DNA of 64,000 nt from a virus. Its lineage: Duplodnaviria; Caudoviricetes. How positions within the stretch are numbered: position 1 is the first letter of the stretch; each line of letters opens with the position of its first letter. The notes under the pieces are model-generated. The model made no database searches. It was not told the origin of the DNA and saw only the letters and a program-made list of their open reading frames with translations. Where the stretch lies: the IMG/VR virus record IMGVR_UViG_3300031992_000007, positions 192,001 to 256,000 of that record; one strand, given 5' to 3'. The translations under genes and the position numbers were made by a program. Positions 1 through 64,000 of this stretch are shown one piece after another.

Positions 1-1463
1 TCGATAACTGATCCCATCTCCTTGATCGAACTGAGGTAGAGTGCGTCCCCGTCGTAGTCTGCATTGGGCGCCGTTATGGAGAACGGACTCATACCTACAG
101 TATCGTCATAGATGTTGGTCTTGAACCCCGCAAAGAATAACTGCACGGCACCTAAACGCAAGGTCGGGTTACGCCCCATAGTTACCGGTAGACCTTTATA
201 CGGACACTGATCCACAAGATCCTGCAAACACATCTGGACCATGTGCGTCATGTTCAAGACTTCCTGTTTCACCCGCTCATCCTTTTCATCTTCCGATGGA
301 GGAACAAGAGCTTGTGTCCAGTAAGCCATAGCTGTCGGGTGGTTCAATCCGAACTTCCGTCGAAGGACGTTCAGGATCTCCAGTTTGTACATACCAACAG
401 CCATCTTCCACGGTAGCTCGACCTCATCAGCCATGTGTGGTTTGATGATGGGGACGATAACGCCGCGACCTGAGCAGTGCACACGTGCACCGAGAATGTT
501 CTTGCGGGCAAATCCTTTCTTGCCCTGTATCTTGTCTTTAATGATCGAGTCAGTGTAGTTCATCCACGACTTGAACGCACCGAAAGCTCTCTGGTCCAAC
601 GTCTTTTCTGACTTGACTGGGTTGTGGTTGTACTGCTGGATCATGTTGTGGATTTCCAAGCACGTTTCCAGGATATACCCAGACGAAGTATCGTCGTACC
701 GCATAGAGCCGTTGGTCGTGATGACGTGGAGCGACTGATTCAATATAGGGATGTGTCTTGTGAACAAGCGATCTTTGTATCGCTCTAGGAACCTGAAGAT
801 ATCTGTATCGCCAGCAGCCTTCTGACCTTTGTGCTTGGACGCAATGTAGTTGATGATATCCCAGAAGTTGTTGTAGAAGTACGTCATACCTCCTCTTGTG
901 AACATGGTGTTCAAAGGTGGAGGGACGTCAGCATCGATGTTTAGGATGCTGTCCAGGATACTTACCTTGCGTTTGGCTGCGCCTATCCACTTATCCAAGA
1001 CTCTGTAGACTACAGGCTGTAGGAAAGGAGGGAAAGGCTCAGGTATCTCGAGCCAGGCTCGGATAGCTATTTCGTCGGCGAACAGAGTGTGAACTTTAGT
1101 TTTGCAAATAGGACACGTAAGATCCAGATTGGGGTTGCCCTTGAGATGACCACAGTCACACGACGCGACGTAATTGATTCCGCCGTCGGAGGTCATGAAC
1201 AGCCTATCGACGATGTCGTCAACAGAACCACCCATAGCCACACTATCGTTTTCTGCACCACATGGGAGCAACATAGCACCTTTGGCTCGACTCTCTAGGA
1301 AAAGCTTGTCGAAATCCAGGACTTCTAGTTTGCTGACCACCTGAGTGACTTTGGTACCAAGATACGATGAACGCCAAGCTTTAAGAAGCGGCATCCAGTG
1401 CTGGGCAACTTGTTCGTTCTTGAAGATCAGTGGTTCATACCACTCTTGTTTCGTTTGTCCCAT
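1..1463 (-). CDS. Non-virion multisubunit RNA polymerase beta'-like subunit (phiKZ gp55-like); runs off the left edge of the window
   Basis: Hand translation from ATG at 1463: MGQTKQEWYEPL..., Zn-finger ASCDCGHLKGN...TCPICKTKV, beta' motifs GFARKNILGARVHCSGRGVIVP and GRNPTL, and catalytic-type APNADYDGD near nt 45-70. It directly follows the chimallin-like gene, as in phiKZ. Confidence 0.9.
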   Translation of the reverse strand, partial: MGQTKQEWYEPLIFKNEQVAQHWMPLLKAWRSSYLGTKVTQVVSKLEVLDFDKLFLESRAKGAMLLPCGAENDSVAMGGSVDDIVDRLFMTSDGGINYVASCDCGHLKGNPNLDLTCPICKTKVHTLFADEIAIRAWLEIPEPFPPFLQPVVYRVLDKWIGAAKRKVSILDSILNIDADVPPPLNTMFTRGGMTYFYNNFWDIINYIASKHKGQKAAGDTDIFRFLERYKDRLFTRHIPILNQSLHVITTNGSMRYDDTSSGYILETCLEIHNMIQQYNHNPVKSEKTLDQRAFGAFKSWMNYTDSIIKDKIQGKKGFARKNILGARVHCSGRGVIVPIIKPHMADEVELPWKMAVGMYKLEILNVLRRKFGLNHPTAMAYWTQALVPPSEDEKDERVKQEVLNMTHMVQMCLQDLVDQCPYKGLPVTMGRNPTLRLGAVQLFFAGFKTNIYDDTVGMSPFSITAPNADYDGDALYLSSIKEMGSVI

Positions 1464-1551
1464 TTCGCTCTCCTAAAAATAGAGTTGAAGAAAGATTAAA
1501 CCCACCGATGACCGAAATCATCGGTGGGTCGTACAGTCTCGCCCTCTATTC

Positions 1552-3162
1552 TTAGAATGCGAAGCCGCCCGCAGAGGCCCAGAGACCCGCCGGCGCGATG
1601 CCCGACTGGAACATCGGCATGGTACCGATATTCTCCACATCGAACCCGCGGATGGACGACAGATCGTACGTGGCCTCGGCAAAGGTGCCATCGACCTCGA
1701 GCATGATCGTCTCGTTCATGTCGTTGGTGATGTTGCACACCCACTCCGGCTCGAGGACCGTGCGTGTCGTGATGTAGCGCATCTGAGCACCAGGCACGAA
1801 GTGCTTGACGATCTCAGCACGCTTGGACGCATCGACCATCGGATCGGTATCGATCACGAACTTGTAGAGGTCCGCAACCTCGCCCGAATCGACGCCCTGA
1901 CCGATGAGGTACAGCGGATCGATCGTACGAGTGTCGACCTCCATCGCCGTGCCCTTGCTGACGATCTTGCAAACGCCATCGAAGCGACGACGATCGACCT
2001 GGTGGATACCACGGGCGCTGGAAGCACCCTTGCCACCGGTGAACGAATCGATCTCCGCATTGAGCTTCGCCGGGTTCGTGAAGATGTCCTTGAGACCAGG
2101 CATGAGCGGCTGGCCGAGCTGGACGTCGAGCGCCAGACGCGGTACCTTGTTCGCCAGGTAGTTGTTGAGGATGTTGTTCCTCGAGACAACGTCCGTGACC
2201 GTGTAGAGCTTGCCTGTATCCTGATCGACCGCGAGCTTGCCGATATCCGGCGCGTCCTTGGTGTAACGGGAATACGGCTCGAGCCACTGACCCTTCGTGA
2301 TGAAGACCGTCGCGGAAGCCGCAAGACCTAGAGCCGTGAGACGGCTGGTCGGACGACGCGAGTAGATGCCAGTGATGATGAACACCGGAGCATGACGGAG
2401 CTCGCTCGTGAACATCGAACCGGACTTCGCATAGATGAACTCCGTGTAACCTGTGACAGCAACGAGAGGAATGACTTCCATTGCCTGCTTGCCATCCGCA
2501 CCAACCTGACCCTTGATCGGGCGAGTGCCGTAGATGAGGAAGCCGACGTCATGACGAGGAAGCACATCGATCGGCCAGCAGCTGCGGATGTACTGAGTCA
2601 CACGCTCGGGATCCGTGGTGACCTTGAGAACCGTGTCCTTGAACGAAGCGATCGAGAGATGCTTCATCTCCGAGTCGGTCTCGCAGATCATGTAGTTGAT
2701 GATGAAGGACGACATGCTCTCGGCGAGATCATACATCGGCTTCGTGACGAGAATGAACTGTTCGAGCTTCTCCGGATCGATCTTGGCCTGGGAGGCGAGC
2801 GAGTTGCGGAAGTCGTTGATGCTCGCAGCAGCAGGCATACCGTCACCCGTGAACTGGAGCGTCTCAAGCATAACGAACCCGAACACCTTGTCGAAGATCG
2901 ACAGAGCGTAACCTTCGTAGTTCGCACCAGCGATGCGCGTCATCGTGGCTTCGGGGAACGAAGCCTTGACAGCCGTCTCGATCTTGTTGATGTATTCGCG
3001 ACCCTCAACAGAAAGCGTGGACGCAGTGCGCGCCATCTTCATGATGTCGAGAATCGAACCAGCGCCTGCAGGAGCAGACGTCGTGACCGTGGTTTTCGTA
3101 GGGGCGCCTGCATCTCCCGTGGGAGCGGCACCACCCCTGAACAACTGAGTAGTATCAGCCAT
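1552..3162 (-). CDS. chmA: Chimallin-like nuclear shell protein, 536 aa
   Basis: Low-complexity N-terminus and segments resembling recalled chimallin sequences (W..P...KDAPDIGKL, PRLALDV, DTRTIDPL, terminal aromatic residue). Strong C/G-ending codon bias, immediately upstream of the nvRNAP beta' gene, with an early-promoter-like motif upstream. Confidence 0.75.
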   Translation of the reverse strand: MADTTQLFRGGAAPTGDAGAPTKTTVTTSAPAGAGSILDIMKMARTASTLSVEGREYINKIETAVKASFPEATMTRIAGANYEGYALSIFDKVFGFVMLETLQFTGDGMPAAASINDFRNSLASQAKIDPEKLEQFILVTKPMYDLAESMSSFIINYMICETDSEMKHLSIASFKDTVLKVTTDPERVTQYIRSCWPIDVLPRHDVGFLIYGTRPIKGQVGADGKQAMEVIPLVAVTGYTEFIYAKSGSMFTSELRHAPVFIITGIYSRRPTSRLTALGLAASATVFITKGQWLEPYSRYTKDAPDIGKLAVDQDTGKLYTVTDVVSRNNILNNYLANKVPRLALDVQLGQPLMPGLKDIFTNPAKLNAEIDSFTGGKGASSARGIHQVDRRRFDGVCKIVSKGTAMEVDTRTIDPLYLIGQGVDSGEVADLYKFVIDTDPMVDASKRAEIVKHFVPGAQMRYITTRTVLEPEWVCNITNDMNETIMLEVDGTFAEATYDLSSIRGFDVENIGTMPMFQSGIAPAGLWASAGGFAF

Positions 3163-3270
3163 TTCTGTATTTCCTTTGTTTTTGTGTTAACACTGCTACT
3201 CCATTGCTGAAGCAGCGACCTAGGTTTCGTCTCAGCCTCCAGCAGACAATCTAGAGACTTCAACAAATTG

Positions 3271-3280
3271 GTAATATATG
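3271..3280 (-). promoter_or_regulatory. Early-promoter-like motif (CATATATTAC) upstream of the chimallin-like gene
   Basis: Contains TATATTAC, the phiKZ early promoter core. Related TATA(C/T)ATTAC copies occur upstream of other minus-strand genes at about 11643, 32276, 52524 and 53134. Confidence 0.55.
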
Positions 3281-3288
3281 CACAAACA

Positions 3289-3990
3289 TTACACGGAAGT
3301 TTGTGCATCTTCTGGTTTGCGAGCTTCTTCAGGAACGACTCCTTCACGAATCGTCGCAACACCATTGACGACGGTATTGGCAGACTTAACTACCTTTTCT
3401 GCAGCCTCGACAATATCGGACTGTTTACTGGCCGTGTCAGCAGCTTTAGCCGCAAGAGCTTCAAGAGTTGCAGGATCGACCATGATCTTGATCTTACCTT
3501 CACGTGCAGCTTCAAGAACCTTGCTAAGCTTCTTATCTCCTTTACCACCTTGAAGGGTGATAACGAAATCGATCTTGCCAAAACAGTCAGTATAGGTGAT
3601 CTGTTTGATAGGCATGTACACGAGTTCGGACTTCACCCAAAGACCCATGTACTCAAGATTGGACTCAAGCTTACCAGGCGAGTTATCTGTCATTCCGTGA
3701 TAATAAAGACACGGATAACCATAAGTCGTTTTCTTGTACTTGATGCCAACCCAACCCGCACTGTCTTTAAGTTCGGTACTCTCGAGCATGCACTTGATGA
3801 ATTGTCCAACAACAGTGATGTTGTGTTTCTTCATCCAGTGAGGATTGACGATACCGTGAGCTCTACCAGCACTGTCTTTCTCAATGAACTTGGTGATAGA
3901 ATTCAAAGCAGAATCTTCTGATGATGCAGGAGGGGCTTCTTTGTCGGACACAACGTGCATTACGGAACTCCTTTCAATTTTATGTTCCAT
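3289..3990 (-). CDS. Hypothetical protein, 233 aa
   Basis: Long ORF with phage-like codon usage and an Ala/Lys-rich C-terminus. Confidence 0.65.
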   Translation of the reverse strand: MEHKIERSSVMHVVSDKEAPPASSEDSALNSITKFIEKDSAGRAHGIVNPHWMKKHNITVVGQFIKCMLESTELKDSAGWVGIKYKKTTYGYPCLYYHGMTDNSPGKLESNLEYMGLWVKSELVYMPIKQITYTDCFGKIDFVITLQGGKGDKKLSKVLEAAREGKIKIMVDPATLEALAAKAADTASKQSDIVEAAEKVVKSANTVVNGVATIREGVVPEEARKPEDAQTSV

Positions 3991-4062
3991 TTTTCAACTA
4001 GCTTTAACAGCAAGTCATACCAGTGGAGCGAAATCGTAAATTTATATCAACTGGAGGAACCG

Positions 4063-5235
4063 ATGATCAGACCGTTACTTGATGTTATCCCAGCAGGGAA
4101 CCGAAAGTATCCGATCCGCTATAGACGTTCGATCAACATCCTGTATTCCAGATTGGACTACCTGAAGTTCAAGTTTCTCGAAATGGGAATGACAAACTCT
4201 TCAGGTCTACTCCTTATTAAAGCACTGCTTGAAGGAGCAGACTTGAATGAGATTGATTCGTATCAGACTGACCTCGACAGGTTCATTTACGTGATCCAGT
4301 CTTACAAACAGTCGAGACTCAATCAGTTCGATCCCGTGTACTCCGGAAAATTTACAACCGGATACTTTTCTTCAGGCCAAAGTTCCTACGCTGGAATAAC
4401 GGAGATCTTACTCGACGTAGATACTGCTCATCCGCTCAATACTCTCCCCTTGGAGAAAGATTGGTCAGAGTGGCAGTATTTGCGTGGTCTTCGGATCATT
4501 TCACACGACTCACTGGAAATTCCAGAAACGATCACTTCTTCTCTTATTACCTTCGTTAAGGATGCACCAACAATCCTTGTCATGTCGATCGATGTTCCTG
4601 TACTCCTCTTCAAATACTACAAGTACTGGAAGAATTGTAAGGATGCCGGAATCGAATGTGTGTTGACTGACTTCCTTAAGAGATATGAGTACGCCAATTT
4701 CTTCTCTGATCTGTTGGATGCATGGGTTCTCAATTTGTTCCCATTTGTCTTTACAGCTAGAGGACAGAACTTGACTGTCAACGAAGTGGTCAAAGGTCTG
4801 ACAGTTCCTACAAGAGTTGCAACTGACAATGTCCTTAGAGAAGTTGTTGGCGGACTCTTCGAGTATGCAACTCTTTACCAACAGAACTCTCTCAAACCTC
4901 AGGACTTCATGGATACTCCATGGATGCCAAACAACCAGACATTCAGAGAGAAGATATTGGACTACTGTGATCGTGTACAGTTCCCGCCACAACGCAACTA
5001 CTTGTGGTGCAAAGCTCTATTCTGGCTTCCGTTCGTTGATATCATCACAAGTTCCCTCATCGTGTTCCCCAGTAGTCCGGTGTCTAACCAGATAGCTGCT
5101 AGGGCAAGACAGCTTTGGAGGAAGGAATTCCAGTTCTCTAACATGACAAGTATAGCTAGAGGGACGGCTGTTAAGACAGCAGCCTCTGGTATAGGAGAAA
5201 TGCTTGAAGAATTGACGAAAGAACGGGCGGGCTGA
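4063..5235 (+). CDS. Hypothetical protein, probably virion structural
   Basis: ORF 3955..5235; GGAGG RBS before ATG at 4063; TTTTATG late-like motif at about 3978; ends near a hairpin at 5311-5339. Confidence 0.7.
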   Translation: MIRPLLDVIPAGNRKYPIRYRRSINILYSRLDYLKFKFLEMGMTNSSGLLLIKALLEGADLNEIDSYQTDLDRFIYVIQSYKQSRLNQFDPVYSGKFTTGYFSSGQSSYAGITEILLDVDTAHPLNTLPLEKDWSEWQYLRGLRIISHDSLEIPETITSSLITFVKDAPTILVMSIDVPVLLFKYYKYWKNCKDAGIECVLTDFLKRYEYANFFSDLLDAWVLNLFPFVFTARGQNLTVNEVVKGLTVPTRVATDNVLREVVGGLFEYATLYQQNSLKPQDFMDTPWMPNNQTFREKILDYCDRVQFPPQRNYLWCKALFWLPFVDIITSSLIVFPSSPVSNQIAARARQLWRKEFQFSNMTSIARGTAVKTAASGIGEMLEELTKERAG

Positions 5236-5310
5236 TACTCTGGTGCCGAGGCTCTCGCCCCAGCACAGATTCATATGTATAGAGTCAGCTGTATAAAAGA
5301 ATACACCGAT

Positions 5311-5339
5311 AGGTACCCTGCCGTAGAGGCAGGGTACCT
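5311..5339. terminator. Hairpin between convergent genes
   Basis: AGGTACCCTGCC-gtaga-GGCAGGGTACCT perfect 12-bp stem. Confidence 0.7.
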
Positions 5340-5350
5340 TCGGGGTTATT

Positions 5351-6790
5351 TTAAACATGCGATTCGCCAACAGCTTGAACATTGTCGTAGTTCAACGTAA
5401 CTGCAGCCGTACACACCATCATCGGCATGATAGGCGTATCAGCACGAATGAACTCGTACATAACCTTCTCGGCCTGTCCGACTATCTTCTTCAAACACTG
5501 AGGGTGGTCGTAGTAGAAGAACACCTTGGTGTGAGGAGTGAAGATCCATGGTTCGGCGTAGTTCCAGACAAACATAAGGGAAGTTCCTTGATACGACCTA
5601 AGCTCACTCTTGATCTTGTAGTCGTTATCCTTACCTCTCTGTTGTTCGAATTTAACCACCTGCTTCTTATCAACAGGATCGGTCGAAAGGACTTGGAGAA
5701 GGTTACGGTGCCTGGAGATCTTCCACTTGTTATCTGCGATGAGCTTACGGTGGCCATCAAGGATGATCTGAGACTGCTGAGAGTCAATACCAGTAGGAGC
5801 ATTCTCAGTTCCTAGATCACTCCAGTTGATAGCATCAACTTCATCGTTGACCAAGATGTTAACACCAGCTGCAGGGCACTTATAATGCCAACACTGCTGA
5901 CCCTTCTGGATGTTACCACCTACAGAATACACATGGATAGGATTCTCCTTACGAGGAGATCCGTATCTTGGGTAAACATACCAACAGTTCTTTTTGAGAC
6001 ACTTCCAGTATCTGGTGATGTAACTGCAGAACCCGTTGTTGTAAACTCCAAGACCAGGAGCGTTCTGAAGATAGGACATAGCCTCTTCGAAATGCATGTA
6101 GGGGATCAAAAGGTTAGTGTACTTCCACTTGTTGTCTGGAACAGCTATCTGCTCCTTGGCGATATGAAAGTGCGACACAACACTCTCAATAGCCGAATCC
6201 ATCTTCGTATTCTTGAGAAGAAGGTTGATCATCTGCTTACGAGCAGAGAAGATGTCTGGGAAGATGAACTCTACCTTCATGTGGTAGGTGGCTCTATCCC
6301 TATCATGTTCGTCTCTATCACCATCCATGCGACAGGGTGATTTCTTACCATCCCACCACTGAGGATAGATACGATCTACACTAAGCTTCTTGAAGATATC
6401 CTCGTACTCAACAAGCACGCACTTGAAAGTGAAGGTATTCTCATCAGAGGCTTCCTGCCACCTTTGAATAGCATCTTTGTGAGTAAGGGTAGGATCAACC
6501 TGACCGATAGTGCACTTGCACTTGAGGTTCTTCCTTAAGAAGTACAGTGTAATGTACTCATTACGGTTGAGCTCGAGATCGCAGGTGATCTTGTCGGTTA
6601 TGTTGTTGACGAAGTCCTGCTCGATCGTGAAACGTTTGATTGCGTGCTGCAGAAGGTCAACACGTACTTTGGGGAAGATGTCGGAAGTGAAGATAAGCTG
6701 GATGTTATACACACAGGATTTCTTAACTACCTTCTTCCTGATCTTTTCGACAGCTTTCGCCATCGCGTCTGTCATATCTGTACCTAACAT
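5351..6790 (-). CDS. Putative virion structural (tail/baseplate) protein, 479 aa
   Basis: AGGAGA RBS, long ORF, in a structural gene block. Confidence 0.6.
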   Translation of the reverse strand: MLGTDMTDAMAKAVEKIRKKVVKKSCVYNIQLIFTSDIFPKVRVDLLQHAIKRFTIEQDFVNNITDKITCDLELNRNEYITLYFLRKNLKCKCTIGQVDPTLTHKDAIQRWQEASDENTFTFKCVLVEYEDIFKKLSVDRIYPQWWDGKKSPCRMDGDRDEHDRDRATYHMKVEFIFPDIFSARKQMINLLLKNTKMDSAIESVVSHFHIAKEQIAVPDNKWKYTNLLIPYMHFEEAMSYLQNAPGLGVYNNGFCSYITRYWKCLKKNCWYVYPRYGSPRKENPIHVYSVGGNIQKGQQCWHYKCPAAGVNILVNDEVDAINWSDLGTENAPTGIDSQQSQIILDGHRKLIADNKWKISRHRNLLQVLSTDPVDKKQVVKFEQQRGKDNDYKIKSELRSYQGTSLMFVWNYAEPWIFTPHTKVFFYYDHPQCLKKIVGQAEKVMYEFIRADTPIMPMMVCTAAVTLNYDNVQAVGESHV

Positions 6791-6800
6791 AAACTCTCCT

Positions 6801-7283
6801 TTACATGAAGGCCATTAGGTCAAGGATGTTGTTGGACTTAGGCTTTCTCTCGTTCTGTGAATCATTATACCTGCGAACATTGGTGTTCAACATATGCAAA
6901 GCCGTCTTGCAGTTGGATACGAACGCAGCATAATCCGGATGTGCAGAAAGGTCAATACCTTCAGCCTGGGCAAGATAGTCAGTAAGCCACTTCTGCATGA
7001 ACATCATGTCAGAGGTATAAAGGAACTCGATATACTTCCCGTTAACCAAAGCATCGACGATGTATCTTGAAGAAAGACTGGCGTGACAAATATCGTTGTA
7101 GTTGAAATCGTCAAGTTGACGGATGGGTGGAGGCTGTTTGTCTCCAAACACAGCTGAGTTGTGTACGATGTTTGTAGTTGCCGAATAGTTCTCCTGGACG
7201 AGTACATCGAATTCTATTTTGTCTATGTTGTCATAGACATCAGGGAACATCTTTCGTGTAGCTGGATCAAATGGTGCGGACAT
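6801..7283 (-). CDS. Hypothetical protein, 160 aa
   Basis: GGAGG RBS; operonic with the downstream gene. Confidence 0.7.
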   Translation of the reverse strand: MSAPFDPATRKMFPDVYDNIDKIEFDVLVQENYSATTNIVHNSAVFGDKQPPPIRQLDDFNYNDICHASLSSRYIVDALVNGKYIEFLYTSDMMFMQKWLTDYLAQAEGIDLSAHPDYAAFVSNCKTALHMLNTNVRRYNDSQNERKPKSNNILDLMAFM

Positions 7284-7364
7284 TATACTTCCTCCATTTT
7301 GCTAAAAATTCATAGAATAGAAATACCTCGGTAGGCCCTTACAGGCCTACCGAAGTTGAGCATT

Positions 7365-8846
7365 TTAGCGTTGCCAGTCAAGGCCTTCCAAATGTTGAAT
7401 GTACATCTGCGCTTTATCAGCAAGGAACTCGTAGATCGGCATCTTGTAGAACTGCTCCAACAACGGAAGCGACCAGACCTCTTCGATACAGGTGTGGAGA
7501 AGTTTCAGGTCAATCTTCCTAGTAAGAAGGAAGAGACGCATCAACTTAACATGTGCCACAGAACCCAAAAGAATGAGGTCTAGGGTGCCACCGAGTCCAG
7601 AGGAAGATCCATCTTCTTCCTCATCGCCCATACACTCTCTGTAGTGAGGATGCAGGTGCAGTAGCAAGTCACCGACTATCTTGTCATCCGATTCATCTCC
7701 AGCAGGAATGGTTGGAATGGATGAGTCTGCTGGGATTTCTCCCTCAGTAGTATCATCACCACTACCATCATCATTGACCTGGTCGAACCAGTCCTTGAGG
7801 TTCATCGACTTGATCCAGTACAAATACATCTTGTTCGTAAGGGCATTGTGTTTAACGCTCTTACTACCGAGGATGTGGATCTGAGACATAGTCGATGTAG
7901 GAACAGTCTCAAGAGGAAGATTCTCATCCAACAGAGCTACCCACACAGATACATCGATGAATGGTGCTCCTCTGAATAACTGCACCGGACGATAGCCAGC
8001 TTCGGTATGTTCAAGAGTCCTGAGTAGGAAGTCCACGATGTATGGATCGTAGATGTTGTCCGGACGCATGTAGCTGAACATCAGGTTCTTGTCGAGGAAC
8101 TTGGCAGTATGATACTTGATCATCCTGAGTCGCTGCTTCTTCAAGTACTTGAGTTCAACATATTCGTCGTGATAGAGAAGTGCTCCAGGCTCATTGAGGA
8201 ATCTAGTCTTATCGAACCATGCTTCGTCAGTGATACCTTGTTCAAGGGTTTCAATAACGTCGTTCGATACCCACTCGACCATCGCGAACTGGATCTTGTA
8301 GTACGTCGAGGCGCGGATAGACAACCTGGAAGGATGATCCGTAACCTGCATCAACGCGCACTTACCAGTATCGACCTCCATGACGAACTTATCACCCTTC
8401 TCAGGTCTGAACCCAGGATAGGTCAGAGCTTCACCAGAGAGTTTACTCTTGGTTTCAGCAGTATCGTGTTCGTACTGGAGTGAACCTGTCATCCGCAACT
8501 CGAAGTTGTGAATCTTCAAGACGGACTTGTGGACGTCATGAACTCCGTCATCCGTATCATCGTACTTACCCCGAACATCCGTTTCCGAATAATGCTCCTT
8601 GTAGTAAGTGACGGTTATGGCAGAACCTTCAGCATACCCCTTCATATCAGCAACAACCTGGAACGAGCGATCGGTGTTGATACCGGTCGCGTTGTTCTGG
8701 GTGTTGATGACATACTTACGATTAGCCAACTCCTTGTCAGGATCGAGGATAGTGAGTTCTTCACGTCCAGTAATTCCTGGAGTGTTGGCATCAACGATAG
8801 GAGTAGCGGCTACTTCTTTGTGACCTTTAGTAGGATAGAAACTCAT
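7365..8846 (-). CDS. Putative phiKZ-like virion structural protein, 493 aa
   Basis: EGSAITVTYY and YPGFRPEKGDKF motifs recalled from phiKZ-like structural proteins; GGAG RBS. Confidence 0.6.
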   Translation of the reverse strand: MSFYPTKGHKEVAATPIVDANTPGITGREELTILDPDKELANRKYVINTQNNATGINTDRSFQVVADMKGYAEGSAITVTYYKEHYSETDVRGKYDDTDDGVHDVHKSVLKIHNFELRMTGSLQYEHDTAETKSKLSGEALTYPGFRPEKGDKFVMEVDTGKCALMQVTDHPSRLSIRASTYYKIQFAMVEWVSNDVIETLEQGITDEAWFDKTRFLNEPGALLYHDEYVELKYLKKQRLRMIKYHTAKFLDKNLMFSYMRPDNIYDPYIVDFLLRTLEHTEAGYRPVQLFRGAPFIDVSVWVALLDENLPLETVPTSTMSQIHILGSKSVKHNALTNKMYLYWIKSMNLKDWFDQVNDDGSGDDTTEGEIPADSSIPTIPAGDESDDKIVGDLLLHLHPHYRECMGDEEEDGSSSGLGGTLDLILLGSVAHVKLMRLFLLTRKIDLKLLHTCIEEVWSLPLLEQFYKMPIYEFLADKAQMYIQHLEGLDWQR

Positions 8847-8860
8847 AGATCGTCAACTCC

Positions 8861-11212
8861 TTATCCTTGTTTCTTGTGTATGCAGAAAGTAACCTGGAAC
8901 ACTCTGCAAGCGTTGTAACCCTTGTAACTGTTGATGTAGTGATCATTCTTAGTCGTCGGGGTTACTATCGGTTCTTCAAGAGGTTTGTCCGGGTTATCCG
9001 TGTAGAGGTGTTTAACCTGAAGGGTTTCCAGAACTTCTTCCAGAGGTGTACCAGCAGGGATTTCAACTTCCTCGTAGACAGGAAGACTATCGTCACCAGC
9101 AGTCATGGACAGAGCAAGAAGATGCATCCTATTACCAAGAGACATATTCACCTCGGCTTTATTGATGTAGTACTTCTTATCATCCGCTTCCTTGATGTAG
9201 ACAGTTGTGTCTGTAGGGAGTTCGTCACCGAATTCTAGTCCAGTGAGCTCTTCCATTTCTCCATCAGCATTCTTGGTGTAGTACTTGATGTCATACTTGA
9301 CAGTCTTGTCCGTACAGACAGTATACCCAACAATAGGTTCTTCCGTACCGATAATGTCCTCACCGAACACCGCATCCTTGTACTCGTACACACAACCAGC
9401 TTCTGCCAGATGGGATTTAATATCCGACACCAGAAGGTCTACAGGGAACGCAACCTGAGAATAGGCATCTGTACCAACACTGTAGGTGTAATAAGCCTTG
9501 TCCTTAAGAATACGATTATCCTTGGTCACCACATACTCATCACCATCCTTCTCATACACCTCTTCGACCTTAGCTATCCTAGCATACACGTCAGATATAG
9601 GTTCACCCTCAGTAGTCGGGATCTGAACATAGTCGCTAGCGATAGGGTCGAAGTAGTAATAAGTCTTGTCAGTGTTGACAATAGAGTCTTTGGTGTTGAT
9701 GTACGAAGGAGCGGTCAGGTCGTACCATCTAGACGGATAGACCTCGCACTGCAAAGGTTTGGCTGTCAGATTAATCGGTTTAGGATTGAGACTGATCACC
9801 AACCTGTACTGCGTGTACGGTCTCTGGGCACGAACTATAAGCTTGTCTCCCTTGATCTCGATAACAGGTTTGACGTTGTCTTCGATTTGGGTAGGAGTTC
9901 CAAGCTGGTAGTCTTCGGCGAACACAGCTATGTTCAGGTACTTGTTAGGAAGGAGAAGATCTCTTCCGTGACGAGAACGAATCTCCTGGATGAGATCGTC
10001 ATTCAACTTAATACCAGGGAGTCCGTGTACCAAGTCTATAACAGTCTCACGTTCAGATACCGTCTCTTCTTCACCTGTCTCTGGATTAGTCCTGGTTGTC
10101 GTAACTGGGTCATCCAAGCAAAAAGCAATAACTGCTATAGGTTGGAACCCTCTCTGCATCTGTATAGAGTTAGGAGGAAGATCCCAGTCGTCCCACCAAG
10201 GATAATGAACTGCACGAAGTCTATCCGGATACATGGTAGCCCACAGCTGGGTTACAGCAAGGTTCCTCCACATAACCGGACTCCCAAGTCCGTTGCTTGC
10301 ACGAAGCTTGGGATCAACAGGGATGTAGTTGAAATCCACGAACTGGTTGTTGACGATGATGGGGTATTTCAGCATGAGACGATTAGCTCTTGCGAACTGA
10401 ACCGTCACATTGAACTGAATGTAAGCACCATCTGGTTCGCCTGGTGTAGGCGCTTCCTGTGTACACTCGATCTGGTAGAGTGCCTGGAAGTGATTTTTCT
10501 TAACAACCAACTCTCTCTGGTCGGGGTTATTTCTGTTCTGAACGATATCGATATTGTTCTCGGACTGTCTGATCATTCTGTCTGCATAGTCTGAATCACC
10601 CATCAGATCAGCAATGTGCTTGTACACACTCTGTAGCAGTGTTGGGATTGGATAGTCGTACTGTACATCAACGTATCCGATCATTTCACCATTCTGGAAA
10701 CACTGGAACATCCTAGTCAAACACTCGAAAGCCATAGCGTCATCTTTGAAGTCCGCTTGTACTTCCATAGTGAGCGTCGAACCAACGGAGTATTCCACAA
10801 GATCTGTGAACGCATCCACATCAGACATCACCGAAGCGTTGCCTTCTGTATAATGACTTTTAGCAAAAGCCTGTCTCTGCGTCACATTACCGGGGTTGTT
10901 GGTGATCAGGTGGTTGCCGTTACCAAGATCGATAGTGGTTCCGTTTCCCTGCCACTTAACAGTTTGAGGGTTAAGGTTCCAATTCAGTTTGGCTCTTACA
11001 CGGTTGTGGTGGATCTCAGGGTTGCCATCTTTGTCAACAGCTTTGGAAGTACCCGTGAAATCCGACACCATGTCAATATTGCCGTTCCTCCTGAAGAACT
11101 CGAGATAACCCAACTTCTCCAGGATGAACTGAAGTACTTGCTTGGCTACAGGCTCGACTATGTGAACATGTTGCTCTGGAACGCTGTGAGTTAGACTCAA
11201 ACGAAAGGACAT
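8861..11212 (-). CDS. Putative virion structural protein with C-terminal TxDxx...K.YY repeats, 783 aa
   Basis: AGGAGG RBS; TTTTATG motif upstream (about 11239-11245); C-terminal repeats shared with tail proteins. Confidence 0.65.
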   Translation of the reverse strand: MSFRLSLTHSVPEQHVHIVEPVAKQVLQFILEKLGYLEFFRRNGNIDMVSDFTGTSKAVDKDGNPEIHHNRVRAKLNWNLNPQTVKWQGNGTTIDLGNGNHLITNNPGNVTQRQAFAKSHYTEGNASVMSDVDAFTDLVEYSVGSTLTMEVQADFKDDAMAFECLTRMFQCFQNGEMIGYVDVQYDYPIPTLLQSVYKHIADLMGDSDYADRMIRQSENNIDIVQNRNNPDQRELVVKKNHFQALYQIECTQEAPTPGEPDGAYIQFNVTVQFARANRLMLKYPIIVNNQFVDFNYIPVDPKLRASNGLGSPVMWRNLAVTQLWATMYPDRLRAVHYPWWDDWDLPPNSIQMQRGFQPIAVIAFCLDDPVTTTRTNPETGEEETVSERETVIDLVHGLPGIKLNDDLIQEIRSRHGRDLLLPNKYLNIAVFAEDYQLGTPTQIEDNVKPVIEIKGDKLIVRAQRPYTQYRLVISLNPKPINLTAKPLQCEVYPSRWYDLTAPSYINTKDSIVNTDKTYYYFDPIASDYVQIPTTEGEPISDVYARIAKVEEVYEKDGDEYVVTKDNRILKDKAYYTYSVGTDAYSQVAFPVDLLVSDIKSHLAEAGCVYEYKDAVFGEDIIGTEEPIVGYTVCTDKTVKYDIKYYTKNADGEMEELTGLEFGDELPTDTTVYIKEADDKKYYINKAEVNMSLGNRMHLLALSMTAGDDSLPVYEEVEIPAGTPLEEVLETLQVKHLYTDNPDKPLEEPIVTPTTKNDHYINSYKGYNACRVFQVTFCIHKKQG

Positions 11213-11412
11213 GTTAGCCTCCTGATAAAAATAAAAGTCATAAAATTGACGGGCGTATTATACCTATATAAAAGAATGAGAGTTACCCATGTAATGCTGA
11301 TCAAAAAAGAGAGGGCCGGTTAGTAGGATAACCGACTCTCTCTTCAACTCACAACAAACATGCACTGAAGTAAAACCCAGATTGAGCACTGCTATCGATG
11401 ATGGTGGACCGA

Positions 11413-11565
11413 CTATCTAACCAGTAAGGCTATTGCCATACCGCGAAGGATAACGGACATTATTGCCACAAACTTCGCACGACCGTGAAGACCGTGAAGT
11501 TTTGTGTCGCACAGCAAGAGCCAGACGGCTAAAGCTGGTTTACCAAACAAAGAAAGTAGTGCCAT
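11413..11565 (-). CDS. Possible small hydrophobic protein (50 aa) within a short promoter-to-terminator unit
   Basis: AAAGGA RBS before ATG at 11565 (MALLSLFGKPALAVWLLL...); early-like promoter at about 11643-11652; terminator at about 11303-11342. Confidence 0.35.
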   Translation of the reverse strand: MALLSLFGKPALAVWLLLCDTKLHGLHGRAKFVAIMSVILRGMAIALLVR

Positions 11566-11707
11566 TTCTGGGTTCCTTTGTGAATGGTTATGGCTGGACC
11601 TGGGAGAACCTCTCCCAGTGTCAATCCAGTCTTTACACTTCAGTAATGTATAAGTGAGCATTTTTGATCAGCACTTTCAATTTCTCAAGTAAAGAAAGGA
11701 ATAACTA

Positions 11708-13144
11708 ATGTTTAGCTTGTTCGCACCTGGAGAAGCTCCGAGGATGACAAATCCGATAAGCTTCAATACGGACACAATGTTCGACATCATCTCAGGTCAA
11801 TTCGAACGTGGGTACGATGGCAAGTGGTACCTCAATGGCGGACTTGGTCCTGCTGTAGCTGGCATACAAGGCAGACAGCAGACATTCAAGTCTACTCTAG
11901 CTGGATCTTTTGCCATGCGCATGAGCGCCATCTACAATACCCAGATGGTTGTCTTTGACTCGGAACTTGCGTTTATAAGCGATCTCAACCGTATCGTCAG
12001 ACTAGCTGGTTCTCACGCTAGCAAGATCACAACCGACTACATTGTTCCTCTCAACGCTAAGACTGAATATGACCTTGAGTCCATCCGAAAGATGATTCAG
12101 GAACTTGGCGAGAGGAAGAAGGCTGCTGGTAAAGATGTGATGATCACAACTCCTTTCCTTGATCTGTCTACAGGTGAAAGGATCAAGTGCTTCCAGCCTT
12201 CTACGATCTTCATTGACTCCTACTCTGAATGTTTCTCAACTGCTGAGAAGGAGTTGGTCACAGACAAAGGTCTTGATGACAGTAGAGCTAACACCTTGAT
12301 GATGCTTGATGCCAACAAGAAGACTTCTACTCTGCGTAACCTTAGTCGGTATGCTGCTGATTATGGAATGCAGATAGTTGCTTCTGCTCACTACGGCAAG
12401 AAGATGAACATGGACAGCTATGCTCCTCAGCCGAAGTATCTTCCGTGGGCTAATCAGGACGACGCTCCGAAAAACGTTGGATCGAAGTGGGGATTCCTGA
12501 CATCACCTCTGATGCTCATCAACGGCTGTTCTAAACTGATGGATGATGCCAAACAGGCTAAGTATCAGCTGAACAAAGATACGCACGCAACCGATCTGTT
12601 TGAACTCGCAGTATTGGCTCAGCGGTGCAAAAAGAACTCCTCTGGCTCCTGTCATCCTTTCGTGGTGTCTCAGGACAATGGGTTACTTGAAGAAACCTCG
12701 AACTACAACTACCTTCGTTCCATGAAGGCCTTTGGTTTCCTTGGCAACAATGTGACTCACCAGAACGTCTTCCTCCCTGATGTCAGTATGACGAGGAACT
12801 CTTTCCGTGGTATCTGCGAGAAAGATGCCCGTCTGTCTAGAGCTCTTCAGCTTACAGCGCAGCTTTGCTACATCCAGAATAACTGGAGTACAGCTGGATG
12901 GCAGTTCCCCATGATGGTAGATCCCAAAATGTTGGCTGATGTCTTGTACTCTGACAAGAACAAGATGTCTGTCGACAAGATCCTGCATTCGAGAGGGTAT
13001 TGGCTTCCTGATGAGATCCCATCTGACCAGGAGTACATGAGTATCATCGACGTTCTTGAGTTCGCTGCTAACAACGGTCTGGTGGATAAAATTCACAAGA
13101 TCGAAGTTGAAGCAGAACTCAAATACAAGGCTGGAAAGAAATGA
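11708..13144 (+). CDS. RecA/UvsX/RadA-like recombinase, 478 aa
   Basis: Walker A-like GRQQTFKST, FDSE motif and Walker B-like IFIDS; resembles phiKZ-family UvsX-like proteins. Confidence 0.75.
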   Translation: MFSLFAPGEAPRMTNPISFNTDTMFDIISGQFERGYDGKWYLNGGLGPAVAGIQGRQQTFKSTLAGSFAMRMSAIYNTQMVVFDSELAFISDLNRIVRLAGSHASKITTDYIVPLNAKTEYDLESIRKMIQELGERKKAAGKDVMITTPFLDLSTGERIKCFQPSTIFIDSYSECFSTAEKELVTDKGLDDSRANTLMMLDANKKTSTLRNLSRYAADYGMQIVASAHYGKKMNMDSYAPQPKYLPWANQDDAPKNVGSKWGFLTSPLMLINGCSKLMDDAKQAKYQLNKDTHATDLFELAVLAQRCKKNSSGSCHPFVVSQDNGLLEETSNYNYLRSMKAFGFLGNNVTHQNVFLPDVSMTRNSFRGICEKDARLSRALQLTAQLCYIQNNWSTAGWQFPMMVDPKMLADVLYSDKNKMSVDKILHSRGYWLPDEIPSDQEYMSIIDVLEFAANNGLVDKIHKIEVEAELKYKAGKK

Positions 13145-13350
13145 AACTGTGGTGGCTAGCCGTTGTACTGGTTCTGTGTGGGTGTAGGACTCGTTACTAT
13201 GACCTGCGATACAATCAGCTTAGAGTAGGTATACTTGAAACTGAGGAGCAGTACATCGACGGGTCCTACTACAGAATCGAATCCACTGATGGGGTTACCT
13301 TGAAGTGGTTCCCTGAAATACCAGTTCTGGACAAGTTCCTCTATTGGTGA
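13141..13350 (+). CDS. Small putative lipoprotein, 69 aa
   Basis: ATGA overlap with the previous stop; MK, hydrophobic stretch, then lipobox-like LCGC. Confidence 0.55.
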   Translation: MKLWWLAVVLVLCGCRTRYYDLRYNQLRVGILETEEQYIDGSYYRIESTDGVTLKWFPEIPVLDKFLYW

Positions 13351-13365
13351 AAATAAAAGGTTAGA

Positions 13366-13395
13366 GGCAGAGGACCCCGCAAGGGGTCCTCTGCC
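13366..13395. terminator. Hairpin between convergent genes
   Basis: GGCAGAGGACCCC-gcaa-GGGGTCCTCTGCC. Confidence 0.75.
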
Positions 13396-13400
13396 TTCTG

Positions 13401-14495
13401 TTATTTCTTTCTGTTCTTGTGGGTGGTCCATGCCTGCTTAAGAGCTTCTAGAGCTTTAATCCTAGCAGGTTTAGGGATGAAGCTTATGATGCTAACGATG
13501 AACATCACTACCTTCATAACTCCTACCCTTAGTTTCTGAAACCAATTAAGTTCCTTTTCTACAGGTTTAGGAGCTTCCTCTACCGGAGCAGGTGTGTCTT
13601 CATCTATTACCTCATCATCTAGGTGAGAGCCGATGTGTATCTTTTTGCTTTTGGACTTCTTGCGGAAAATGCTCGATAGACAAAGTGTCAGGATAATAAC
13701 ACATATGGCTATTGCGGCAGAACCGAACAATATGAGGATGGTTTTCTCAGATCTTGTTAGGACGTGATCCACAACATTCTCAGCACGATCCATGGTGCCG
13801 TTGACTTCATGAACGACTTCTTTGACTTCTTTGACGACGTTAGTGGCGCTGGATATGGTACCTTCAAGGGGATTTACCAAGTCATGCACCGTATCGGTTA
13901 CAGGATCAGTAACAGCCTTGATTACCTCAGGGGTTTTGTTGACAACATTGTCCACTCCTGTTGGTTTAAGGTTAGCTACAGACACCGCATTAGAGGTAAC
14001 TGCTTTAGCACCCAGTTGCATAACAGCATCTCTAGTCGTCACGATAGAGTCGGGGAACTTAGGAGCTTTAGCAGCTGTAACTACACCCTCTGCTAACTTT
14101 AGCTTGACCTCCATAGGAACATCAGGATTGACGAAGGCTTCATTCAAGTTACCCTCGTTGAACTGAAGGTTAGACCTAAAAGTAGTGATCTTATTTTCTG
14201 CGCCTGAAGCAGAGAAGATCCCACCGCCAGCAGAGGTAGTGGACTCGAATGAAGCCCCGCCTCTAACAGCAGCAACTACTTGTTTAGAAGAGCCTATAAC
14301 AACACCAACATAGTTAGCATCACCTACAGGAACTCTAGCAGCGAAGCCCATGGTCTCGTTCTCGATAAGCATGTTGTGACCACACCCAGCATTAAGCAGG
14401 ATAAGGACAACACACAATAAGACCAACAAAGCTTCCATAACCGGACTTCCTCCCATGAAAATGAGGAAGTCTAACCAATTACGTATTCTGTTCAT
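13401..14495 (-). CDS. Membrane lipoprotein-like protein, 364 aa (lipobox plus C-terminal TM segments)
   Basis: Hydrophobic signal ending LNAGC; TM segment TILILFGSAAIAICVIILTLCLSSIF followed by a basic RKKSKSKK stretch; second hydrophobic segment near the C-terminus. Confidence 0.6.
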   Translation of the reverse strand: MNRIRNWLDFLIFMGGSPVMEALLVLLCVVLILLNAGCGHNMLIENETMGFAARVPVGDANYVGVVIGSSKQVVAAVRGGASFESTTSAGGGIFSASGAENKITTFRSNLQFNEGNLNEAFVNPDVPMEVKLKLAEGVVTAAKAPKFPDSIVTTRDAVMQLGAKAVTSNAVSVANLKPTGVDNVVNKTPEVIKAVTDPVTDTVHDLVNPLEGTISSATNVVKEVKEVVHEVNGTMDRAENVVDHVLTRSEKTILILFGSAAIAICVIILTLCLSSIFRKKSKSKKIHIGSHLDDEVIDEDTPAPVEEAPKPVEKELNWFQKLRVGVMKVVMFIVSIISFIPKPARIKALEALKQAWTTHKNRKK

Positions 14496-14569
14496 TCATT
14501 TCTCCTTATTGGGATGAGAGACATAAAATTGAACCCTCCTACCAGCCGAAGCTGGTAGGAGAGTAATGA

Positions 14570-17269
14570 TCACGTTGAAGGTTCCGGTTGATAGTCCTCA
14601 ATCGTACATGAGTGGTCGTGCAACACGCTGGCTACTCTAGATAGCTTGAATTGCATTCCAGAGATCACGCGGAAGGTCATGTTGCATTCATAACGACCGA
14701 AGGAGTTGGTCCCCTCTCCACTATACTTAGTAGTAGAGTGGAAAGTTGCGAGGTAGGTTACCTCAACCCACGAAGCGTCAAGACCAGGCATCTTAACAGA
14801 CAACACACCAGGCTGACTCTGAGAACTGGAATCAGTACCGTTGGACGATTCGGCGGCAAACATCAAGTTGATTGTGCCGTGAGATATACCATTCGGGACT
14901 GTCCAGGTCAGGGTCTTCGCAGTTGTGTCCAGAACACCTGTACAAGCAGCGCGAGTATTCCAGTCTGGTACGTGATTGACCGTACTCAGTGCGCGGATGA
15001 ATCGTTGTTCGTATTCCTCGATTTTGTCCGACATCTCAAGGATGGCGTACCTATCGCGGAGTGCAACACCTTGATCCCAGAATGCTTCTTGATCACAGTC
15101 TTCAGGTAGGAAGAACCTAGGAGTGACAAACGACTCATTTGAGATATCAACGAAGTTGTCATCGTTGATAGCCATCTTGAGATAATAATCATTCGTCTGC
15201 ATCTTAGGTCCGACCCAAGTCTGGTTCCTTGTAAGCAACTTGAACGGGTGATAACCGGTGTAGGTAGCAACGAAGGTGTGTACAGGCGGTTCGGTTACAT
15301 CGGAACACGACTGACCGTTCACGACCCAAGTGTCATCTATCTTGATCCAGTGTAGGTCCTCAACATAACCGCTGAATTTGACAGTCTCGCCTTCCTTGAG
15401 GTAAATCATACCAAACCAGCCAGCAGTACGTGTAGCCCAGGGATAAGTGCGACTGTTTGCAGCGCTACCAGCCCAGTATGTCCACGTCTGACCGTTGTAC
15501 CAGTCGAAGAAGGATGGGTCATCCTGTGTGCAGCACTTCTTGAGCATACTGCAACCATTGGTGATATACGGACCGATGAAGGAAGTCCACGTACGGGTGT
15601 TTCCCTGTGGATTCATATCGCCGTAGAAGTTAGACGACTTCCACTCAAGAAGTTTGAGAGCATCATCACATCTAGCAGGATGAGTCCACAAGTTAGGATC
15701 GATAGTCTCATCCTGGCTAACTGCAGGACTCTTCCACATTCTCACGAGCAGACCTGGCTTAGGATCAGGACGGTAGTTGTTGCGATCCCTAACTTCCTCC
15801 GTGTAGGTTATCTCTTTCTCACAACCTTCCTTCAAGAAGAAGATAGGCTCAGAGACAGACTCGTTGGAAATAGTAAGGAAGGTCTCACCACCATCGAGAG
15901 ACATTCTGAACGGGATGTTCGTACTAAACACATCAGCCTGTGGAGCAGGTTTCGGCCCAACAGTCATCATGCTGTAGATAGCCATCCTGAAGGTGTACAA
16001 CCCAGCATTGGTAGCAGTGAACTCATACTTAGGAAGAGTTTCTGAATCGTAACTCTTTTCACGAAGAGTATCTCCGTACCACTGCCAGCAGTTGTTTTCA
16101 TCAGTTCTGGTCAACACGGTATTACCGATCTGCAACAGAACTGCGTCGTCAACTACACCAGCGAAGATGATCCTCTGACCAGCATTGAGTTTGATGCGGC
16201 CTTCCCAGACCATGATCCTAGGAGAATACGGGTCGATGGTTGGATGGTCAGGATCTCCACTGTAGAAATCCCAGTAGAGTCCATTCGACCAGTCGAAGTA
16301 TCCAGGTTGATCGATCGTGCAGGTTGTATCCAGGATAGAACAACCCACCGTCAAACACGGACCCTGTACCTTCTTCAGATCAGCGTACACCTTCTCGTAG
16401 TACGTGACACCTGCCTCGAACTCTTCTCCAGTGAATAAGTAGACTATCTTGTCAACGACGTAGTAGTATACCTTGTTAGGATCAGGTTCGGTGTCAGATG
16501 TTACCTTGGTGTAGAACACGGCATCTTTGAATGAAGTGTCACTCAGGCTTGGGATGAAGTTCTTGTTCGACAAGGAACCTCTGTCAGTACCTCCAGGAGA
16601 AGTACCGCTAGGAAGCGGAGTGAACTCCGTTGGTACATAATCCGTAGCATACAAAGCAACCTTCAACCCAGGACGGAGAGGATGAGTCTCGTCATTCGGT
16701 TCCACATAGGTGTACATGTACTTAACCCAATCGTAGAACTTACGTTTGAGCAAGAAATCGTTCGGGTTGTTGTACGTGAGCCAAGGAGCTATGCTGTTCT
16801 TGAGCTTGAGGAAGATCTCCCATGTAGGAGCATACAACTTCTCATCAGCAACCTTAGTGTCGTAACTGTTGACAAGGTTGTTGTAAGTAAGGGCTTTAAC
16901 AGAACCATCGAGACCAACATCCTGAAGGATCTGGTTGAGGACGAAAGCAGTTATGACATGTGCCTTAATCCCAGAAGGAGCCAAGTAGTTGGAAGCATCC
17001 CTCGAAAGAGAGATGTTCTTGTACTTCTCGTACTCCAGCTTGGAGGTCATCAACTCATCACGAAGAGCATGATTCCGAGCATGATCAGTACGGGACTGAA
17101 GATGCTCGGTAAGATTCTTGCTCTGCTCAACAGCCGACTTCCTCATGTACTGAGGATGTGGCTGTGGGTTGCTTGTGTGATTAGCCAGTGTCTCAACACT
17201 CGCTGCTCCCTGAACTGCAGGAGACCCAACGGCTTTAGAAACTCTGAACCTAAAATCAGTTGTTGCCAT
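14570..17269 (-). CDS. Tail/receptor-binding protein with two PA14-like domains, 899 aa
   Basis: Duplicated module (WEGRIKL...FAGVVDDAVLLQIG and WFGMIYL...FSGYVEDLHWIKID, each followed by ISNES...FFL); N-terminal H...PHPQY tail-fibre-type motif. Confidence 0.6.
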   Translation of the reverse strand: MATTDFRFRVSKAVGSPAVQGAASVETLANHTSNPQPHPQYMRKSAVEQSKNLTEHLQSRTDHARNHALRDELMTSKLEYEKYKNISLSRDASNYLAPSGIKAHVITAFVLNQILQDVGLDGSVKALTYNNLVNSYDTKVADEKLYAPTWEIFLKLKNSIAPWLTYNNPNDFLLKRKFYDWVKYMYTYVEPNDETHPLRPGLKVALYATDYVPTEFTPLPSGTSPGGTDRGSLSNKNFIPSLSDTSFKDAVFYTKVTSDTEPDPNKVYYYVVDKIVYLFTGEEFEAGVTYYEKVYADLKKVQGPCLTVGCSILDTTCTIDQPGYFDWSNGLYWDFYSGDPDHPTIDPYSPRIMVWEGRIKLNAGQRIIFAGVVDDAVLLQIGNTVLTRTDENNCWQWYGDTLREKSYDSETLPKYEFTATNAGLYTFRMAIYSMMTVGPKPAPQADVFSTNIPFRMSLDGGETFLTISNESVSEPIFFLKEGCEKEITYTEEVRDRNNYRPDPKPGLLVRMWKSPAVSQDETIDPNLWTHPARCDDALKLLEWKSSNFYGDMNPQGNTRTWTSFIGPYITNGCSMLKKCCTQDDPSFFDWYNGQTWTYWAGSAANSRTYPWATRTAGWFGMIYLKEGETVKFSGYVEDLHWIKIDDTWVVNGQSCSDVTEPPVHTFVATYTGYHPFKLLTRNQTWVGPKMQTNDYYLKMAINDDNFVDISNESFVTPRFFLPEDCDQEAFWDQGVALRDRYAILEMSDKIEEYEQRFIRALSTVNHVPDWNTRAACTGVLDTTAKTLTWTVPNGISHGTINLMFAAESSNGTDSSSQSQPGVLSVKMPGLDASWVEVTYLATFHSTTKYSGEGTNSFGRYECNMTFRVISGMQFKLSRVASVLHDHSCTIEDYQPEPST

Positions 17270-17283
17270 ATCGTCTTTCTCCT

Positions 17284-19974
17284 TTAGTTAACGGTGTCAA
17301 TACGAGTGTATTTCGACGCATCCGCCTTGTAATACCAGTAAGTGCCATCACTCATCAGTTCGAGATTATCGATGGTGATACCATCACCGTTGAAACTGCT
17401 GTAGATGTAAGCTCTCTCAGTAGACTCATCTACCCTGGTGTAGGAAATACGGACTTTCGATCCGTAAGCTCCGGCTATAGCCAGGATAAGTTTCTTACCG
17501 AAAGGAATACTAGAAGGTTCAGGGAGGTGTATCTCCTGAACTCTCGGCAGCACTTCAGAGTAGAGGGTGATACCACAGAACAAAGTCAGTTCTCCGAGCA
17601 TCATCCAGTTACGGAGTTTCTCGGCACTTAGATCCAAGTTCTGATAAGCATCAGGAGACGTGAAGGACCTAGCGACAGAACCTCCAGTCAAGCAAGCCCA
17701 CTCAGACCAGGTATCATTCCAGTGACTGTACGAGCGCATCCAGATGGTTGTATCCTGGATAAAGAGCTGGGTCACATCAGCAGTATGTGCAGGAGCACGC
17801 GCAGTATCCGACTCGTAGTACACAATGCCAGTCTTGAAGTCAATGAGACCAGGGCAGGCCGTCATCACCTTATTGCAAGGATCAAACGTGTAATACGTCT
17901 TACCTTCAACAACCGAAGTGTCGCTGGTGATGAAGTACTGATCGAGTTCGTGTGTAACTGACTGCAAGGCATAGTCCTGACCGAACACAACAAGTCTAGC
18001 TCCCTTCTCCTTGTCAGCGAAGAGAGGATAACCAGTAGGTTCAGACAGTCCTTCAGGGATCCAGTAGACACCACCTTCCTTGACATCATCGGGATGAATA
18101 GAAAGGAAAGCAGCACCCATGAGGAGACCACGCTTCTGAAGTTTGCCAGCCAGATCAGTGTAACCGCTTATGATCGCCTGCAGATTGGCAGGAGTGTCCT
18201 CAGTCGTGGCAGTCTTCGGAAGAAGTCCGTTATCCTTAAGGAGTTCGAACATCTTGGCAGAGAAGCCATACCCATCCATCTCCTCCTTGGATACATAGGA
18301 ACCAGGATGAGGATCAGGTACGAAAGACAGCACAGGGAAGATGTTACCACGAGCGTCGATGTGACCCTTGGAGCCATCGCCCAAACCAGGGGTAATCACA
18401 ACATACACAATGTCGTTGCGATAGACTTTGTGCTGGTAGTGGACAGGAACACCAGGAGTGAGGCTATCGGAAGTCAAGGTAAGCAGATCCTCTATACCCG
18501 AATCAGGATCGATCTCGTAGTACTGGATCGTGCAGTCGAACCTACCATCTTCGATGATAGCTATCTTGAAGACTCCTTCAGCAGCTGAGGATTCATAAGG
18601 AACCTTGGTGAAGTAGGTCTTGTAAGGATCAGGTGCAACATCCTTGGTGGGGAAGAAGTTGACAGGGTTCCTCGAATCGAACCGCTTGATCTGAAGAATC
18701 CAGTCTTTGTCCTTGAAGAGGTCATTCTTGCTTATGGTAAACTTGAGGAAACCATCACAGCAGACAGAGCGGTTGATGTAGAGAGGCTGCTTGGAAGGAT
18801 GAGAATAAGCTCCACTATCAGCAGAGTACTTCCTGTTGGAATAATCAATGATGTCCCTGATACCCAGTTCAGTGTGAGCATCCAGAAGTTCGACTATGCC
18901 AGTAGTGAACTCAGTCTCATCAGCATCGACTTTGAGGTGCCAGGTGTTACCGATAATGGTAGCACTGCCAGAAGCATCATCCATCCTTGGAGCAACCTCG
19001 AAGACGTACTCGGTAGGAACAAGCCCTTCCTTGTAAGCCTCTTCAGTTCTCACAGTGTTCCTACGAGGAGCAGGGGTGCAAGTGATCTGCATCTTCTCGT
19101 AGTCAGCTTCACCTTCCGTACCATACTCGTAAACGACATTGGTTGCCCAGAGCTGTCTATCTTCCGAGTTGGGATCAGGATGTTGGATGATCTTGATGGT
19201 AGAACCAAGCTTCTGAGTGTTGGCGTCAGGGAGATCGAAACGAGGGATGTTAGTGTGAACAGAGTAGACGGCGTTGGTTATCGGGTTGACAACCTCTTCC
19301 ATACGAGCATCGGTAACTACGATGTACTGGGTTTCTCCATTGAGAGTCATCCAGTTACCCCACTTGTACCTGAACTGTGTCTGTCCCGTTACATCGACAT
19401 AACTCTCGTATCTTCCAACACGAGTGTACGACTGAGGTTCATCCTGATCATCGTTGTCTACGAAGAACAACTGACGAATAGGAGATCCGATAGGAAGCTC
19501 GTTCTTGTACTCTATCTCGTGGTCACCATTCGGAGTACCACGATAGGCTTCCACCTCAAGTGCTTTGGAAGTTATCTCGATGTCTTCTGCAGTCTTAGGG
19601 AATTCCTGCGGACCCCAGTACAGTTCGCCTGTAGGAAGAACACCGAGAGTGTAAAGGAATCCACCATAAGGCGTCTGATCTCCAGTCTCTTCTTCACGAA
19701 CTGCATACTTGGGACCGTTGATGTAAGTTCCCTCTGCGATGTGTCTGCAACCCGAGTCGATGATGAGGTCTAAATCGACCTTGTCGCCATCGAAATACTT
19801 GGCGTCGAATGCACTGCTTTTTACGACAGTGTCTCCGCGAAATATATCGGCAACAGCTCTAGCAGTCAGAACAGTCTGCTGCTGTGCAACATCACCCTTT
19901 CTCAGATCACGAATGTCATCAGAAACACGCTGCACCGGCACCGGTTTCATGTTAGGCTGAATGGTCGTGTCCAT
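17284..19974 (-). CDS. Tail fibre-like protein
   Basis: AAGGAG RBS before MDTTIQP; fibre-knob-like motifs (YTRVG...WGNW and IWMRSY...WSEW); TxD...GKTYY repeats. Confidence 0.6.
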   Translation of the reverse strand: MDTTIQPNMKPVPVQRVSDDIRDLRKGDVAQQQTVLTARAVADIFRGDTVVKSSAFDAKYFDGDKVDLDLIIDSGCRHIAEGTYINGPKYAVREEETGDQTPYGGFLYTLGVLPTGELYWGPQEFPKTAEDIEITSKALEVEAYRGTPNGDHEIEYKNELPIGSPIRQLFFVDNDDQDEPQSYTRVGRYESYVDVTGQTQFRYKWGNWMTLNGETQYIVVTDARMEEVVNPITNAVYSVHTNIPRFDLPDANTQKLGSTIKIIQHPDPNSEDRQLWATNVVYEYGTEGEADYEKMQITCTPAPRRNTVRTEEAYKEGLVPTEYVFEVAPRMDDASGSATIIGNTWHLKVDADETEFTTGIVELLDAHTELGIRDIIDYSNRKYSADSGAYSHPSKQPLYINRSVCCDGFLKFTISKNDLFKDKDWILQIKRFDSRNPVNFFPTKDVAPDPYKTYFTKVPYESSAAEGVFKIAIIEDGRFDCTIQYYEIDPDSGIEDLLTLTSDSLTPGVPVHYQHKVYRNDIVYVVITPGLGDGSKGHIDARGNIFPVLSFVPDPHPGSYVSKEEMDGYGFSAKMFELLKDNGLLPKTATTEDTPANLQAIISGYTDLAGKLQKRGLLMGAAFLSIHPDDVKEGGVYWIPEGLSEPTGYPLFADKEKGARLVVFGQDYALQSVTHELDQYFITSDTSVVEGKTYYTFDPCNKVMTACPGLIDFKTGIVYYESDTARAPAHTADVTQLFIQDTTIWMRSYSHWNDTWSEWACLTGGSVARSFTSPDAYQNLDLSAEKLRNWMMLGELTLFCGITLYSEVLPRVQEIHLPEPSSIPFGKKLILAIAGAYGSKVRISYTRVDESTERAYIYSSFNGDGITIDNLELMSDGTYWYYKADASKYTRIDTVN

Positions 19975-20078
19975 AGAGGCTTTTCTCCTTTTAAGAAAGG
20001 TCAAATTACATAAGAATGGTTCCCACAAGTAGCCATGTTATGATTTATTTTTTCACGCCTGAAAGGTGGTAAAACGCT

Positions 20079-23000
20079 ATGGCAACAGATCAAAACACAA
20101 AGGTCAGCAAAGCCGTATTCGACCCCTCCAGAAACGATCATGATAACTCGGATCAGAGGACGTTGTACGGTCAGGTGCTAAGATTTCCTAGTCTGCCACC
20201 TGCACACATGGTTTTCGAAGGCGTAACTGTTTTCGACACGTCCACCAAAGACTTCTACGAATGCCAACACATCGTCACTGAAACTGCAGACTACTACGAG
20301 TGGGTAGCTGTTACTTTCGGTGCAGCGAGAGTGTTCCTTGTTCCTGTAGGTAAGCTTACTGAGAATGACATCTCCGACTACACCGACAAGAGTGCGATAG
20401 ATTGTGTGGCCAAGACCATCAACGAAATCATCGCTGGTCTTCACAGGTACGGAAAACATTTCGATTACCTTGGCTACAGAACTGTTCATGTAGGAGAAGT
20501 CCTTGATCCTAATAAGGACTACTATGGATACAAGAACAACGATCTCATCGACATCGTTGGGAACGAGCTTAACAAGATCTACACCGGTGAAGTGAGACTT
20601 CTCGATCCTTCCGAGTATGTGGTGTCAGTCCCTGTTGAGGAAGACTACAAGTACTTCCTTAAGTCAGATGAGCCGGATATGACCGACTGTGTCAACCGAC
20701 TCAATGAGATCATCGCTCTGCTCAACAAGCACTTCGCGGATATTCCTCTCATTGACATTCGCGAGACTGAGTACGATGCGATAGCTCATGTACTCAACCT
20801 GGTTGTTGAAGAGGTCAACCCGTTCGCGGTACCGTGGCAGGTTGTTATCTACCGCATCTGGCATCTCGAACAGAAGGTTGGTAATGGGACGTTTGTACCG
20901 AACCTGGACGAGAGTCCAGTAGACTTCCCATCCTGGCTGGCGTACAAGTGGCTCAACTACGACAGTGATGAATTTGGTGAACTCAAGGGAGCTACCGTCT
21001 GTCAGATCAACGACACTATCTTCAAGCTCATCGCTTCGATGGATGGGCAGATTGGTGATCTGATCACCTTCTTGTCTGAAGAGACTACCAAGTACAGACC
21101 TGGCAATCCATTCATCAACTTGGTTGACTACCTCAAGTTCGTTGTTGCTCAGATCCCTGAGATCAGAGCTAAACTCGAACTGACTCTTGAAGGTATCCGC
21201 CAGTTGCGCAACTCTCTCGGCAACCTTGGCTATATCGTTTCCACCCACATTACATTCAGTAGCGATACTGAGTATTACTCGTGGAACAACGAGAATGCCA
21301 AGATGGACAAGCTTACTCGTGGTACAGACTACAACACGGGTGACAACGTAGAGGACTGGTGCACTGCGCATGATGTTACCCACATCTACACCTGGTCGTC
21401 TAATGATACTGCAGAACAACTTATCAAACACAATGCTGCGGAAATTGCAAAGAACCGTGCAGACATCGCTGCGATCAATGCGATCCTCGGTACGGAGCTT
21501 GGTGACAAGTTCTACATCGAAACCATCAGTGTTCCTGTGGTGATCGATGGTGTTGAACAACCTGTCTTTAAGTGTGAGGTTGGCTCTGACGAGGGTTATG
21601 GTGCGAACAAGAACACAGTCTTCGAAGAGATCGACATCTACGATCAGTCTGGAGTGCTCCGTCCCTACGAGGATCTTTACAAAGAGTATGGACCTCTCTT
21701 CGTACTTGGTACACCCAAGGTCGTGACCAAGATCGTCGAGATGAACAACCGAGAGATAGCTGCCCTCAACAGGCGGATATCCAAACGAGTCACGGATATC
21801 GAAGAGAACATGAACGTCCGTGCCGAGGCTCTTAAGGAACTGACTGGTGTTGAAGGTAACACCAAGGAAGTTGAGTCCTGGCATGTCGATGGTTACAAGA
21901 AGGTAGTTCTTCCTTGCTCTACCAGGTCCGTGTTCTTCGAGGCTTACACTCGTTATTACAAGAAAGTCGAGGTTGCTGATGGAGAGGAATACGAAAACCA
22001 CTTCATCACGAAACCTAAGGCTACGCTTGATAAGGTGTTCAAGGAGGGCAAGACCTACTACACTCCTATTCGCGGGTCGGTACATGAGCCGGACTACAAC
22101 GAACCTATCGGGTTCCGTGAGCTAGTTCCTGGAACAGACTATCAGATCGGTGATTCTATCGTCCCTGGTGAGTTCGGTGACTTCATCATGGAACTACAGG
22201 AAACCTACACGAACACCAAACCTTTCTTGTTCGTTGAACTTAAGGAAGGCACTGCGGCTCAGGTAGAGGCAGGTGAAGCGGATTACTGTCTGCCTAACTA
22301 TGTCCTTACTGCGGACACTGTGTTCCAGAGTGATAAAGAGTACTTCATCAGGAACGTAGCTGGTAACTACATCAAGGCTACTGGCGGAACGTGGGAAGAG
22401 TACCAGGCTGGAACTGTTTCCTACTGGATCAACTCGTATTACAGGACAAGTGACAAGACGTTCCAGGAGGATAAGGAATACTACTCGTACGTCGAAGATA
22501 CTGGCGAGTATGCCTTGCTGGAAGCTGGTGTCGATTATCAGATCGGCGTTACTATCACTGGCGAGATCTACGAGTACGGTACACAGACTGTTCCTCCGAA
22601 CAGCTTCTACGAGTACGTGGTTCCTGAATCCTCGATCATCAACCGCTACAGCAATGTCTGGGTGAGAGATCGTCAGTGGAAGGAGTACAACACTCACAGA
22701 GGTCTTATCGACAGGAACACTGACGACATCGCAAGGTGTCTGAAGAACTGTGGGTTGTTCCAGGACTGGACCAAGGGTCAGGTTGCTGCTATCAAGGACT
22801 TCATCATGTACATGATGCTTGCTACCTTGGACATCGTGACTCAGGAAAACAGCACCTTCTCTATTCTGCACAACACGACGGCTAAACTGGTTACCATTCT
22901 CAACGCCATTGCCAAGCTTGAAGGTAAAGTTACCTACAAGCATGCTGACGGTGTGTACGACGCTGCTTACGACTACTACAGGGCTATCGGATTCGATCTC

Positions 23001-23585
23001 ACGACGGATACGACCTTCGTACCTGGTAAGACGTACTTCGTTCTTGATGGAACCACGTTCCGTGAAGCTACCGTTGAGAAGTATGCTCCTATCCCTGAGA
23101 ACAAGTACTACGAAGCTGTCGAGTTCCACAAGCTTGTTCAGGAAGTGGATTACAGTATCGGACTTGAAGTGTCTCCTCGTATCTTCACTGTTGACTTGGT
23201 TATGCCCACCGTGGAAAACTACACGATGACAGAGATCAAGGATGCAGTTAACAGGATACTCAGGAACTACATGGCTGATCCAAACCTTCCCGTGTACACT
23301 CCGCTACCTGTTGACCAGCCTATTCAGGAGAACATCGTCTACTACAGAAACGTAGATGAAGCGTGGGAGAGGATCGTGCCTGAGGAGGACGACCCCGACA
23401 TGATAGGTCAGCTCATCAAGGAATACGATCCTGAACATGTGTGGTACATCAAACTGGATGAGGAAATCCCGGATGACGGCTACACGATGACTTGGATCCG
23501 TGTTCTGATGAACGAGATGATCCGTCTTCACAACAGAGGTGCTGAGACGTTCAACAACGCCTTCCAGAACTTCATAGCCAGCTAA
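20079..23585 (+). CDS. Large structural protein with coiled-coil segments and TxDxxFxxGKxYY repeats, 1168 aa
   Basis: Long ORF; repeats such as TLDKVFKEGKTYY, TADTVFQSDKEYF, TSDKTFQEDKEYY, TTDTTFVPGKTYF. Confidence 0.7.
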   Translation: MATDQNTKVSKAVFDPSRNDHDNSDQRTLYGQVLRFPSLPPAHMVFEGVTVFDTSTKDFYECQHIVTETADYYEWVAVTFGAARVFLVPVGKLTENDISDYTDKSAIDCVAKTINEIIAGLHRYGKHFDYLGYRTVHVGEVLDPNKDYYGYKNNDLIDIVGNELNKIYTGEVRLLDPSEYVVSVPVEEDYKYFLKSDEPDMTDCVNRLNEIIALLNKHFADIPLIDIRETEYDAIAHVLNLVVEEVNPFAVPWQVVIYRIWHLEQKVGNGTFVPNLDESPVDFPSWLAYKWLNYDSDEFGELKGATVCQINDTIFKLIASMDGQIGDLITFLSEETTKYRPGNPFINLVDYLKFVVAQIPEIRAKLELTLEGIRQLRNSLGNLGYIVSTHITFSSDTEYYSWNNENAKMDKLTRGTDYNTGDNVEDWCTAHDVTHIYTWSSNDTAEQLIKHNAAEIAKNRADIAAINAILGTELGDKFYIETISVPVVIDGVEQPVFKCEVGSDEGYGANKNTVFEEIDIYDQSGVLRPYEDLYKEYGPLFVLGTPKVVTKIVEMNNREIAALNRRISKRVTDIEENMNVRAEALKELTGVEGNTKEVESWHVDGYKKVVLPCSTRSVFFEAYTRYYKKVEVADGEEYENHFITKPKATLDKVFKEGKTYYTPIRGSVHEPDYNEPIGFRELVPGTDYQIGDSIVPGEFGDFIMELQETYTNTKPFLFVELKEGTAAQVEAGEADYCLPNYVLTADTVFQSDKEYFIRNVAGNYIKATGGTWEEYQAGTVSYWINSYYRTSDKTFQEDKEYYSYVEDTGEYALLEAGVDYQIGVTITGEIYEYGTQTVPPNSFYEYVVPESSIINRYSNVWVRDRQWKEYNTHRGLIDRNTDDIARCLKNCGLFQDWTKGQVAAIKDFIMYMMLATLDIVTQENSTFSILHNTTAKLVTILNAIAKLEGKVTYKHADGVYDAAYDYYRAIGFDLTTDTTFVPGKTYFVLDGTTFREATVEKYAPIPENKYYEAVEFHKLVQEVDYSIGLEVSPRIFTVDLVMPTVENYTMTEIKDAVNRILRNYMADPNLPVYTPLPVDQPIQENIVYYRNVDEAWERIVPEEDDPDMIGQLIKEYDPEHVWYIKLDEEIPDDGYTMTWIRVLMNEMIRLHNRGAETFNNAFQNFIAS

Positions 23586-23600
23586 ACTTAGGAGGAGAAA

Positions 23601-25778
23601 ATGGCAACTAAGAGTGCAAATTCTGTGGTCAAACCAAGGTGGCCTAAACCTCTTAAAGCAGTATCGGCCAACGATGGTCACGTCTATTATCTCATCGGGG
23701 ACGATGGTGATGAAGGTGTAGCGAATGTAACGTTCGTAGACTTCTACTCATCCCTTAACCAGTTCGCGCCTAAGGCAGCTAGCGCTCCGTGGAATGACCC
23801 TGACGGGTTCTTCTTCGTGCGCGATGCTGCCTCGAGCGGTCCGGATCACTACGGTGATCCGACCGTTCATGCGGGCTGGGCTATGTACATCTGGGATGGT
23901 ACGAAGTACAAACCTGAGTCCTCGAATTCCGGATGGATCAAAATCTCCCAACAGGGTGACACCGACTGGGATATCACTGATGAGCTAAAAGCGATGTTCG
24001 TTCTCAAGACGGTTTACAACGTCAAGATGAACGAAATCGACAAACACTTCCAGAGGGTTGAAGGTTCGATCATCCAGATTGGCTCTCGAGTCAAAACACT
24101 CGAGGTCAAGATGGACAAGATCTATCCCATGGCTCACGTCCATGTCAACAAGGAAGTTCTGGATCAGTTATCTGAACCTTATCTCAATGTCCTATATTAC
24201 AAAGGTCGTCCTATAGGAGGCAACTCCTACATTTACAACCACGTTGAGGATGTTGACGGAACAAAGGAGATCACTTGGTGCGATCCTACTCTGACTGAGG
24301 ATAAGTGGACCCACGAGGTAGTTGACAACTCCGAGGCAATAGCCAATAAGTTCACTGAGACCGACCTGGCTAGACTTGGACTGACTCTCATCGTTGTTGA
24401 AGCAGATGGTTCTCTGTCTCTGTTCAAGTACATCAATAACCCAGATGGTGAAGGTATAGTTCCCAAGTTCGCTCAGACCATCGTCAGAGATAACCTCGGT
24501 CTCGCTGAATATGTGATCATGCTTCCTCCTGCTGCCAAGCAGTATGTTGGACGTGGTTGCTGGGTACCTGTGCAGGATGACGGTGTTCATACCGTCAACC
24601 ACTTGCACAAGTGTATCAAGGTTACCGATGATGTAGAGACCGGCGCTCATCACTACGAGTGGACTGACGTTACCAACAACGGAAGTCAGCTCGGAGTAAA
24701 GGGTTCGGAAATCGATATCTGTTTCTCCGAAAACTACACCATGTGGACTAGGAACCATCTCCACTTCACTATCCCTGCCGATACTACCAAAGAGGGTAAC
24801 ATCCCTGTTCGGTGGGCTAAGACAGTTATCGTGAGGAAGTTCGGTTCTGCTCCGGAGAATGCCAACGATGGTACTGTGGTGCTTACCTTGACTGACAAGT
24901 CCAAGTACGCAACTGAGTGCTTCATCGATACTGTTCCGTATATCAGTCATCTGAAGAACGATGAACCGATGTACTGGTATTACAGGGCGTTTTCTACGAC
25001 TATGTCTGGTGACACCTATTCTGCTACAGATGCTGTTGTTGCTAAGAAGCTTGACTGGAAGATGATCTACTCTATCCTTCATGGAGATAACGCGGATATC
25101 GTGTTCCATGTGGGTGATGAAATCTACCTCCCTCATCATGCCGAGTACGGTGACATCCTCTGCGAAATAGTTGGTGTTAACACGACTGTCTTCGGTTCTG
25201 AGGAACCTGGACTTCTGGTGGTTACTAAGAACGTTCTCTGTGAGAAAGAGATAGATGCTGCTGAACCTGCTAGTGCGTCTGGTTCTAGTAACCCCGAGTG
25301 GATAGGTGAGGCACATGGTAGCAACGGATCGTTGCTGAACAATGTCCACAACCTTACTACCCTGAACATCATCAACTGGCTTAACAGCACAGAACAAACT
25401 GTTACGTACAAGAAGACGGCATTCGATCAGACTCCTTCCTACGGGACGGAAGCTGGTTTCATGTCAGGCTTCGATGTTGATGATCGTGCAGTGTTCGGTT
25501 ATCATCCGTCGTTCGCGACAGGTAACGAACAGATCGATGCAGTTAAGGTATGTTTGCCTAGGTCAGAGATGCGTTCCTGGGATAACATCACCAAGACCAA
25601 GACGATCGGTAACTCGACAACTCCAACTGTCTGGGCTTCGATGACTGGTGTGGACAGTGCTGCATCTAACCGACCCAAGTTCAAATTCAAGCTTAGCGAT
25701 GGCAATGATGTTCTGCCTGAGGAAACAACGGGTATCGTCCCGATGTTCTTCTTGGTAGGCATAGATCCTGAAGCATAA
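23601..25778 (+). CDS. Tail-associated protein of the local paralogue family (FN3-like plus DUF6273-like C-terminus), 725 aa
   Basis: AGGAGGAG RBS; WAKTVIVRKFGSAPENANDGTVV motif shared with paralogues; ends GIVPMFFLV. Confidence 0.65.
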   Translation: MATKSANSVVKPRWPKPLKAVSANDGHVYYLIGDDGDEGVANVTFVDFYSSLNQFAPKAASAPWNDPDGFFFVRDAASSGPDHYGDPTVHAGWAMYIWDGTKYKPESSNSGWIKISQQGDTDWDITDELKAMFVLKTVYNVKMNEIDKHFQRVEGSIIQIGSRVKTLEVKMDKIYPMAHVHVNKEVLDQLSEPYLNVLYYKGRPIGGNSYIYNHVEDVDGTKEITWCDPTLTEDKWTHEVVDNSEAIANKFTETDLARLGLTLIVVEADGSLSLFKYINNPDGEGIVPKFAQTIVRDNLGLAEYVIMLPPAAKQYVGRGCWVPVQDDGVHTVNHLHKCIKVTDDVETGAHHYEWTDVTNNGSQLGVKGSEIDICFSENYTMWTRNHLHFTIPADTTKEGNIPVRWAKTVIVRKFGSAPENANDGTVVLTLTDKSKYATECFIDTVPYISHLKNDEPMYWYYRAFSTTMSGDTYSATDAVVAKKLDWKMIYSILHGDNADIVFHVGDEIYLPHHAEYGDILCEIVGVNTTVFGSEEPGLLVVTKNVLCEKEIDAAEPASASGSSNPEWIGEAHGSNGSLLNNVHNLTTLNIINWLNSTEQTVTYKKTAFDQTPSYGTEAGFMSGFDVDDRAVFGYHPSFATGNEQIDAVKVCLPRSEMRSWDNITKTKTIGNSTTPTVWASMTGVDSAASNRPKFKFKLSDGNDVLPEETTGIVPMFFLVGIDPEA

Positions 25779-25790
25779 AGCAAACCCTAC

Positions 25791-25816
25791 CCCTAGTGCC
25801 CGCGAGGGCACTAGGG
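25791..25816 (+). terminator. Intrinsic terminator-like hairpin
   Basis: CCCTAGTGCCC-gcga-GGGCACTAGGG with a T-run shortly after; between convergent genes. Confidence 0.7.
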
Positions 25817-25830
25817 ATGGGATTCTTTTT

Positions 25831-26367
25831 TCAGTCCGTAATAACGGCATCCTGATAGGTCATGAACCCAGTCTTGAAGATATGGAACAACCTGTAGCAG
25901 TAGGAGTCTGGGTTCGAACCGATTCTGTCGAATGGTATCGGATAGCCCATGACTCCGTCCTCAGCAATGGAGCTGAACAGAGTAGTTCCATCATCGATGT
26001 TCTCTGGCATGGAACCCTTCTTGCACACAAGCACATCCCGGTCAAACACATCTACTTCTATTCTGTCAACAGCATTAAGCATGTTAGAGATGTGGAGTAG
26101 ATAGTGTGTACCACTGCGCACGAGGATAACAGATCCTTCTGGGTCGGGGAAGATGTTGCCATCGAAGGTGATGTCAACCCACTCCCCTTCCTTCTGCACG
26201 TAGTAGTGCATGGCAACATATCCAGCTTGTGTATCGACCAACCTGAAGACGGACCCTGGAGGAAGGGTAGACGGATCAGGAAGTTCGGTAGTACATCTGA
26301 CCATGATTGGCATAGCCGAGAGGTTAGCAATGGGCTCGTATGTCTTAACAGAACCTTTAATCTTCAT
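25831..26367 (-). CDS. Short paralogue of the tail protein family
   Basis: AGGAG RBS; ELPDP...GYVAMHYY and VCKKGSMPENIDDGT motifs shared with neighbours. Confidence 0.65.
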   Translation of the reverse strand: MKIKGSVKTYEPIANLSAMPIMVRCTTELPDPSTLPPGSVFRLVDTQAGYVAMHYYVQKEGEWVDITFDGNIFPDPEGSVILVRSGTHYLLHISNMLNAVDRIEVDVFDRDVLVCKKGSMPENIDDGTTLFSSIAEDGVMGYPIPFDRIGSNPDSYCYRLFHIFKTGFMTYQDAVITD

Positions 26368-26382
26368 TGTCAGCACTCCTTA

Positions 26383-28134
26383 CTAGGCTACGATACAACA
26401 CCAGGCAACACCAGGTGCAGTCTGTATCCCATTAACATCTGTTTTGTCAGCCGCTACCTTTGACATACTGCAAGGAGCAGTGCTCACTACCTCAGTCCCT
26501 AGAGGAGGAGGTTCAGTGAACCCTCTGCTCTTGACAGACCATACCGACGAGTCTCCTATTACAGAGTACACGTTAGGTGAAATCTCTATCATTCCCAAGG
26601 ATCTGGTGTAATAGCCAGACAACTGTCCGTTCACATCGTACTTGACGTGAGATCTTGTTTCACCCAATTCAGGGATCTCGATCTCTGGGTTGAAGTACGT
26701 CCAGAACAATCCTTCAGGAACAGTGAAGAAGACCGCACTGTTCTTGCCGAAGAGTTCATAGTACGAAGGAATGAAGATCTTGTCCTTCGTCACCACTGGA
26801 GGATAACGGGGAGTCGATCCAGGATGAGTCAAGTCACTACCAAGAGTTGTGACAGCAGCATCAGCTAGAACATTCCTAAACTCTGCTTCTAGGAAGTCGT
26901 AGAATCCAGGCATTTCTCGCTTGCCGTATACACAAACCTGTTCACCAGCACCTGCGGGCAGATCATGAGGATGGGTAGGTTCGAATTCGTAGAACGCCTC
27001 GAAATACCCAAGCTCTTTCGGGTTAACTCTGTCCGGCCACGGTGGAATAGGAACTTGGATGTAGTTGCCTTCTTCAAGAATGAAGTAGTACTTGTTCAGA
27101 TCCCACTTGACGTCCTCAGACACCGTGAATCTGGTGTGTTTATTGAGGAACTGTCTCAAGTTGGATGATACCCAATCAGCTCTTCCTCTTTCACTTGCCC
27201 AGTAGGTCTTGTCCGCCTCACTGATGTTATCAGCTGGGTTGACAACTGTCTGCCTGAGTTCATTGATAATGGAATGCTGCTCCTTGGCATCATAAGTACA
27301 CTTGGGGAGGCAGTGTCTCGACATAAAGATAACACCTGGTTTCTGAACAACAGTGTCTCCTTGGTACACAGGGATATTAGTTCCCATATGAACAACTTGG
27401 AGATCAAGAGTTCCAAGAAGTCCGTGCTCGATCTCGACACAGTCTCCAACAGCGAAGATAGTTCCGCCTTTCCCAGCACGGATAATATCCCGAACATCTT
27501 CCCAAGTGAGAGTCTTGGAACCTTCTGCATCCAAGCCAGTTGCTACACCGTACTTAGTAACAGCGAAGATGTTGTAGGAGTAGTTCATCCCTCTAGGATA
27601 AGTGTCGAACAGAGGATCCTCCGCAGTGTAGTGATCACGTACACCAGACATGGCAACTATCTCACCATCGTGGATAGTCTTGGGCTGATAGGCATCAGGG
27701 TCTCCACCAGAAGGTACGAACTTGCGTACCACGACAGTATAAGCCCAAGTTGCACTGTCAGCAGCATCTCTGTACTTCTTGTCCTTAGGATCAGTCCAAT
27801 ACAAAGTTGTGTAACCACTGTAGCTATCGATGGTGATGTTGACATCACTAACCTTATCCAGAGCACCAGCTTCAGAGAAGGTAGCTATCTCCCAGGAGTA
27901 GACGATAACCTTGATACCAGTTGAAGGATCAACCTCATAGTGTGACACGCACTTATAGACATAACCCTTGAGGTAAATGCGATCACCTACTTTGCAGGAC
28001 TCTCTTAGGAAGAAACTCTGACCAAAGTTATCCTTACTAGGTGTAGGCAGTTCGTCTACAACATGGATGAGAGAACGAAGATCTTCAGGTAAAGCGACCA
28101 ATTCATCGTTGTCGATCAGTCTGTATTTCTTCAT
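26383..28134 (-). CDS. Tail/receptor-binding paralogue with DUF6273-like C-terminal domain, 583 aa
   Basis: WTDPKD...WAYTVVVRK; W.SSNLRQFLN; DKIFIPSYYELFG; YYTRS...GVAWCCIV. Confidence 0.7.
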   Translation of the reverse strand: MKKYRLIDNDELVALPEDLRSLIHVVDELPTPSKDNFGQSFFLRESCKVGDRIYLKGYVYKCVSHYEVDPSTGIKVIVYSWEIATFSEAGALDKVSDVNITIDSYSGYTTLYWTDPKDKKYRDAADSATWAYTVVVRKFVPSGGDPDAYQPKTIHDGEIVAMSGVRDHYTAEDPLFDTYPRGMNYSYNIFAVTKYGVATGLDAEGSKTLTWEDVRDIIRAGKGGTIFAVGDCVEIEHGLLGTLDLQVVHMGTNIPVYQGDTVVQKPGVIFMSRHCLPKCTYDAKEQHSIINELRQTVVNPADNISEADKTYWASERGRADWVSSNLRQFLNKHTRFTVSEDVKWDLNKYYFILEEGNYIQVPIPPWPDRVNPKELGYFEAFYEFEPTHPHDLPAGAGEQVCVYGKREMPGFYDFLEAEFRNVLADAAVTTLGSDLTHPGSTPRYPPVVTKDKIFIPSYYELFGKNSAVFFTVPEGLFWTYFNPEIEIPELGETRSHVKYDVNGQLSGYYTRSLGMIEISPNVYSVIGDSSVWSVKSRGFTEPPPLGTEVVSTAPCSMSKVAADKTDVNGIQTAPGVAWCCIVA

Positions 28135-28142
28135 AATTCTCC

Positions 28143-29450
28143 TTAACCGATAGATAGGATAACGTAAGACGTTTTCTTCGACTTGGCCACATCCAGCTCA
28201 GTGTAGTACTTCCCTAGAGAGTAGTATCTGTACCAGAGTTTGAAAGTGTCTTCGATATTGGGAGTCATTGACCAACCAGTTAGGTTGTACTGCTCTAGTT
28301 CACTAACTGTAGGAAGACGCACTCTATTTGGAACATTGTCCAGGAAGTCATTAGTTTCCAGGATCATGCTCGTGAAGATAGAGTCTAGTCCATTTAGGTA
28401 GTTGATGAATGTACCATTGAGGTAAGCTCTAGATGTGCTAGTGCTCCACTTGTTACTACCATTGGCAACAGCTTCCATATCTGTTTCCTTGACATAGATA
28501 CCCATGCTGGAAGTGATGTGCGTACCAGTAGGAACGGATGTCACAACGAACAATCCATTCTTCTTGATGTAATACACCTTGGTACCTTTGGCAGGAGCTA
28601 TCTCATCTGTTACAAGGATGTACTGAGCGTGGGCATTATCGAAGGCAAGGTTTGCAACAGTTGACTTACTCCTGAGTGCAACCGACCTAGGTCTAGCTGC
28701 ATCGGTAGAGTGGAACATATCGAACCCTATAACCTCAAAAGAAAAACGTTTGGAACCATTAACCAAGGTTATCTCATCTCCGATGTGGAAGATCTTGTCT
28801 GCAAATCCATTCTGAATCTGGGTTGACATGATCGGTCCCCACTCGGGAGACTGAGGAATAACCTGACAGGTATCATCAGAGGAAACTACTCCATCTGCAC
28901 TGTAAGCGAAGACTTTGTAGCGAGCAGCACCAGAGAGTCGTTCAGGAAGGAGATCAATGAATGCTTCACTCTGTCCCCAGTACTGATCCCTGATAGTGGA
29001 TTCAACTACAACCGTCCCGTCATTTTCATTGGCAGGATAGTCCTGGAACTTACGGACGACACGAGTTTTCTTCCACGCATACCTTCCAGTGTTCTCAGGA
29101 TCTTTCCACCTGAGGATAACAGAAGACTTATCGGGAGACTGAACACATGTGATCTCAGTAGGTATACCAACTCCCTTGGTAGGAGCACTCAACCTAACCC
29201 ACTTGGTAACATCAACATTCTTCTCCGTGGTGAGCACTTCCCCCGGCTGGAACGAGCCTATTCTGACTGACGGGATACAAATCTTGTGCGGGTAAATACC
29301 AACATCAGGAAGTACATCAACGAATTTATACGCCCAACAGATGTCTGTACCATCTGGAATCACTTCCTCGCTACCGATCTTACCTGATCTCGTACAAAAC
29401 TCAGCTTCTGGTGGAATATAAGGAACGAACTTCTCCATGATTCTAGCCAT
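28143..29450 (-). CDS. Tail/receptor-binding paralogue, 435 aa
   Basis: WKDPEN...WKKTRVVRKFQDYPANENDGTVV; GSNKWSTSTSRAYLN; VRLPTVSEL. Confidence 0.7.
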   Translation of the reverse strand: MARIMEKFVPYIPPEAEFCTRSGKIGSEEVIPDGTDICWAYKFVDVLPDVGIYPHKICIPSVRIGSFQPGEVLTTEKNVDVTKWVRLSAPTKGVGIPTEITCVQSPDKSSVILRWKDPENTGRYAWKKTRVVRKFQDYPANENDGTVVVESTIRDQYWGQSEAFIDLLPERLSGAARYKVFAYSADGVVSSDDTCQVIPQSPEWGPIMSTQIQNGFADKIFHIGDEITLVNGSKRFSFEVIGFDMFHSTDAARPRSVALRSKSTVANLAFDNAHAQYILVTDEIAPAKGTKVYYIKKNGLFVVTSVPTGTHITSSMGIYVKETDMEAVANGSNKWSTSTSRAYLNGTFINYLNGLDSIFTSMILETNDFLDNVPNRVRLPTVSELEQYNLTGWSMTPNIEDTFKLWYRYYSLGKYYTELDVAKSKKTSYVILSIG

Positions 29451-29531
29451 GGTTACAAATTCCTTTCTTAGCTAGTGAACCCCATGGAGGGTTCACTAGC
29501 ATGTTTAGATTGTGAACAGCATAAGATGGAA

Positions 29532-29852
29532 TTACGTCTTTGCCTGTTCTTGCATCAACTTGTCCCTGTATGCACAATCTCTTCCTTTGTCTGGATTGAC
29601 TATACACTTCCTGTACGGGCAGTAGAACTGTTCGGACCTAGGAGTTGGAGGCTGGTTCAACTTCTTAAGAACTCCATCGATGATCCTTTCAGCTGGAGAA
29701 GGTGTTAGCTTCTGTAGAGCTGGGCACTGGGAACAGGACTTAAGATAGTTCACTATGCCCGTGTGCCACTTCCACCTGCGCCTGATAGCTAAAGGTGAGT
29801 TGTCAGTTAGATCAGGAAGGTCATGATGCTTCTTTCGCAGGGCTTGAGGCAT
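29532..29852 (-). CDS. Hypothetical Cys-containing protein
   Basis: ORF 29532..29891, probable start MPQALRK; CSQC and CPYRKC motifs. Confidence 0.45.
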   Translation of the reverse strand: MPQALRKKHHDLPDLTDNSPLAIRRRWKWHTGIVNYLKSCSQCPALQKLTPSPAERIIDGVLKKLNQPPTPRSEQFYCPYRKCIVNPDKGRDCAYRDKLMQEQAKT

Positions 29853-30807
29853 TGCTTTTCTTTCCTTTCTTAGATGGTTTTGGAGCTTCAATTTCCTCTG
29901 TCATCTCGTCAGGTGTATTCCCCGATGAGATCTCAATGGTAGCAGCTAAAGGTTTCTTAGCTTCTTCCTCAGGATCTATCTTGGGTTGTGGTTCATCTCT
30001 GTCATCAGGGAGGATGATAGGTTCAGCTGGAACAACTTCCACTCTAACATCTCTGGCAGGAATAGCTTTCTCAGCGTAACCAGGACGATGAGGTGGTTCC
30101 AGTTCCTGTTTAGGTTGCCCGAACAAGAACTTGTCATTCTTAAGAGCCGCTTCTCTTTCCTCTTCTGACATCTTCACGTACCTTACTTCCTCCTGAGGAG
30201 CTTTAGGTAGACTGTCAGCCGGTGGGATATACCTGGGTTTGTCAGGATCAAGATGGTAGCTTGCTGGAGCTTGAGCACGAACGTCCTTAATAAGACTATC
30301 GAAGTCAACTCTAACAGGAGCTGTTCCCATGATCTCAGCTGCAGTTATCTTGTGTTTGAAGAAAGAAGTGTCAACCTTGTCTTTCCTGAGGATGTGGAGA
30401 GAAGCTCCCTGTCTGGCAGCATCGCTTTCCATCCACTTCTTCAACAGTCTTTCTACCTCGATAGACTTTGTCAAGAAGACAGACATCTTCTCACTGTCCA
30501 TCTGAGTAACTGTATAAAGAACTCTAAGGGCTGCAAGGAGTTTAACCAACTCTCTTCTGCACAATGTCTGAAGTCTTTTCCTCTCTTCAGCTAGGTCTTT
30601 GTCGTAGAGATCCAAGGAGTTAGCAACTGCTATATTCTCGTAGATGTACTGAGTGTGATCAGTAATGCACTTACCCAGAGTGTCCCTATAGACTCGACTA
30701 AGTACATTTTCATCCAAAGTAGCTTGCTGCATCAAGATGTGAAGTTCCCTAGATCTCTCTAGAACAGTAAGTGTAGGAGGAGTCCTTTGGTCCCTGGTAG
30801 TTTCCAT
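29821..30807 (-). CDS. Avd-like (DGR accessory variability determinant / four-helix-bundle) protein with a Pro/Glu-rich C-terminal extension
   Basis: The N-terminal ~120 aa (LTVLERSREL...YRDTLGKCI...IYENIAVANS...ERKRLQ...LLAALRVL...EVERLLKKWMESD) fit the Avd/IVP four-helix-bundle pattern; TAATG overlap with the upstream gene fixes the start. Confidence 0.6.
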   Translation of the reverse strand: METTRDQRTPPTLTVLERSRELHILMQQATLDENVLSRVYRDTLGKCITDHTQYIYENIAVANSLDLYDKDLAEERKRLQTLCRRELVKLLAALRVLYTVTQMDSEKMSVFLTKSIEVERLLKKWMESDAARQGASLHILRKDKVDTSFFKHKITAAEIMGTAPVRVDFDSLIKDVRAQAPASYHLDPDKPRYIPPADSLPKAPQEEVRYVKMSEEEREAALKNDKFLFGQPKQELEPPHRPGYAEKAIPARDVRVEVVPAEPIILPDDRDEPQPKIDPEEEAKKPLAATIEISSGNTPDEMTEEIEAPKPSKKGKKSNASSPAKEAS

Positions 30808-31079
30808 TATCGTATCCCCCAATTTTTAACAGGTAAGTGTTGTCTTGGAATAGGACTACTGGGAATATAGAGATCAGAATAAATGTACCTACGAAACGCT
30901 GATTCGAGATATGAAGCATGTCCGTATCTGACTCGTGGTATCTGTGTTTCCAACGACCCAGACAAAACTCTACGTCTCAGCTGTGCGTTTTCGACTATAT
31001 CGAGGATCTTCTGTCCGTCTCTATCGGAGAGTTCTACAAGCTCAGATTCGCCACCATTAACGGCTAATTCTAGTAACAT
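30807..31079 (-). CDS. Hypothetical protein, 90 aa
   Basis: AGGAGG RBS; stop overlaps the next start. Confidence 0.6.
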   Translation of the reverse strand: MLLELAVNGGESELVELSDRDGQKILDIVENAQLRRRVLSGSLETQIPRVRYGHASYLESAFRRYIYSDLYIPSSPIPRQHLPVKNWGIR

Positions 31080-31091
31080 GATTAACCTCCT

Positions 31092-31703
31092 TCATCTACA
31101 AAGGTAGGACAGCATAGCTTCTCTACGCCATGTCCTAAGTCTAACTTCCTTCTTAACCAACTTGAGAAGTACCTTGATAGCTTTGTTCTTCAGCCTTAAG
31201 AACTTCTTTAGGTTATACATCTCATTCAGTGTCTTGTCAGACATGGGACCAGATGCAGCCACAGCTCGTTCATAATACTTAAAGTACTCTGATGGACGGT
31301 ATGCATTGGAACCACCAGGGAACGCATGACGTACAACGTATTCGCTACAGCTCGGATCAAATGCATAACTAACAACGTAGATCATGTCTTCTGCAATGTA
31401 GAAGTACACCTCTTCAACTCTGTTCAGTTCAACAATAAATGCCGGCTTGTCTGACTTATAGACTAGCACATTACCACTTTCGATCTGATAAACAGTTCTC
31501 ACCATCCCTGTAGCAGCTCCGAAGTGGGATAGTTCACCTACAAAGTTGTAAAGAGATTTAAGACACGCTCTATGATTGACATATTCCTTCAGTATGTTCT
31601 CACGAACTTTCTCACTCTTGACTATCAGTCTGCGTTCATGTCTGGCAGACCAATTCTTGAGGTTCTCGAAGAACGATTTGTTGTTAAATAACCATTTGAA
31701 CAT
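31092..31703 (-). CDS. Hypothetical protein, 203 aa
   Basis: AAGGAG RBS; operonic. Confidence 0.65.
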   Translation of the reverse strand: MFKWLFNNKSFFENLKNWSARHERRLIVKSEKVRENILKEYVNHRACLKSLYNFVGELSHFGAATGMVRTVYQIESGNVLVYKSDKPAFIVELNRVEEVYFYIAEDMIYVVSYAFDPSCSEYVVRHAFPGGSNAYRPSEYFKYYERAVAASGPMSDKTLNEMYNLKKFLRLKNKAIKVLLKLVKKEVRLRTWRREAMLSYLCR

Positions 31704-31787
31704 CTTGGATTCTCCTTTCGAAATAGTTGATATAACATCTAAAAAGAAAACAAAAAAGAAATCCCCACTGGATGTGGGGCTCTTTGA

Positions 31788-32237
31788 TCACACTGTACCT
31801 TCCATGTAGTGTGCCAGATAGTCATACGGATCTTCGTGACCCTCGTAGTTCGTCAAACGACATATGCTCCCATCAGACATAACTCCTACTGGGAATCCAC
31901 ATTCGTTGATGGCTGCTCGGATTATACGATCGAACTGCTCGACTCTGAGCATCTTTCCTGTATACCCCAGACTATCCAACCTCTGTGAGAGGTCAGCCCA
32001 GATTTTGCGTACTGCACCGAAGAATTCTCTAGGATTCCTGTCAGTGTAAGCAGCGGTAAATTCCATCGGCGGGAACTGTTTGTAACCTTCGATGGGTTTA
32101 AGGGGTGCTACAGACTCTTCCACGGACTGTGGACGGTGGTATAGCTGTTTAGGGAATGTCACCTTCACCTCTAACCAGCTTTGTGCCAGTGTGTATGATA
32201 CACGTGCCGACACCAGATAGTTTGTATTTACATCCAT
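31788..32237 (-). CDS. Hypothetical early protein
   Basis: AAGGAG RBS before MDVNTN; early-like promoter ATATACATTAC at about 32276-32286. Confidence 0.6.
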   Translation of the reverse strand: MDVNTNYLVSARVSYTLAQSWLEVKVTFPKQLYHRPQSVEESVAPLKPIEGYKQFPPMEFTAAYTDRNPREFFGAVRKIWADLSQRLDSLGYTGKMLRVEQFDRIIRAAINECGFPVGVMSDGSICRLTNYEGHEDPYDYLAHYMEGTV

Positions 32238-32353
32238 GTTTCTCCTTGAGTTGGTTGTGGTATTATACATCTAGGTAATGTATATCTAAGGGGTTTCCAT
32301 TAACATTTTCGGGAAGGCTGCCCTTTCAGGCGTAAGTTAGAAGATTGGAGATT

Positions 32354-32387
32354 GGGAATTGAAGAGGGGTGGATAGGGAGAAGGGGG
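32354..32387 (+). other. G-quadruplex-like motif downstream of the variable tail gene
   Basis: GGG-aattgaaga-GGGG-tggata-GGG-agaa-GGGGG in a purine-skewed intergenic stretch. Confidence 0.4.
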
Positions 32388-32492
32388 TAGAAGAATTCCA
32401 GAAGTTTGTAGAAGTTTGATACAAAGAACATCTTGGAGATAACCAGTTTAGTCTGAAAGAAGGATAAGTTGATTAATGAATAGATATGTGAG

Positions 32493-32518
32493 CCCTACCT
32501 GCCCGAAGGCAGGTAGGG
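32493..32518 (-). terminator. Hairpin just downstream of the 1412-aa gene
   Basis: CCCTACCTGCC-cgaa-GGCAGGTAGGG. Confidence 0.65.
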
Positions 32519-32573
32519 ACTCTGATCTCTTCTTAGATTGTTCACTTCGTGAAGACGGCTGATCCTATCAGGC

Positions 32574-35500
32574 TTACCCAATAGTAATCAGCGGGGAGAG
32601 CCTATGTTTATTCCATATGAGGTTCTCAGCCATGCCAATAGGGTACTGTTTGTGTGAATACCCTATAGAACTCATAGTTCCATTACTAGGAACCTTCTGA
32701 GTGTCAGCAGGAGTCTGGGCACTGTTGTAAGACCATATTTCACCTCCGGCGGAGCGGAGCCACCAGTACTGGGCAGCAGTCGTCGAATCGCTGTACCCAT
32801 TCGCCAGATGCTGCCCAAGAGTGAGAGAATACTTGATGCGACTGTCATTCAAACTCGTGGCTCCGAACACCGCGAAGTTCTTATTGCACATCGCCCATTT
32901 CTTCAACCCGTACTTGTGGCCTTCCTGGTAGGGAATACCGTACCTGTTCTCATCGGCAACACCGAAGGTAATCCAACGACCGTTCGCTTCACCCGACCAT
33001 TCCTCGTAAACTCCGTTGTTGGCGGCGACGCCGCCAACAATCTGATTCGTCGACATGAGCCAGACCTTATCCACGCTCACGGTGCCACCGAGGTTGCCCT
33101 CTTTCACACCGGCACGAGGATAGAAGTCGAATGCACCAGTCGTACCGTACAGACCGTTGCGGTTGACTACAGGAACGATCGCGTTGAGGAAGTCATACGC
33201 ATCTTGGAGATCCGTCTTGTAGTTCGGGTTGACTTCATAGAGTCCGCACGCGTAAGGTTTGTTGGTACCGATATTGGTAACCTCCTCATACCTACCATAG
33301 AGATTCCTCTTGAAGTACGTCTTCCCTTCTACAGGAGACATATCTGCAGAACGCTTGTACTGACAATCAATGAACCCGTGGAGGAAGGACTGTCTGGGTG
33401 TACGCTGACGGGTGGTAACTGTGACTCCAGTCGTGGTTCCGGATTTTGTACCCTCGACCAGCACTATTCCACTCGCCCATCCCTGATTAGTATCAGCGAT
33501 GTTCGTTTCGTTAGTGTAGGGCGATTTGTTCTTGATCGCTCCAGTAAGCATGTACGTGCTATTCCCAGCAACACCTTTGTCAATGTAGACCATCTTGTAC
33601 ATTTCAGCAAGCTGATCGTACTTGAGTCCGTTGTTGACAGAAGGCTGTTCCGTCCACCACTGATCACCCTCGGTGAAGACAGGCACCCAGTTCCCGTTTT
33701 CATACTTGTACTGCATGACTGGAGATGCGCCGTAATTCCAGTATTTGCTAGGCTGGTTGAGATCCAGCTTCACACCTACAGGAACACCACCATCGATCTT
33801 CGTGTAGACAGGCTGTTTGCCGTTGTGAGCAATACTCCAGTCCTTGATGCTTGTGTTCTTCAGCCAGTGGTTGGAGTCAACAGCACCAGATGTAGACGTT
33901 TCTGTGAGCCTGACATACCCACCAGAGACGAACTTGTAGTAGACTCTGGAAGTTACGAAGTTGACATCAGCAGTTTCGACGTACTCCTTGGATGTATCGA
34001 AAGGTCCGTTGAGGTAGCAGCGGACATTCGACTGACACCAAACGTGGTTACCATAGGCAACACGTTCCAGGTTGGGAGTCTTGTTGAACAACCAGACGCG
34101 GAAGTTTCCATTGACGTTCTGGATCGGACCTTCGAAGACATCCGTAGTACGGAAGCAGAAGTTGGATCCCGAACCAGCACTGCTAGCGGCACTCTTGGAA
34201 GGGCTATATGTGCTCCCAGAAGCCCAGCTCGGGGTAGCTCCGAATATGTCCTTAGTGATAGGAATGTACTCGCCACTAGCGTCGAGCGCACCCATCGTCC
34301 AGACATAGTCATTAGCTGTTTTCTTCTTGGCAACGAAGTATCCCTGACCAGCACGAATAGGAACCAGATCACCGACAGAATACGTACCCGCGTAGGTAGC
34401 CGACTGAGCCGAAGTGATGGTAACGGATGTTGCAGAGGTGAAGTCCATCTTGATCCACGACGGAGTGTAGTAGCCGCTGACGGAAGCATTGTGAGCTACA
34501 CGTACACGACGATACACGTAGGGATCAGAATAGTCACCAACTGTGGTCTCATTAGAACCGCCACCAAGACGTTCATAGTAGAAGACACCAGGTTCGGACT
34601 TCTGACTTGATCCGCACGCCACCCATGTTGCCAGCCAGTACACTTTACCAGCGACGAACGTCTCATCCTGCGTAGGCATTTTGAGAAGAGGTTCGAGCGT
34701 CGGGTCAGCACCGCACACCTTGGAGAGGTTCATGTTCGGCGTTGTGGATATGCTGTAGTCCCCATCAACGTACTGTTGACACTTAGCCTTGACTTCGGCA
34801 GTCGCGTTCCGGTTGCCGAATATGCACGCGTAGATGTTGCGCAGATCGTCAGAGCAGTCGCGCATGTACACACGATACTCCGTGACGTAGTTCGTCTGCT
34901 TACTTGCAGCCGCATCTACTACATGCTTGCTGATAAGGGTTTCAGCAGGAACGAAGTACTTGATCAAGGAACTGTAGCTGGTACCAAAGATCAGGTCTTT
35001 CGTATCCTTTACCTTCCGAACTGGCATGAAGTAATCAGCCAGATGATTCGCACGAGGAGTGCAGGAACCGAGGTTCATCGTACCATCATCGATACAGTTC
35101 GCTCCCTTTCCAGTCCTCCGACAACCCGCACCCCAGGCATCCGTAACAGCTTCCAACGCCTCTGGGTTGTACATGCCGTTCTTTCCGGTGGGGTTAGTCT
35201 TGGAGTAGTACTTGTTTGAACCAGTGGATGCTGAATACAGTGCCTGTATGGCGCAGACCTTAGATGCAGACTCATACACCGTACCAGATACTGCATCACC
35301 AACGACTACAGTTTTCACTGTACCAGTATCGTTGGAGTAGTAGGTCTTGTTGGGCTGATACACAACATCCTTAGTGACGATGAAGTCGGCAGAACCCGTA
35401 GACCTACGAAGGTCGGAGCATATCACATTGCCACCATACTGAATAGAAGTTCCGCCGGGGACAACACGAGTCGCTTCCACGAACGGATTACGATACACAG

Positions 35501-36812
35501 TAGTGTACGGGAGTTCGCACTCACAAGGTGCGTTGGTAACAGACCACTTACCCCACGTCAGGCTAGCCACACCGTACGTTTCGGAACTTGCCGAGCCGTA
35601 CTCATCATTTTCCCGATTAGCATCGAATACTGTCTCGACGTAATGGTTGTAGGCCTGTTCCTGTGCGTACACTTCTTTGTGGGGAGTCGTAGCTGTATAC
35701 TCTGTGGTATTCAGCTTTATACAAGCGAAATAGACTCGGTTCAAATCACGAACGCTATCCCGAGTTGCAGCTCCTGCCCTCTCGTTGGTATCAAATACGT
35801 AACCAACGCCGTAGTGATCCCACCAGGAGTAGAGGTACTTAGACTGAAGAGTCATCGTGAACTTGACCTTCGAGTCATAAGGCTCGACGTTATCGAAGTC
35901 AACAACTTCGAAAGCCATGTCACCATAGTCGCCGTGATACGGGAGAGTGAGGATGGTTCCTATAGGGAAGTAGTCTTCCGCGATACCATTCTGCACCAGT
36001 TCCTTGATACCAGCCCAGTTGAGCAGGCAGTTCTGGTACGCGTAGTACGGAACACCCTTCTTGAACTCACGGAAACCAGCGTCGCCGATGGTCCAGTTGT
36101 CGGTGTTGTTCGGATCAACCAGTTCGTATTTGTACAAACCAGTTTCCGTATCCAGCATTCTGAAGTAGTAGTCACGATAGACTGGCTGACCTTCAGTGTC
36201 CAGAGTGTACGGATGAGCATCACTCGTGATGATGTAGTTAAAACCAGCAACACGACCGTTCTGATCGTCGTTGGTAATAGCATCATCGTCAGAGTACGGG
36301 AAGAGTTTGAAGTAGTGCTTTCTCGCACTGTTGTCCTGGAGTGTCATGCTGAATGAACCAAATGCAGCATAAGCATTCCTGGACTCGTTCGTGCAGAGAA
36401 CAGTACCGTCGTTCACAGTCAGAGGCATGTGACCAACCTGATGGACGAGAACAGTCTTCTTCCAGTGGGTGATTTCAGAGCCGACGATAACATCATCGGG
36501 GTCCTCCCAGGCCATGATGACTCGGAGCTGAGTACCATCGTCGTACATGCTGATACGAATGTTCTTGCAGTTACCCACAGAGAACCGACCAACATGCAGA
36601 TCCATCCAGTAATAAAGACCAGTTTCGGAGTCCTGAGCGCACTTGTAGAAGTGTGACTTGACGTAGCCGTCCTGGGAACCATCGAGCAGGTAAACTATGC
36701 CGAAGTTTTCAGCAGAAGCAGTAGGCAACTGCATGGTCACACGAGGCATGTTCTCCAGATCGAACTCAGTTGGAATCCACTCGTGATTCCGGATCGTATC
36801 CAATTGTTTCAT
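32574..36812 (-). CDS. Large tail/receptor-binding protein, 1412 aa, with a DUF6273/C-type-lectin-like C-terminus; expression locus of the cassette system
   Basis: FN3-like N-terminal motif shared with paralogues; GNHVWCQSNVRCYLN; DKVWLMS; terminal YWWLRSAGG...HRLSPLITIG; its last variable segment is duplicated at 51698-51857. Confidence 0.85.
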   Translation of the reverse strand: MKQLDTIRNHEWIPTEFDLENMPRVTMQLPTASAENFGIVYLLDGSQDGYVKSHFYKCAQDSETGLYYWMDLHVGRFSVGNCKNIRISMYDDGTQLRVIMAWEDPDDVIVGSEITHWKKTVLVHQVGHMPLTVNDGTVLCTNESRNAYAAFGSFSMTLQDNSARKHYFKLFPYSDDDAITNDDQNGRVAGFNYIITSDAHPYTLDTEGQPVYRDYYFRMLDTETGLYKYELVDPNNTDNWTIGDAGFREFKKGVPYYAYQNCLLNWAGIKELVQNGIAEDYFPIGTILTLPYHGDYGDMAFEVVDFDNVEPYDSKVKFTMTLQSKYLYSWWDHYGVGYVFDTNERAGAATRDSVRDLNRVYFACIKLNTTEYTATTPHKEVYAQEQAYNHYVETVFDANRENDEYGSASSETYGVASLTWGKWSVTNAPCECELPYTTVYRNPFVEATRVVPGGTSIQYGGNVICSDLRRSTGSADFIVTKDVVYQPNKTYYSNDTGTVKTVVVGDAVSGTVYESASKVCAIQALYSASTGSNKYYSKTNPTGKNGMYNPEALEAVTDAWGAGCRRTGKGANCIDDGTMNLGSCTPRANHLADYFMPVRKVKDTKDLIFGTSYSSLIKYFVPAETLISKHVVDAAASKQTNYVTEYRVYMRDCSDDLRNIYACIFGNRNATAEVKAKCQQYVDGDYSISTTPNMNLSKVCGADPTLEPLLKMPTQDETFVAGKVYWLATWVACGSSQKSEPGVFYYERLGGGSNETTVGDYSDPYVYRRVRVAHNASVSGYYTPSWIKMDFTSATSVTITSAQSATYAGTYSVGDLVPIRAGQGYFVAKKKTANDYVWTMGALDASGEYIPITKDIFGATPSWASGSTYSPSKSAASSAGSGSNFCFRTTDVFEGPIQNVNGNFRVWLFNKTPNLERVAYGNHVWCQSNVRCYLNGPFDTSKEYVETADVNFVTSRVYYKFVSGGYVRLTETSTSGAVDSNHWLKNTSIKDWSIAHNGKQPVYTKIDGGVPVGVKLDLNQPSKYWNYGASPVMQYKYENGNWVPVFTEGDQWWTEQPSVNNGLKYDQLAEMYKMVYIDKGVAGNSTYMLTGAIKNKSPYTNETNIADTNQGWASGIVLVEGTKSGTTTGVTVTTRQRTPRQSFLHGFIDCQYKRSADMSPVEGKTYFKRNLYGRYEEVTNIGTNKPYACGLYEVNPNYKTDLQDAYDFLNAIVPVVNRNGLYGTTGAFDFYPRAGVKEGNLGGTVSVDKVWLMSTNQIVGGVAANNGVYEEWSGEANGRWITFGVADENRYGIPYQEGHKYGLKKWAMCNKNFAVFGATSLNDSRIKYSLTLGQHLANGYSDSTTAAQYWWLRSAGGEIWSYNSAQTPADTQKVPSNGTMSSIGYSHKQYPIGMAENLIWNKHRLSPLITIG
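32595..32754 (-). repeat. Variable region of the 1412-aa gene; 160-bp exact inverted copy of 51698-51857
   Basis: Base-by-base comparison: CTCCGCCGGAGGTGAAATA...AAACATAGGCTCTCC is identical at both loci. Confidence 0.95.
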
Positions 36813-36919
36813 TTGACGTCCTTCACTTTTTAAGTTAGGGGATTAAACAAGCATAACATAGAGCTAAGTTGGTTCCATTTTATGTAAACTTTTATTAAAG
36901 GAAAAGGAGCAATCCGCTT

Positions 36920-37888
36920 ATGATCCGACAAATGTACGACCCGTTTAATTCGGTCATGTACGGGTTCGATGACTCCATCATCTCCATGATGGTTAGTCAG
37001 GCCTGTTACACAAAAGCTGAAGTCGACAGCAAGATCTCCTCTGTATTCAAGATCTGTGGTGAGAAAGCCACTGTTTCTGAACTACCTGCCACAGGCTCCA
37101 TCGGCGATGTGTGGATAATCACTGAGACGCATGACGAATACACCTGGGTAAAAGCTGGCAGGTGGGAACAACTCGGACCACTTATCGATACCTCTGCTTT
37201 CGCCACTGTTGCTTGGGTTAAGGAATACCTTGGACAGCTTCCTTCTCAATACAACTCCTTTGCAGAATACTTAACAGCTCTTGCTCAAGGTATTACGTCT
37301 GCCAACAACAAAGCCCAGACAGCATTGGATAAAGCCAACGCGGCTGTTACCAACGAGAATTTCGAATCGTTCAAGTCTCAGAACACTCAGGCTATCAATA
37401 ATGCCAAGAAGGCTGGAACTGATGCGCAAGCAACAGCTAACACTGCCAAGTCTACAGCGGATGCTGCACTGCCCAAGACTGAATTCGAAACCTTCAAATC
37501 CTCTAACACAACTGCTATCAACGCGGCCAAGAAGAGTGGTGATGATGCAGCTGCTGCTGTCAATAGCTTCAAGGAAGCTCAGTTAGTCTTCGAGACAACC
37601 GTCGCTTCTATAGAGAAACTCGATGGTAGTGTCAAGGTTGTTACTCAGGATGCTGTCTTCAGCAGAAGGAAAACTTACTATAAGCTTGTTGAGGAAGAAT
37701 ATGTTCCCCTCGTGCTTGGTACAGACTACCTTCCTACTTTGGCAGTTGCTGACTTCGAAGGAACTGTGTACGAAGATCGTGGTGTTAGTGTGAACGAGCT
37801 GATCGGTAAGATCAATGAACTCGTTGATGCTGGCAACATGCTTATTGCGGCTCACAAACAAGAGGCTGCTGCCAACGAAGGCGAATAA
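36920..37888 (+). CDS. Tail fibre-like coiled-coil protein, 322 aa
   Basis: AAGGAG RBS; YTKAEVD and ELPATGSIGDVW motifs; Ala-rich tandem repeat (FESFKSQNTQAINNAKKAG / FETFKSSNTTAINAAKKSG). Confidence 0.7.
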   Translation: MIRQMYDPFNSVMYGFDDSIISMMVSQACYTKAEVDSKISSVFKICGEKATVSELPATGSIGDVWIITETHDEYTWVKAGRWEQLGPLIDTSAFATVAWVKEYLGQLPSQYNSFAEYLTALAQGITSANNKAQTALDKANAAVTNENFESFKSQNTQAINNAKKAGTDAQATANTAKSTADAALPKTEFETFKSSNTTAINAAKKSGDDAAAAVNSFKEAQLVFETTVASIEKLDGSVKVVTQDAVFSRRKTYYKLVEEEYVPLVLGTDYLPTLAVADFEGTVYEDRGVSVNELIGKINELVDAGNMLIAAHKQEAAANEGE

Positions 37889-37891
37889 ACA

Positions 37892-37920
37892 AGAGGGTGG
37901 GTGTTCGCCACCCACCCTCT
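37892..37920 (+). terminator. Hairpin
   Basis: AGAGGGTGGGTG-ttcgc-CACCCACCCTCT. Confidence 0.6.
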
Positions 37921-37949
37921 AACGTCATTAAAAATTAAAGGAGTTTCTC

Positions 37950-40900
37950 ATGGCACTTGAATTCATGAAGATCCCTGGACTCCAGAAGATCCTCACGTCT
38001 CTGGACTTTAAGTCCTACCTTATCGGTGTGGACAAACTTCCAGACTATCGAGATGCTAGCTTCTGCACCTACTCCATCACGGAGGATGCTGAGGCTAGGT
38101 CGGGCAAGATCTATTACAATCGTGTTCCTCAGGCTAAGGGTGGTTACTCGTACGACCCTTGCTCTCATACCAAGCTGAACGTCGTTGACCACCTCATGGC
38201 TGCGAAGCCCTATGAGATCTGCAAGATCAAACCAGATGCTTTTCTGGTCATTGGTAAGGATGGAGCAGGCGATGGGGCAAGTACTCTCTTCCACTACTGC
38301 ACCTTCGATAACAGTGGCAAGCTTGAGACTGTCAGTCTTGATTCGATCGTTATCAGCAATGATAAATACCTGTACTATTACAGGGATGTCGAATCCAAGT
38401 CTCTCAAGCCCCTTACGTTCATTCAGACCAGTTCTGGTTTGATGATTCGTGCTCGTAGGAACTTCTACGGTAGACCTACAAGTGGCACGGTTGAACCTGG
38501 TGGACTTCCATCTCCTGCAGGTAATACATACTGGTATCTCAATGGTGATAAGTGGACTGCAATACCTAGCTCCACTGTTGGTTCAGTTGCTACCTACGAA
38601 GAGACCAACAACAGGGTTGTCTACCTTCGTGTCAAGACAGATGAAATCAACACACTCAATGCTCTCACTCTCTACAACTGCGGGTGGTACCTTGGTCACG
38701 TTAACAGCGAGACGATCTACAATGTTGACTTGAAGATGGGTGCTCTTACTGAGTACAACATCTCTGCTGGATCTCCCATGGCTGAAAGAGCTCTCAGCTA
38801 CACCAACGACACTGTCTTCGTCCGTGATAAGGTCTACTACATCAAGAAGACTGACCTTGTTCTCGACAAGGTTACAGTCCACAACACTTCCAGCGAACTG
38901 GACGTTTCTATCTACAACGTCAACTGGCTGTTCAGCAACTTCGTAGTGTTGTCCAAGTCTGATCCTGAAATTGGTTATGGTGGTTATGCTTCAGTAGCTG
39001 CATGGAAAGCTGATCATCCTGACTACGAGCTCTACGAAGAGACAACCAACTTCTGGATCCAGCCTGATGGGTTCGTTGGAACTCTCACTCGTAACCACGA
39101 CTGGTACGAGCGTGTAGGTGATCGTTTCCCGTACGCTGGATTTGTGGCTATCGCTACTTCCAAGTACAACGGTCAGCAGATCGGTGGTTTCTACCACGCC
39201 AAGATGAAGGAGTACCAGCTCACTGAGGATACTGTCCATCACTTCAGGTGGTTGGATGAAGATCACACCCAGGCTGAGTCCAAGACGTACTACGAGTGGA
39301 ATGATGCCACTAACGTCTACACTCCCAGGGATGGTAGTCCTGGCAATCTGATCTACCGCGCGGTCGATGGAACAGACTACTTCCAGAAACCCATGACTTC
39401 TGTGTTCGAGGAAGGCGAAACCTACTACACGTACAGCAGCGGTTCTGGTTACACTGAACTCACTGGTTGGACTCCTGTGGATCCTATTCCTGGCAATGTC
39501 TTCATTGACAACAGACCGTTCTACTACAGGAACGGTTGGACGATCACTGAAGTTGAGACCAGGTATGGTGTGACTACAGACACGACAGTTGTTGCTGGTA
39601 AGCAGTACTTCATCTCCACTGGCACCAACTCCTTCAGTCAGATCGGTGTTAGGGAAGACGGTTCCGACTTCTTCACTACCACCAACGATGATGTATTCAA
39701 GGAAGGTAAGCAGTATTACTACTGCGACAGAGACAATGCCAGTAAGACAGGTCTGCAGAAGTTCACCGCTTTCGATTCCTCTGCGTACATCGGTAAGTCT
39801 ATCAACTCTCAGTCGAGGACTATCTACGAACGCAACAAGGATGGTGGCATTCCTACTGAGGTCCAGATCTGTGTCAAGTTCGACAAGTATGATGGAAGAT
39901 TCGATGGCATAACCATCCCGAACGATGTTGATGTCGTTGTCGAGTCTTTGAATGGTGAACCTATTCTCCAGGATGCTTATTACGAAGCCTGCAAGGGCAT
40001 GTATGTCTGGGAGCAGTACTTCATCGAACGTGGCACTTCGGTTACCAAGCCCTACAATGTTCAGGCTGTTTACATCGACAGTGAGTCTAAGGTCACTCTG
40101 AACCTGATGTGGACCGATCCTAAGTTCATGCTCCACAAAGACGACCCGACTATGGCTCCTGATGCGTGGGCTAAGACGGACGTCGACCTGGAGTACGAGA
40201 AGGATGAGAACGGAGCGAAAGTCAAACGAGTCATCCGTCTCGTGTCTGAGGTTGCTACCAACGACGTGTATGCGGACAACTTCTTTACTGTAGATGGTGA
40301 TTCTGCTATCACTTTCGATGGTGCTACCATTAGCAGGAGTGAGTTCTCTACTGCTGTCAAGACTGGTGTTATCAGGATAACTGCAACCGCTGTGACTGGT
40401 ATTACCTCTGAGTATGTAGTTCGTCCTAGCAAGGTTGTGTGGGTCAACTCCACGAAGGGGTTCGTATCCCTTCTTGGTGGTACGGCTGTTACTGGAGTTC
40501 GCTACTACACGATCAACTCCGACGGTAACGAAACCGAACTCGCTGATGTTGTTCCCTATGTGACGGATGTAAGCTCTGACAAGATCTACATCAAGTACCA
40601 GAAGGAGATCGAGACTTACGTTGATGACGACAATGGCGTCAAACGTATGATCATCATCGGTGACAGTGCTCACAAGGACGGAACTATCGTGCCAGAGAAC
40701 GTTGGACTCTTCACTCGTGTTACCGAGAACCCTGAAATAACAGTCAGGGAGATCGTTCGTGCTGGTCTGTTCGACAAACTCTTCGCTTCTGCTAGTGGTG
40801 GGTATAACCTAACTGGCGCTCTGCTTGGACAGGTTCCTCTTACAACAGCTGTAGGTAGCAACCCCGATCTAGCCAATGTAACTGTGGTTGACTCTGACGG

Positions 40901-42662
40901 TGTGTCCCTCGGGTACAACATCGAACAGGGTTACGTTGACGTGCTCCAGGGAGAGACTAGAGAGTACATCACTCTCGATCCTCACCATGTTTACTACACG
41001 AGGCAGAGTGTTACCGAGAAGGCGTGTAATGCTGATGAGGCAGATGCCAACAACGTCTACTACGAGTTCGCTAAAGTTGTCGACATCACTAAGTTCTACG
41101 AGGATACATCGGGTAGGTTCAGCAACACTGAGGCGAACAAGGGTATCCTGTTCTCCAGGTCTAGCGACCTCCCTCACTACAGACACTACATCAACTCCAA
41201 GAATGTGGTTGTCCGTGGAGCTACCGATCTGTTCGAAGTTGGTGTGACATACAGCGTTCGTAAGGAAGGAGTTGTGGAGTTCGTGACTCTGCATCCTGAC
41301 TATCGTGGACCTGACTCTGGTGAACCCAAGGTTACCACTACTCAGTATTACTACTATACTGGAGTGGCAGGTGATCTGTGGGATGCTATCACAATGAAGT
41401 CTGCTGCTATCCAACCGGCCAATGGGGCAGTCTATTTGGATCAGCCTTCCAACGGCAAAGCTAATAGGCTGTACAAGGTAACAACTGGTACATTCGAATC
41501 CGGCAAGATCTATTACGGAAAGACCAAGACTGTTGGACAAGCTGGAGCACCGTCGACTTACAGTCTTCCGGTCAAACTCGATGCAGGGGTGGATTACGAG
41601 GTAGATGGTGATATCGCCGATAAAGCCTCTGAGACTAACCTGATCTACAGGGTAGATGTGGAAGACATCGATACTAACGAGGCTGACTTCTCTGCCTCTT
41701 GGGCTAGAGAGGATAGTACTAGTGTCGAAGGGTATGGTCTGTGGAAGTTCATGGGGTGGAAGTTCTATCCTAACAGGAAGTACTACATCCACTACAACGA
41801 TACTCCTGGTGGTCCTGCTGAGTACCATATCGGGGAGAATGTGCTTGCTTGGTCCAGCGCTCATGACACTGCTGTGTACGTTGAACGTCCTGGTGTGAGT
41901 GAGTTCCTTGACGTCACTGACTTCGGTATCGATGCCCTTCGTGGTTGTACAGTTCCTCTGTACATCAAGGATAAGGCTATCGTCGACAAGAAGAAACAAG
42001 ACGTCTATGTCGCATTGGACAGACCTAGACACAGTGCTACCTTCAGGTATCAATATCCATTGAACCAACAGGCATTCGTGCAGGCTTTAGGTGCAGATCC
42101 ATCTAAGGTATACTGGGATGAGTCTGGCATCAGGTCAACGCTTGCTCAGTTGGAACCGACCCTTGGTGACGATCCTGATGAAACTATGTTCCAGAAGTAC
42201 ATGGACTATGTGGAGTTCTATGAGAATCACATCATCCCTGCGATCTCCACTGTGTTCAAGAACTGGAGAGTTGTCGGTGAAGGAGAAGGAACACGAGTTG
42301 AATTCGATACTGCTCGAGTATTCGACAAGTTCTGGATACCTTGCTTAGGCAACTTCGTTCAAGATGAAGTCTACGACCACGTGAATGGTGCGGTCATCTC
42401 TGGTATTCCTTCTGAGGATGGTGGACTTGACTTGTATGCCAAGGGCATAGGTCAGGCTCACAACGCAGAAGCACTGAAGATGGCTCGTCAGATCCACTCG
42501 TCGGCGTCTTCAAATACACATGTGGTCTGGGCACTTCGTACTTGTCCTAGGTACACTGCAGGCGGAACTCCGGTGGTGATTGCTGTTGATGCAGATGGCA
42601 ACTTCGTCACTCGGAACAAGCTGACCTCTCTGTATATCGTTCCTCACTTCACGATCGCTTAA
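37950..42662 (+). CDS. Very large tail/receptor-binding paralogue, 1570 aa
   Basis: AAGGAG RBS; TxD...GK.YY repeats; WTDP...WAKT motif; C-terminal YWDESGIRSTL, DKFWIP, WALRT...IVPHFTIA. Confidence 0.75.
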   Translation: MALEFMKIPGLQKILTSLDFKSYLIGVDKLPDYRDASFCTYSITEDAEARSGKIYYNRVPQAKGGYSYDPCSHTKLNVVDHLMAAKPYEICKIKPDAFLVIGKDGAGDGASTLFHYCTFDNSGKLETVSLDSIVISNDKYLYYYRDVESKSLKPLTFIQTSSGLMIRARRNFYGRPTSGTVEPGGLPSPAGNTYWYLNGDKWTAIPSSTVGSVATYEETNNRVVYLRVKTDEINTLNALTLYNCGWYLGHVNSETIYNVDLKMGALTEYNISAGSPMAERALSYTNDTVFVRDKVYYIKKTDLVLDKVTVHNTSSELDVSIYNVNWLFSNFVVLSKSDPEIGYGGYASVAAWKADHPDYELYEETTNFWIQPDGFVGTLTRNHDWYERVGDRFPYAGFVAIATSKYNGQQIGGFYHAKMKEYQLTEDTVHHFRWLDEDHTQAESKTYYEWNDATNVYTPRDGSPGNLIYRAVDGTDYFQKPMTSVFEEGETYYTYSSGSGYTELTGWTPVDPIPGNVFIDNRPFYYRNGWTITEVETRYGVTTDTTVVAGKQYFISTGTNSFSQIGVREDGSDFFTTTNDDVFKEGKQYYYCDRDNASKTGLQKFTAFDSSAYIGKSINSQSRTIYERNKDGGIPTEVQICVKFDKYDGRFDGITIPNDVDVVVESLNGEPILQDAYYEACKGMYVWEQYFIERGTSVTKPYNVQAVYIDSESKVTLNLMWTDPKFMLHKDDPTMAPDAWAKTDVDLEYEKDENGAKVKRVIRLVSEVATNDVYADNFFTVDGDSAITFDGATISRSEFSTAVKTGVIRITATAVTGITSEYVVRPSKVVWVNSTKGFVSLLGGTAVTGVRYYTINSDGNETELADVVPYVTDVSSDKIYIKYQKEIETYVDDDNGVKRMIIIGDSAHKDGTIVPENVGLFTRVTENPEITVREIVRAGLFDKLFASASGGYNLTGALLGQVPLTTAVGSNPDLANVTVVDSDGVSLGYNIEQGYVDVLQGETREYITLDPHHVYYTRQSVTEKACNADEADANNVYYEFAKVVDITKFYEDTSGRFSNTEANKGILFSRSSDLPHYRHYINSKNVVVRGATDLFEVGVTYSVRKEGVVEFVTLHPDYRGPDSGEPKVTTTQYYYYTGVAGDLWDAITMKSAAIQPANGAVYLDQPSNGKANRLYKVTTGTFESGKIYYGKTKTVGQAGAPSTYSLPVKLDAGVDYEVDGDIADKASETNLIYRVDVEDIDTNEADFSASWAREDSTSVEGYGLWKFMGWKFYPNRKYYIHYNDTPGGPAEYHIGENVLAWSSAHDTAVYVERPGVSEFLDVTDFGIDALRGCTVPLYIKDKAIVDKKKQDVYVALDRPRHSATFRYQYPLNQQAFVQALGADPSKVYWDESGIRSTLAQLEPTLGDDPDETMFQKYMDYVEFYENHIIPAISTVFKNWRVVGEGEGTRVEFDTARVFDKFWIPCLGNFVQDEVYDHVNGAVISGIPSEDGGLDLYAKGIGQAHNAEALKMARQIHSSASSNTHVVWALRTCPRYTAGGTPVVIAVDADGNFVTRNKLTSLYIVPHFTIA

Positions 42663-42676
42663 GAGATCAATACTGG

Positions 42677-42724
42677 CCCTCTCTACCCTTCGTGGGTAGA
42701 GAGGGTTGGTTGCTTTTATTTTTT
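42677..42724 (+). terminator. Intrinsic terminator of the 1570-aa gene
   Basis: CCCTCTCTACCC-ttcgt-GGGTAGAGAGGG followed by a T-rich run. Confidence 0.75.
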
Positions 42725-42725
42725 A

Positions 42726-43269
42726 GGAGGTGTAGGATCTATAAGCAAGATGGCGTTGTGGTTAGTCTTAGGATTTCAGCACAACACAATGATAAACAAT
42801 CAAGATTTTTCGTGGTGGAACAACACTAGATTCAGTCATCTTGCAAACTCAGAACAGATAAGGCTCTCCTGGAGGTGACTATATTGGTCCAGAATCAGAT
42901 AAATTTGAAAACCACCGGAATGCAAATTGTCAACACAAATCTTCAGGACTAGCACAGGGTGTAGAAGTTAATGGATCGAATACAAATAAGCTAGCATGGC
43001 TCTCCAATGAGGTGGAAACTTCTTAATTGAAATAGGCAAAGGTGGAGGTTGGATACGTGGTGCAACAGACGGCTGGGGACTAATGCCACAAATGGAACGC
43101 AACACTGAATCCAATGGAACTAAAAGACACGAAAGGCTCTCCAGGTGGATTCGGTATTCTGTCAGCAACTCCTTGGTATGTCTACGCAGGTGGGAATGAA
43201 AATTTTAATGGCGCAGTGGTATCATCATTGATTTCCATTAATATAAACTATTTCCCCAAAGGGCTCTCC
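42726..43269 (+). repeat. Silent cassette array 1 (4 cassettes)
   Basis: GGCTCTCC ends at 42869, 43005, 43142 and 43269. Each unit reads open from GGT to CTC-TCC: GVGSISKMALW...EQIRLS; GDYIGPESDK...KLAWLS; GGNFLIEIGK...RHERLS; GGFGILSATP...FPKGLS. Confidence 0.9.
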
Positions 43270-43300
43270 TCCACTAACTCCCAAAAAAAAATAAAAGAGC

Positions 43301-43328
43301 CACCAGGGTCCCCGCGGGGACCCTGGTG
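43301..43328 (-). terminator. Intrinsic terminator of the minus-strand operon
   Basis: CACCAGGGTCCC-cgcg-GGGACCCTGGTG with an adjacent A-run on the + strand. Confidence 0.75.
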
Positions 43329-43345
43329 CTCCAACCCTTTAGTAT

Positions 43346-43489
43346 CTACTTCTTCTTTTCCGGATCCTTGTCCTTCGGACCACGGAAACTTTCCACAGCA
43401 ACTCCGATGCCCAGTATAACTGCACCCGATAGTACAACGAACCCGATGCTCAACCCGAATATCCCCAGTATAACCTTGAGTGTTTCCAT
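43346..43489 (-). CDS. Small membrane protein, 47 aa
   Basis: Hand translation METLKVILGIFGLSIGFVVLSGAVILGIGVAVESFRGPKDKDPEKKK; TGATG overlap with the upstream stop. Confidence 0.55.
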   Translation of the reverse strand: METLKVILGIFGLSIGFVVLSGAVILGIGVAVESFRGPKDKDPEKKK

Positions 43490-43848
43490 CAAAATCCCTC
43501 CAGTACATACTGTACACCAGCGGGCGCATGCTCGTTGAGTGTAGATTCCAGCTCTTTCGTAATACGCGCTAATGCCTCTTGACTTATTTCTTGGTTAACT
43601 GGCATTGGTTTTCTACCATAACCACCAATTACTTCACACGATAAGATCTGAGGCTGGCTGCACTTCTGATTGAACTGGATAACCTCTTGCAGCTGTTTAA
43701 GATGCGTTGGATGAAGTCTGCTGGATCCATCGTCTCTCGTTGTCTGTTCCATCATCGACCTACACACAGGACAGAATACCCCGTGGAAGTCTTTAGTGTC
43801 GACCATCTCAAGACCTTTGGGGCTCCCACAGCAGTCACACTTCAACAT
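43489..43848 (-). CDS. Zn-ribbon protein
   Basis: GGGAGG RBS before MLKCDCCG; CPVC second pair. Confidence 0.6.
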   Translation of the reverse strand: MLKCDCCGSPKGLEMVDTKDFHGVFCPVCRSMMEQTTRDDGSSRLHPTHLKQLQEVIQFNQKCSQPQILSCEVIGGYGRKPMPVNQEISQEALARITKELESTLNEHAPAGVQYVLEGF

Positions 43849-44218
43849 CGCTACCCTCCCTTCTTTTACCATGATGCTGATGACCCCTAGAAGCCTCAGC
43901 AAGGATGGCAACGCGAAGGTAGAGCTTGTCATATCCGTTTGCAGCCTCAACCACAGGAACTTCTTTCTTCCAGAAGAGCCCTCTTTTCAGATAGGTCTCA
44001 GGAACGAAGACGTTGTAGTTGATCTCATCGGAACAGTAGTAGACAGGTGTGCCGTCAGCGATCTCCATCAGTGCATCAAGGTTGCCCTTGACAGTGTCAT
44101 TAAGATCAGAGTAGTCGTACACATTGCGTATTACATACAGTGAGCCTTCAGCCCTACGATATGGGGTATTGGGCAACAATTTAATCGTATCGCCCCTACC
44201 GAACTTTGGTATTCTCAT
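43835..44218 (-). CDS. Hypothetical protein, 127 aa
   Basis: AAGGAG RBS. Confidence 0.55.
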   Translation of the reverse strand: MRIPKFGRGDTIKLLPNTPYRRAEGSLYVIRNVYDYSDLNDTVKGNLDALMEIADGTPVYYCSDEINYNVFVPETYLKRGLFWKKEVPVVEAANGYDKLYLRVAILAEASRGHQHHGKRREGSDVEV

Positions 44219-44334
44219 TGGTTTAACTCCTTTCAGATGATGAGTTTAACATTGTAGTAATTTATAAATGAAAAATGTAGCAGACCTCAGGCCCTCTTGC
44301 GAGGACCCGAGGATCTAGGAGCTTCCCATTTAAA

Positions 44335-44805
44335 TCATTCTTCAGACGATGTGTCAGTCGAACCTTTACCTTCCCACGGACCAAGCTCGTCCTCCCACGC
44401 GGTGTACCAACTACGAGGTTCCGCGTAATCATCACCGAGCTGACGGGCCTCATACTCCATCGCAGTATCGTACTGCTGGAGTTCGAGAAGCACCATGATC
44501 AACTGCATATCTCCAGTGGACTTAGCCAAGCCCATAGCGAGAGCAACTTCTTTGGTCTCAGGGTCAACACCATCGCCGAACGCGGCACGGAAGGTCTTGA
44601 GAGTAGGATGCTCTTCACAGAACTCCGGATACGTGGTGTTGAGATAAGCACGAATGTTCAGAGCCGCATCGTGGAAGGTCTTCATGGCGGCACGCCAGTC
44701 AGTCTCATCCGTCGTATTGGGCACCTTCTTGGAGCGCTTCACAGCTTCCTTGATGAGACGCTCTTCCTCAAGAACCTTTTGCGCATTTTTGACGATCACT
44801 GCCAT
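44335..44805 (-). CDS. Hypothetical protein, 156 aa
   Basis: AAGGAG RBS; strong codon bias; hairpin downstream. Confidence 0.7.
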   Translation of the reverse strand: MAVIVKNAQKVLEEERLIKEAVKRSKKVPNTTDETDWRAAMKTFHDAALNIRAYLNTTYPEFCEEHPTLKTFRAAFGDGVDPETKEVALAMGLAKSTGDMQLIMVLLELQQYDTAMEYEARQLGDDYAEPRSWYTAWEDELGPWEGKGSTDTSSEE

Positions 44806-44935
44806 TTGATTTCTCCTTTGAAATAAGAGTTAGTATATGATAGATCTGGGCAATATTATGCACGCAAATTCTGGTGCACTACCCAAAGGGTCTCACTGTC
44901 GAGACTCATATGATTTATAAAGGAGAATATCAACC

Positions 44936-45502
44936 ATGACCAAGCTTCTTCCTAATGAGATCGCCTGCAAGATCCCCGGTGTACAGATCGTCATGACCCT
45001 TCCTGTATTCCGTACGTCCAAGATCGAGGAGACGATCGATATCCCTGCCAAGACCTCGTATGGTCTTACTGGCGACAAGACCTTCCAGGAAGGGAAGACG
45101 TATTACACTGAAGAAGGTTACCGTGACTCCGACCTCACTTACAAAGAAGCTGAGGTTGTTGTCGGCGATCCTGTTCCTGCCAACACCTACTACGAGGAAA
45201 CCTCTACTGAGGCTATAAGTGGTGCTCAGTGCTCTACTATCTACGAAAGCTACACGGATGGTGTGTGGGTCGACACTATCAAACTCCCTGATGGTGGGCA
45301 TCGTCTCAAGAGCAGAGAGCACGCTATTGAGATCATCAGGACACAGATCTTCACGTACGAACAGAATGGCAAGACGTACACAGATTCGACGAAGTATCAT
45401 GCTCTTGGACTGTGGTCTAACAGAGAGACTTTGAAGTACATCCCGATCCATCTGCGTCTGGACTCTGATGTCTACGGAGAGAGTCCTCGTTTGTTCCGCT
45501 AA
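44936..45502 (+). CDS. Structural protein carrying one TxDxxFxxGKxYY module, 188 aa
   Basis: AAGGAG RBS; TGDKTFQEGKTYY...VGDPVPANTYYE. Confidence 0.7.
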   Translation: MTKLLPNEIACKIPGVQIVMTLPVFRTSKIEETIDIPAKTSYGLTGDKTFQEGKTYYTEEGYRDSDLTYKEAEVVVGDPVPANTYYEETSTEAISGAQCSTIYESYTDGVWVDTIKLPDGGHRLKSREHAIEIIRTQIFTYEQNGKTYTDSTKYHALGLWSNRETLKYIPIHLRLDSDVYGESPRLFR

Positions 45503-45559
45503 GAAGAAAAGAAAGTGGATCCCTAGGTCGCCCTTAGGTGGGCGACCTAGGTTAGCTAT

Positions 45560-46168
45560 TTATTCGTTGAACAGGAACTTCTGGAAGATGATGACGCACT
45601 TCCTAAGATGATCACCGACACACAACCACCCGATGATGGGTGAGACGATGATCATGATAGCAGTTACTTTCCATTTGAACTTGTCATCCTCATCTTGCCT
45701 CTGTTTGAGACACTCGAGTTCGTCGACTATTTCCTTCTGGTTGTTCTCCAACTTCACGAAGTTCTTAGCCATCCGATTCATCTTATCAACAACAGCTGCG
45801 TACTCCATTTGATGTTTGACAGCATCCTTCTCATACTTAGAGAGTTTGTTGCCGTAATCATCAAGAAGGTCGATCATCTGTCTGATGAAGACAGCGTTGT
45901 TGGTCATGAGTGAGATGAGCTTGTCTACACGTTGAGCTATGGCAGTATTATCCTTGGCAACTTGATCTTTAAGGGTGCAGAGCTGCTCCTCTATATTCCG
46001 TCTGCCCTGATCATACACACTGAACTTGTCAAGCAGGGCATTCTTGAGAGCATCTGCTCCAAGACTTTCAACAGCTTGAGTGAAGGACATAGTGCGAAGG
46101 GCTTTGGTGAGAGGATCATCAGGAAGCTCTTGCATCTGATCCTGATCCTGATGTTCGAAGTCACTCAT
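45560..46168 (-). CDS. Coiled-coil protein with a C-terminal TM helix, 202 aa
   Basis: Heptad-rich body, then VTAIMIIVSPIIGWLCVG. Confidence 0.65.
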   Translation of the reverse strand: MSDFEHQDQDQMQELPDDPLTKALRTMSFTQAVESLGADALKNALLDKFSVYDQGRRNIEEQLCTLKDQVAKDNTAIAQRVDKLISLMTNNAVFIRQMIDLLDDYGNKLSKYEKDAVKHQMEYAAVVDKMNRMAKNFVKLENNQKEIVDELECLKQRQDEDDKFKWKVTAIMIIVSPIIGWLCVGDHLRKCVIIFQKFLFNE

Positions 46169-46187
46169 CTCAGTAAGTCTTTCGTAG

Positions 46188-47117
46188 TTAGTTCATCGCC
46201 TTGTAGATGGCGTTGATGTTGAGGACAGTATTGTGTTCCAGTGACATCTGTCTTGTTGCAGCCAGGGAGTAGCTATCGAACACGAGGGCGATCTGTTTGG
46301 CAGTTTCACCAAGGTTGACAATATCCTTGTTAGAAACCAGACCAGCCTCTATCTTCCCGTCCTTGACTAATCCAACAATACCTCTGATTATAGCTTCCAT
46401 CTCTGTAGCCATGTCAGCAAGTTTGTGGACATCCTGGAGTCTTGATTCAAGAGCAAGTAGTTTCTTGATAGACGCTCCGATATCAGCAACAGCAGCATAA
46501 GCCTTAGTGCACTCTATCTGATCAGCTCTATCGGAACCGAAGTCCTTCTGACATTTCATCACAGCTGGTTTGCTGGACTTGATAACAGTCTGGATGTAGT
46601 TGGCTGCAGAGGCAATGTGCTTGGTAACAGACTTGTCTCCATTGCTAAGCTGAGCGAAGACTTCCTGCAGAGCAGTCTGCATCGTCCTTGCAGTCTCGAT
46701 AGCGTTAAGCTGGATGTAAATCAGACCAAGAGTATCGATAGCTTCACAATAGGTGGTTGTCATACCCGCAGGCGCATACACCTTGAGGTTAGCGGGGAAC
46801 TGTCCAAGCGAGTTGCTGACAACACTGACCTTCATCCTGTTGGACTGGACGAACTCACTCAGCTCAGACCTCTTGAGTTTTTTGTGAAGCTTGGTGACGT
46901 TGGTCACGAAGGTTGCCAGAAGCCCAGTGAAAGTATCCGCAACAGCTACCAACGCTCTTCCGAAGATATTGCCAGCAAGTGATTCCTGAGATTCAACAGG
47001 AAGACCACGGATCTCAGCAAGAGCCGCATCGACTTTACTACTGACTTCCGTATAGAGGGGCATAACTCCTAGATAGGGATCAGTAGCAGAAGTGATGAAA
47101 GATGATTTAAGTTTCAT
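46188..47117 (-). CDS. Putative internal head/virion protein, 309 aa
   Basis: AAGGAG RBS; S-x-E site (ESQES) followed by an amphipathic helix, as in phiKZ-like head proteins. Confidence 0.55.
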   Translation of the reverse strand: MKLKSSFITSATDPYLGVMPLYTEVSSKVDAALAEIRGLPVESQESLAGNIFGRALVAVADTFTGLLATFVTNVTKLHKKLKRSELSEFVQSNRMKVSVVSNSLGQFPANLKVYAPAGMTTTYCEAIDTLGLIYIQLNAIETARTMQTALQEVFAQLSNGDKSVTKHIASAANYIQTVIKSSKPAVMKCQKDFGSDRADQIECTKAYAAVADIGASIKKLLALESRLQDVHKLADMATEMEAIIRGIVGLVKDGKIEAGLVSNKDIVNLGETAKQIALVFDSYSLAATRQMSLEHNTVLNINAIYKAMN

Positions 47118-47204
47118 AAAACTCCTTGTAAACTTTAGAGTGGACTATAAAATTGCAGAACCATCCTTCTCCCACAAGGGGAGAAGGACGATCCTAGCAT
47201 TTGT

Positions 47205-48008
47205 TTAACCTTCAGTGGTAACAGCAGCTTTCTCTTCCTCCTCTTCAGTTGGAGGAATATAGGCTTTGGTGCACCTCTTGATCTGGGTGTACAAGAACTT
47301 GATGAGAGTGTTTCTAACTGCCACCATGTTCTTGATGTGTTTCACCATGATCTTCTTGTCCACCTTCATGCTATCTTTCTCTTGCTTGCTGTAGACAGCT
47401 TTGATAAGAGTCTGATAGTGCATGTTGATGGAGACAAGCATCTTGGACTTGTTCACGAGATCTATCTGACGGATGAGCTCTTCTGCCAACTGTTTCCCGT
47501 TAGCACTCCAATTCACTTCCTCCACAGTCTTCTTGAACTCTAGAGGAGATGAGACATTGGACTTTCCTTTCCCCATACCCCAGTCGCCCATCTTGAACTT
47601 ATCCATGTGAACGACACCATCTTCTCGATACTCGATACCAACATCTTCGAAGTCCTTGCCTATGTACTCTTCCAACTTGATAACATCGCCACCACGGAGT
47701 TTGGCAAGTATCTCATTGGTAGTCTGAAGTGCGACCATAGCCAAAGCTAAGTCTTTTGGAAGCACAGCCTTGATAACCGTCTCCTGATCGAGGTGATCGA
47801 ATACTTCTGCACGAAGCATCTCCTTGAGTTTCTTGGACATAGTTTCCTGATGTCCGAACATCTCAAGAACTCGATCCTTGGTAGCTTCCCATATTTCCTT
47901 AAGGCCTTCTTCTGAACACGTGATCCCGTCGGAAGCCAAGTAGAGTTTAAGGTTCTCTACACTTGGGTTGAACAACTGAAGTTCTTCATTGAAGTTCATT
48001 TTAAACAC
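47205..48008 (-). CDS. Putative internal head protein, 267 aa
   Basis: SEEGLKEIWEATK: an S-x-E cleavage-like site followed by the conserved amphipathic helix. Confidence 0.55.
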   Translation of the reverse strand: MFKMNFNEELQLFNPSVENLKLYLASDGITCSEEGLKEIWEATKDRVLEMFGHQETMSKKLKEMLRAEVFDHLDQETVIKAVLPKDLALAMVALQTTNEILAKLRGGDVIKLEEYIGKDFEDVGIEYREDGVVHMDKFKMGDWGMGKGKSNVSSPLEFKKTVEEVNWSANGKQLAEELIRQIDLVNKSKMLVSINMHYQTLIKAVYSKQEKDSMKVDKKIMVKHIKNMVAVRNTLIKFLYTQIKRCTKAYIPPTEEEEEKAAVTTEG

Positions 48009-49372
48009 ATTCCTTTCTTGCGTATCTCATTCAGAGCCCTGAAGAATATGGACAGAAGCTCATGCCTGATGGCATACAAGTTGGCGATGGTGAACAGCAG
48101 ATAGAACTTGGATGAGTCTCCATGAACCAGGTCAAGCAAGACATTGACATCAATGTTCTTAACCTGTCTGACGTAGATGTCGACGTACTTAGAGTACGCT
48201 TTAGCCCATTCGTGTTCATCTAGAGTCTGTATGTAAGGCAGAGAGTTAATATCCCTGCTCCAGCCAGACTTTCCAGAACCAAACCAGCCTTTAGTAAGCT
48301 TCCTTATATGAAGGTTGGAAGTAATACTCTTATTCAGAGCGACATCCTTCTCCCAATCGTAGTTCTTATCGTACTGGAAGAGAGCTACACCTTCATCATT
48401 AAGAGCCTGGATGTTGGTGATATGCCCGCCTTTGAACGTGTACTGTCCATCCGGAATAGTGTACTGCATACCGTTGTAGGTAAAGGTATACGGAACAGTT
48501 TCGTACTCGTCGTAGGAGAACTCAATGACAGTTGAGTCCTGTCTAGAGAAAGTAGAGGGGAGTCCATACTTAGCCTTGAGAGTACCAGCTAACAGTTCAT
48601 CCTTGTAGCTCTGGATAACCTGCTCTCTAGTGGCATTAAGAGGAACTCCAGTTACGAAGTCTACGAAAGAAGGATTGAGTTCGCTTTCGAGAACAGAGTC
48701 TTCATAGACAGTGAATCCGAAGTCTGCTATGATGTCACCAACGTGGTAGTCTTTGTCTTTCTCAAGGATGACATATTCTCCATCCTTGAGTTCGTAATAG
48801 AGTTTGAGATCTTTGAAAGACCCATCCTCAGTTACTACCTTAGCGAGTCCATCGAACCTGAACAAGTTACCTGATGGACTTTGAACAGAACCACCCATCC
48901 ACATAGATCCAATTTGACGAATCGTGAACTGTTGATAGGTTCCAATAGTGAAGTCTATCTTGGTATCAGAAACGATAGGTGTCCACTTACCGATAGTGTT
49001 ATCACCAGTACCAGCAGCCTTGCCATAGGACTTCTCTAGAGCTATGCCTGCTCTAAGAAGATCCTTGTCCTCACCAAGCATTTGCATGGTGACTTCATCA
49101 CCTTTGAGAATGTGTCTGAGGTAGTAGTTGATCTTATCGATAGCTTTGACTATGTAAGTTGTATCTCGTTTGTCGAGCAACCACAAGATCCTCGAATCAT
49201 CTGCTTCCCAGAGTTTGAGTTTCTCCTGCAGCAAAGTAGCATTCAGCAAGTACTCGTTCTGGAGTTTGGGGAACTGGAGTTGGAATACTTTCCATGAAGT
49301 AGGGAACTCTAACTCACAGGTGATGGAGTGATTGATGAGCTCTTGAACATATAGTCTGACACTGGAGATCAT
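47996..49372 (-). CDS. Putative virion protein with one TxD...YY module
   Basis: AGGAGG RBS before MISSVR; TEDGSFKDLKLYY...DYHVGD. Confidence 0.6.
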   Translation of the reverse strand: MISSVRLYVQELINHSITCELEFPTSWKVFQLQFPKLQNEYLLNATLLQEKLKLWEADDSRILWLLDKRDTTYIVKAIDKINYYLRHILKGDEVTMQMLGEDKDLLRAGIALEKSYGKAAGTGDNTIGKWTPIVSDTKIDFTIGTYQQFTIRQIGSMWMGGSVQSPSGNLFRFDGLAKVVTEDGSFKDLKLYYELKDGEYVILEKDKDYHVGDIIADFGFTVYEDSVLESELNPSFVDFVTGVPLNATREQVIQSYKDELLAGTLKAKYGLPSTFSRQDSTVIEFSYDEYETVPYTFTYNGMQYTIPDGQYTFKGGHITNIQALNDEGVALFQYDKNYDWEKDVALNKSITSNLHIRKLTKGWFGSGKSGWSRDINSLPYIQTLDEHEWAKAYSKYVDIYVRQVKNIDVNVLLDLVHGDSSKFYLLFTIANLYAIRHELLSIFFRALNEIRKKGMCLK

Positions 49373-49456
49373 AAGAACCCTCCTAAAAATAAAAGTCATA
49401 AAATTGAGGCACCTCTACCCACACAAGGTGGGTAGAGGGTTCGCAACGTGAGGGAT

Positions 49457-50497
49457 TTATTTCTTGCCAGTTGTTTCGGATGCCTTCTTGTTGGCACCAT
49501 TGAGACACTTGACCTGTTTGCCGAATGCGCGGAGGCACTTGGCGTAGCAGGCGTAGGCAGATGTCTCAGCACGGCACGCCATCTTGGCCATACTGAACGC
49601 AGAGCCGATCATGTTGCCTTGAACGTTGAGAGACTTGAGTCTCTTCATCAGTTCACCAAGACGAGTAGCTTTACCTTTATTGTCAAGGAAGTACTTGGCG
49701 AGCTCAACAGCAGCTGTAGCTGTCCAGCCAGCAGTGGAGAGGACTTTCTTCTCGCGCTTGAGAGCCTCGTCCATGATGGTAACCTTACCGTCTTCAGCCT
49801 TGAGGATGTTGTTACTCTTGGCAACGAACGCAGAGATGTCCTTGTTGAGGTTCTCTGCAACGTTCTTAAACTCGTTGGAGTTGTCACCTTCTGCCGACAC
49901 ACCAGTTATCTTAGCAGTCGAAACCAAGAAGTAGTTCTTGACATCAACATGCTTCGCGACGAATGCATTGAGTCCCTCGCATGCCTCCCTCAGATTCTTG
50001 ACCTGTTCGACAGTGAGCGTCTCCTTCTCAGCAGAGAAGTCGATGTCGTTACCTTTGGTATCGATGATCTTCTGTGCCTGAGCAGAAGCCATGTTAAACA
50101 GTTTGGCGAAGAAGTTGGCAATAGTGTCGATGATGTTGGCGATGAACTTCTTGAGTCCTTCCCAAACTTTGGTCATGTTGTCCTTGATAGCTTCTTGAGC
50201 TATCTGAGGAGTAATAGCTTCCGTGGCATAACCCGTGAGCTGGGTAAGATCTCCACCAGCGTTGAGCTGCTCGATAGCTTCCTTCGTGTAGAAACCATCA
50301 ACCAGAGCAGCTGCCAGAGTGTGAAGGTTCTCGAGTACAGCGAAGACCTCATCGCAGGCTTTGTCTTGAGCAACGAGTTCCTGATAGAACTCTTCTGCAG
50401 CCTGGACTTCGTTGAAGATGTCAATAGCTTCCTGAGCAGGTTCGAACTGACGTTCGTTGCTGGGAACAGTAGTTCCAGAAAGTGCGTATCTGTTCAT
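49457..50497 (-). CDS. Internal head protein (phiKZ inner-body-like family)
   Basis: AAGGAG RBS; acidic propeptide, ATE/AQE sites, then KVWEGLKKFIANIIDTIANFFAKLF helix. Confidence 0.65.
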   Translation of the reverse strand: MNRYALSGTTVPSNERQFEPAQEAIDIFNEVQAAEEFYQELVAQDKACDEVFAVLENLHTLAAALVDGFYTKEAIEQLNAGGDLTQLTGYATEAITPQIAQEAIKDNMTKVWEGLKKFIANIIDTIANFFAKLFNMASAQAQKIIDTKGNDIDFSAEKETLTVEQVKNLREACEGLNAFVAKHVDVKNYFLVSTAKITGVSAEGDNSNEFKNVAENLNKDISAFVAKSNNILKAEDGKVTIMDEALKREKKVLSTAGWTATAAVELAKYFLDNKGKATRLGELMKRLKSLNVQGNMIGSAFSMAKMACRAETSAYACYAKCLRAFGKQVKCLNGANKKASETTGKK

Positions 50498-50501
50498 TGG
50501 A

Positions 50502-50978
50502 TTATTCTCCTTGTGAAATTTTGGCAATACCTTTGTCTTTAATTGCCTTGATGAGTCTGTCTACAAATGGTGCAAAGCCTTTTTCTCCTGCAGTCAGGGT
50601 TCCCATGTTCTTGTTGACTTGTACAGCAGAGTCGTCGAAGAAACAAATCATCGAACAACCTTTCTCCGATGTAACCGGAAGTCGTTCTCCAATGTACTGT
50701 TCTGTCCAGTCTTGGATGACTTTCTCAACCTGTTCGAAAGTAAGTCCATCCACAGCTCTAGACTCAGCAGAACATCTAGCCGTGAAAATCTTGCACTGAA
50801 TACCAACAGCTCTCAGTTTCTTGATAAGGTTGACCATTGCTGATATTGGGTTGCCGATATGCTGCCAACCTTTGAACTCGGTGTACTCAGCAACAGTCCC
50901 GTCTAGATCAAACCCAACCCACCCTTCAGGAAGCTGTTTGGCATTCGACTCTGTTGATATAGAGTATTTAAAGGACAT
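50502..50978 (-). CDS. HAD-superfamily hydrolase-like protein, 158 aa
   Basis: DLDGT motif I, IFTAR motif II, K and FFDD; AGGAG RBS. Confidence 0.75.
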   Translation of the reverse strand: MSFKYSISTESNAKQLPEGWVGFDLDGTVAEYTEFKGWQHIGNPISAMVNLIKKLRAVGIQCKIFTARCSAESRAVDGLTFEQVEKVIQDWTEQYIGERLPVTSEKGCSMICFFDDSAVQVNKNMGTLTAGEKGFAPFVDRLIKAIKDKGIAKISQGE

Positions 50979-51016
50979 AAGATCCTCCTATCATGAAAAT
51001 CATAAAATGTGTTATA

Positions 51017-51857
51017 AGGTGAAGGATGTAATGTCATGACGTATAAGTGGGATGGGAGTCCGACGATACATCCCTACGAGAACGGTTTACCAAATGCCGC
51101 TGCTGTTCGCAAAGAACTAAAATGGCTCTCCAGTTAGAGAGGTGGAATAGAACAACAAGGAAAACATAGACAGGAAGTAAATTGTGTTGCTGGTGCGTGG
51201 TGGAACTATGGAGGACTTGATTCATATATGAATCAACCACCATGTGGATTGATCGTACACCCTAGGCTCTCCATCAGGAGGTGGGTTTCTACAAGTGCAG
51301 AAACTAACAGAGACGTATGTAAACGTAATAGCTGGCGGACCTCCTGGAACAGCGGGGTATGCACAAGGCATCTATCCGTTATTTGACGCATCGGGTTACA
51401 ATAGGCTAGGAAGGCTCTCCTGAGGTGAGACTGTAAAAGATGCCAGCAAAGAAAACACTTATTACGTTTGTGAACTATGGAGGATAGATGATTTAGGTCA
51501 ACCACAAGCACCTGAAGCATATGGACGAGATTGGGCATCTGGTTCAACTATCCTCACCAGGCTCTCCAGGGAGGTGAATACAGAAACGCTGCGAATGGAG
51601 AAATACAATGGCACTATGTCCCAACTCTCCTTAAGTGGATAAAGACGGATGGAGATTATTGGAAGTACAGTAACAATATGTCCTACACGGAATGGCTCTC
51701 CGCCGGAGGTGAAATATGGTCTTACAACAGTGCCCAGACTCCTGCTGACACTCAGAAGGTTCCTAGTAATGGAACTATGAGTTCTATAGGGTATTCACAC
51801 AAACAGTACCCTATTGGCATGGCTGAGAACCTCATATGGAATAAACATAGGCTCTCC
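51017..51857 (+). repeat. Silent cassette array 2 (6 cassettes); the last is identical to the expressed segment
   Basis: GGCTCTCC ends at 51131, 51272, 51420, 51567, 51701 and 51857. Open units: GEGCNVMTY...LKWLS; GGIEQQGKH...HPRLS; GGFLQVQKL...LGRLS; GETVKDASK...LTRLS; GEYRNAANG...TEWLS; GEIWSYNSA...KHRLS. Confidence 0.92.
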
Positions 51858-51915
51858 GAACAAAAAAAGAAAGGACCCGCAAGGGTCCTCCCTCGGGAGA
51901 AGCGAAAGCTTCTCC

Positions 51916-52488
51916 TCACCAGTACGAATCGCCGTCATCTTCGGGCGGCATGAGCGACTTGATCATCTTGGAACGGTTGTTCTCAATACCGTTTCTCCAG
52001 CTGATGTACGTCTCTATGACCTTGTCAGCGAGGTCGATAGATATCGCTGTCTGGGTCAACAGCTCGTACGCATTCTCCAACTTGAGAGTCGTATCGATCG
52101 CGCCTCCGAATATGTCGACGTTGAACGTGGGATGTTCACCGATCTTGCGGATAAGGCACTGCCGCTCTGCAGATCCGTCAGGGGAATGAATGTTCTTATA
52201 CTTGAGATCGAAGCCGTTCCTAGACATGGTTTCACCACCAGGATCGTCTCCAAGTTTCTCAGTTATTTTAACATACCTTCCACCATCGGCAAAGTGCAGT
52301 TCGGAGATAGCCGTCCCACCTTCCATCTCAAAGATTTCGCAGAGCTGCGTATAGCAATCCCGTTCCTTCTCCAGGCAAGACGTGAGCTTTTCAACCACGA
52401 TCTTTCCTAGTTCAGGTATACGATTCGTATACTGCTCGTCGAGCTTCTTGATGTTGTCGAGCGCTTCCTTGAACTTGTTGCTGTCCAT
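51916..52488 (-). CDS. Hypothetical early protein, 190 aa
   Basis: AAGGA RBS; early-like promoter at about 52524-52534; terminator hairpin at 51872-51889. Confidence 0.7.
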   Translation of the reverse strand: MDSNKFKEALDNIKKLDEQYTNRIPELGKIVVEKLTSCLEKERDCYTQLCEIFEMEGGTAISELHFADGGRYVKITEKLGDDPGGETMSRNGFDLKYKNIHSPDGSAERQCLIRKIGEHPTFNVDIFGGAIDTTLKLENAYELLTQTAISIDLADKVIETYISWRNGIENNRSKMIKSLMPPEDDGDSYW

Positions 52489-52639
52489 CGGTTGTTTCCT
52501 TTTCTTTAGGGGGTTAATGTTTATGACACCCTAGTAATGTATATCCAACCAGTTTCGATTAACACAAAAAGTAAAGTACCACTCTACCTCCCACCCGGGA
52601 GGTAGAGCAGCACTAGACTTTGTAGTCAGTCTAAACTGT

Positions 52640-53080
52640 TTAGCTTTCGAGTCCGTTGATGAACGTGAGGAGCTCGAAGAGAACCTCTTCCGAAGTCCAC
52701 TTCTGCTTCTGATCGTTCAGCTCCCGGACCGTCGCATCGTTCGACTCCGCGTCGTGGATGTTGTAATCCCCGTTCTTGTTGAAGGAGAACTGCACCATGA
52801 TGGAGTCACCCGTCTTCGACACCTCGACCTTCGAGACCCAGGTCATATCGCAGAAGCGAGCTTTGCTGGCACGAAGGCCATTGATGCTCACCTCTGGAAG
52901 AGACTTTGGATCACACGGAAACTCGACCATTCCGATCGGGTATTCCGCATCGTCGATGACCGCGTAGTTGGATCCCTTGAATTGACCCTGCGCGAGCAGG
53001 AGACATTCCTCAGGAAGCCCTTTGACCGTTTCCCGCTTGATGTAACGGGGCTGGTTGAATGTTGACTTGAGTGTTTGCAT
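52640..53080 (-). CDS. Hypothetical early protein, 146 aa
   Basis: Early-like promoter TATATATTAC at about 53134; hairpin at about 52582-52608. Confidence 0.65.
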   Translation of the reverse strand: MQTLKSTFNQPRYIKRETVKGLPEECLLLAQGQFKGSNYAVIDDAEYPIGMVEFPCDPKSLPEVSINGLRASKARFCDMTWVSKVEVSKTGDSIMVQFSFNKNGDYNIHDAESNDATVRELNDQKQKWTSEEVLFELLTFINGLES

Positions 53081-53163
53081 TTGTCTTTACCTACCTTTCT
53101 TGATTTGAATTGGTTAGACTAGACTACACCCAAGTAATATATAAACCAACAAAAACGAATGAC

Positions 53164-54051
53164 TTATTTCAGCATCGTTCCCCTGCATTTGCCAAATTGC
53201 TGTTCGCCTCTGATGAAATTGATCAGCTCTTTCATGGTATTGCATTTGTTGACATCATCTACGAGGAAGCCGATATCGAAGAACTTACATATAGCTGTGG
53301 ACAATTCGCTACCGACATTAATAGGCCAGTACTTGCCGAAGACTCCCTTGGTCGTATGATTAGTGAACGTACAACCACTAAGGTTGTACTTCATACACAT
53401 TTCCTTAAACTTAGAGATGGCGAACTGATAGTTCTCGTCCTTCTCTAGATCAGGGTCAGCTTGTTCGTCTTTCTCTGACTCTTCGGGCAGGTGAGCTATC
53501 ACGTCGTTAACTATCCTCTCTATTGCTTCCTTGGTTCCATCCAAGGTTAGCATTTCCAATTTGTATTGACAGTCTTTTCCTTCTGTAAAGAAGGTGTAGA
53601 GATCCTTGGCTATTTGATCTGACTCCTCTTCTGTCTGCAGTCTGCCTTTTGGATTATACTTCTTCTTGCGGTTGAGGAAGTAGTTCAAATTAGTAAAACT
53701 ATTAGCTACGTCATAAACTACCCTGTCAAACGAAGCGAAATCTGTAAGAACCTGATGGTCTTTGCACTGCCTCAAGTAGAAGCTGTTGAGATAGATAGGA
53801 GAATCTGTAATAAGAACATCAGCCCCACCTCTACACCTGTTCATCCTGTAGAACTGTTTGCCTAGAAGATAGAGTTGACTGCCATCCTTGAATGGAGCAG
53901 GATTCTCTTCCCAGACTTTGTCCTTAGCGAACTCAGTAATAAGTTCTGCATTGACCCCTTGCCACTTGAGCTCTTCGAAGACTCCTGCTGCGATAGTTGA
54001 CTTACCTGTACCAGGAGCAGCGATAAGGTTGACTACTATTGGCTTAATCAT
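53164..54051 (-). CDS. P-loop kinase/ATPase (NadR-like/AAA_28 type)
   Basis: VNLIAAPGTGKST Walker A, E.AKD.VWE, LITDSP and GRLQTEEES motifs; AAAGGA RBS before MIKPIVV. Confidence 0.7.
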   Translation of the reverse strand: MIKPIVVNLIAAPGTGKSTIAAGVFEELKWQGVNAELITEFAKDKVWEENPAPFKDGSQLYLLGKQFYRMNRCRGGADVLITDSPIYLNSFYLRQCKDHQVLTDFASFDRVVYDVANSFTNLNYFLNRKKKYNPKGRLQTEEESDQIAKDLYTFFTEGKDCQYKLEMLTLDGTKEAIERIVNDVIAHLPEESEKDEQADPDLEKDENYQFAISKFKEMCMKYNLSGCTFTNHTTKGVFGKYWPINVGSELSTAICKFFDIGFLVDDVNKCNTMKELINFIRGEQQFGKCRGTMLK

Positions 54052-54102
54052 GATGGTTGTTGTCCTTTCTAAAGGAATGTCTATCGATGGGAAATAAATA
54101 CT

Positions 54103-55384
54103 GGAGGTGGAATGGGGGCCAAGATAGTGAACGACAGTGGATACGGACCAAGTCATAATTACAATCCATCACCGTGTGAGTTGTTTTACGATTGGTATTC
54201 TGGTTATTACTTTACAGATAAATTAAGGCTCTCCGTGTTGGAGGTGGCGCAGACGAATCACAGGCTTGTTGGTTATGGCGGGTGTTCGGAAACAATATGG
54301 ATGAGATTGTACAACCAGGGCTTGCTTCAACATCCACAAGGTTCGAGAAATCAATATCCTACAAAGCTGTAAATAGGCTCTCCAGAGAGGTGAGACTTCT
54401 CAATCCGATATTCGCCAACAACTGTGGGGAACAAACTGCCTTTACGTAATGGGGTACGATAGTAACTATGGAAGAATAGAGGGATACTACTGGGCACCAC
54501 GTATTGAATCAGAGCGGGTTAAATATAGGCTCTCCTTTATCAGGAGGTGGAATACAAAATCAATGGAAGGTAGATTACAAAGAAGAATGCTCTCAAACGT
54601 GGTTGATTTGGGCAAATGGAAATTGGTCTAGTGGTGATCCTGGGAATCATGGTAGACAACCGATGGATAATGTAGTAAGGCTCTCCGCCGGAGGTATACC
54701 TAAAATCTCTGAAGAAAAACATGCTCAGTGGATGTTGACAGTGTGGGGCATTAATGGTATAGTTAGAGATAACTGGAGTGGGTCTAACAATGGCTCTGGG
54801 TACCCTAGTCGTAATGAAGATAGGCTCTCCAGTTTGGTATATAGGTGTATACAACCATCATTCGCAAATCTATTACATATTTACAGATATTACGACTCCG
54901 TACAGAAATTCTGGAGATGTGTATTATGCTGATGAAATTGGATGGCCCTTAGCTACTAGACAAAATAGGCTCTCCAGGTGAAGCTACGCATCCAAGTGCT
55001 ATGAACTCAGCATTTGGTTCCACTGGTGGATATGTAAATTCTAACTACACAATATCAGCTGCTACGTTTGAGCAAATATCGAACTGGCCAAATGATCCTC
55101 TATACGTAAGAGATCATAGGCTCTCCGAGGTGAGCGTAGTGGAGGTCAAGTAGCTGGCAACATCGGTCTTACTCTAACATCAGGATTTAGTGCATGGGAT
55201 AAAACATGGAATATCGATATCGTATCGCGACAATATGGGCTCTCCAAAAGGTGATGGAACTAGGATTCATTACTTTCTTGAAAGTGTTTGGGTAGCCCAG
55301 CCATGTCAAGGTCAATTCGACCAAGGCCTGAGATCCGAAGGAAACAACACATATCCAGCTAATGAAAAATACCACTGGCTCTCC
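54103..55384 (+). repeat. Silent cassette array 3 (9 cassettes)
   Basis: GGCTCTCC ends at 54234, 54383, 54535, 54686, 54830, 54975, 55126, 55245 and 55384. All nine units are open from GGT to CTC-TCC, e.g. GGMGAKIVND...KLRLS; GETSQSDIRQ...KYRLS; GEATHPSAMN...DHRLS; GDGTRIHYFL...YHWLS. Confidence 0.92.
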
Positions 55385-55463
55385 AAAACAAAAAAATAAA
55401 CCCCTACCCCACCGTGAGGCGGGGTAGGTGGTTCGTTCAGATATGCATCACTGCAAGTCTTAC

Positions 55464-56789
55464 TTAGGCATTGAGCGCAGCCTTCTCAGCGGAGAGAATG
55501 AGCGCGTTCTTGCCACGGCACCAGTTGAACTGAGCCTGGAGCTGCGAGGTGACCGTAGCCGAGAACTTCTGGATGTCCATAGCGAAATTGGCCGTGGCAT
55601 ACATGAAGTTACGGAAGATCCGGTTAGCATCACTCGAGGCCGCGAAACCAGTACCCTCATCACCCGTCTTCTTCATGTCATCGGCGATCTTCGAGATCAC
55701 AGAATCAGACACGACGTCCGGATTGACGTTAGCCCAAACGCTGATGAAGTCCTGGAGCTGCTTGCGCGAGTTCCAGCCGAGCTGGGTGTTGGAACCCTTC
55801 TGCTCGACCTTGGAGATCGTGAGACGAAGCTTTCCAGCCTCGTTAGCATCCCAGTTCGAGTCAACCTTGACGCCAATACCGAGGTACACTGCCATGACGT
55901 CCTTGATCTTGCGGATCTCGGCATACACAGCATTGAGTTCCTTCTCGGCCATAGCCTCAAGGCTACCCTGACCACCATCCTTCTTGAGCTGCTGTTCGAT
56001 AGCAAGCCAGCCCTTCTTGGACATAGCTGCGGCAGCAGAAGCCTGACGACGGCAGAACTCCATATCCTTGGCGTAACGCTTCACTGCCTCAAGCGCACCC
56101 TTGTAGGTGCAAGGAGCAGTGTTCGGAGCCGGAGCCGGAGCAACCTCAACCTTGGCGACTTCCTTAGCGGCAGCCTCCTTCTTAGCCTCAGGAGCAGCCT
56201 TAACGGCCTCCTTAAGCTCGGTCTTGGCCTTCTCGGTCTCCTCAGGGGTCGAAGCAGCAACAACCGCGTCAGCCTGCTTCTCAACACCCGCAGCAGCCGT
56301 CGCCTTGGCAGCGGCTTCAGCCTTGGGAGCTTCCGATTTGTTCTTGGTGAAGAGATTCTTCAGCCAGTTCCAGAAGCGAGAAGCATAGTCCTTGATCTTG
56401 GCCCAGAGTTCCGCGAAGAACTTCTTGATCTTCTCCCAAACGCTGTCACCAGCGGCCTCGATAGCCTTCTCCCACTTCTGGTCGAGAGCCTCAAGAGCCT
56501 CTTCGCCCATCGACTCGAGAGACTCGAGCGAGGGAGCCTGGAGATTGAGCGCAGCCTGGAGCGATCCATCCGAATCGAGAATGCCGAGCGACTCCTCACC
56601 CACACCGAAGGTAGAGATCGTGTCGAGAGCGGTCTGGAGGGACTCCAGAACCATCTCCGCTTCAGCGAGGTTACCCTGGCAGGTAGCGATGTCAGCAAGA
56701 GCAGCATTCATCCCCTCGACAGAGTCAAGGATCGATTCAGCTGCCGGCTTATCGAACGTAGTGGAGCTGATGGAATACTTAAGTGCCAT
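55464..56789 (-). CDS. Internal head protein (phiKZ inner-body-like), 441 aa
   Basis: AGGAGG RBS; SLESLE cleavage-like sites; VWEKIKKFFAELWAKIK helix; high codon bias. Confidence 0.7.
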   Translation of the reverse strand: MALKYSISSTTFDKPAAESILDSVEGMNAALADIATCQGNLAEAEMVLESLQTALDTISTFGVGEESLGILDSDGSLQAALNLQAPSLESLESMGEEALEALDQKWEKAIEAAGDSVWEKIKKFFAELWAKIKDYASRFWNWLKNLFTKNKSEAPKAEAAAKATAAAGVEKQADAVVAASTPEETEKAKTELKEAVKAAPEAKKEAAAKEVAKVEVAPAPAPNTAPCTYKGALEAVKRYAKDMEFCRRQASAAAAMSKKGWLAIEQQLKKDGGQGSLEAMAEKELNAVYAEIRKIKDVMAVYLGIGVKVDSNWDANEAGKLRLTISKVEQKGSNTQLGWNSRKQLQDFISVWANVNPDVVSDSVISKIADDMKKTGDEGTGFAASSDANRIFRNFMYATANFAMDIQKFSATVTSQLQAQFNWCRGKNALILSAEKAALNA

Positions 56790-56800
56790 ATTCCACCTCC

Positions 56801-57844
56801 TTACTTCGCCAGATCGGGGTTAGCCTTGTTACCCATGTTCGCAAGCGTCACCATCGTGTTCGCAGCGACCGACACCAGCGTGTTGTAGATGCCGATGTAC
56901 TGGTTGGCACGAGAGACGTCTTCCTTGCGAGTCTTCGCGAGCTCACCCGGAGCCTTCTTGGCTTCATCGGACGCACCATCAGCCTTAGCCGCATCTTCAG
57001 CAGCCTTGATAGCATCAGCGAACGCCTTGTCGACGCCACTAACAGCTTCCTTGGCCTTGGAGCCAATAGCGCATGCAGCGAAAGTCTTGGCGATACCGTC
57101 GGCCTGGGAAGCCCAGTCACCAACAGAGATCTCCTTCTTCTCGAACACAGTCGCGTAGTCCTCGGACTTCTCGATCTTGTTGCCCTCACCGAGCTTGAGA
57201 CCAGCAGCCTTCAGAACCTCAGCGGACGGAGCAGGGAAGGAAGCCTTAGCAGCCGCCTTCACGCAATCGAGGATCGCGTCAGCAGCCTTAAGAGCAGCAC
57301 TAACCTGCGCAGGCGAGAGCATCTTCGCCTTCTTGTCCTTGGGAAGGTACTTGAACACGCCCTTCTTCTGAGCCTCGTTGACGATACGAACAGCCTTGGC
57401 GTTCTTATCGAAGAGCTCCTTGAACCAGCGCTTGATCTTCGCCCAGAGATCCTTGAGGAACTGGACGAGCTTGCCCCAGTACTCCGAGAGCTTGCCCTCG
57501 AGGCCAGAGACATAGTTTTCCTTGCGGACCTTCTTAACAGCGGCACCGAGAGACTCAATCGCCTCGAGATCGAGGTTCTCGAGACCGAGAATCTGATCGA
57601 GCTCGTTACTGCCATTGAAGACGGCCATCGTAGTCGCCGTCACGCCGAACTTCTCGATCGACTCAACAGCGGACTTGCAGTTGTCCATCGCCATCTCAAC
57701 TTCGGCGACACGACCTTCGGCAGCAACGACCTGCTCGTACGCGTCGCTCAGACGGAGGTACGAATCAGTAAGCGCCTCGGTCGCAGCAGCGAAGTCGAAC
57801 TTGGAAGCGACAGGCTTCTGCGTAGAACCGATAGAATACTTCAT
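56801..57844 (-). CDS. Internal head protein paralogue
   Basis: MKYSIG start; GLE/AIES sites; YWGKLVQFLKDLWAKIKRWFKELF helix; similar to 55464-56789. Confidence 0.7.
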   Translation of the reverse strand: MKYSIGSTQKPVASKFDFAAATEALTDSYLRLSDAYEQVVAAEGRVAEVEMAMDNCKSAVESIEKFGVTATTMAVFNGSNELDQILGLENLDLEAIESLGAAVKKVRKENYVSGLEGKLSEYWGKLVQFLKDLWAKIKRWFKELFDKNAKAVRIVNEAQKKGVFKYLPKDKKAKMLSPAQVSAALKAADAILDCVKAAAKASFPAPSAEVLKAAGLKLGEGNKIEKSEDYATVFEKKEISVGDWASQADGIAKTFAACAIGSKAKEAVSGVDKAFADAIKAAEDAAKADGASDEAKKAPGELAKTRKEDVSRANQYIGIYNTLVSVAANTMVTLANMGNKANPDLAK

Positions 57845-57911
57845 TTTACTTGTATCCTTATTGTTGTTTGTGCTGACATGCATAAAATATAGTAGCTATG
57901 TACAGCACCGC

Positions 57912-59240
57912 TTAGGGTTGGTTGACATTAGGCACTTCAAACTTGGGTGAAGGAGGCTCCACAACATCCCACCCTTGTTTCGAATGGTACTGGAATTTGA
58001 ATCCCAGCAGTTCGAACATCCTGATGAACTTGAAAATATGCTCGTCACTTCCGTTTGCAGCTTTCACCACACTGTAGAGCAAGAACCTTAGATTTGAAGT
58101 GTTGATCAGCATATCACTGTTCTTCCAGATACAAGCACGAATGAAGTCCTGAACTTTACGTCCAACCTTGATGTCAGACAGATTGTCCAGCACATCCTGC
58201 CAGCTATCTGAGTCGGCAAGATCAATGACGGTGTTCTTCTTGGTCTCGGGTGGTTGTTTCGGTTCAGCAGGAGACGGCGTCTCTGCAGCAGGTTTCTTTT
58301 TCAGCATTTCACTAATACGGATGTCATTCCACCTAGATTGGATAATGTCAAATGCACTGTCTAATGATCTAGTCGGAAGACACACATACCTGTTGCACTG
58401 AAGACGCACCTTGCTCACATCATCTTTGTCAGTGTATAACTTGCAACCGAAGATCAGACCAATGTCATAATCCGATTGGGTTCTCTTAACAGTATCGGAG
58501 AGTGCTTTGATGAGATCGTTACCTGTCATCAAGTAGGTGTAGATGTCATTAGGACTAAATGGTTTCCTTGTGATTTGTAAACCATCTTCAATACCAGGCA
58601 CCTCGCCTATCTGCAAATCCTCAATGTTCTTCTTGATCAGGTAAACTGTCTTGCAGTTATCGTCGATAAAGACAATGGATAGCTTGGAGGTATCGAATGT
58701 CACTACCTCACAACATCCCTTCTTCAACGTCACGAAGTCGTTAGGATGTCGCATCTCTACTGGTGATACAGTGACCGTGAACTTACGATCATCAGGAATA
58801 GTTTCATCTTCCTCATTCTCATCAACACTGACAGCTTCCAGGTGCCTCTTGGCTTCTGACAAGGAAGGTTCTACTACATCAACCTCGAACCAGTATTGCG
58901 GCCAGCTAAGAGAACCTTGTTCCTGTTTGGACCAATATAGTCCGTACACTCTGCAGATAGGTGTTCCTTTAAGCTGTTCTTCTTTAAGATGAGCTATCGA
59001 ACCTTTGACCAAGTACAGGTCGTTAAGGTAGAAGTGGATCTTGGATCCCTTCTTGATATTGACATCTGTCGTGTAGTGCTTGATAATGAAAAGTCTGCGA
59101 TCCTGGGTGATAACTAGTCTAGCATGCGACATCAAGAACGACTCTGTTGTTACATCTCCTAGACCATATACTCTGGTATCAGGATTGTACGCTTTGACAT
59201 TAGCGACCCTAAGCTGGGCTCTGTGGGGATCATTAACCAT
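57912..59240 (-). CDS. Hypothetical protein, 442 aa
   Basis: AAGGAG RBS; long ORF. Confidence 0.65.
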   Translation of the reverse strand: MVNDPHRAQLRVANVKAYNPDTRVYGLGDVTTESFLMSHARLVITQDRRLFIIKHYTTDVNIKKGSKIHFYLNDLYLVKGSIAHLKEEQLKGTPICRVYGLYWSKQEQGSLSWPQYWFEVDVVEPSLSEAKRHLEAVSVDENEEDETIPDDRKFTVTVSPVEMRHPNDFVTLKKGCCEVVTFDTSKLSIVFIDDNCKTVYLIKKNIEDLQIGEVPGIEDGLQITRKPFSPNDIYTYLMTGNDLIKALSDTVKRTQSDYDIGLIFGCKLYTDKDDVSKVRLQCNRYVCLPTRSLDSAFDIIQSRWNDIRISEMLKKKPAAETPSPAEPKQPPETKKNTVIDLADSDSWQDVLDNLSDIKVGRKVQDFIRACIWKNSDMLINTSNLRFLLYSVVKAANGSDEHIFKFIRMFELLGFKFQYHSKQGWDVVEPPSPKFEVPNVNQP

Positions 59241-59311
59241 AGAAAACTCCTTTTTTCAAAAAAGAAAGAGAGGGGCACGGGCTCCTCTCTTCCACATATC
59301 GCGCTTCTTTG

Positions 59312-59938
59312 TTACGATGCATCCTGAGGATCAAGGACAGCACTGGCAGCCTTGTTGAAGATCATGCAGTTGTGCATAACCTTGAGAGCTGCGAAGTGAG
59401 ACTCCTTGTCGATATCACCACACAGTTCACCTATGACAGTGATTGGAGTATTCGGGAACGCCGCTCTCAACACAAGTGCATTAGACACAACACAGATGGA
59501 TGTGCAATAACCGCAAAGAACGATCTCTTCGATGTTCTCCTGGGTCACACAAGCATTGGATCTAATGATACTAACTAGCTGATCTGTGCCAAATGCCTCC
59601 TTCATGATCTGATGTCCACGTGGGATGTTCACAAAGTGCATTGCGTCAGTGGTACGGCTCAAACCTTCGATCAACCGATGACCTTCTGTTTTGATGATGC
59701 AGTGTTCAATTGGGAGGTTCTTACCTTCGTACGTTTCAGCGTACGCTGTGTGACAACACCCAGCATCCTTGCTCGGATAATGTGTGTCGAGAGTAGCGAA
59801 CATCGCATATCCGCGTTTACGACACTCATTAGCGAACTCGACGATCTTCTGGTGGTTAGGCTCCTCAGGGTAAGCATACGGAAGAGCGCCTCCCTTCACG
59901 AAGTCATTCTGAACATCGATGAATACGACAACTTTCAT
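59312..59938 (-). CDS. pncA: Nicotinamidase (isochorismatase family)
   Basis: IDVQNDF, D-T-H, HC, K and GYCTSICV catalytic motifs. Confidence 0.9.
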   Translation of the reverse strand: MKVVVFIDVQNDFVKGGALPYAYPEEPNHQKIVEFANECRKRGYAMFATLDTHYPSKDAGCCHTAYAETYEGKNLPIEHCIIKTEGHRLIEGLSRTTDAMHFVNIPRGHQIMKEAFGTDQLVSIIRSNACVTQENIEEIVLCGYCTSICVVSNALVLRAAFPNTPITVIGELCGDIDKESHFAALKVMHNCMIFNKAASAVLDPQDAS

Positions 59939-59949
59939 GTTGGTTCTCC

Positions 59950-60750
59950 TTATTGTGGGTTTACGACGTAGTTAGGATAATCCTCGAAGAGCACTCCGGG
60001 GATATCGATGATATCCGATTTGAACTTGTTCCACTTGTACTTCTCGTTGACGATCTTGACAACCTGTTCATCTACCACGGAAGCTCCGTAGCGAATGTAC
60101 TTGTCAACGTCGGCGTACTTGACACCAAGGTTGTCTTCGTCGGTTTTACCAGAGAGTCCATCGGCAGGTGTCTTGTCCACCAGATGAGCAGGAAGGCCCA
60201 GCTCATGTCCAATTTGAACAACCTCGGTTGCAGTAAGCCCACGCAGAGGAGCGAAACTTCCGGCTATATCACCGTACAAAGTTCCATATCCGAGTATAGA
60301 CTCACTGAGGTTACTGGTGTTGACGACTATGCCACCAACCGCCTGGGCAACGTAGTACAGCGTAGCCATACGTATCCTGGGCGGAAGGTTGGTATCAGCA
60401 ACAGTTAGTCTCATGCCCCTGATAACATCATTGGTGATGATCTGTTCTCTGAGGTTGTTAGCAGAGGGGCCGATGTTTACGGTTATCTTGTCGATACCGA
60501 GGGTATCTGCGATCTCGTGAGAGTCGTCGATATCCGGCTGATCCCCGCAGGGCATCAGAACACCAATGACGTTCTCCTCTCCGCGGTACTTGGCATAGAG
60601 TCCCGCAGCAACAGTGGAGTCCTTACCACCACTGATGCCAATGACCCATCTGGTATTCAGAGGGAGATTGTTCTTAACTCTCCAGAACTCTATTCCTGAA
60701 CAGATCTTGGTGATAGCTTCTTTTGGATTGAACTTAAACGGTTCTTTCAT
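59950..60750 (-). CDS. nadE: NH3-dependent NAD+ synthetase
   Basis: GISGGKDS, NLPPRIRMATLY, NTSNLSE..LGYGTLYGD and KTPADGL..TDEDNLG motifs. Confidence 0.93.
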   Translation of the reverse strand: MKEPFKFNPKEAITKICSGIEFWRVKNNLPLNTRWVIGISGGKDSTVAAGLYAKYRGEENVIGVLMPCGDQPDIDDSHEIADTLGIDKITVNIGPSANNLREQIITNDVIRGMRLTVADTNLPPRIRMATLYYVAQAVGGIVVNTSNLSESILGYGTLYGDIAGSFAPLRGLTATEVVQIGHELGLPAHLVDKTPADGLSGKTDEDNLGVKYADVDKYIRYGASVVDEQVVKIVNEKYKWNKFKSDIIDIPGVLFEDYPNYVVNPQ

Positions 60751-61939
60751 TTTGTTCTCCTTGTTTATAATGCGATGGGTGTTTGCGGTAGTTGTCATAG
60801 AGGAACAAGGCAGTGCACATCAGTGCAGGCATAGACTTATCCTCAGATTGATCCGTGTTGTAGGCCCTGCTGAACAACTCGTCGATGGAGTGTCTAGACA
60901 CTGACAACTTCTCGTGCTCGTCCAGGTGTTGTGGAACAGTTAAACGTTTCACTTCATCTAGATCGAGGAAGAAGTAGTGCATGTAGTTGGTCATAAAGGC
61001 AGGATTGGTAGGAACCTTGCCAAGGTAGACCAACTTATCGATGTCTGCAGCTACGATACCAGTCTCTTCTTCCAGTTCTCTCACCGCAGCCTTTGCTGGC
61101 GGTTCGTCACACTCGACCATCCCACACGGGAACTCAACGAATTCCTTCATGAGTCCATAGCGAAGCTGCTTGACAGTGACGAACTTGTCTCCATCCTTGA
61201 CCAGGATAGTTACCCAGTCGTTAGAACGGATTTTGACTGGTTTGAAGTCAAGCTCCTTAACGTAGCTCTGAGTAAGATCGAAGATGGCTGTCGAATAGAG
61301 CAACCTGTCCTCACCTGTTACACTGGAGATGTAATCTCCAACGTTGGAGAACTGCTGTCTGATCTTGGTTGCAGATACTTCATCGTACTTGGGATCGATA
61401 GAGATCTCTTCGTGTTCGATGTCAGCAACAGCTGGGTTGATAGGAAGATTCCCGCGTCTTACGACAACCAGCTTAGCTAGTTTAAGGATATCCTCCCAGT
61501 TCGTCCACATCTTGAACATGTTGAACTCATCAAGTCCAATAACTACCTTGAACTTTTTGGGTATCCTCTCGGTGCCCAGGAGACTACACGTCGACTTACC
61601 GCGTATAAACGAAATCAGACAGTCGATGAATCTTCTCCTGTGCTGGTAGACCTCTTTGAGGGCTTCGTCGTCAATCCTGTCGAAGTTCATGATCTCGCAT
61701 TCATCCACCATCCATCTATGGCAAGATAGGGTGGAGGTGTTCTTCATGATCCTGTAGATCGTGTGAATTCTTTCGACTCCAGTCAACCAAGGTTTCTTGT
61801 CAGCTCTATGCCAACAGACCACAGAAGGAACGATGGTCACGTGATCTGCAATACCTTGGCTGATGATCTCTTCTACGATCGCTCTGTGGGCAACAGTGAA
61901 CGGATCGGCTGTTACGCCGAATATGGCTTCTGTAAGCAT
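60734..61939 (-). CDS. nadD: Nicotinate-nucleotide adenylyltransferase fused to a C-terminal Nudix (ADP-ribose hydrolase-like) domain
   Basis: FGVTADPFTVAH (HIGH-like), VIGLD...W..W, SATKIR; Nudix box CGMVE..E....AAVRELEEETG. Confidence 0.85.
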   Translation of the reverse strand: MLTEAIFGVTADPFTVAHRAIVEEIISQGIADHVTIVPSVVCWHRADKKPWLTGVERIHTIYRIMKNTSTLSCHRWMVDECEIMNFDRIDDEALKEVYQHRRRFIDCLISFIRGKSTCSLLGTERIPKKFKVVIGLDEFNMFKMWTNWEDILKLAKLVVVRRGNLPINPAVADIEHEEISIDPKYDEVSATKIRQQFSNVGDYISSVTGEDRLLYSTAIFDLTQSYVKELDFKPVKIRSNDWVTILVKDGDKFVTVKQLRYGLMKEFVEFPCGMVECDEPPAKAAVRELEEETGIVAADIDKLVYLGKVPTNPAFMTNYMHYFFLDLDEVKRLTVPQHLDEHEKLSVSRHSIDELFSRAYNTDQSEDKSMPALMCTALFLYDNYRKHPSHYKQGEQNERTV

Positions 61940-62005
61940 GTGCACTTCCTTTCGGATATAAAAGAAAGAGGTAGAGTCATAAGACTCTACCTCCTCTGTA
62001 GTTTA

Positions 62006-63235
62006 CTATTCGTGTGTCAGGCGCCAGTCGATGGCGCGTTTGAGATACTCGACGTACTCGGCGTCTTTGCACATTCCCTTGCCTTCAACATCAGAGAGTT
62101 TGGCAACCGGCGATCCGTTGCACTCCGTGACTTTCATCACGATGTTGAGTGCATCGGGAAGTGGGTTGGACCAGAACGTTCCGATACCGAATGCGACCTT
62201 GCACTGATCTTCGAAGTGTTTCTTGATCTCGTGTGCTTTCTCCAAGTTCAAGCTGTCGCTGAACAAGAGAGTTTTGGTCTTAGGATCGATACCAAGGCTC
62301 TTATAGTGAGCGATGATCTTTTTACCCCACTTGAATGGGTCGCCAGAGTCATGACGAACGCCACTGAAGAGAGTTGCATAGGTCAGGTTGAAATCCCGAA
62401 GGAAGGCATTGGTCCCAATAGTGTCGGTGAGAGCAATGCCATTCAGGATCCCGTACTCCTTAACCCAAGCATCCAGTGCGTACCAGTTGGAGTAAGCAGG
62501 GTTGTGTTTGTGGTTACCCTGTCCAACACACATGATGAACTCGTGGGCTTGAGTGCCGACGGCTTTGAGGTCGTACTTGTGAGCCAGGTATACGTTGGAG
62601 GTACCCACGAACCCAGGAAGTTGACCCTCTTGTTTTGCGAACAGCAGTGCGCTGATCAAATAATCCTGCATTGCTCTCGAATACCTACGGCGCATTCCGA
62701 ATTCGGAGAATGTTCCGATGTCGAATACTTTATTCTTGCCAGATATCTGCAAGATGTGTTTCTCCGTAAGATTCTTGAACTCTTCGTTCTTCATGCCAGG
62801 ACCGTACTTGAACGCGAAGTACACTTCATTGACGATAGCCAAGATGGCGATCTCGTACATGGAAGTGTTGAGCCAAGTTCCACAGGCCTCTATACAGAGA
62901 CCGCAGTCGTTGTAATCATTGCCAGTTGCGCAGACGATGATCTCCTCACGACGAGGATGCCAATACCTCAGGAAGTCAAGGTAGTCCTTGTGTATCCACG
63001 GAAGATTGACCCCTAGCCACGTCAACTCAACTTCGGTGAACCTGAGGGTGCAGTAGTGTTTGATCTGTTCCCTGATCTCCTGAACCATCTCCTCGGTGAA
63101 CTTGACGTTCGGATTTCTACAACGGAACGACCAGCGAGTGGTGTAGTTGTTGAATTGGTGGAAGATGCACTGACCCATGCTGAACTTGTAAGCATCGGTC
63201 TCTAGAAGTGATTTGACGATAGGTTCTAACTGCAT
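62006..63235 (-). CDS. pncB: Nicotinate phosphoribosyltransferase
   Basis: LLETDAYKFSM, SEFGMRRRYS, GTSNV, GTQAHE, ALTDT, GVRHDSGDP, FSDSL, FGIGT and KLSD..GK motifs. Confidence 0.95.
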   Translation of the reverse strand: MQLEPIVKSLLETDAYKFSMGQCIFHQFNNYTTRWSFRCRNPNVKFTEEMVQEIREQIKHYCTLRFTEVELTWLGVNLPWIHKDYLDFLRYWHPRREEIIVCATGNDYNDCGLCIEACGTWLNTSMYEIAILAIVNEVYFAFKYGPGMKNEEFKNLTEKHILQISGKNKVFDIGTFSEFGMRRRYSRAMQDYLISALLFAKQEGQLPGFVGTSNVYLAHKYDLKAVGTQAHEFIMCVGQGNHKHNPAYSNWYALDAWVKEYGILNGIALTDTIGTNAFLRDFNLTYATLFSGVRHDSGDPFKWGKKIIAHYKSLGIDPKTKTLLFSDSLNLEKAHEIKKHFEDQCKVAFGIGTFWSNPLPDALNIVMKVTECNGSPVAKLSDVEGKGMCKDAEYVEYLKRAIDWRLTHE

Positions 63236-63267
63236 GATTTAATCCTTTCTGTACTTGATGGTGATAA

Positions 63268-63540
63268 CTACTTTTTGATCCACTCGTCACGTGTTTCTGA
63301 GATCAGTTGAGCAATGTCAACGGCCAGCTTCTTGTACGTCTGGTTCTCAAAACACATTCCGAGGAATTGAGCCTGCTTGGAATAAGCAGTTAGTGCTGCA
63401 ATTACACAGGCTCTTTCATCTGTACTGTCGGTATCGAGACGAAGTACAAAATACTTTCCACGCTTTACCTTGCCGGTCTTAGCGTCGAGTATCGTGTACT
63501 TGTTATAAAGACCTTCTGGTTTGGACTTAGGTTTGGGCAT
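63268..63540 (-). CDS. Hypothetical protein
   Basis: GLYNKY...YFVLRLD...AALTAY small phage protein pattern. Confidence 0.6.
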   Translation of the reverse strand: MPKPKSKPEGLYNKYTILDAKTGKVKRGKYFVLRLDTDSTDERACVIAALTAYSKQAQFLGMCFENQTYKKLAVDIAQLISETRDEWIKK

Positions 63541-63545
63541 TTGGG

Positions 63546-63968
63546 TTACCATTCCTTTCTTGGGTCGGTGAAACCAGGTGCGGGTTTCCAGCCAGGTGGG
63601 AACAGATCGAACTTCTTCTTAGGTGGCGTCCAAGGTTTGGCTAAGGAAGCTGGAGCTTGCCGGTCAGGAGTCTGTATACCATCCTTGAGAAGTTTAGCTT
63701 CGACGTCCTTCCTGAGCAGGAGAATAACTCTGGGGAGAGGTCCCCACGGAGTCGGTACGTCGTCACCGAAAGCAACTGACGTGTACTCCGCTTTGGGACC
63801 ATTTCCTTCGCTGTGTTCGATGCTGTGGGTAGGCCACAGTGTCTCGAACGGCGTTCTGGAGATATCGATAACGGGTCTGGGCTGCTGATCAGGATCATAG
63901 CCCAGCTCCTTAATCATATCCATCAGTTCAGCAGGCGAGTTGAACTTGTAGGGATTACCGTCACTCAC
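63546..63968 (-). CDS. Hypothetical Pro-rich protein, 140 aa
   Basis: GGAGG RBS before GTG. Confidence 0.55.
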   Translation of the reverse strand: MSDGNPYKFNSPAELMDMIKELGYDPDQQPRPVIDISRTPFETLWPTHSIEHSEGNGPKAEYTSVAFGDDVPTPWGPLPRVILLLRKDVEAKLLKDGIQTPDRQAPASLAKPWTPPKKKFDLFPPGWKPAPGFTDPRKEW

Positions 63969-64000
63969 CGGATACCTCCCTCAACTCGGGCAGGCGAGAT

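Follow-up and report, generated by a model that had tools for sequence, protein, structure and literature searches.

Silent-cassette gene conversion is an established source of antigenic variation, as in Borrelia vlsE/vls, Treponema pallidum tprK, Neisseria pilE/pilS, Mycoplasma genitalium MgPar and Anaplasma msp2. Yeast mating-type switching starts from a cut made by HO at MAT and copies the silent HML or HMR sequence into place. In phages, three ways of retargeting receptor-binding proteins are known: DGR mutagenesis, invertase or shufflon switches, and slow modular exchange between phages. Cassette copying from a silent store has been described for bacteria and parasites; we found no published description of such copying into the tip of a viral protein, subscription journals lying outside the search. 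The locus presented here belongs to a jumbo phage with a genome of 265,480 bp, rated 100% complete, and combines a large store of silent cassettes with a single expression site at the end of a tail gene. It was studied in a window, the whole stretch of 64,000 nucleotides that was analyzed, in the complete genome and in related metagenomic phages.

The expression site occupies the 3' end of a long gene on the minus strand:

32574-36812, minus strand: expression gene, an ORF encoding a 1412-aa tail-fiber-like protein in which the final ~50 residues form the swappable segment.
32741-32754, minus strand: 5' junction CTCC-GCCGGA-GGTG of the expression site, with the 5' anchor GGAGGTG.
32595-32750, minus strand: expressed cassette with both anchors, 156 nt, 100% identical to 51702-51857.
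32595-32602, minus strand: 3' anchor GGCTCTCC, then CCGC (GC-only 12-mer), within the 1412-aa ORF at its 3' end.
32545-32594, minus strand: constant tail PLITIG-stop and an inverted repeat that begins 2-3 nt past the anchor.

The original prediction held that the anchors of the silent units also bracket the last segment of the 1412-aa protein, and this can be read in the gene itself, which ends with WWLRSAGG, the variable segment, HRLS, PLITIG and the stop codon, in that order. The orthologues P0002-P0037 all display YWWLRSAGG, a variable segment and [R/W/G]LSPLITIG. The surroundings are those of a tail module, with one neighbor matching the tail-fiber family phrog_3904 and a DUF6273 paralogue close by. 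The 5' junction GC[CA]GGAGGT[GA] is common to all relatives, the DNA anchors are identical across seven related metagenomic phages, and GGCTCTCCCCGC at the expression site is composed of G and C only. A hairpin follows the 3' anchor in the individual folds of each lineage, with no shared covarying structure among them. The 3' anchor is invariant in 88/88 cassettes from 7 genomes and reads CTC-TCC throughout, in phage genes where CTC makes up 32% of the Leu codons and TCC 21% of the Ser codons. Arginine is encoded by AGG in all 66 Arg cassettes. Since the WLRS codons just 5' of the cassette differ synonymously in one relative (L066) whereas these anchor codons do not vary, the anchors are constrained as DNA.

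The 3' anchor also reveals the silent library. The window contains 20 copies of GGCTCTCC where 2.15 would be expected, and 0/100 shuffles reach that count; the copy at 32595-32602 is the one on the minus strand and the other 19 lie on the plus strand in three arrays:

42729-43269, plus strand: silent array of 4 cassettes, bracketed by terminator-like hairpins at 42672-42710 (plus strand) and 43301-43328 (minus strand).
51018-51857, plus strand: silent array of 6 cassettes, with the terminator of a convergent gene at 51867-51894 (minus strand).
51702-51857, plus strand: silent twin of the expressed cassette, with GCCGGA (expression-site flank) directly before it.
54106-55384, plus strand: silent array of 9 cassettes, with a terminator at 55403-55428 (minus strand).
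54693-54830, plus strand: member of the 9-cassette array, also with GCCGGA directly before it.

These arrays had been placed correctly to within 1-3 bases. Translation of every unit bears out the further claim that all 19 are open in the anchor frame: each runs from the GGT of AGGT[G/A] to CTCTCC over a length that is a multiple of 3, free of stops, and encodes a peptide of 38-50 aa. The figure of 19 is right for the window and too low for the genome, which contains, besides the single expression site, 52 silent cassettes distributed over 10 arrays. Genome-wide, the cassettes span 37-51 codons, are start-less and in-frame, and are bounded by (G)AGGT[G/A] at the 5' side and by [A/T/G]GGCTCTCC at the 3' side. 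All 52 are open: the anchor frame contains 0 stops and the other five frames 80-208 each, for a joint probability of ~1e-66 by shuffling. Mutual identity among the cassettes has a median of 19%, and their dN/dS of 0.18-0.53 at dS 0.6-1.5 indicates coding constraint under purifying selection. The 10 arrays are intergenic, lie 6-220 kb from the expression gene and are nearly all on the strand opposite to it, antisense to local transcription and between terminators, one of which abuts the array 3' end in 9/10 cases.

Such open units could in principle be expressed where they stand, as small proteins, a polyprotein or structured RNAs, their likeness to the gene end being simple paralogy. The resemblance of the 5' anchor GGAGGTG to a Shine-Dalgarno sequence speaks for this idea, which we regard as scarcely credible. 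Start codons are inconsistent: read in the upstream direction, 25/49 cassettes meet a stop before any in-frame start. Taken modulo 3, the spacer lengths are spread uniformly (14/12/15), and many spacers contain stops; terminators stand on both sides; and cassettes demonstrably occur inside the 1412-aa gene. Spacer frames, spacer stops and the lack of consistent starts rule out the polyprotein and small-protein forms of this reading, in line with the earlier view that the arrays are not translated independently.

Evidence that the cassettes are used by the gene comes from the window itself and from the relatives, all of which are metagenome assemblies. In the window, the expressed segment is an exact copy (160/160 nt) of the silent unit at 51702-51857; identity extends 4 nt beyond the cassette at the 5' side and ends exactly at the 3' anchor. 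Two relatives, L066 and L068, share 99.6-99.7% identity across 24.7 kb, the segment at positions 14561-14708 being the one exception. The expressed cassette of L068 matches its own retained silent cassette at 161/164 nt; three lineage-specific substitutions are common to both copies and one change is specific to the expressed one. The same contrast is seen at the protein level, where clusters of proteins 96-99.9% identical elsewhere hold unrelated cassettes between WWLRSAGG and [R/W/G]LSPLITIG. Ten proteins, 97.9-99.1% identical elsewhere, carry 7 unrelated cassettes, and differing pairs reach 99.9% (P0004/P0017) and 99.7% (P0005/P0019) identity outside the cassette. The expression site therefore varies among relatives and draws on silent cassettes, as had been anticipated, and the reading of the locus as whole-segment swapping of the tail-protein tip is supported by the twin, by the L066/L068 pair and by the protein clusters. 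Because the donor cassette stays in its array, the transfer is non-reciprocal: one cassette at a time is copied into the last segment of the gene. The anchor identity used in natural variants is just 5-10 bp, and this suffices for transfer. The 3' junction always falls exactly at GGCTCTCC and the 5' junction floats within GGAG/GGAGGT by a few bases.

These data also bear on the improbable alternative that co-infecting related phages exchange alleles by homologous recombination in the flanks, the arrays being archives or decaying relics. The highly conserved flanks could support recombination, and all variation seen here, including that between genomes at least 99.6% identical over the 24.7 kb compared, is between samples rather than within one clone. 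However, two lineages express a cassette that is matched by a silent one in their own genome, the L068 substitutions being shared by both copies; identity stops exactly at the anchors and not in the flanks; and the silent cassettes are under purifying selection, with perfect anchors and frames.

Traffic runs in the other direction as well. The array spacers GCCGGA and GCTCCGCCGGA are identical to the flank of the expression site and change together with it (GCAGGA in L064), so that sequence also moves back from the expression site to the arrays. Among the flank-bearing cassettes, 3/5 are the last unit of their own array (chance p=0.043), which hints at ordered archiving. Tandem cassettes occupy the expression sites of L064 and L071, and in one metagenome contig, L072, an array is fused to the 3' flank of the expression site (PLITIG); a repeated cassette can mislead an assembler, and both the tandems and the L072 junction may therefore be assembly walks.

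The L072 junction would suit a site-specific recombination of the shufflon or invertase type, in which a Gin/Cin/Min/Rci/Rin-like enzyme flips or swaps cassettes at the anchors, as would the inverted orientation of the arrays relative to the gene and the alternative C-terminal tips on offer. Against this very improbable reading, the complete genome lacks both tyrosine (PF00589) and serine (PF00239) recombinases, the donors are retained and exchange is thus non-reciprocal, the arrays are 6-220 kb distant from the gene, and after a single inversion at the 5' anchor translation would run on into a spacer that is out of frame or stop-bearing.

Searches for other enzymes in the complete genome were equally negative. 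Neither RecA nor RuvAB-type machinery is encoded, no Y1 transposase was found, and an HNH nuclease gave a sub-threshold match only. A phage-encoded RecA-dependent recombination is ruled out by the lack of RecA, and an IS200/IS605-type HUH mechanism by the lack of a Y1 transposase. The reverse transcriptase (RT) profile PF00078 yielded no match or candidate in the complete 265-kb genome, the control genomes being matched, and in six relatives no gene lying up to 10 kb from the variable gene was called as an RT. One gene near the expression site deserves attention:

29821-30822, minus strand: Avd-like gene, 333 aa, candidate accessory factor with a match to phrog_3206.

Its product comprises an N-terminal helical domain, a conserved linker and a Pro/Glu/Lys-rich tail. 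Residues 5-140 align with positions 3-130/154 of phrog_3206, 'Avd protein of DGR' (E=1.3e-7), a profile matched by 7/7 orthologues with E-values of 1e-7 to 3e-9, and every relative has the gene downstream of the variable gene, at a distance of 0.3-1.7 kb. The Avd assignment rests on this one PHROG profile: the protein has no match to Pfam bAvd (PF22296) or in a PDB profile search, and an Atlas score of 0.85 to a bAvd cluster is a lead only.

A related question is the nature of the tip. DUF6273 is a C-lectin-like DGR target with the VR at its C-terminus (PMC10743442; bioRxiv 10.1101/2024.10.15.618418). A domain of the 1412-aa protein has language-model features that match DUF6273 (score 0.96, 29/30 matches), and the adjacent 583-aa protein matches the DUF6273 HMM (E 8.6e-8). 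The 1412-aa protein itself shows no match to the DUF6273 HMM (PF19789) or by Pfam hmmscan even at E<=10, its alignment to the neighboring DUF6273 family by hhalign has a probability of 19%, and neither BLASTP against the 435-aa paralogue nor a profile search of the PDB gave a match. AlphaFold2 models of the C-terminal domain reached a pLDDT of 37 with a 7-sequence alignment and 36 with a 21-sequence alignment. The tip is probably C-type-lectin-like. Together, the Avd-like gene and the DUF6273-like features of the target hint at DGR ancestry.

A classical DGR is ruled out, as the genome has no RT and the twin is identical at 160/160 positions. An unlikely variant is DGR-like retrohoming without mutagenesis, in which an unrecognizably divergent, host-encoded or in-trans RT would copy transcribed cassette RNA and the cDNA would replace the segment, with priming at the GC-rich 3' anchor as IMH analogue, 5' resolution by microhomology and the Avd-like protein as cofactor. 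It would account for an Avd-like gene adjoining the target in all relatives, for a variable segment that forms the last ~45 aa of a domain with DUF6273-like language-model features, and for a copy-type transfer whose 3' junction is fixed and whose 5' junction floats. An inverted repeat directly past the 3' anchor fits as well, BPP-1 homing needing such a repeat (PMC3240598). Yet the RT searches were negative in the genome and around the gene in the six relatives, and no adenine-specific change accompanies transfer (0/160 nt differ in the window, one expressed-specific change in L068). Moreover, the arrays are antisense to local transcription and enclosed by terminators, and back-flow into arrays is foreign to DGRs. 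Less doubtful, but still the lesser possibility, is that the system descends from DGRs or is related to them but does without an RT, and would make up a new class of targeted, template-directed protein diversification: the Avd-like factor and the GC-rich anchor with its hairpin would direct an enzyme that overwrites the C-terminal binding segment of a lectin-like tip from ~50 archived templates in a two-way store.

We consider it probable that a genome-wide silent donor library feeds the one expression site through anchor-guided copying. Because the cassettes have no internal similarity, only the 5-10-bp anchors can guide this copying, a length that is, to our knowledge, unusually short for any characterized gene-conversion pathway. 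In the proposed mechanism, a nick or free end of the DNA at one anchor would pair with the same short anchor of another cassette and prime DNA synthesis across the donor; the new strand would then return at the second anchor. The notion of a break at one site is modeled on yeast mating-type switching. The overall route would be a synthesis-dependent, microhomology-guided template switching, equivalent to gene conversion without long homology, and overshoot to a later anchor could generate the tandem cassettes of some expression sites. The Avd-like protein would be the best candidate for a specificity or accessory factor. Exchange of the cassette would alter the ligand-binding surface of the probably C-type-lectin-like receptor-binding tip, and hence host range, and we infer that switching is regulated ('programmed').

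The protein family is rare, with 9 representatives among 1.84 billion proteins, and recurs over many metagenome samples. A metagenome scan for other carriers returned two loci, an exact anchor-pattern scan of IMG/VR retrieved only collagen-like Gly-Ser-Pro repeats, and protein-guided scans of IMG/VR found no relatives. A virus that copies dozens of pre-made, selected binding segments into one gene would represent a fourth route to receptor retargeting, its logic resembling that by which Borrelia, Treponema or trypanosomes vary their antigens. The anchors measure just 5-10 bp and the genome encodes no known recombinase or RT; the copying machinery may therefore be new, which would make it interesting for segment replacement that is precise and scar-defined. 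The cassettes also constitute a natural panel of >80 alternative inserts tolerated by one scaffold, useful for work on lectin-like tip binding and host range.

Among phage systems, invertible tail-fiber segments and shufflons (Mu Gin/G, P1 Cin/C, p15B Min, R64 Rci) likewise store alternative C-terminal tips for one fiber gene; Rin is a Bifidobacterium prophage member of the shufflon class (PMC6109161). They differ in relying on reciprocal, recombinase-catalyzed inversions at 20-30-bp sites beside the gene, whereas the donors described here are retained, distant and served by no recombinase. In T4-type gp38/gp37 adhesins, short conserved motifs, glycine-rich in that case, similarly bracket hypervariable receptor-binding segments and serve as recombination points (PMC3157838), but exchange takes place between phages over evolutionary time and there is no intragenomic silent library.

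DGRs (BPP-1 Mtd; DUF6273 'tentaclin', Mtd-like targets; PMC10743442, PMC3240598) share with this locus a template-directed, copy-type replacement, and the variable segment, the final ~45 residues of a tail protein that is probably C-lectin-like, fits a DGR VR in position and length. A GC-rich 3' boundary with an inverted repeat after it and a candidate Avd-like gene beside the target may be further parallels. In contrast, the phage has no reverse transcriptase and no adenine mutagenesis, the 3/164 positions that differ in the L068 copy following no adenine pattern. It uses ~50 unrelated templates spread over 260 kb where a DGR has one TR ~90% identical to its VR, and sequence flows from target to template. 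Yeast mating-type switching offers another parallel, a silent copy replacing the expressed one by synthesis-dependent copying with the donor unchanged, although yeast disposes of long flanking homology (W/X, Z regions) and a known endonuclease.

The antigenic-variation systems differ from the phage in carrier and in target, here a receptor-binding tip and not an immune-evasion antigen. Whole cassettes are swapped in the phage instead of patchwork segments, its cassettes share no internal similarity, and it supplies no RecA or RuvAB-type machinery of its own. The plan is nevertheless the same: a single expression site, a promoter-less library of start-less in-frame donors and a non-reciprocal copying that retains the donor. 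Individual traits recur as well: like those of vls, the donors have an orientation opposite to that of the expression site; like MgPar, they are scattered through the genome; and like those of tprK, they are flanked by very short repeats.

The window contains 20 copies of the 3' anchor of the cassettes, GGCTCTCC, where 2.15 would be expected, and 0 of 100 shuffles reach 20. Nineteen copies lie on the + strand, split over three silent arrays, and the sole - strand copy falls within the 3' end of the tail-fibre-like gene, the expression site.

Anchor copies within the window
42729-43269, + strand, silent array, GGCTCTCC copies
51018-51857, + strand, silent array, GGCTCTCC copies
54106-55384, + strand, silent array, GGCTCTCC copies
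32595-32602, - strand, expression-site 3' anchor GGCTCTCC, within the 3' end of ORF 32574-36812 (1412 aa)

Read from the GGT of the 5' anchor AGGT[G/A] to CTCTCC, all 19 window units have a length divisible by three, contain no stop and encode 38-50 aa. The 1412-aa protein ends, in order, with WWLRSAGG, the variable segment, HRLS, PLITIG and the stop. The original prediction had described 19 in-frame, stop-free units sharing the anchors of the gene end, and its counts, frames and reading of that end are correct.

The source record (265,480 bp, rated 100% complete; window, bases 192001-256000) holds 52 silent cassettes, 50 on the + strand in nine loci and two on the - strand, and one expression site only. 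The window's three arrays make up the rest of the + strand loci.

Cassette loci elsewhere in the genome
1424-2268, + strand, cassettes
~11100-11913, + strand, cassettes
56724-57695, + strand, cassettes
96973-97791, + strand, cassettes
136018-136719, + strand, cassettes
262969-263112, + strand, cassettes
11100 to 10854, - strand, two cassettes, head-to-head with locus ~11100-11913

The 52 silent cassettes contain no stop in the anchor frame versus 80-208 in each of the five other frames, an openness whose joint probability is ~1e-66 in composition-matched shuffles. Cassette pairs are mutually unrelated (median identity 19%) and their composition is high in Gly, Ser, Asn, Tyr and Trp (Trp 4%). 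At 10854-11913, outside the window, CACCTCATGGTG is the point where the two - strand cassettes and the six-unit + array meet head-to-head; a variant anchor, TGGTG, marks the first + unit, and the junction resembles a scar left by inversion at a 5' anchor.

That the arrays are genes in their own right was rejected on spacer frames, absent starts, terminators and antisense position. Spacers measure 1-13 nt and their lengths are evenly spread modulo three (14/12/15), so an array is not a single reading frame. In half of the cassettes the next upstream stop is reached before any in-frame start codon, and the 3' end of nine of ten arrays abuts an A-run and hairpin, which is the intrinsic terminator of a convergent gene. 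With the - strand carrying ~78% of long ORFs, the arrays are antisense to local transcription. Where silent cassettes are homologous, be it inside one genome or between genomes, their dN/dS is 0.18-0.53 at dS 0.6-1.5, indicating that they are kept as coding sequence even when silent.

Judging from codon choice in 88 cassettes from seven genomes, the anchors are constrained at the DNA level. The final two codons are CTC TCC in 88/88, while phage genes use CTC for 32% of Leu and TCC for 21% of Ser; all 66 Arg-ending cassettes use AGG, which makes up 27% of the phage's Arg codons. Of the relatives whose locus was retrieved, L066 is the most distant. Its WLRS codons directly before the cassette are synonymously changed (TTA AGG TCA); its 3' anchor shows no change, nor does the CCGCT after it.

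Copying is visible in the window itself: silent cassette 51702-51857 and the expressed segment are identical over 160 nt, and identity stops precisely at the 3' anchor. Relatives of the 1412-aa protein come from metagenome assemblies only and are rare (9 representatives in 1.84 billion proteins). All share the pattern YWWLR[S/T]AGG, an unrelated 40-55 aa, then [R/W/G]LSPLITIG. In clusters at 90% identity the backbones are 96-99.9% identical and the cassettes ~20% identical; the 10 full-length proteins of cluster 7, from separate assemblies, carry 7 different cassettes, and identity outside the cassette reaches 99.9% for orthologues P0004/P0017 and 99.7% for P0005/P0019. Two 24.7-kb loci from different samples, L066 and L068, are 99.66% and 99.58% identical flanking the cassette and differ solely at 14561-14708, the cassette itself, with junction homology of CCGGAGGT (5') and AAGGCTCTCC (3'). 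In L068 the expressed cassette agrees at 161/164 nt with a silent cassette of the same genome (598-761, opposite strand), and three substitutions common to both are absent from the L066 copy. Because the donor is still in place, transfer was non-reciprocal and took place within the L068 lineage. All six relatives with fetched flanks have same-anchor arrays oriented opposite to the gene (9, 3, 14, 1 and 1 units within the flanking stretches covered). The predicted swapping of silent cassettes into one tail-protein site is thus supported by donor-retaining copies (window, L068) and by near-identical backbones with unrelated cassettes, and from these comparisons we consider a copy-type cassette library well established.

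Contigs L069 (P0025, 48.6 kb) and L070 (P0026, 37.5 kb) end 21-25 nt past the stop of the variable gene, as would be expected of assemblies breaking at a repeated or polymorphic cassette. After WWLRS, the ends of P0020, P0021, P0022, P0036, P0008, P0037 and P0010 are truncated, frameshifted, internally duplicated or multi-unit; conversions that failed, or consensus artefacts from mixed populations, may account for them.

The 3' junction is invariably GGCTCTCC|CCGCT. The 5' junction floats among the four relatives compared.

5' junctions of the expression site
L066, GCCGGAGGT|A
L068, GCCGGAGGT|G
L069, GCCGGAG|AGGTC
L070, GCCGGAG|TTGGTG

GCCGGA precedes five cassettes of the complete genome, one of them preceded by GCTCCGCCGGA; both are sequences of the flank of the expression site, and in the arrays they stand behind a CTCC. 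The corresponding flank in L064 is GCAGGA, and so is the array spacer. Flank sequence inside arrays, matching that of the lineage, indicates that sequence also moves from expression site to arrays. These back-flow junctions are exact at the 3' end and show microhomology at the 5' end, and of the five footprint cassettes three stand last in their array (hypergeometric p=0.043). The L064 expression site reads gene, a, spacer, b, spacer containing a stop, c, PLITIG; that of its sister locus L071 reads gene, c, 9-nt spacer, d, PLITIG, fully in frame. Such tandem cassettes are consistent with copying that runs on to a later anchor, or could be assembly walks via repeated cassettes. In L072 (JGI contig Ga0265298_10027905, reverse strand 5700-6040), a two-unit array, whose upstream flank is orthologous to that of array 56724-57695, runs directly into the PLITIG-stop tail and downstream flank, and the cassette at this join is the one expressed in P0009. 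Either a crossover between twin cassettes has caused an inversion here, or the join is an assembly chimera; under both readings the cassette, as sequenced, is found silent and expressed. Junction asymmetry, back-flow, tandem cassettes and L072 together favour synthesis-dependent copying, in which a DNA end at one anchor would prime a copy of the cassette and short homology at the other would resolve it.

The C-terminal domain of the 1412-aa protein resembles DUF6273 clusters by language-model features (score 0.96, 29/30 hits); HMM and hhalign tests on the protein itself were negative. DUF6273 is a C-lectin-like domain whose C-terminal end is diversified by diversity-generating retroelements (DGRs) (PMC10743442; bioRxiv 10.1101/2024.10.15.618418). 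The same module encodes two further fibre-like proteins: that of 26383-28134 (-; 583 aa), 4.4 kb from the variable gene, is a bona fide DUF6273 protein (E 8.6e-8), and the other is that of 28143-29450 (-; 435 aa), the latter ending in YVILSIG, which resembles PLITIG, and having the N-terminal W-x-DP motif; neither contains anchors or varies between L066 and L068. A 1570-aa ORF without Pfam or PHROG match (37950-42662, +) is kept beside the variable gene in L062-L065 (1535-1562 aa), and the silent array closest to it comes after its terminator in every case. Arrays 2 and 3 sit among paralogues (49457-50527, 55464-56789 and 56801-57883, -) whose matches to internal head proteins of the phiKZ type (PF12699) are weak to borderline, the best having E 1.7e-6; this supports a phiKZ-like jumbo phage. 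Adjoining isochorismatase-family (nicotinamidase-like) and NAD synthase genes (59312-60798, -; Pfam E 1.9e-18 and 2.3e-47) may form a phage NAD-salvage module; such modules have been proposed to counteract defences that deplete NAD.

Searches of the complete genome for RVT_1, Phage_integrase, Resolvase, RecA and Y1_Tnp, each positive in control genomes, gave no match, and HNH gave one, sub-threshold. Nearly the full length of profile phrog_3206, 'Avd protein of DGR', is matched by the 333-aa product of 29821-30822 and by each of its orthologues (E 1.3e-7 to 3e-9 overall); Pfam bAvd and a PDB profile search did not confirm this match. Every relative has this gene 0.3-1.7 kb downstream of the variable one, and in L066, L067 and L068 the two are directly adjacent. 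The C-terminal half of its product comprises a conserved linker and a Pro/Glu/Lys-rich tail and has no enzyme domain. In the 370-bp gap before the next fibre gene, a 119-aa ORF (29532-29891, -) overlaps the 3' end of the Avd-like gene. A DGR template repeat (TR) would sit at the equivalent position; the ORF contains no anchors or cassette-like sequence.

No published description of such a phage system was found in the full-text literature searched. By their defining features the system is neither a shufflon nor a DGR. The locus fits a DGR in position, length, copy-type transfer and the Avd-like gene, but fails on reverse transcriptase (RT), adenine mutagenesis and the single-TR rule. In each lineage the GC-only 12-mer GGCTCTCCCCGC is followed by an inverted repeat, in which no covariation was found across lineages; the pair recalls the IMH and hairpin at the DGR target of BPP-1 (PMC3240598). 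We treat the DGR link as a lead. In function the phage system is like the silent-cassette gene conversion of vls, tprK, pilS and MgPar; however, it is homologous to none of them, its carrier is a virus, its donors are unrelated to one another and its homology is confined to anchors of 5-10 bp.

Follow-up and report, generated by a model that had tools for sequence, protein, structure and literature searches.

How does the end of a phage gene come to be present a second time, without a single change, at the end of a silent array on the other strand? This question is raised by a stretch of 64,000 nucleotides of viral DNA (the window), which belongs to the 265,480-bp genome of a giant phage of gut type. 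When both loci were read, positions 51698-51857 on the plus strand were found to be the exact reverse complement of 32595-32754 (160/160 nt), as a sequence-only reading of the window had claimed. A repeat finder returned this pair (160 nt, 100% complementary) as the only long inverted pair in the 64-kb window, and no further copies of the segment occur in the 265,480-bp genome. In the gene, the segment provides the final ~52 codons for a protein of 1412 aa. In array 2, which has six units, it is the last, also in agreement with that reading, and a minus-strand terminator follows directly. A perfect match over 160 nt cannot be attributed to chance. The evidence for both copies being on a single molecule is the assembly itself, together with the equivalent arrangement in a relative, L143. 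The coordinates of the features are listed in Table 1.

Table 1. Positions, within the window, of the expression gene, its cassette slot and the silent arrays.
Feature	Position	Strand	Basis or detail
Expression gene, 1412-aa putative receptor-binding (tail fibre/tip) protein	32574..36812	-	ORF list; 7 relatives with constant flanks and unrelated cassettes
Constant 5' flank and 5' anchor of the slot	32741..32768	-	TACTGGTGGCTCCGCTCCGCCGG-AGGTG, Y W W L R S A G G
3' anchor GGCTCTCC (32595-32602), then constant tail CCGCTGATTACTATTGGGTAA (PLITIG-stop)	32574..32602	-	Slot sequence
Expressed copy of the 160-nt segment	32595..32754	-	Cassette proper GGT...TCC from 32744 down to 32595, 150 nt, 50 codons
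Silent copy of the segment	51698..51857	+	CTCC, linker GCCGGA, cassette GGT(51708)...TCC(51857); 6th and last unit of array 2
Array 1, 4 silent units	42726..43269	+	Unit catalogue
Array 2, 6 head-to-tail silent units without start codons	51018..51857	+	Linkers 3-9 nt, some with stops
Intrinsic-terminator-like hairpin and T-run abutting the end of array 2	51867..51894	-	Same layout at array 3 (55403-55428) and array 1 (hairpin 43301-43328)
Array 3, 9 silent units	54106..55384	+	Unit starting at 54693 also has linker GCCGGA

The identity of the pair stops at CTCC on either side. At the 5' boundary (marked here by a slash) the gene reads ...GGCTCCG/CTCC and the array ...GAATGGCT/CTCC, and at the 3' boundary the gene reads CTCC/CCGCTG and the array CTCC/GAACAA. 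This extent is special to the 160-nt copy, in which the 6-nt linker of the silent unit, GCCGGA, equals the constant 5' flank of the gene. CTCC could not be upheld as a general boundary: the anchors of the system are A-GGT-G and GGCTCTCC, and the genes of L131, L134 and L142 have no 5' CTCC.

The sequence-only reading had further inferred a transfer that was copy-type, recent and not mutagenic at adenines, and that involved neither excision nor inversion. These inferences are borne out. No reverse transcriptase, integrase or invertase could be detected, and all 47 adenines of the copy are intact; we therefore regard the transfer as copy-type, recent and non-mutagenic. The array has kept the silent unit whose 160 nt are also found in the gene, and the same is seen in L143 (161/164 nt). 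The absence of any mismatch over 160 nt argues for recency, and the lack of a detectable tyrosine or serine recombinase or Y1 transposase argues against excision and inversion. The three differences in L143 are transitions, only one of them at an adenine of the silent copy. It is the exact copy alone that ties the silent arrays to the expressed gene and indicates the survival of the donor.

The expressed copy occupies a defined slot. The C-terminus of the 1412-aa protein consists of ...QYWWLRSAGG, the cassette, and RLSPLITIG before the stop codon; in all relatives, ...YWWLRSAGG is followed by an unrelated stretch of 45-55 aa and then by (R/W)LSPLITIG. At the DNA level, GC(C/A)GGAGGT is preserved in all relatives and the Arg and Ser codons upstream of it vary synonymously. 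The constant tail likewise varies synonymously between lineages, with CTC TCC invariant. Thus CTC TCC and GGA GGT do not vary between lineages, adjacent codons do so synonymously, and the anchors are conserved as DNA across lineages of only 41-65% protein identity.

A receptor-binding role of the protein is inferred. An ORF neighbouring the expression gene matches the tail-fibre family phrog_3904. The DUF6273 (PF19789) Pfam model gave no match to the 1412-aa protein at E<=10, and the relative P0020 matched it with E=0.019 (15.3 bits, cut-off 23.5). When the C-terminal part was compared with DUF6273 by language-model features, the score was 0.96 and 29 of the 30 nearest clusters were DUF6273. 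Alignment by hhalign with a true DUF6273 neighbour family gave Prob 34% and E=4e-4 over 46 columns. The motifs DKVWLMS...GG and YWWLRS have parallels in DKIFIPS...FG and YYTRS of that neighbour. A profile search of PDB sequences with the protein family found no match, and an AlphaFold2 model of the last 350 residues from an 18-row alignment was unusable (pLDDT 34.6). By analogy, the cassette may be the ligand-contacting part of a DUF6273 or C-type-lectin-like tip.

The silent copy is one of 52 units dispersed over 10 loci of the 265-kb genome, each laid out as AGGT(G)...GGCTCTCC and without start codon or promoter. All 52 are a multiple of three nucleotides long (111-153 nt; 37-51 codons) and stop-free in the GGT frame, which is the frame of the gene; the other frames are open in at most 13 of them. 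The 5' anchor is A-GGT-G in 50 units and A-GGT-A in two, and GGCTCTCC is present in every one. The linkers between units (0-13 nt) shift the frame or contain stops. The units are mutually unrelated, with a median pairwise identity of 7.5%. Since all of them are in frame and stop-free without being genes, recurrent selection through expression is needed to account for them. Most arrays are inverted relative to the expression gene, and the minus-strand terminator halts antisense transcription ahead of array 2.

The 3' anchor is confined to this system. GGCTCTCC is seen 20 times in the 64-kb window (2.15 expected) and 53 times in the genome, every time in a cassette or in the slot. Outside cassettes the octamer is absent, against 4.8-8.4 expected occurrences, and the heptamer GCTCTCC is found three times against 33 expected, which makes it the second most depleted of 7,892 heptamers.

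Other identities for the arrays were considered and rejected. They are not small minus-strand genes behind a GGAGAGCC Shine-Dalgarno sequence, as the minus frames are mostly closed and no consistent start codon exists. GGAGGTG does not serve as a ribosome-binding site for each unit, as no in-frame start follows it. A CRISPR-like array does not fit either, as the 'spacers' are coding sequence and the repeat measures just 8 nt. The window as a whole has no Rfam match. When viral contigs were scanned for two or three GGCTCTCC sites spaced as in the cassettes, all matches were unrelated: arrays with a period of ~73 nt, coding repeats of exact period, and small genes on the minus strand that have GGAGAGCC as ribosome-binding site (L129, L118).

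An exhaustive HMMER search for relatives of the protein yielded only 11. Protein and alignment-based locus searches of viral contigs found none, the GenBank phage collection gave no match, and the pattern of the 3' flank of the gene occurred in no viral contig and once in metagenome contigs (L132). Among siblings from other samples, the constant part is 97.6-99.94% identical and the cassettes in the same slot are unrelated (90%-identity clusters). P0004 and P0013, for example, match at 1624 of 1625 residues, and cluster 8 has at least eight cassettes among its 10 members. These comparisons show that cassettes turn over rapidly between near-identical strains. Switching within a population is not directly shown, the basis being a comparison of near-identical strains between samples. 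The cassettes are not syntenic between relatives.

The pairing of an expressed with a silent cassette is observed in three lineages. In L143, a silent copy lies in inverted orientation at a distance of 9.4 kb from the expressed cassette, and the two agree at 161/164 nt over the stretch running from CCGGAGGTG to GGCTCTCC; the sibling L142 has kept the silent unit and expresses a different cassette. The cassette that P0004 expresses closes a silent array, as its last unit, in the near-identical sibling L144, and it also stands at an array end in L146, from a second sample, where the contig stops within the cassette. In L131, L134/138 and L135/136, the ~30 kb examined contained no silent counterpart of the expressed cassette, which counts against the explanation offered below. 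Two further arrangements are not predicted by pure replacement: the slot holds three tandem cassettes in L134 and two in P0019, and in L132 a silent array is fused to the 3' flank of the gene. As far as sequence alone can tell, these suggest insertions or single crossovers at GGCTCTCC.

We propose that the 160-nt identity is probably the footprint of one recent, non-reciprocal (copy-type) transfer between the slot and an array-terminal unit, within a system of library-based cassette exchange. The partners would be the single slot at the C-terminus of the 1412-aa protein and the terminal unit of a silent array. As slot and units are framed by the same two anchors in the same frame, any unit copied would swap ~50 residues with the frame kept. 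Silent units copied into the gene would change host recognition, and the expressed segment, at times with the 5' flank of the gene, would be copied back to the arrays with a preference for the terminator-proximal end. While the phage replicates, an as yet unidentified factor that recognises GCTCTCC may assist the transfer, which could take the form of short-homology gene conversion or of anchor-guided template switching. Both the intragenomic nature of the event and its mechanism are inferred.

The sequence-only reading had named an alternative, in which expressed variants are archived at the array end. This was supported in part. The constant 5' flank of the gene is reproduced at five of the 52 units, as the linker GCCGGA in four and as GCTCCGCCGGA in one. 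Because these silent units carry the gene's own flank, copying from gene to array also occurs. Three of the five are array-terminal, against 0.79 expected, although the cases are few (p about 0.03). The linker is lineage-specific: it is GCAGGA in L134, whose gene reads GCAGGA, and GCCGGA in L135/136. Archiving is not the only process, however. Donor use is likewise shown, insofar as sequence comparison between siblings can show it, by the terminal silent unit of L144 and L146, which lacks the flank signature and equals the cassette expressed in P0004. For the 160-nt event itself, the evidence on direction (gene to array or array to gene) is about evenly balanced.

No enzyme has been identified for the proposed transfer, which counts against it, as does the length of the anchors: at 5 and 8 nt they fall far below what ordinary homologous recombination uses. 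In the complete 265-kb genome, the RVT_1 Pfam model gave no match, with controls matched; retrohoming, which the sequence-only reading had offered as a possible route, is accordingly unsupported. Phage_integrase and Resolvase gave no match in the whole genome at E<=1, although very divergent enzymes could escape, and Y1_Tnp, RecA and YqaJ gave none there either. The HNH model had one sub-threshold match in the whole genome, and the genes flanking the three window arrays encode no nuclease or recombinase domain. Since the proteins of this phage are very divergent, these Pfam-based negatives are weak. Unknown sequence-specific enzymology appears likely because the anchors, only 5 and 8 nt long, are conserved as DNA across distant relatives and purged elsewhere. 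A stronger version can be advanced only tentatively, and we lean against it at present: this giant-phage clade may possess a dedicated copy-and-paste machine, known to date from this clade alone, in which a GCTCTCC-recognising factor copies ~130-nt cassettes both ways between the one slot and the dispersed arrays and used tips are appended terminator-proximally, so that the arrays are at once a donor library and an archive of earlier host-recognition states.

The duplicate could also have arisen by conservative site-specific mobilisation of an integron- or shufflon-like kind, which we consider unlikely. An unrecognised recombinase would act at GGCTCTCC, and units would be excised as circles or exchanged and inserted at another GGCTCTCC; a unit excised in one genome copy and inserted into another in the same infected cell would then be present twice. 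Such a process would agree with a 3' site that is invariant and purged elsewhere in the genome, with the multi-cassette slots of L134 and P0019, with the non-syntenic cassettes of relatives, and with a copy that spans CTCC to CTCC, linker included. L132, moreover, resembles the product of a single crossover at GGCTCTCC between array and gene. The linkers, however, are difficult to reconcile with it. They would enter the gene, where 47 of 52 would break the frame, and yet SAGG is found in every expressed gene that is in frame; the linkers also differ between homologous cassettes from different arrays or genomes. An upstream site is lacking for lone units and for the unit that opens each array, the conservation is limited to 8 nt without flanking binding arms, and no reverse transcriptase, Y1 transposase, or recombinase of the tyrosine or serine type is detectable.

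It is quite improbable that variation arises only by recombination between co-infecting relatives, with the arrays as relics and the exact copy as a rare accidental duplication without a role in switching. Relics would not be expected to comprise 52 of 52 non-genic units that are in frame and stop-free, nor would accidents recur as silent/expressed pairs in three lineages, with anchors conserved as DNA at 41-65% protein identity. Some observations do point towards co-infection: cassettes are shuffled between relatives, the expressed copy of L143 is a mosaic relative to the silent copies of L142 and L143, and three relatives have no silent copy found near the gene.

An assembly artefact, in which a gene variant and an array variant from different sub-populations were joined or the segment was duplicated, has still less to recommend it. 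The sequence is a metagenome assembly, a repeat of 160 nt is longer than the k-mers usually employed, and contigs of relatives stop within cassettes (at a fold-back in L133, in the interior of a unit in L146); there is also no read-level evidence to counter the objection. Both copies, however, are uniquely flanked on both sides, so that all four junctions must exist in reads. The expressed protein version recurs, with 1 aa different elsewhere, on a separate 4,432-bp contig, and the co-existence of an expressed and a silent copy is also found in an independent 240-kb assembly (~136x coverage by its contig name). Retro-transfer of the type found in diversity-generating retroelements (DGRs), with the RNA of an array unit reverse-transcribed and homed into the gene, is close to refuted: although the target resembles the DUF6273/C-lec scaffold that DGRs diversify C-terminally (PMC10743442; bioRxiv 10.1101/2024.10.15.618418) and arrays and gene lie on opposite strands, the complete genome has no RVT_1 match, 0 of 47 adenines are changed, the 52 'templates' are mutually unrelated (median pairwise identity 7.5%) and not one template repeat, and the differences in L143 are not A-specific.

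With copy-type transfer as the preferred reading, the locus points to a copy-and-paste change of host recognition, which we have not found described for any virus; our literature search found no description of a phage silent-cassette system, nor did a search via the WWLRS motif. Two routes by which phages reprogram receptor binding are known, namely DGR mutagenesis and recombinase-driven inversion of alternative ends. The locus points to a third, copy-type transfer from a stored library of ~50 ready-made binding segments. The logic is familiar from antigenic variation in bacteria and trypanosomes, but a virus here uses it to attack and not to evade. If the dedicated-machine version were true, it would represent a third principle of programmed phage host-range variation, with new enzymology, and such enzymology would be of interest for targeted in-frame segment replacement. 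Public assemblies already include several near-identical genomes with different expressed cassettes, so that the proposal is directly testable.

The closest parallels are the silent-cassette systems of antigenic variation in Borrelia (vlsE/vls), Neisseria (pilE/pilS) and Treponema pallidum (tprK), which operate by non-reciprocal gene conversion and in which the variable region is bounded, in the donors as in the expression site, by short repeats of 17 bp (vls) or 4 bp (tprK). The phage system resembles them in having one expression site and many donors without promoter or start (one slot, 52 units), in retaining the donor after transfer (160/160 nt here, 161/164 nt in L143), and in the use of the same short repeats around the variable region in donors and slot. 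Most of the arrays are oriented opposite to the gene, which is also the case in vls. It differs in being viral and in its target, a host-recognition protein and not an antigen to be hidden from immunity. Whole cassettes are swapped between two fixed anchors instead of variable segments, the donors are dispersed over 10 loci in 265 kb, the 3' anchor is depleted elsewhere in the genome, and there is evidence of copying back from gene to array.

The R64 shufflon (Rci/sfx) and the Min, Gin and Cin systems carry out conservative inversions: a dedicated recombinase, of the tyrosine (Rci) or serine (Gin/Min) type, acts on sites of 19-26 bp, and whatever lies downstream of one crossover site is swapped. 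In common with the shufflon and Min, start-less alternative C-terminal ends are stored beside or opposite an adhesin or tail-fibre gene, and host range is changed. In contrast to them, the phage retains its donor, so that the segment is present twice, whereas a conservative inversion leaves each segment once; its anchors bound an internal segment of ~50 codons, the constant tail PLITIG before the stop is kept, and no recombinase is detectable. It also differs from an integron, which has an IntI integrase, an attI site and folded attC sites around its ORF cassettes: the phage has no integrase match, and its boundaries are made of 8-nt and 5-nt motifs without attC-like imperfect palindromes. The gp38 adhesins of T-even phages exchange hypervariable segments between glycine-rich motifs, between different phages. 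Here, too, short conserved adhesin motifs serve as recombination points at which specificity-determining segments are swapped, but gp38 has neither an intragenomic silent library nor invariant DNA anchors.

Finally, the DGRs of gut phages act on DUF6273 or C-type-lectin receptor-binding proteins (PMC10743442; bioRxiv 10.1101/2024.10.15.618418). Their purpose is the same, the rest of the protein is constant in both cases, and scaffold and position are probably shared as well, the variable stretch following a WWLRS-like motif at the domain's C-terminal end. The phage described here, in contrast, has no detectable reverse transcriptase, no template repeat and no adenine mutagenesis, and draws on a finite library of 52 unrelated sequences instead of on mutation.

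What was an assortment of odd arrays becomes a working model of a phage host-range library through one link, the exact copy of the expressed cassette at the end of array 2. The sequence-only reading had described it as an exact reverse complement, and both the repeat finder and direct reading of the two loci bear this out: window 32595-32754 and 51698-51857 form an inverted pair of 160 nt at 100% identity, the only long one in the window. On its coding strand, the slot reads ...TAC TGG TGG CTC CGC TCC / GCC GGA GGT GAA ... CAT AGG CTC TCC / CCG CTG ATT ACT ATT GGG TAA, and the array copy reads ...GAA TGG CTC TCC / GCC GGA GGT GAA ... AGG CTC TCC / GAACAAAAAAAG. Since the gene and array flanks diverge beyond these positions, the identity begins and stops at CTCC, as had been claimed. 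In the gene, the copy forms the final ~52 codons (YWWLRS-AGG-EIWSYNS...NKH-RLS-PLITIG*); the silent copy is indeed the last unit of its array, and the 265,480-bp genome contains no further copy. None of the segment's 47 adenines differs between the copies, and the inferred copy-type, recent and non-mutagenic transfer is supported.

Whole-genome counts refer to a virus record of 265,480 bp rated 100% complete. Because its first 146 nt recur as its last 146 nt, the assembly is self-closing despite the record's linear label. For the 3' motif GGCTCTCC, the window has 20 sites where 2.15 are expected, and the genome has 53, spread over eight plus-strand arrays, one lone plus-strand unit, a two-unit minus-strand array and the gene. 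All 52 silent units span A-GGT-G (A-GGT-A in two) to GGCTCTCC, measure 111-153 nt in multiples of 3, and are stop-free in the GGT frame; no other frame is open in more than 13 of the 52. Start-less and unrelated to one another (median pairwise identity 7.5%), the units have a composition rich in G, S, N, Y and W. The linkers between them (0-13 nt) shift the frame or contain stops, making read-through of an array impossible. Minus-strand terminator-like hairpins abut arrays 2 and 3, at the remaining arrays an A-run and then a hairpin mark the end, and the arrays appear insulated from the minus-strand transcription around them. Holding 52 non-genes in frame and stop-free requires recurrent selection, which is best explained by occasional expression of each unit in the gene's slot, where the two anchors and the frame are identical. 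Two of the 52 units share the gene's orientation; for the other fifty, which are inverted, a stray crossover yields an inversion, not a lethal deletion. The minus-strand pair stands head-to-head with a six-unit plus-strand array, and the related contig L144 has a comparable plus-strand site at 3552 beside its minus-strand array.

Positions of features in the phage genome and in contigs of its relatives
Feature	Sequence	Positions	Strand
1412-aa ORF with slot (ORF list)	window	32574-36812	-
Array 1 of GGCTCTCC-ended units	window	42726-43269	+
Array 2 of GGCTCTCC-ended units	window	51018-51857	+
Array 3 of GGCTCTCC-ended units	window	54106-55384	+
Two-unit array, the only minus-strand units (outside the window)	genome	10854-11003	-
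Six-unit array (outside the window)	genome	11111-11913	+
Units with CTCC-GCCGGA (n=4)	genome	11386, 57561, 243708, 246693	
Unit with CTCC-GCTCCGCCGGA (n=1)	genome	136579	
Surviving GCTCTCC sites	genome	40833, 93213, 193467 (= window 1467)	
Terminal repeat	genome	1-146, 265335-265480	
583-aa DUF6273 protein	window	26383-28134	-
phiKZ-type internal head protein-like paralogs	window	49457-50527, 55464-56789, 56801-57883	-
Isochorismatase-family protein (E=1.9e-18)	window	59312-59938	-
NAD synthase (E=2.3e-47)	window	59950-60798	-
Two-unit array after terminator	L132 (Ga0265298_10027905)	5700-6030	reverse
Units in convergent pairs	L133	1-5700	
Slot with three tandem cassettes	L134	15121-15640	
Two DUF6273 proteins	L142	16226-17878, 17900-19486	

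The 1412-aa ORF has no Pfam or PHROG match; it sits in a structural-gene region, adjoins a 322-aa ORF matching a tail-fibre PHROG, and has phiKZ-type internal head protein paralogs nearby. Genes resembling these paralogs are interleaved with the arrays; of those listed, the last alone scores above the Pfam cut-off (28 bits). The adjacent isochorismatase-family and NAD synthase genes suggest phage-encoded NAD salvage.

The predicted fold of the cassette-bearing protein was unusable (pLDDT 34.6), and a profile search of the PDB gave zero matches. Three observations point tentatively to DUF6273: 29 of the 30 matches found with language-model features of the last 198 residues are DUF6273 clusters (score 0.96), one relative has a weak Pfam match (E=0.019), and a true DUF6273 protein of 583 aa (34.9 bits, E=1.4e-9) is encoded two genes downstream. 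The latter shares a motif pattern and weak profile similarity with the cassette-bearing protein, and has neither a cassette slot nor a DGR. Relatives encode two DUF6273 proteins at the matching place. Several lectin-like binders may thus be present in the tail module. DUF6273 is reported to be a C-type-lectin-like domain of phage receptor-binding proteins, with its C-terminal stretch as the variable region that DGRs target (PMC10743442; bioRxiv 10.1101/2024.10.15.618418). If the assignment is true, this phage varies the same surface through a stored library, not mutagenesis.

The turnover of the slot is illustrated by the relatives. A word-index protein search returned seven, each on a contig (259 kb at most) of an ENA metagenome assembly, and an exhaustive HMMER search added only a few distant or partial ones. 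All full-length relatives end in ...QYWWLRSAGG, an unalignable 45-55 aa, and (R/W)LSPLITIG. Within 90%-identity protein clusters, P0004 and P0013 share 1624 of 1625 constant positions and P0005 and P0015 are 99.74% identical, each pair with unrelated cassettes; cluster 8 holds at least 8 different cassettes in ten members that are ~98% identical outside the cassette. Cassette replacement is therefore far faster than point mutation. In cluster 5, one sibling's expressed cassette has a 5-residue tandem duplication, RDDFA-RDDFA (P0018 vs P0005), and the tails of two other siblings are truncated after WWLRS(A/V)GG; frameshifting, an 'off' state or assembly error may account for these. In the relatives' DNA, AGG/TGG-CTC-TCC and the 5'-side GC(C/A)-GGA-GGT are invariant, and the flanks vary synonymously (Arg-Ser upstream; Leu, Ile, Thr, Ile and Gly of the PLITIG tail downstream), so the anchors are constrained as DNA and the flanks as protein. 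The L131, L134 and L142 genes lack CTCC at the 5' side of the slot; thus, the general 5' joint must lie within GGAGGT, not CTCC.

Silent and expressed partners were found in two other lineages. On L143 (240,299 bp; gene product P0025), the expressed cassette is partnered by a single stand-alone unit, inverted and 9.4 kb away from the gene; the stretch that starts with CCGGAGGTG and ends with GGCTCTCC agrees at 161 of 164 nt. Transitions account for all three mismatches, only one of which falls at a silent-copy adenine. Its sibling L142 retains this unit and expresses a different cassette. On L144 (gene product P0013), a six-unit array lies near the gene, and its last unit specifies GDHFVSPVASLFWPNG...GYGLRLS; sibling P0004, 99.94% identical, expresses this very cassette. 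In a second sample, contig L146 carries this unit at the corresponding array end and stops 31 nt into it, matching the effect of a repeat (the sample could not be linked to P0004). The linker of the L144 unit, TAAATAG, is unrelated to the gene flank, so only the anchors are shared. All three pairs have an array-terminal silent partner, trivially so for the lone L143 unit; for the two informative pairs the chance is ~0.19 x 0.17 = 0.03.

The direction of copying can be approached through the linkers. The window's silent copy is preceded by GCCGGA, the gene's constant Ala-Gly codons. Upstream of GGT, silent units match the gene's 5' flank over 1 nt (19 units), 2 (13), 3 (12), 5 (2), 10 (4), 15 (1) or 0 (1). 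The five longest matches belong to the signature units, four with CTCC-GCCGGA and one with CTCC-GCTCCGCCGGA; the latter fits a joint placed at the earlier CTCC of the pair within the gene's GGCTCCGCTCC. Signature linkers of relatives follow their own flank versions (GCAGGA in both linker and gene of L134; GCCGGA and GCTCCGCAGGA in L135/136). Because the flank hexamer is functional only in the gene, signature units, or their 5' ends, were once copied from gene to array. They are array-terminal in 3 of 5 cases against 0.79 expected (p about 0.03). The alternative that expressed variants are archived into the array end thus stands in part: signature and terminal position favor it for the window copy. 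Conversely, the single silent copy favors donor use, since a recently archived cassette should leave its original donor too, as does the signature-free L144/P0004 pair, which shows that donor use also occurs. With its 14-nt 5' match, a signature unit could also simply be favored as a donor. Traffic runs both ways between gene and arrays, and the direction of the window event is not settled.

We propose that the anchors would guide non-reciprocal copying between silent unit and slot, possibly by template switching or very-short-homology conversion during phage replication, and that an unidentified GCTCTCC-specific factor may assist. Outside the cassettes, GCTCTCC occurs 3 times against 33 expected (depletion rank 2 of 7,892 heptamers) and the octamer 0 times against 4.8-8.4. 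Ectopic sites are thus apparently selected against, which is evidence for a sequence-specific activity. Absence of the octamer from both strands outside the cassettes also means that no other phage locus could encode a guide RNA complementary to all of it. The main rival is conservative, integron-like mobilization of cassettes between genome copies. Several layouts are not predicted by a pure replacement model. The L134 slot holds three tandem cassettes between WWLRSAGG and PLITIG*, with translation covering only the first two and ending RLSE*, and its sibling P0019 has two, the first being L134's third. In L132, a two-unit silent array lies directly after a terminator and runs into the gene's 3' flank (PLITIG* and ~20 nt more), identical to that of L131 over 46 nt; this layout has the look of one product from a single crossover, or an inversion, at GGCTCTCC. 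L133 is more distant, and there the 3' ends of paired units meet at GGCTCTCC-N4-15-GGAGAGCC palindromes and 5' ends at ACACTT-N-AAGTGT palindromes, the 5' anchor AGTGT matching that gene's CGT AGT GTA; this contig terminates within the expressed cassette, in a fold-back artefact. Across the whole genome, no reverse transcriptase, tyrosine/serine recombinase, Y1 transposase, RecA or YqaJ was matched, HNH gave only a sub-threshold match, and genes beside the arrays lack nuclease or recombinase domains; these negatives do not exclude an enzyme, as this phage's proteins are very divergent. Retrohoming, which the sequence-only reading had allowed, is rejected, since the genome gave no reverse transcriptase match.

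Full-text literature searches yielded no description of such a silent-cassette system in a phage, and a search for the WWLRS motif returned unrelated papers only. That the enzymology and the two-way archive behavior together make this a new kind of system is a real possibility, though less likely than not. The phage system departs from DGRs, and from shufflon/Min systems, in the defining features that were tested. In bacterial antigenic variation (vls, pilS, tprK), silent cassettes supply an expressed gene by gene conversion, and the logic of the phage library is the same.
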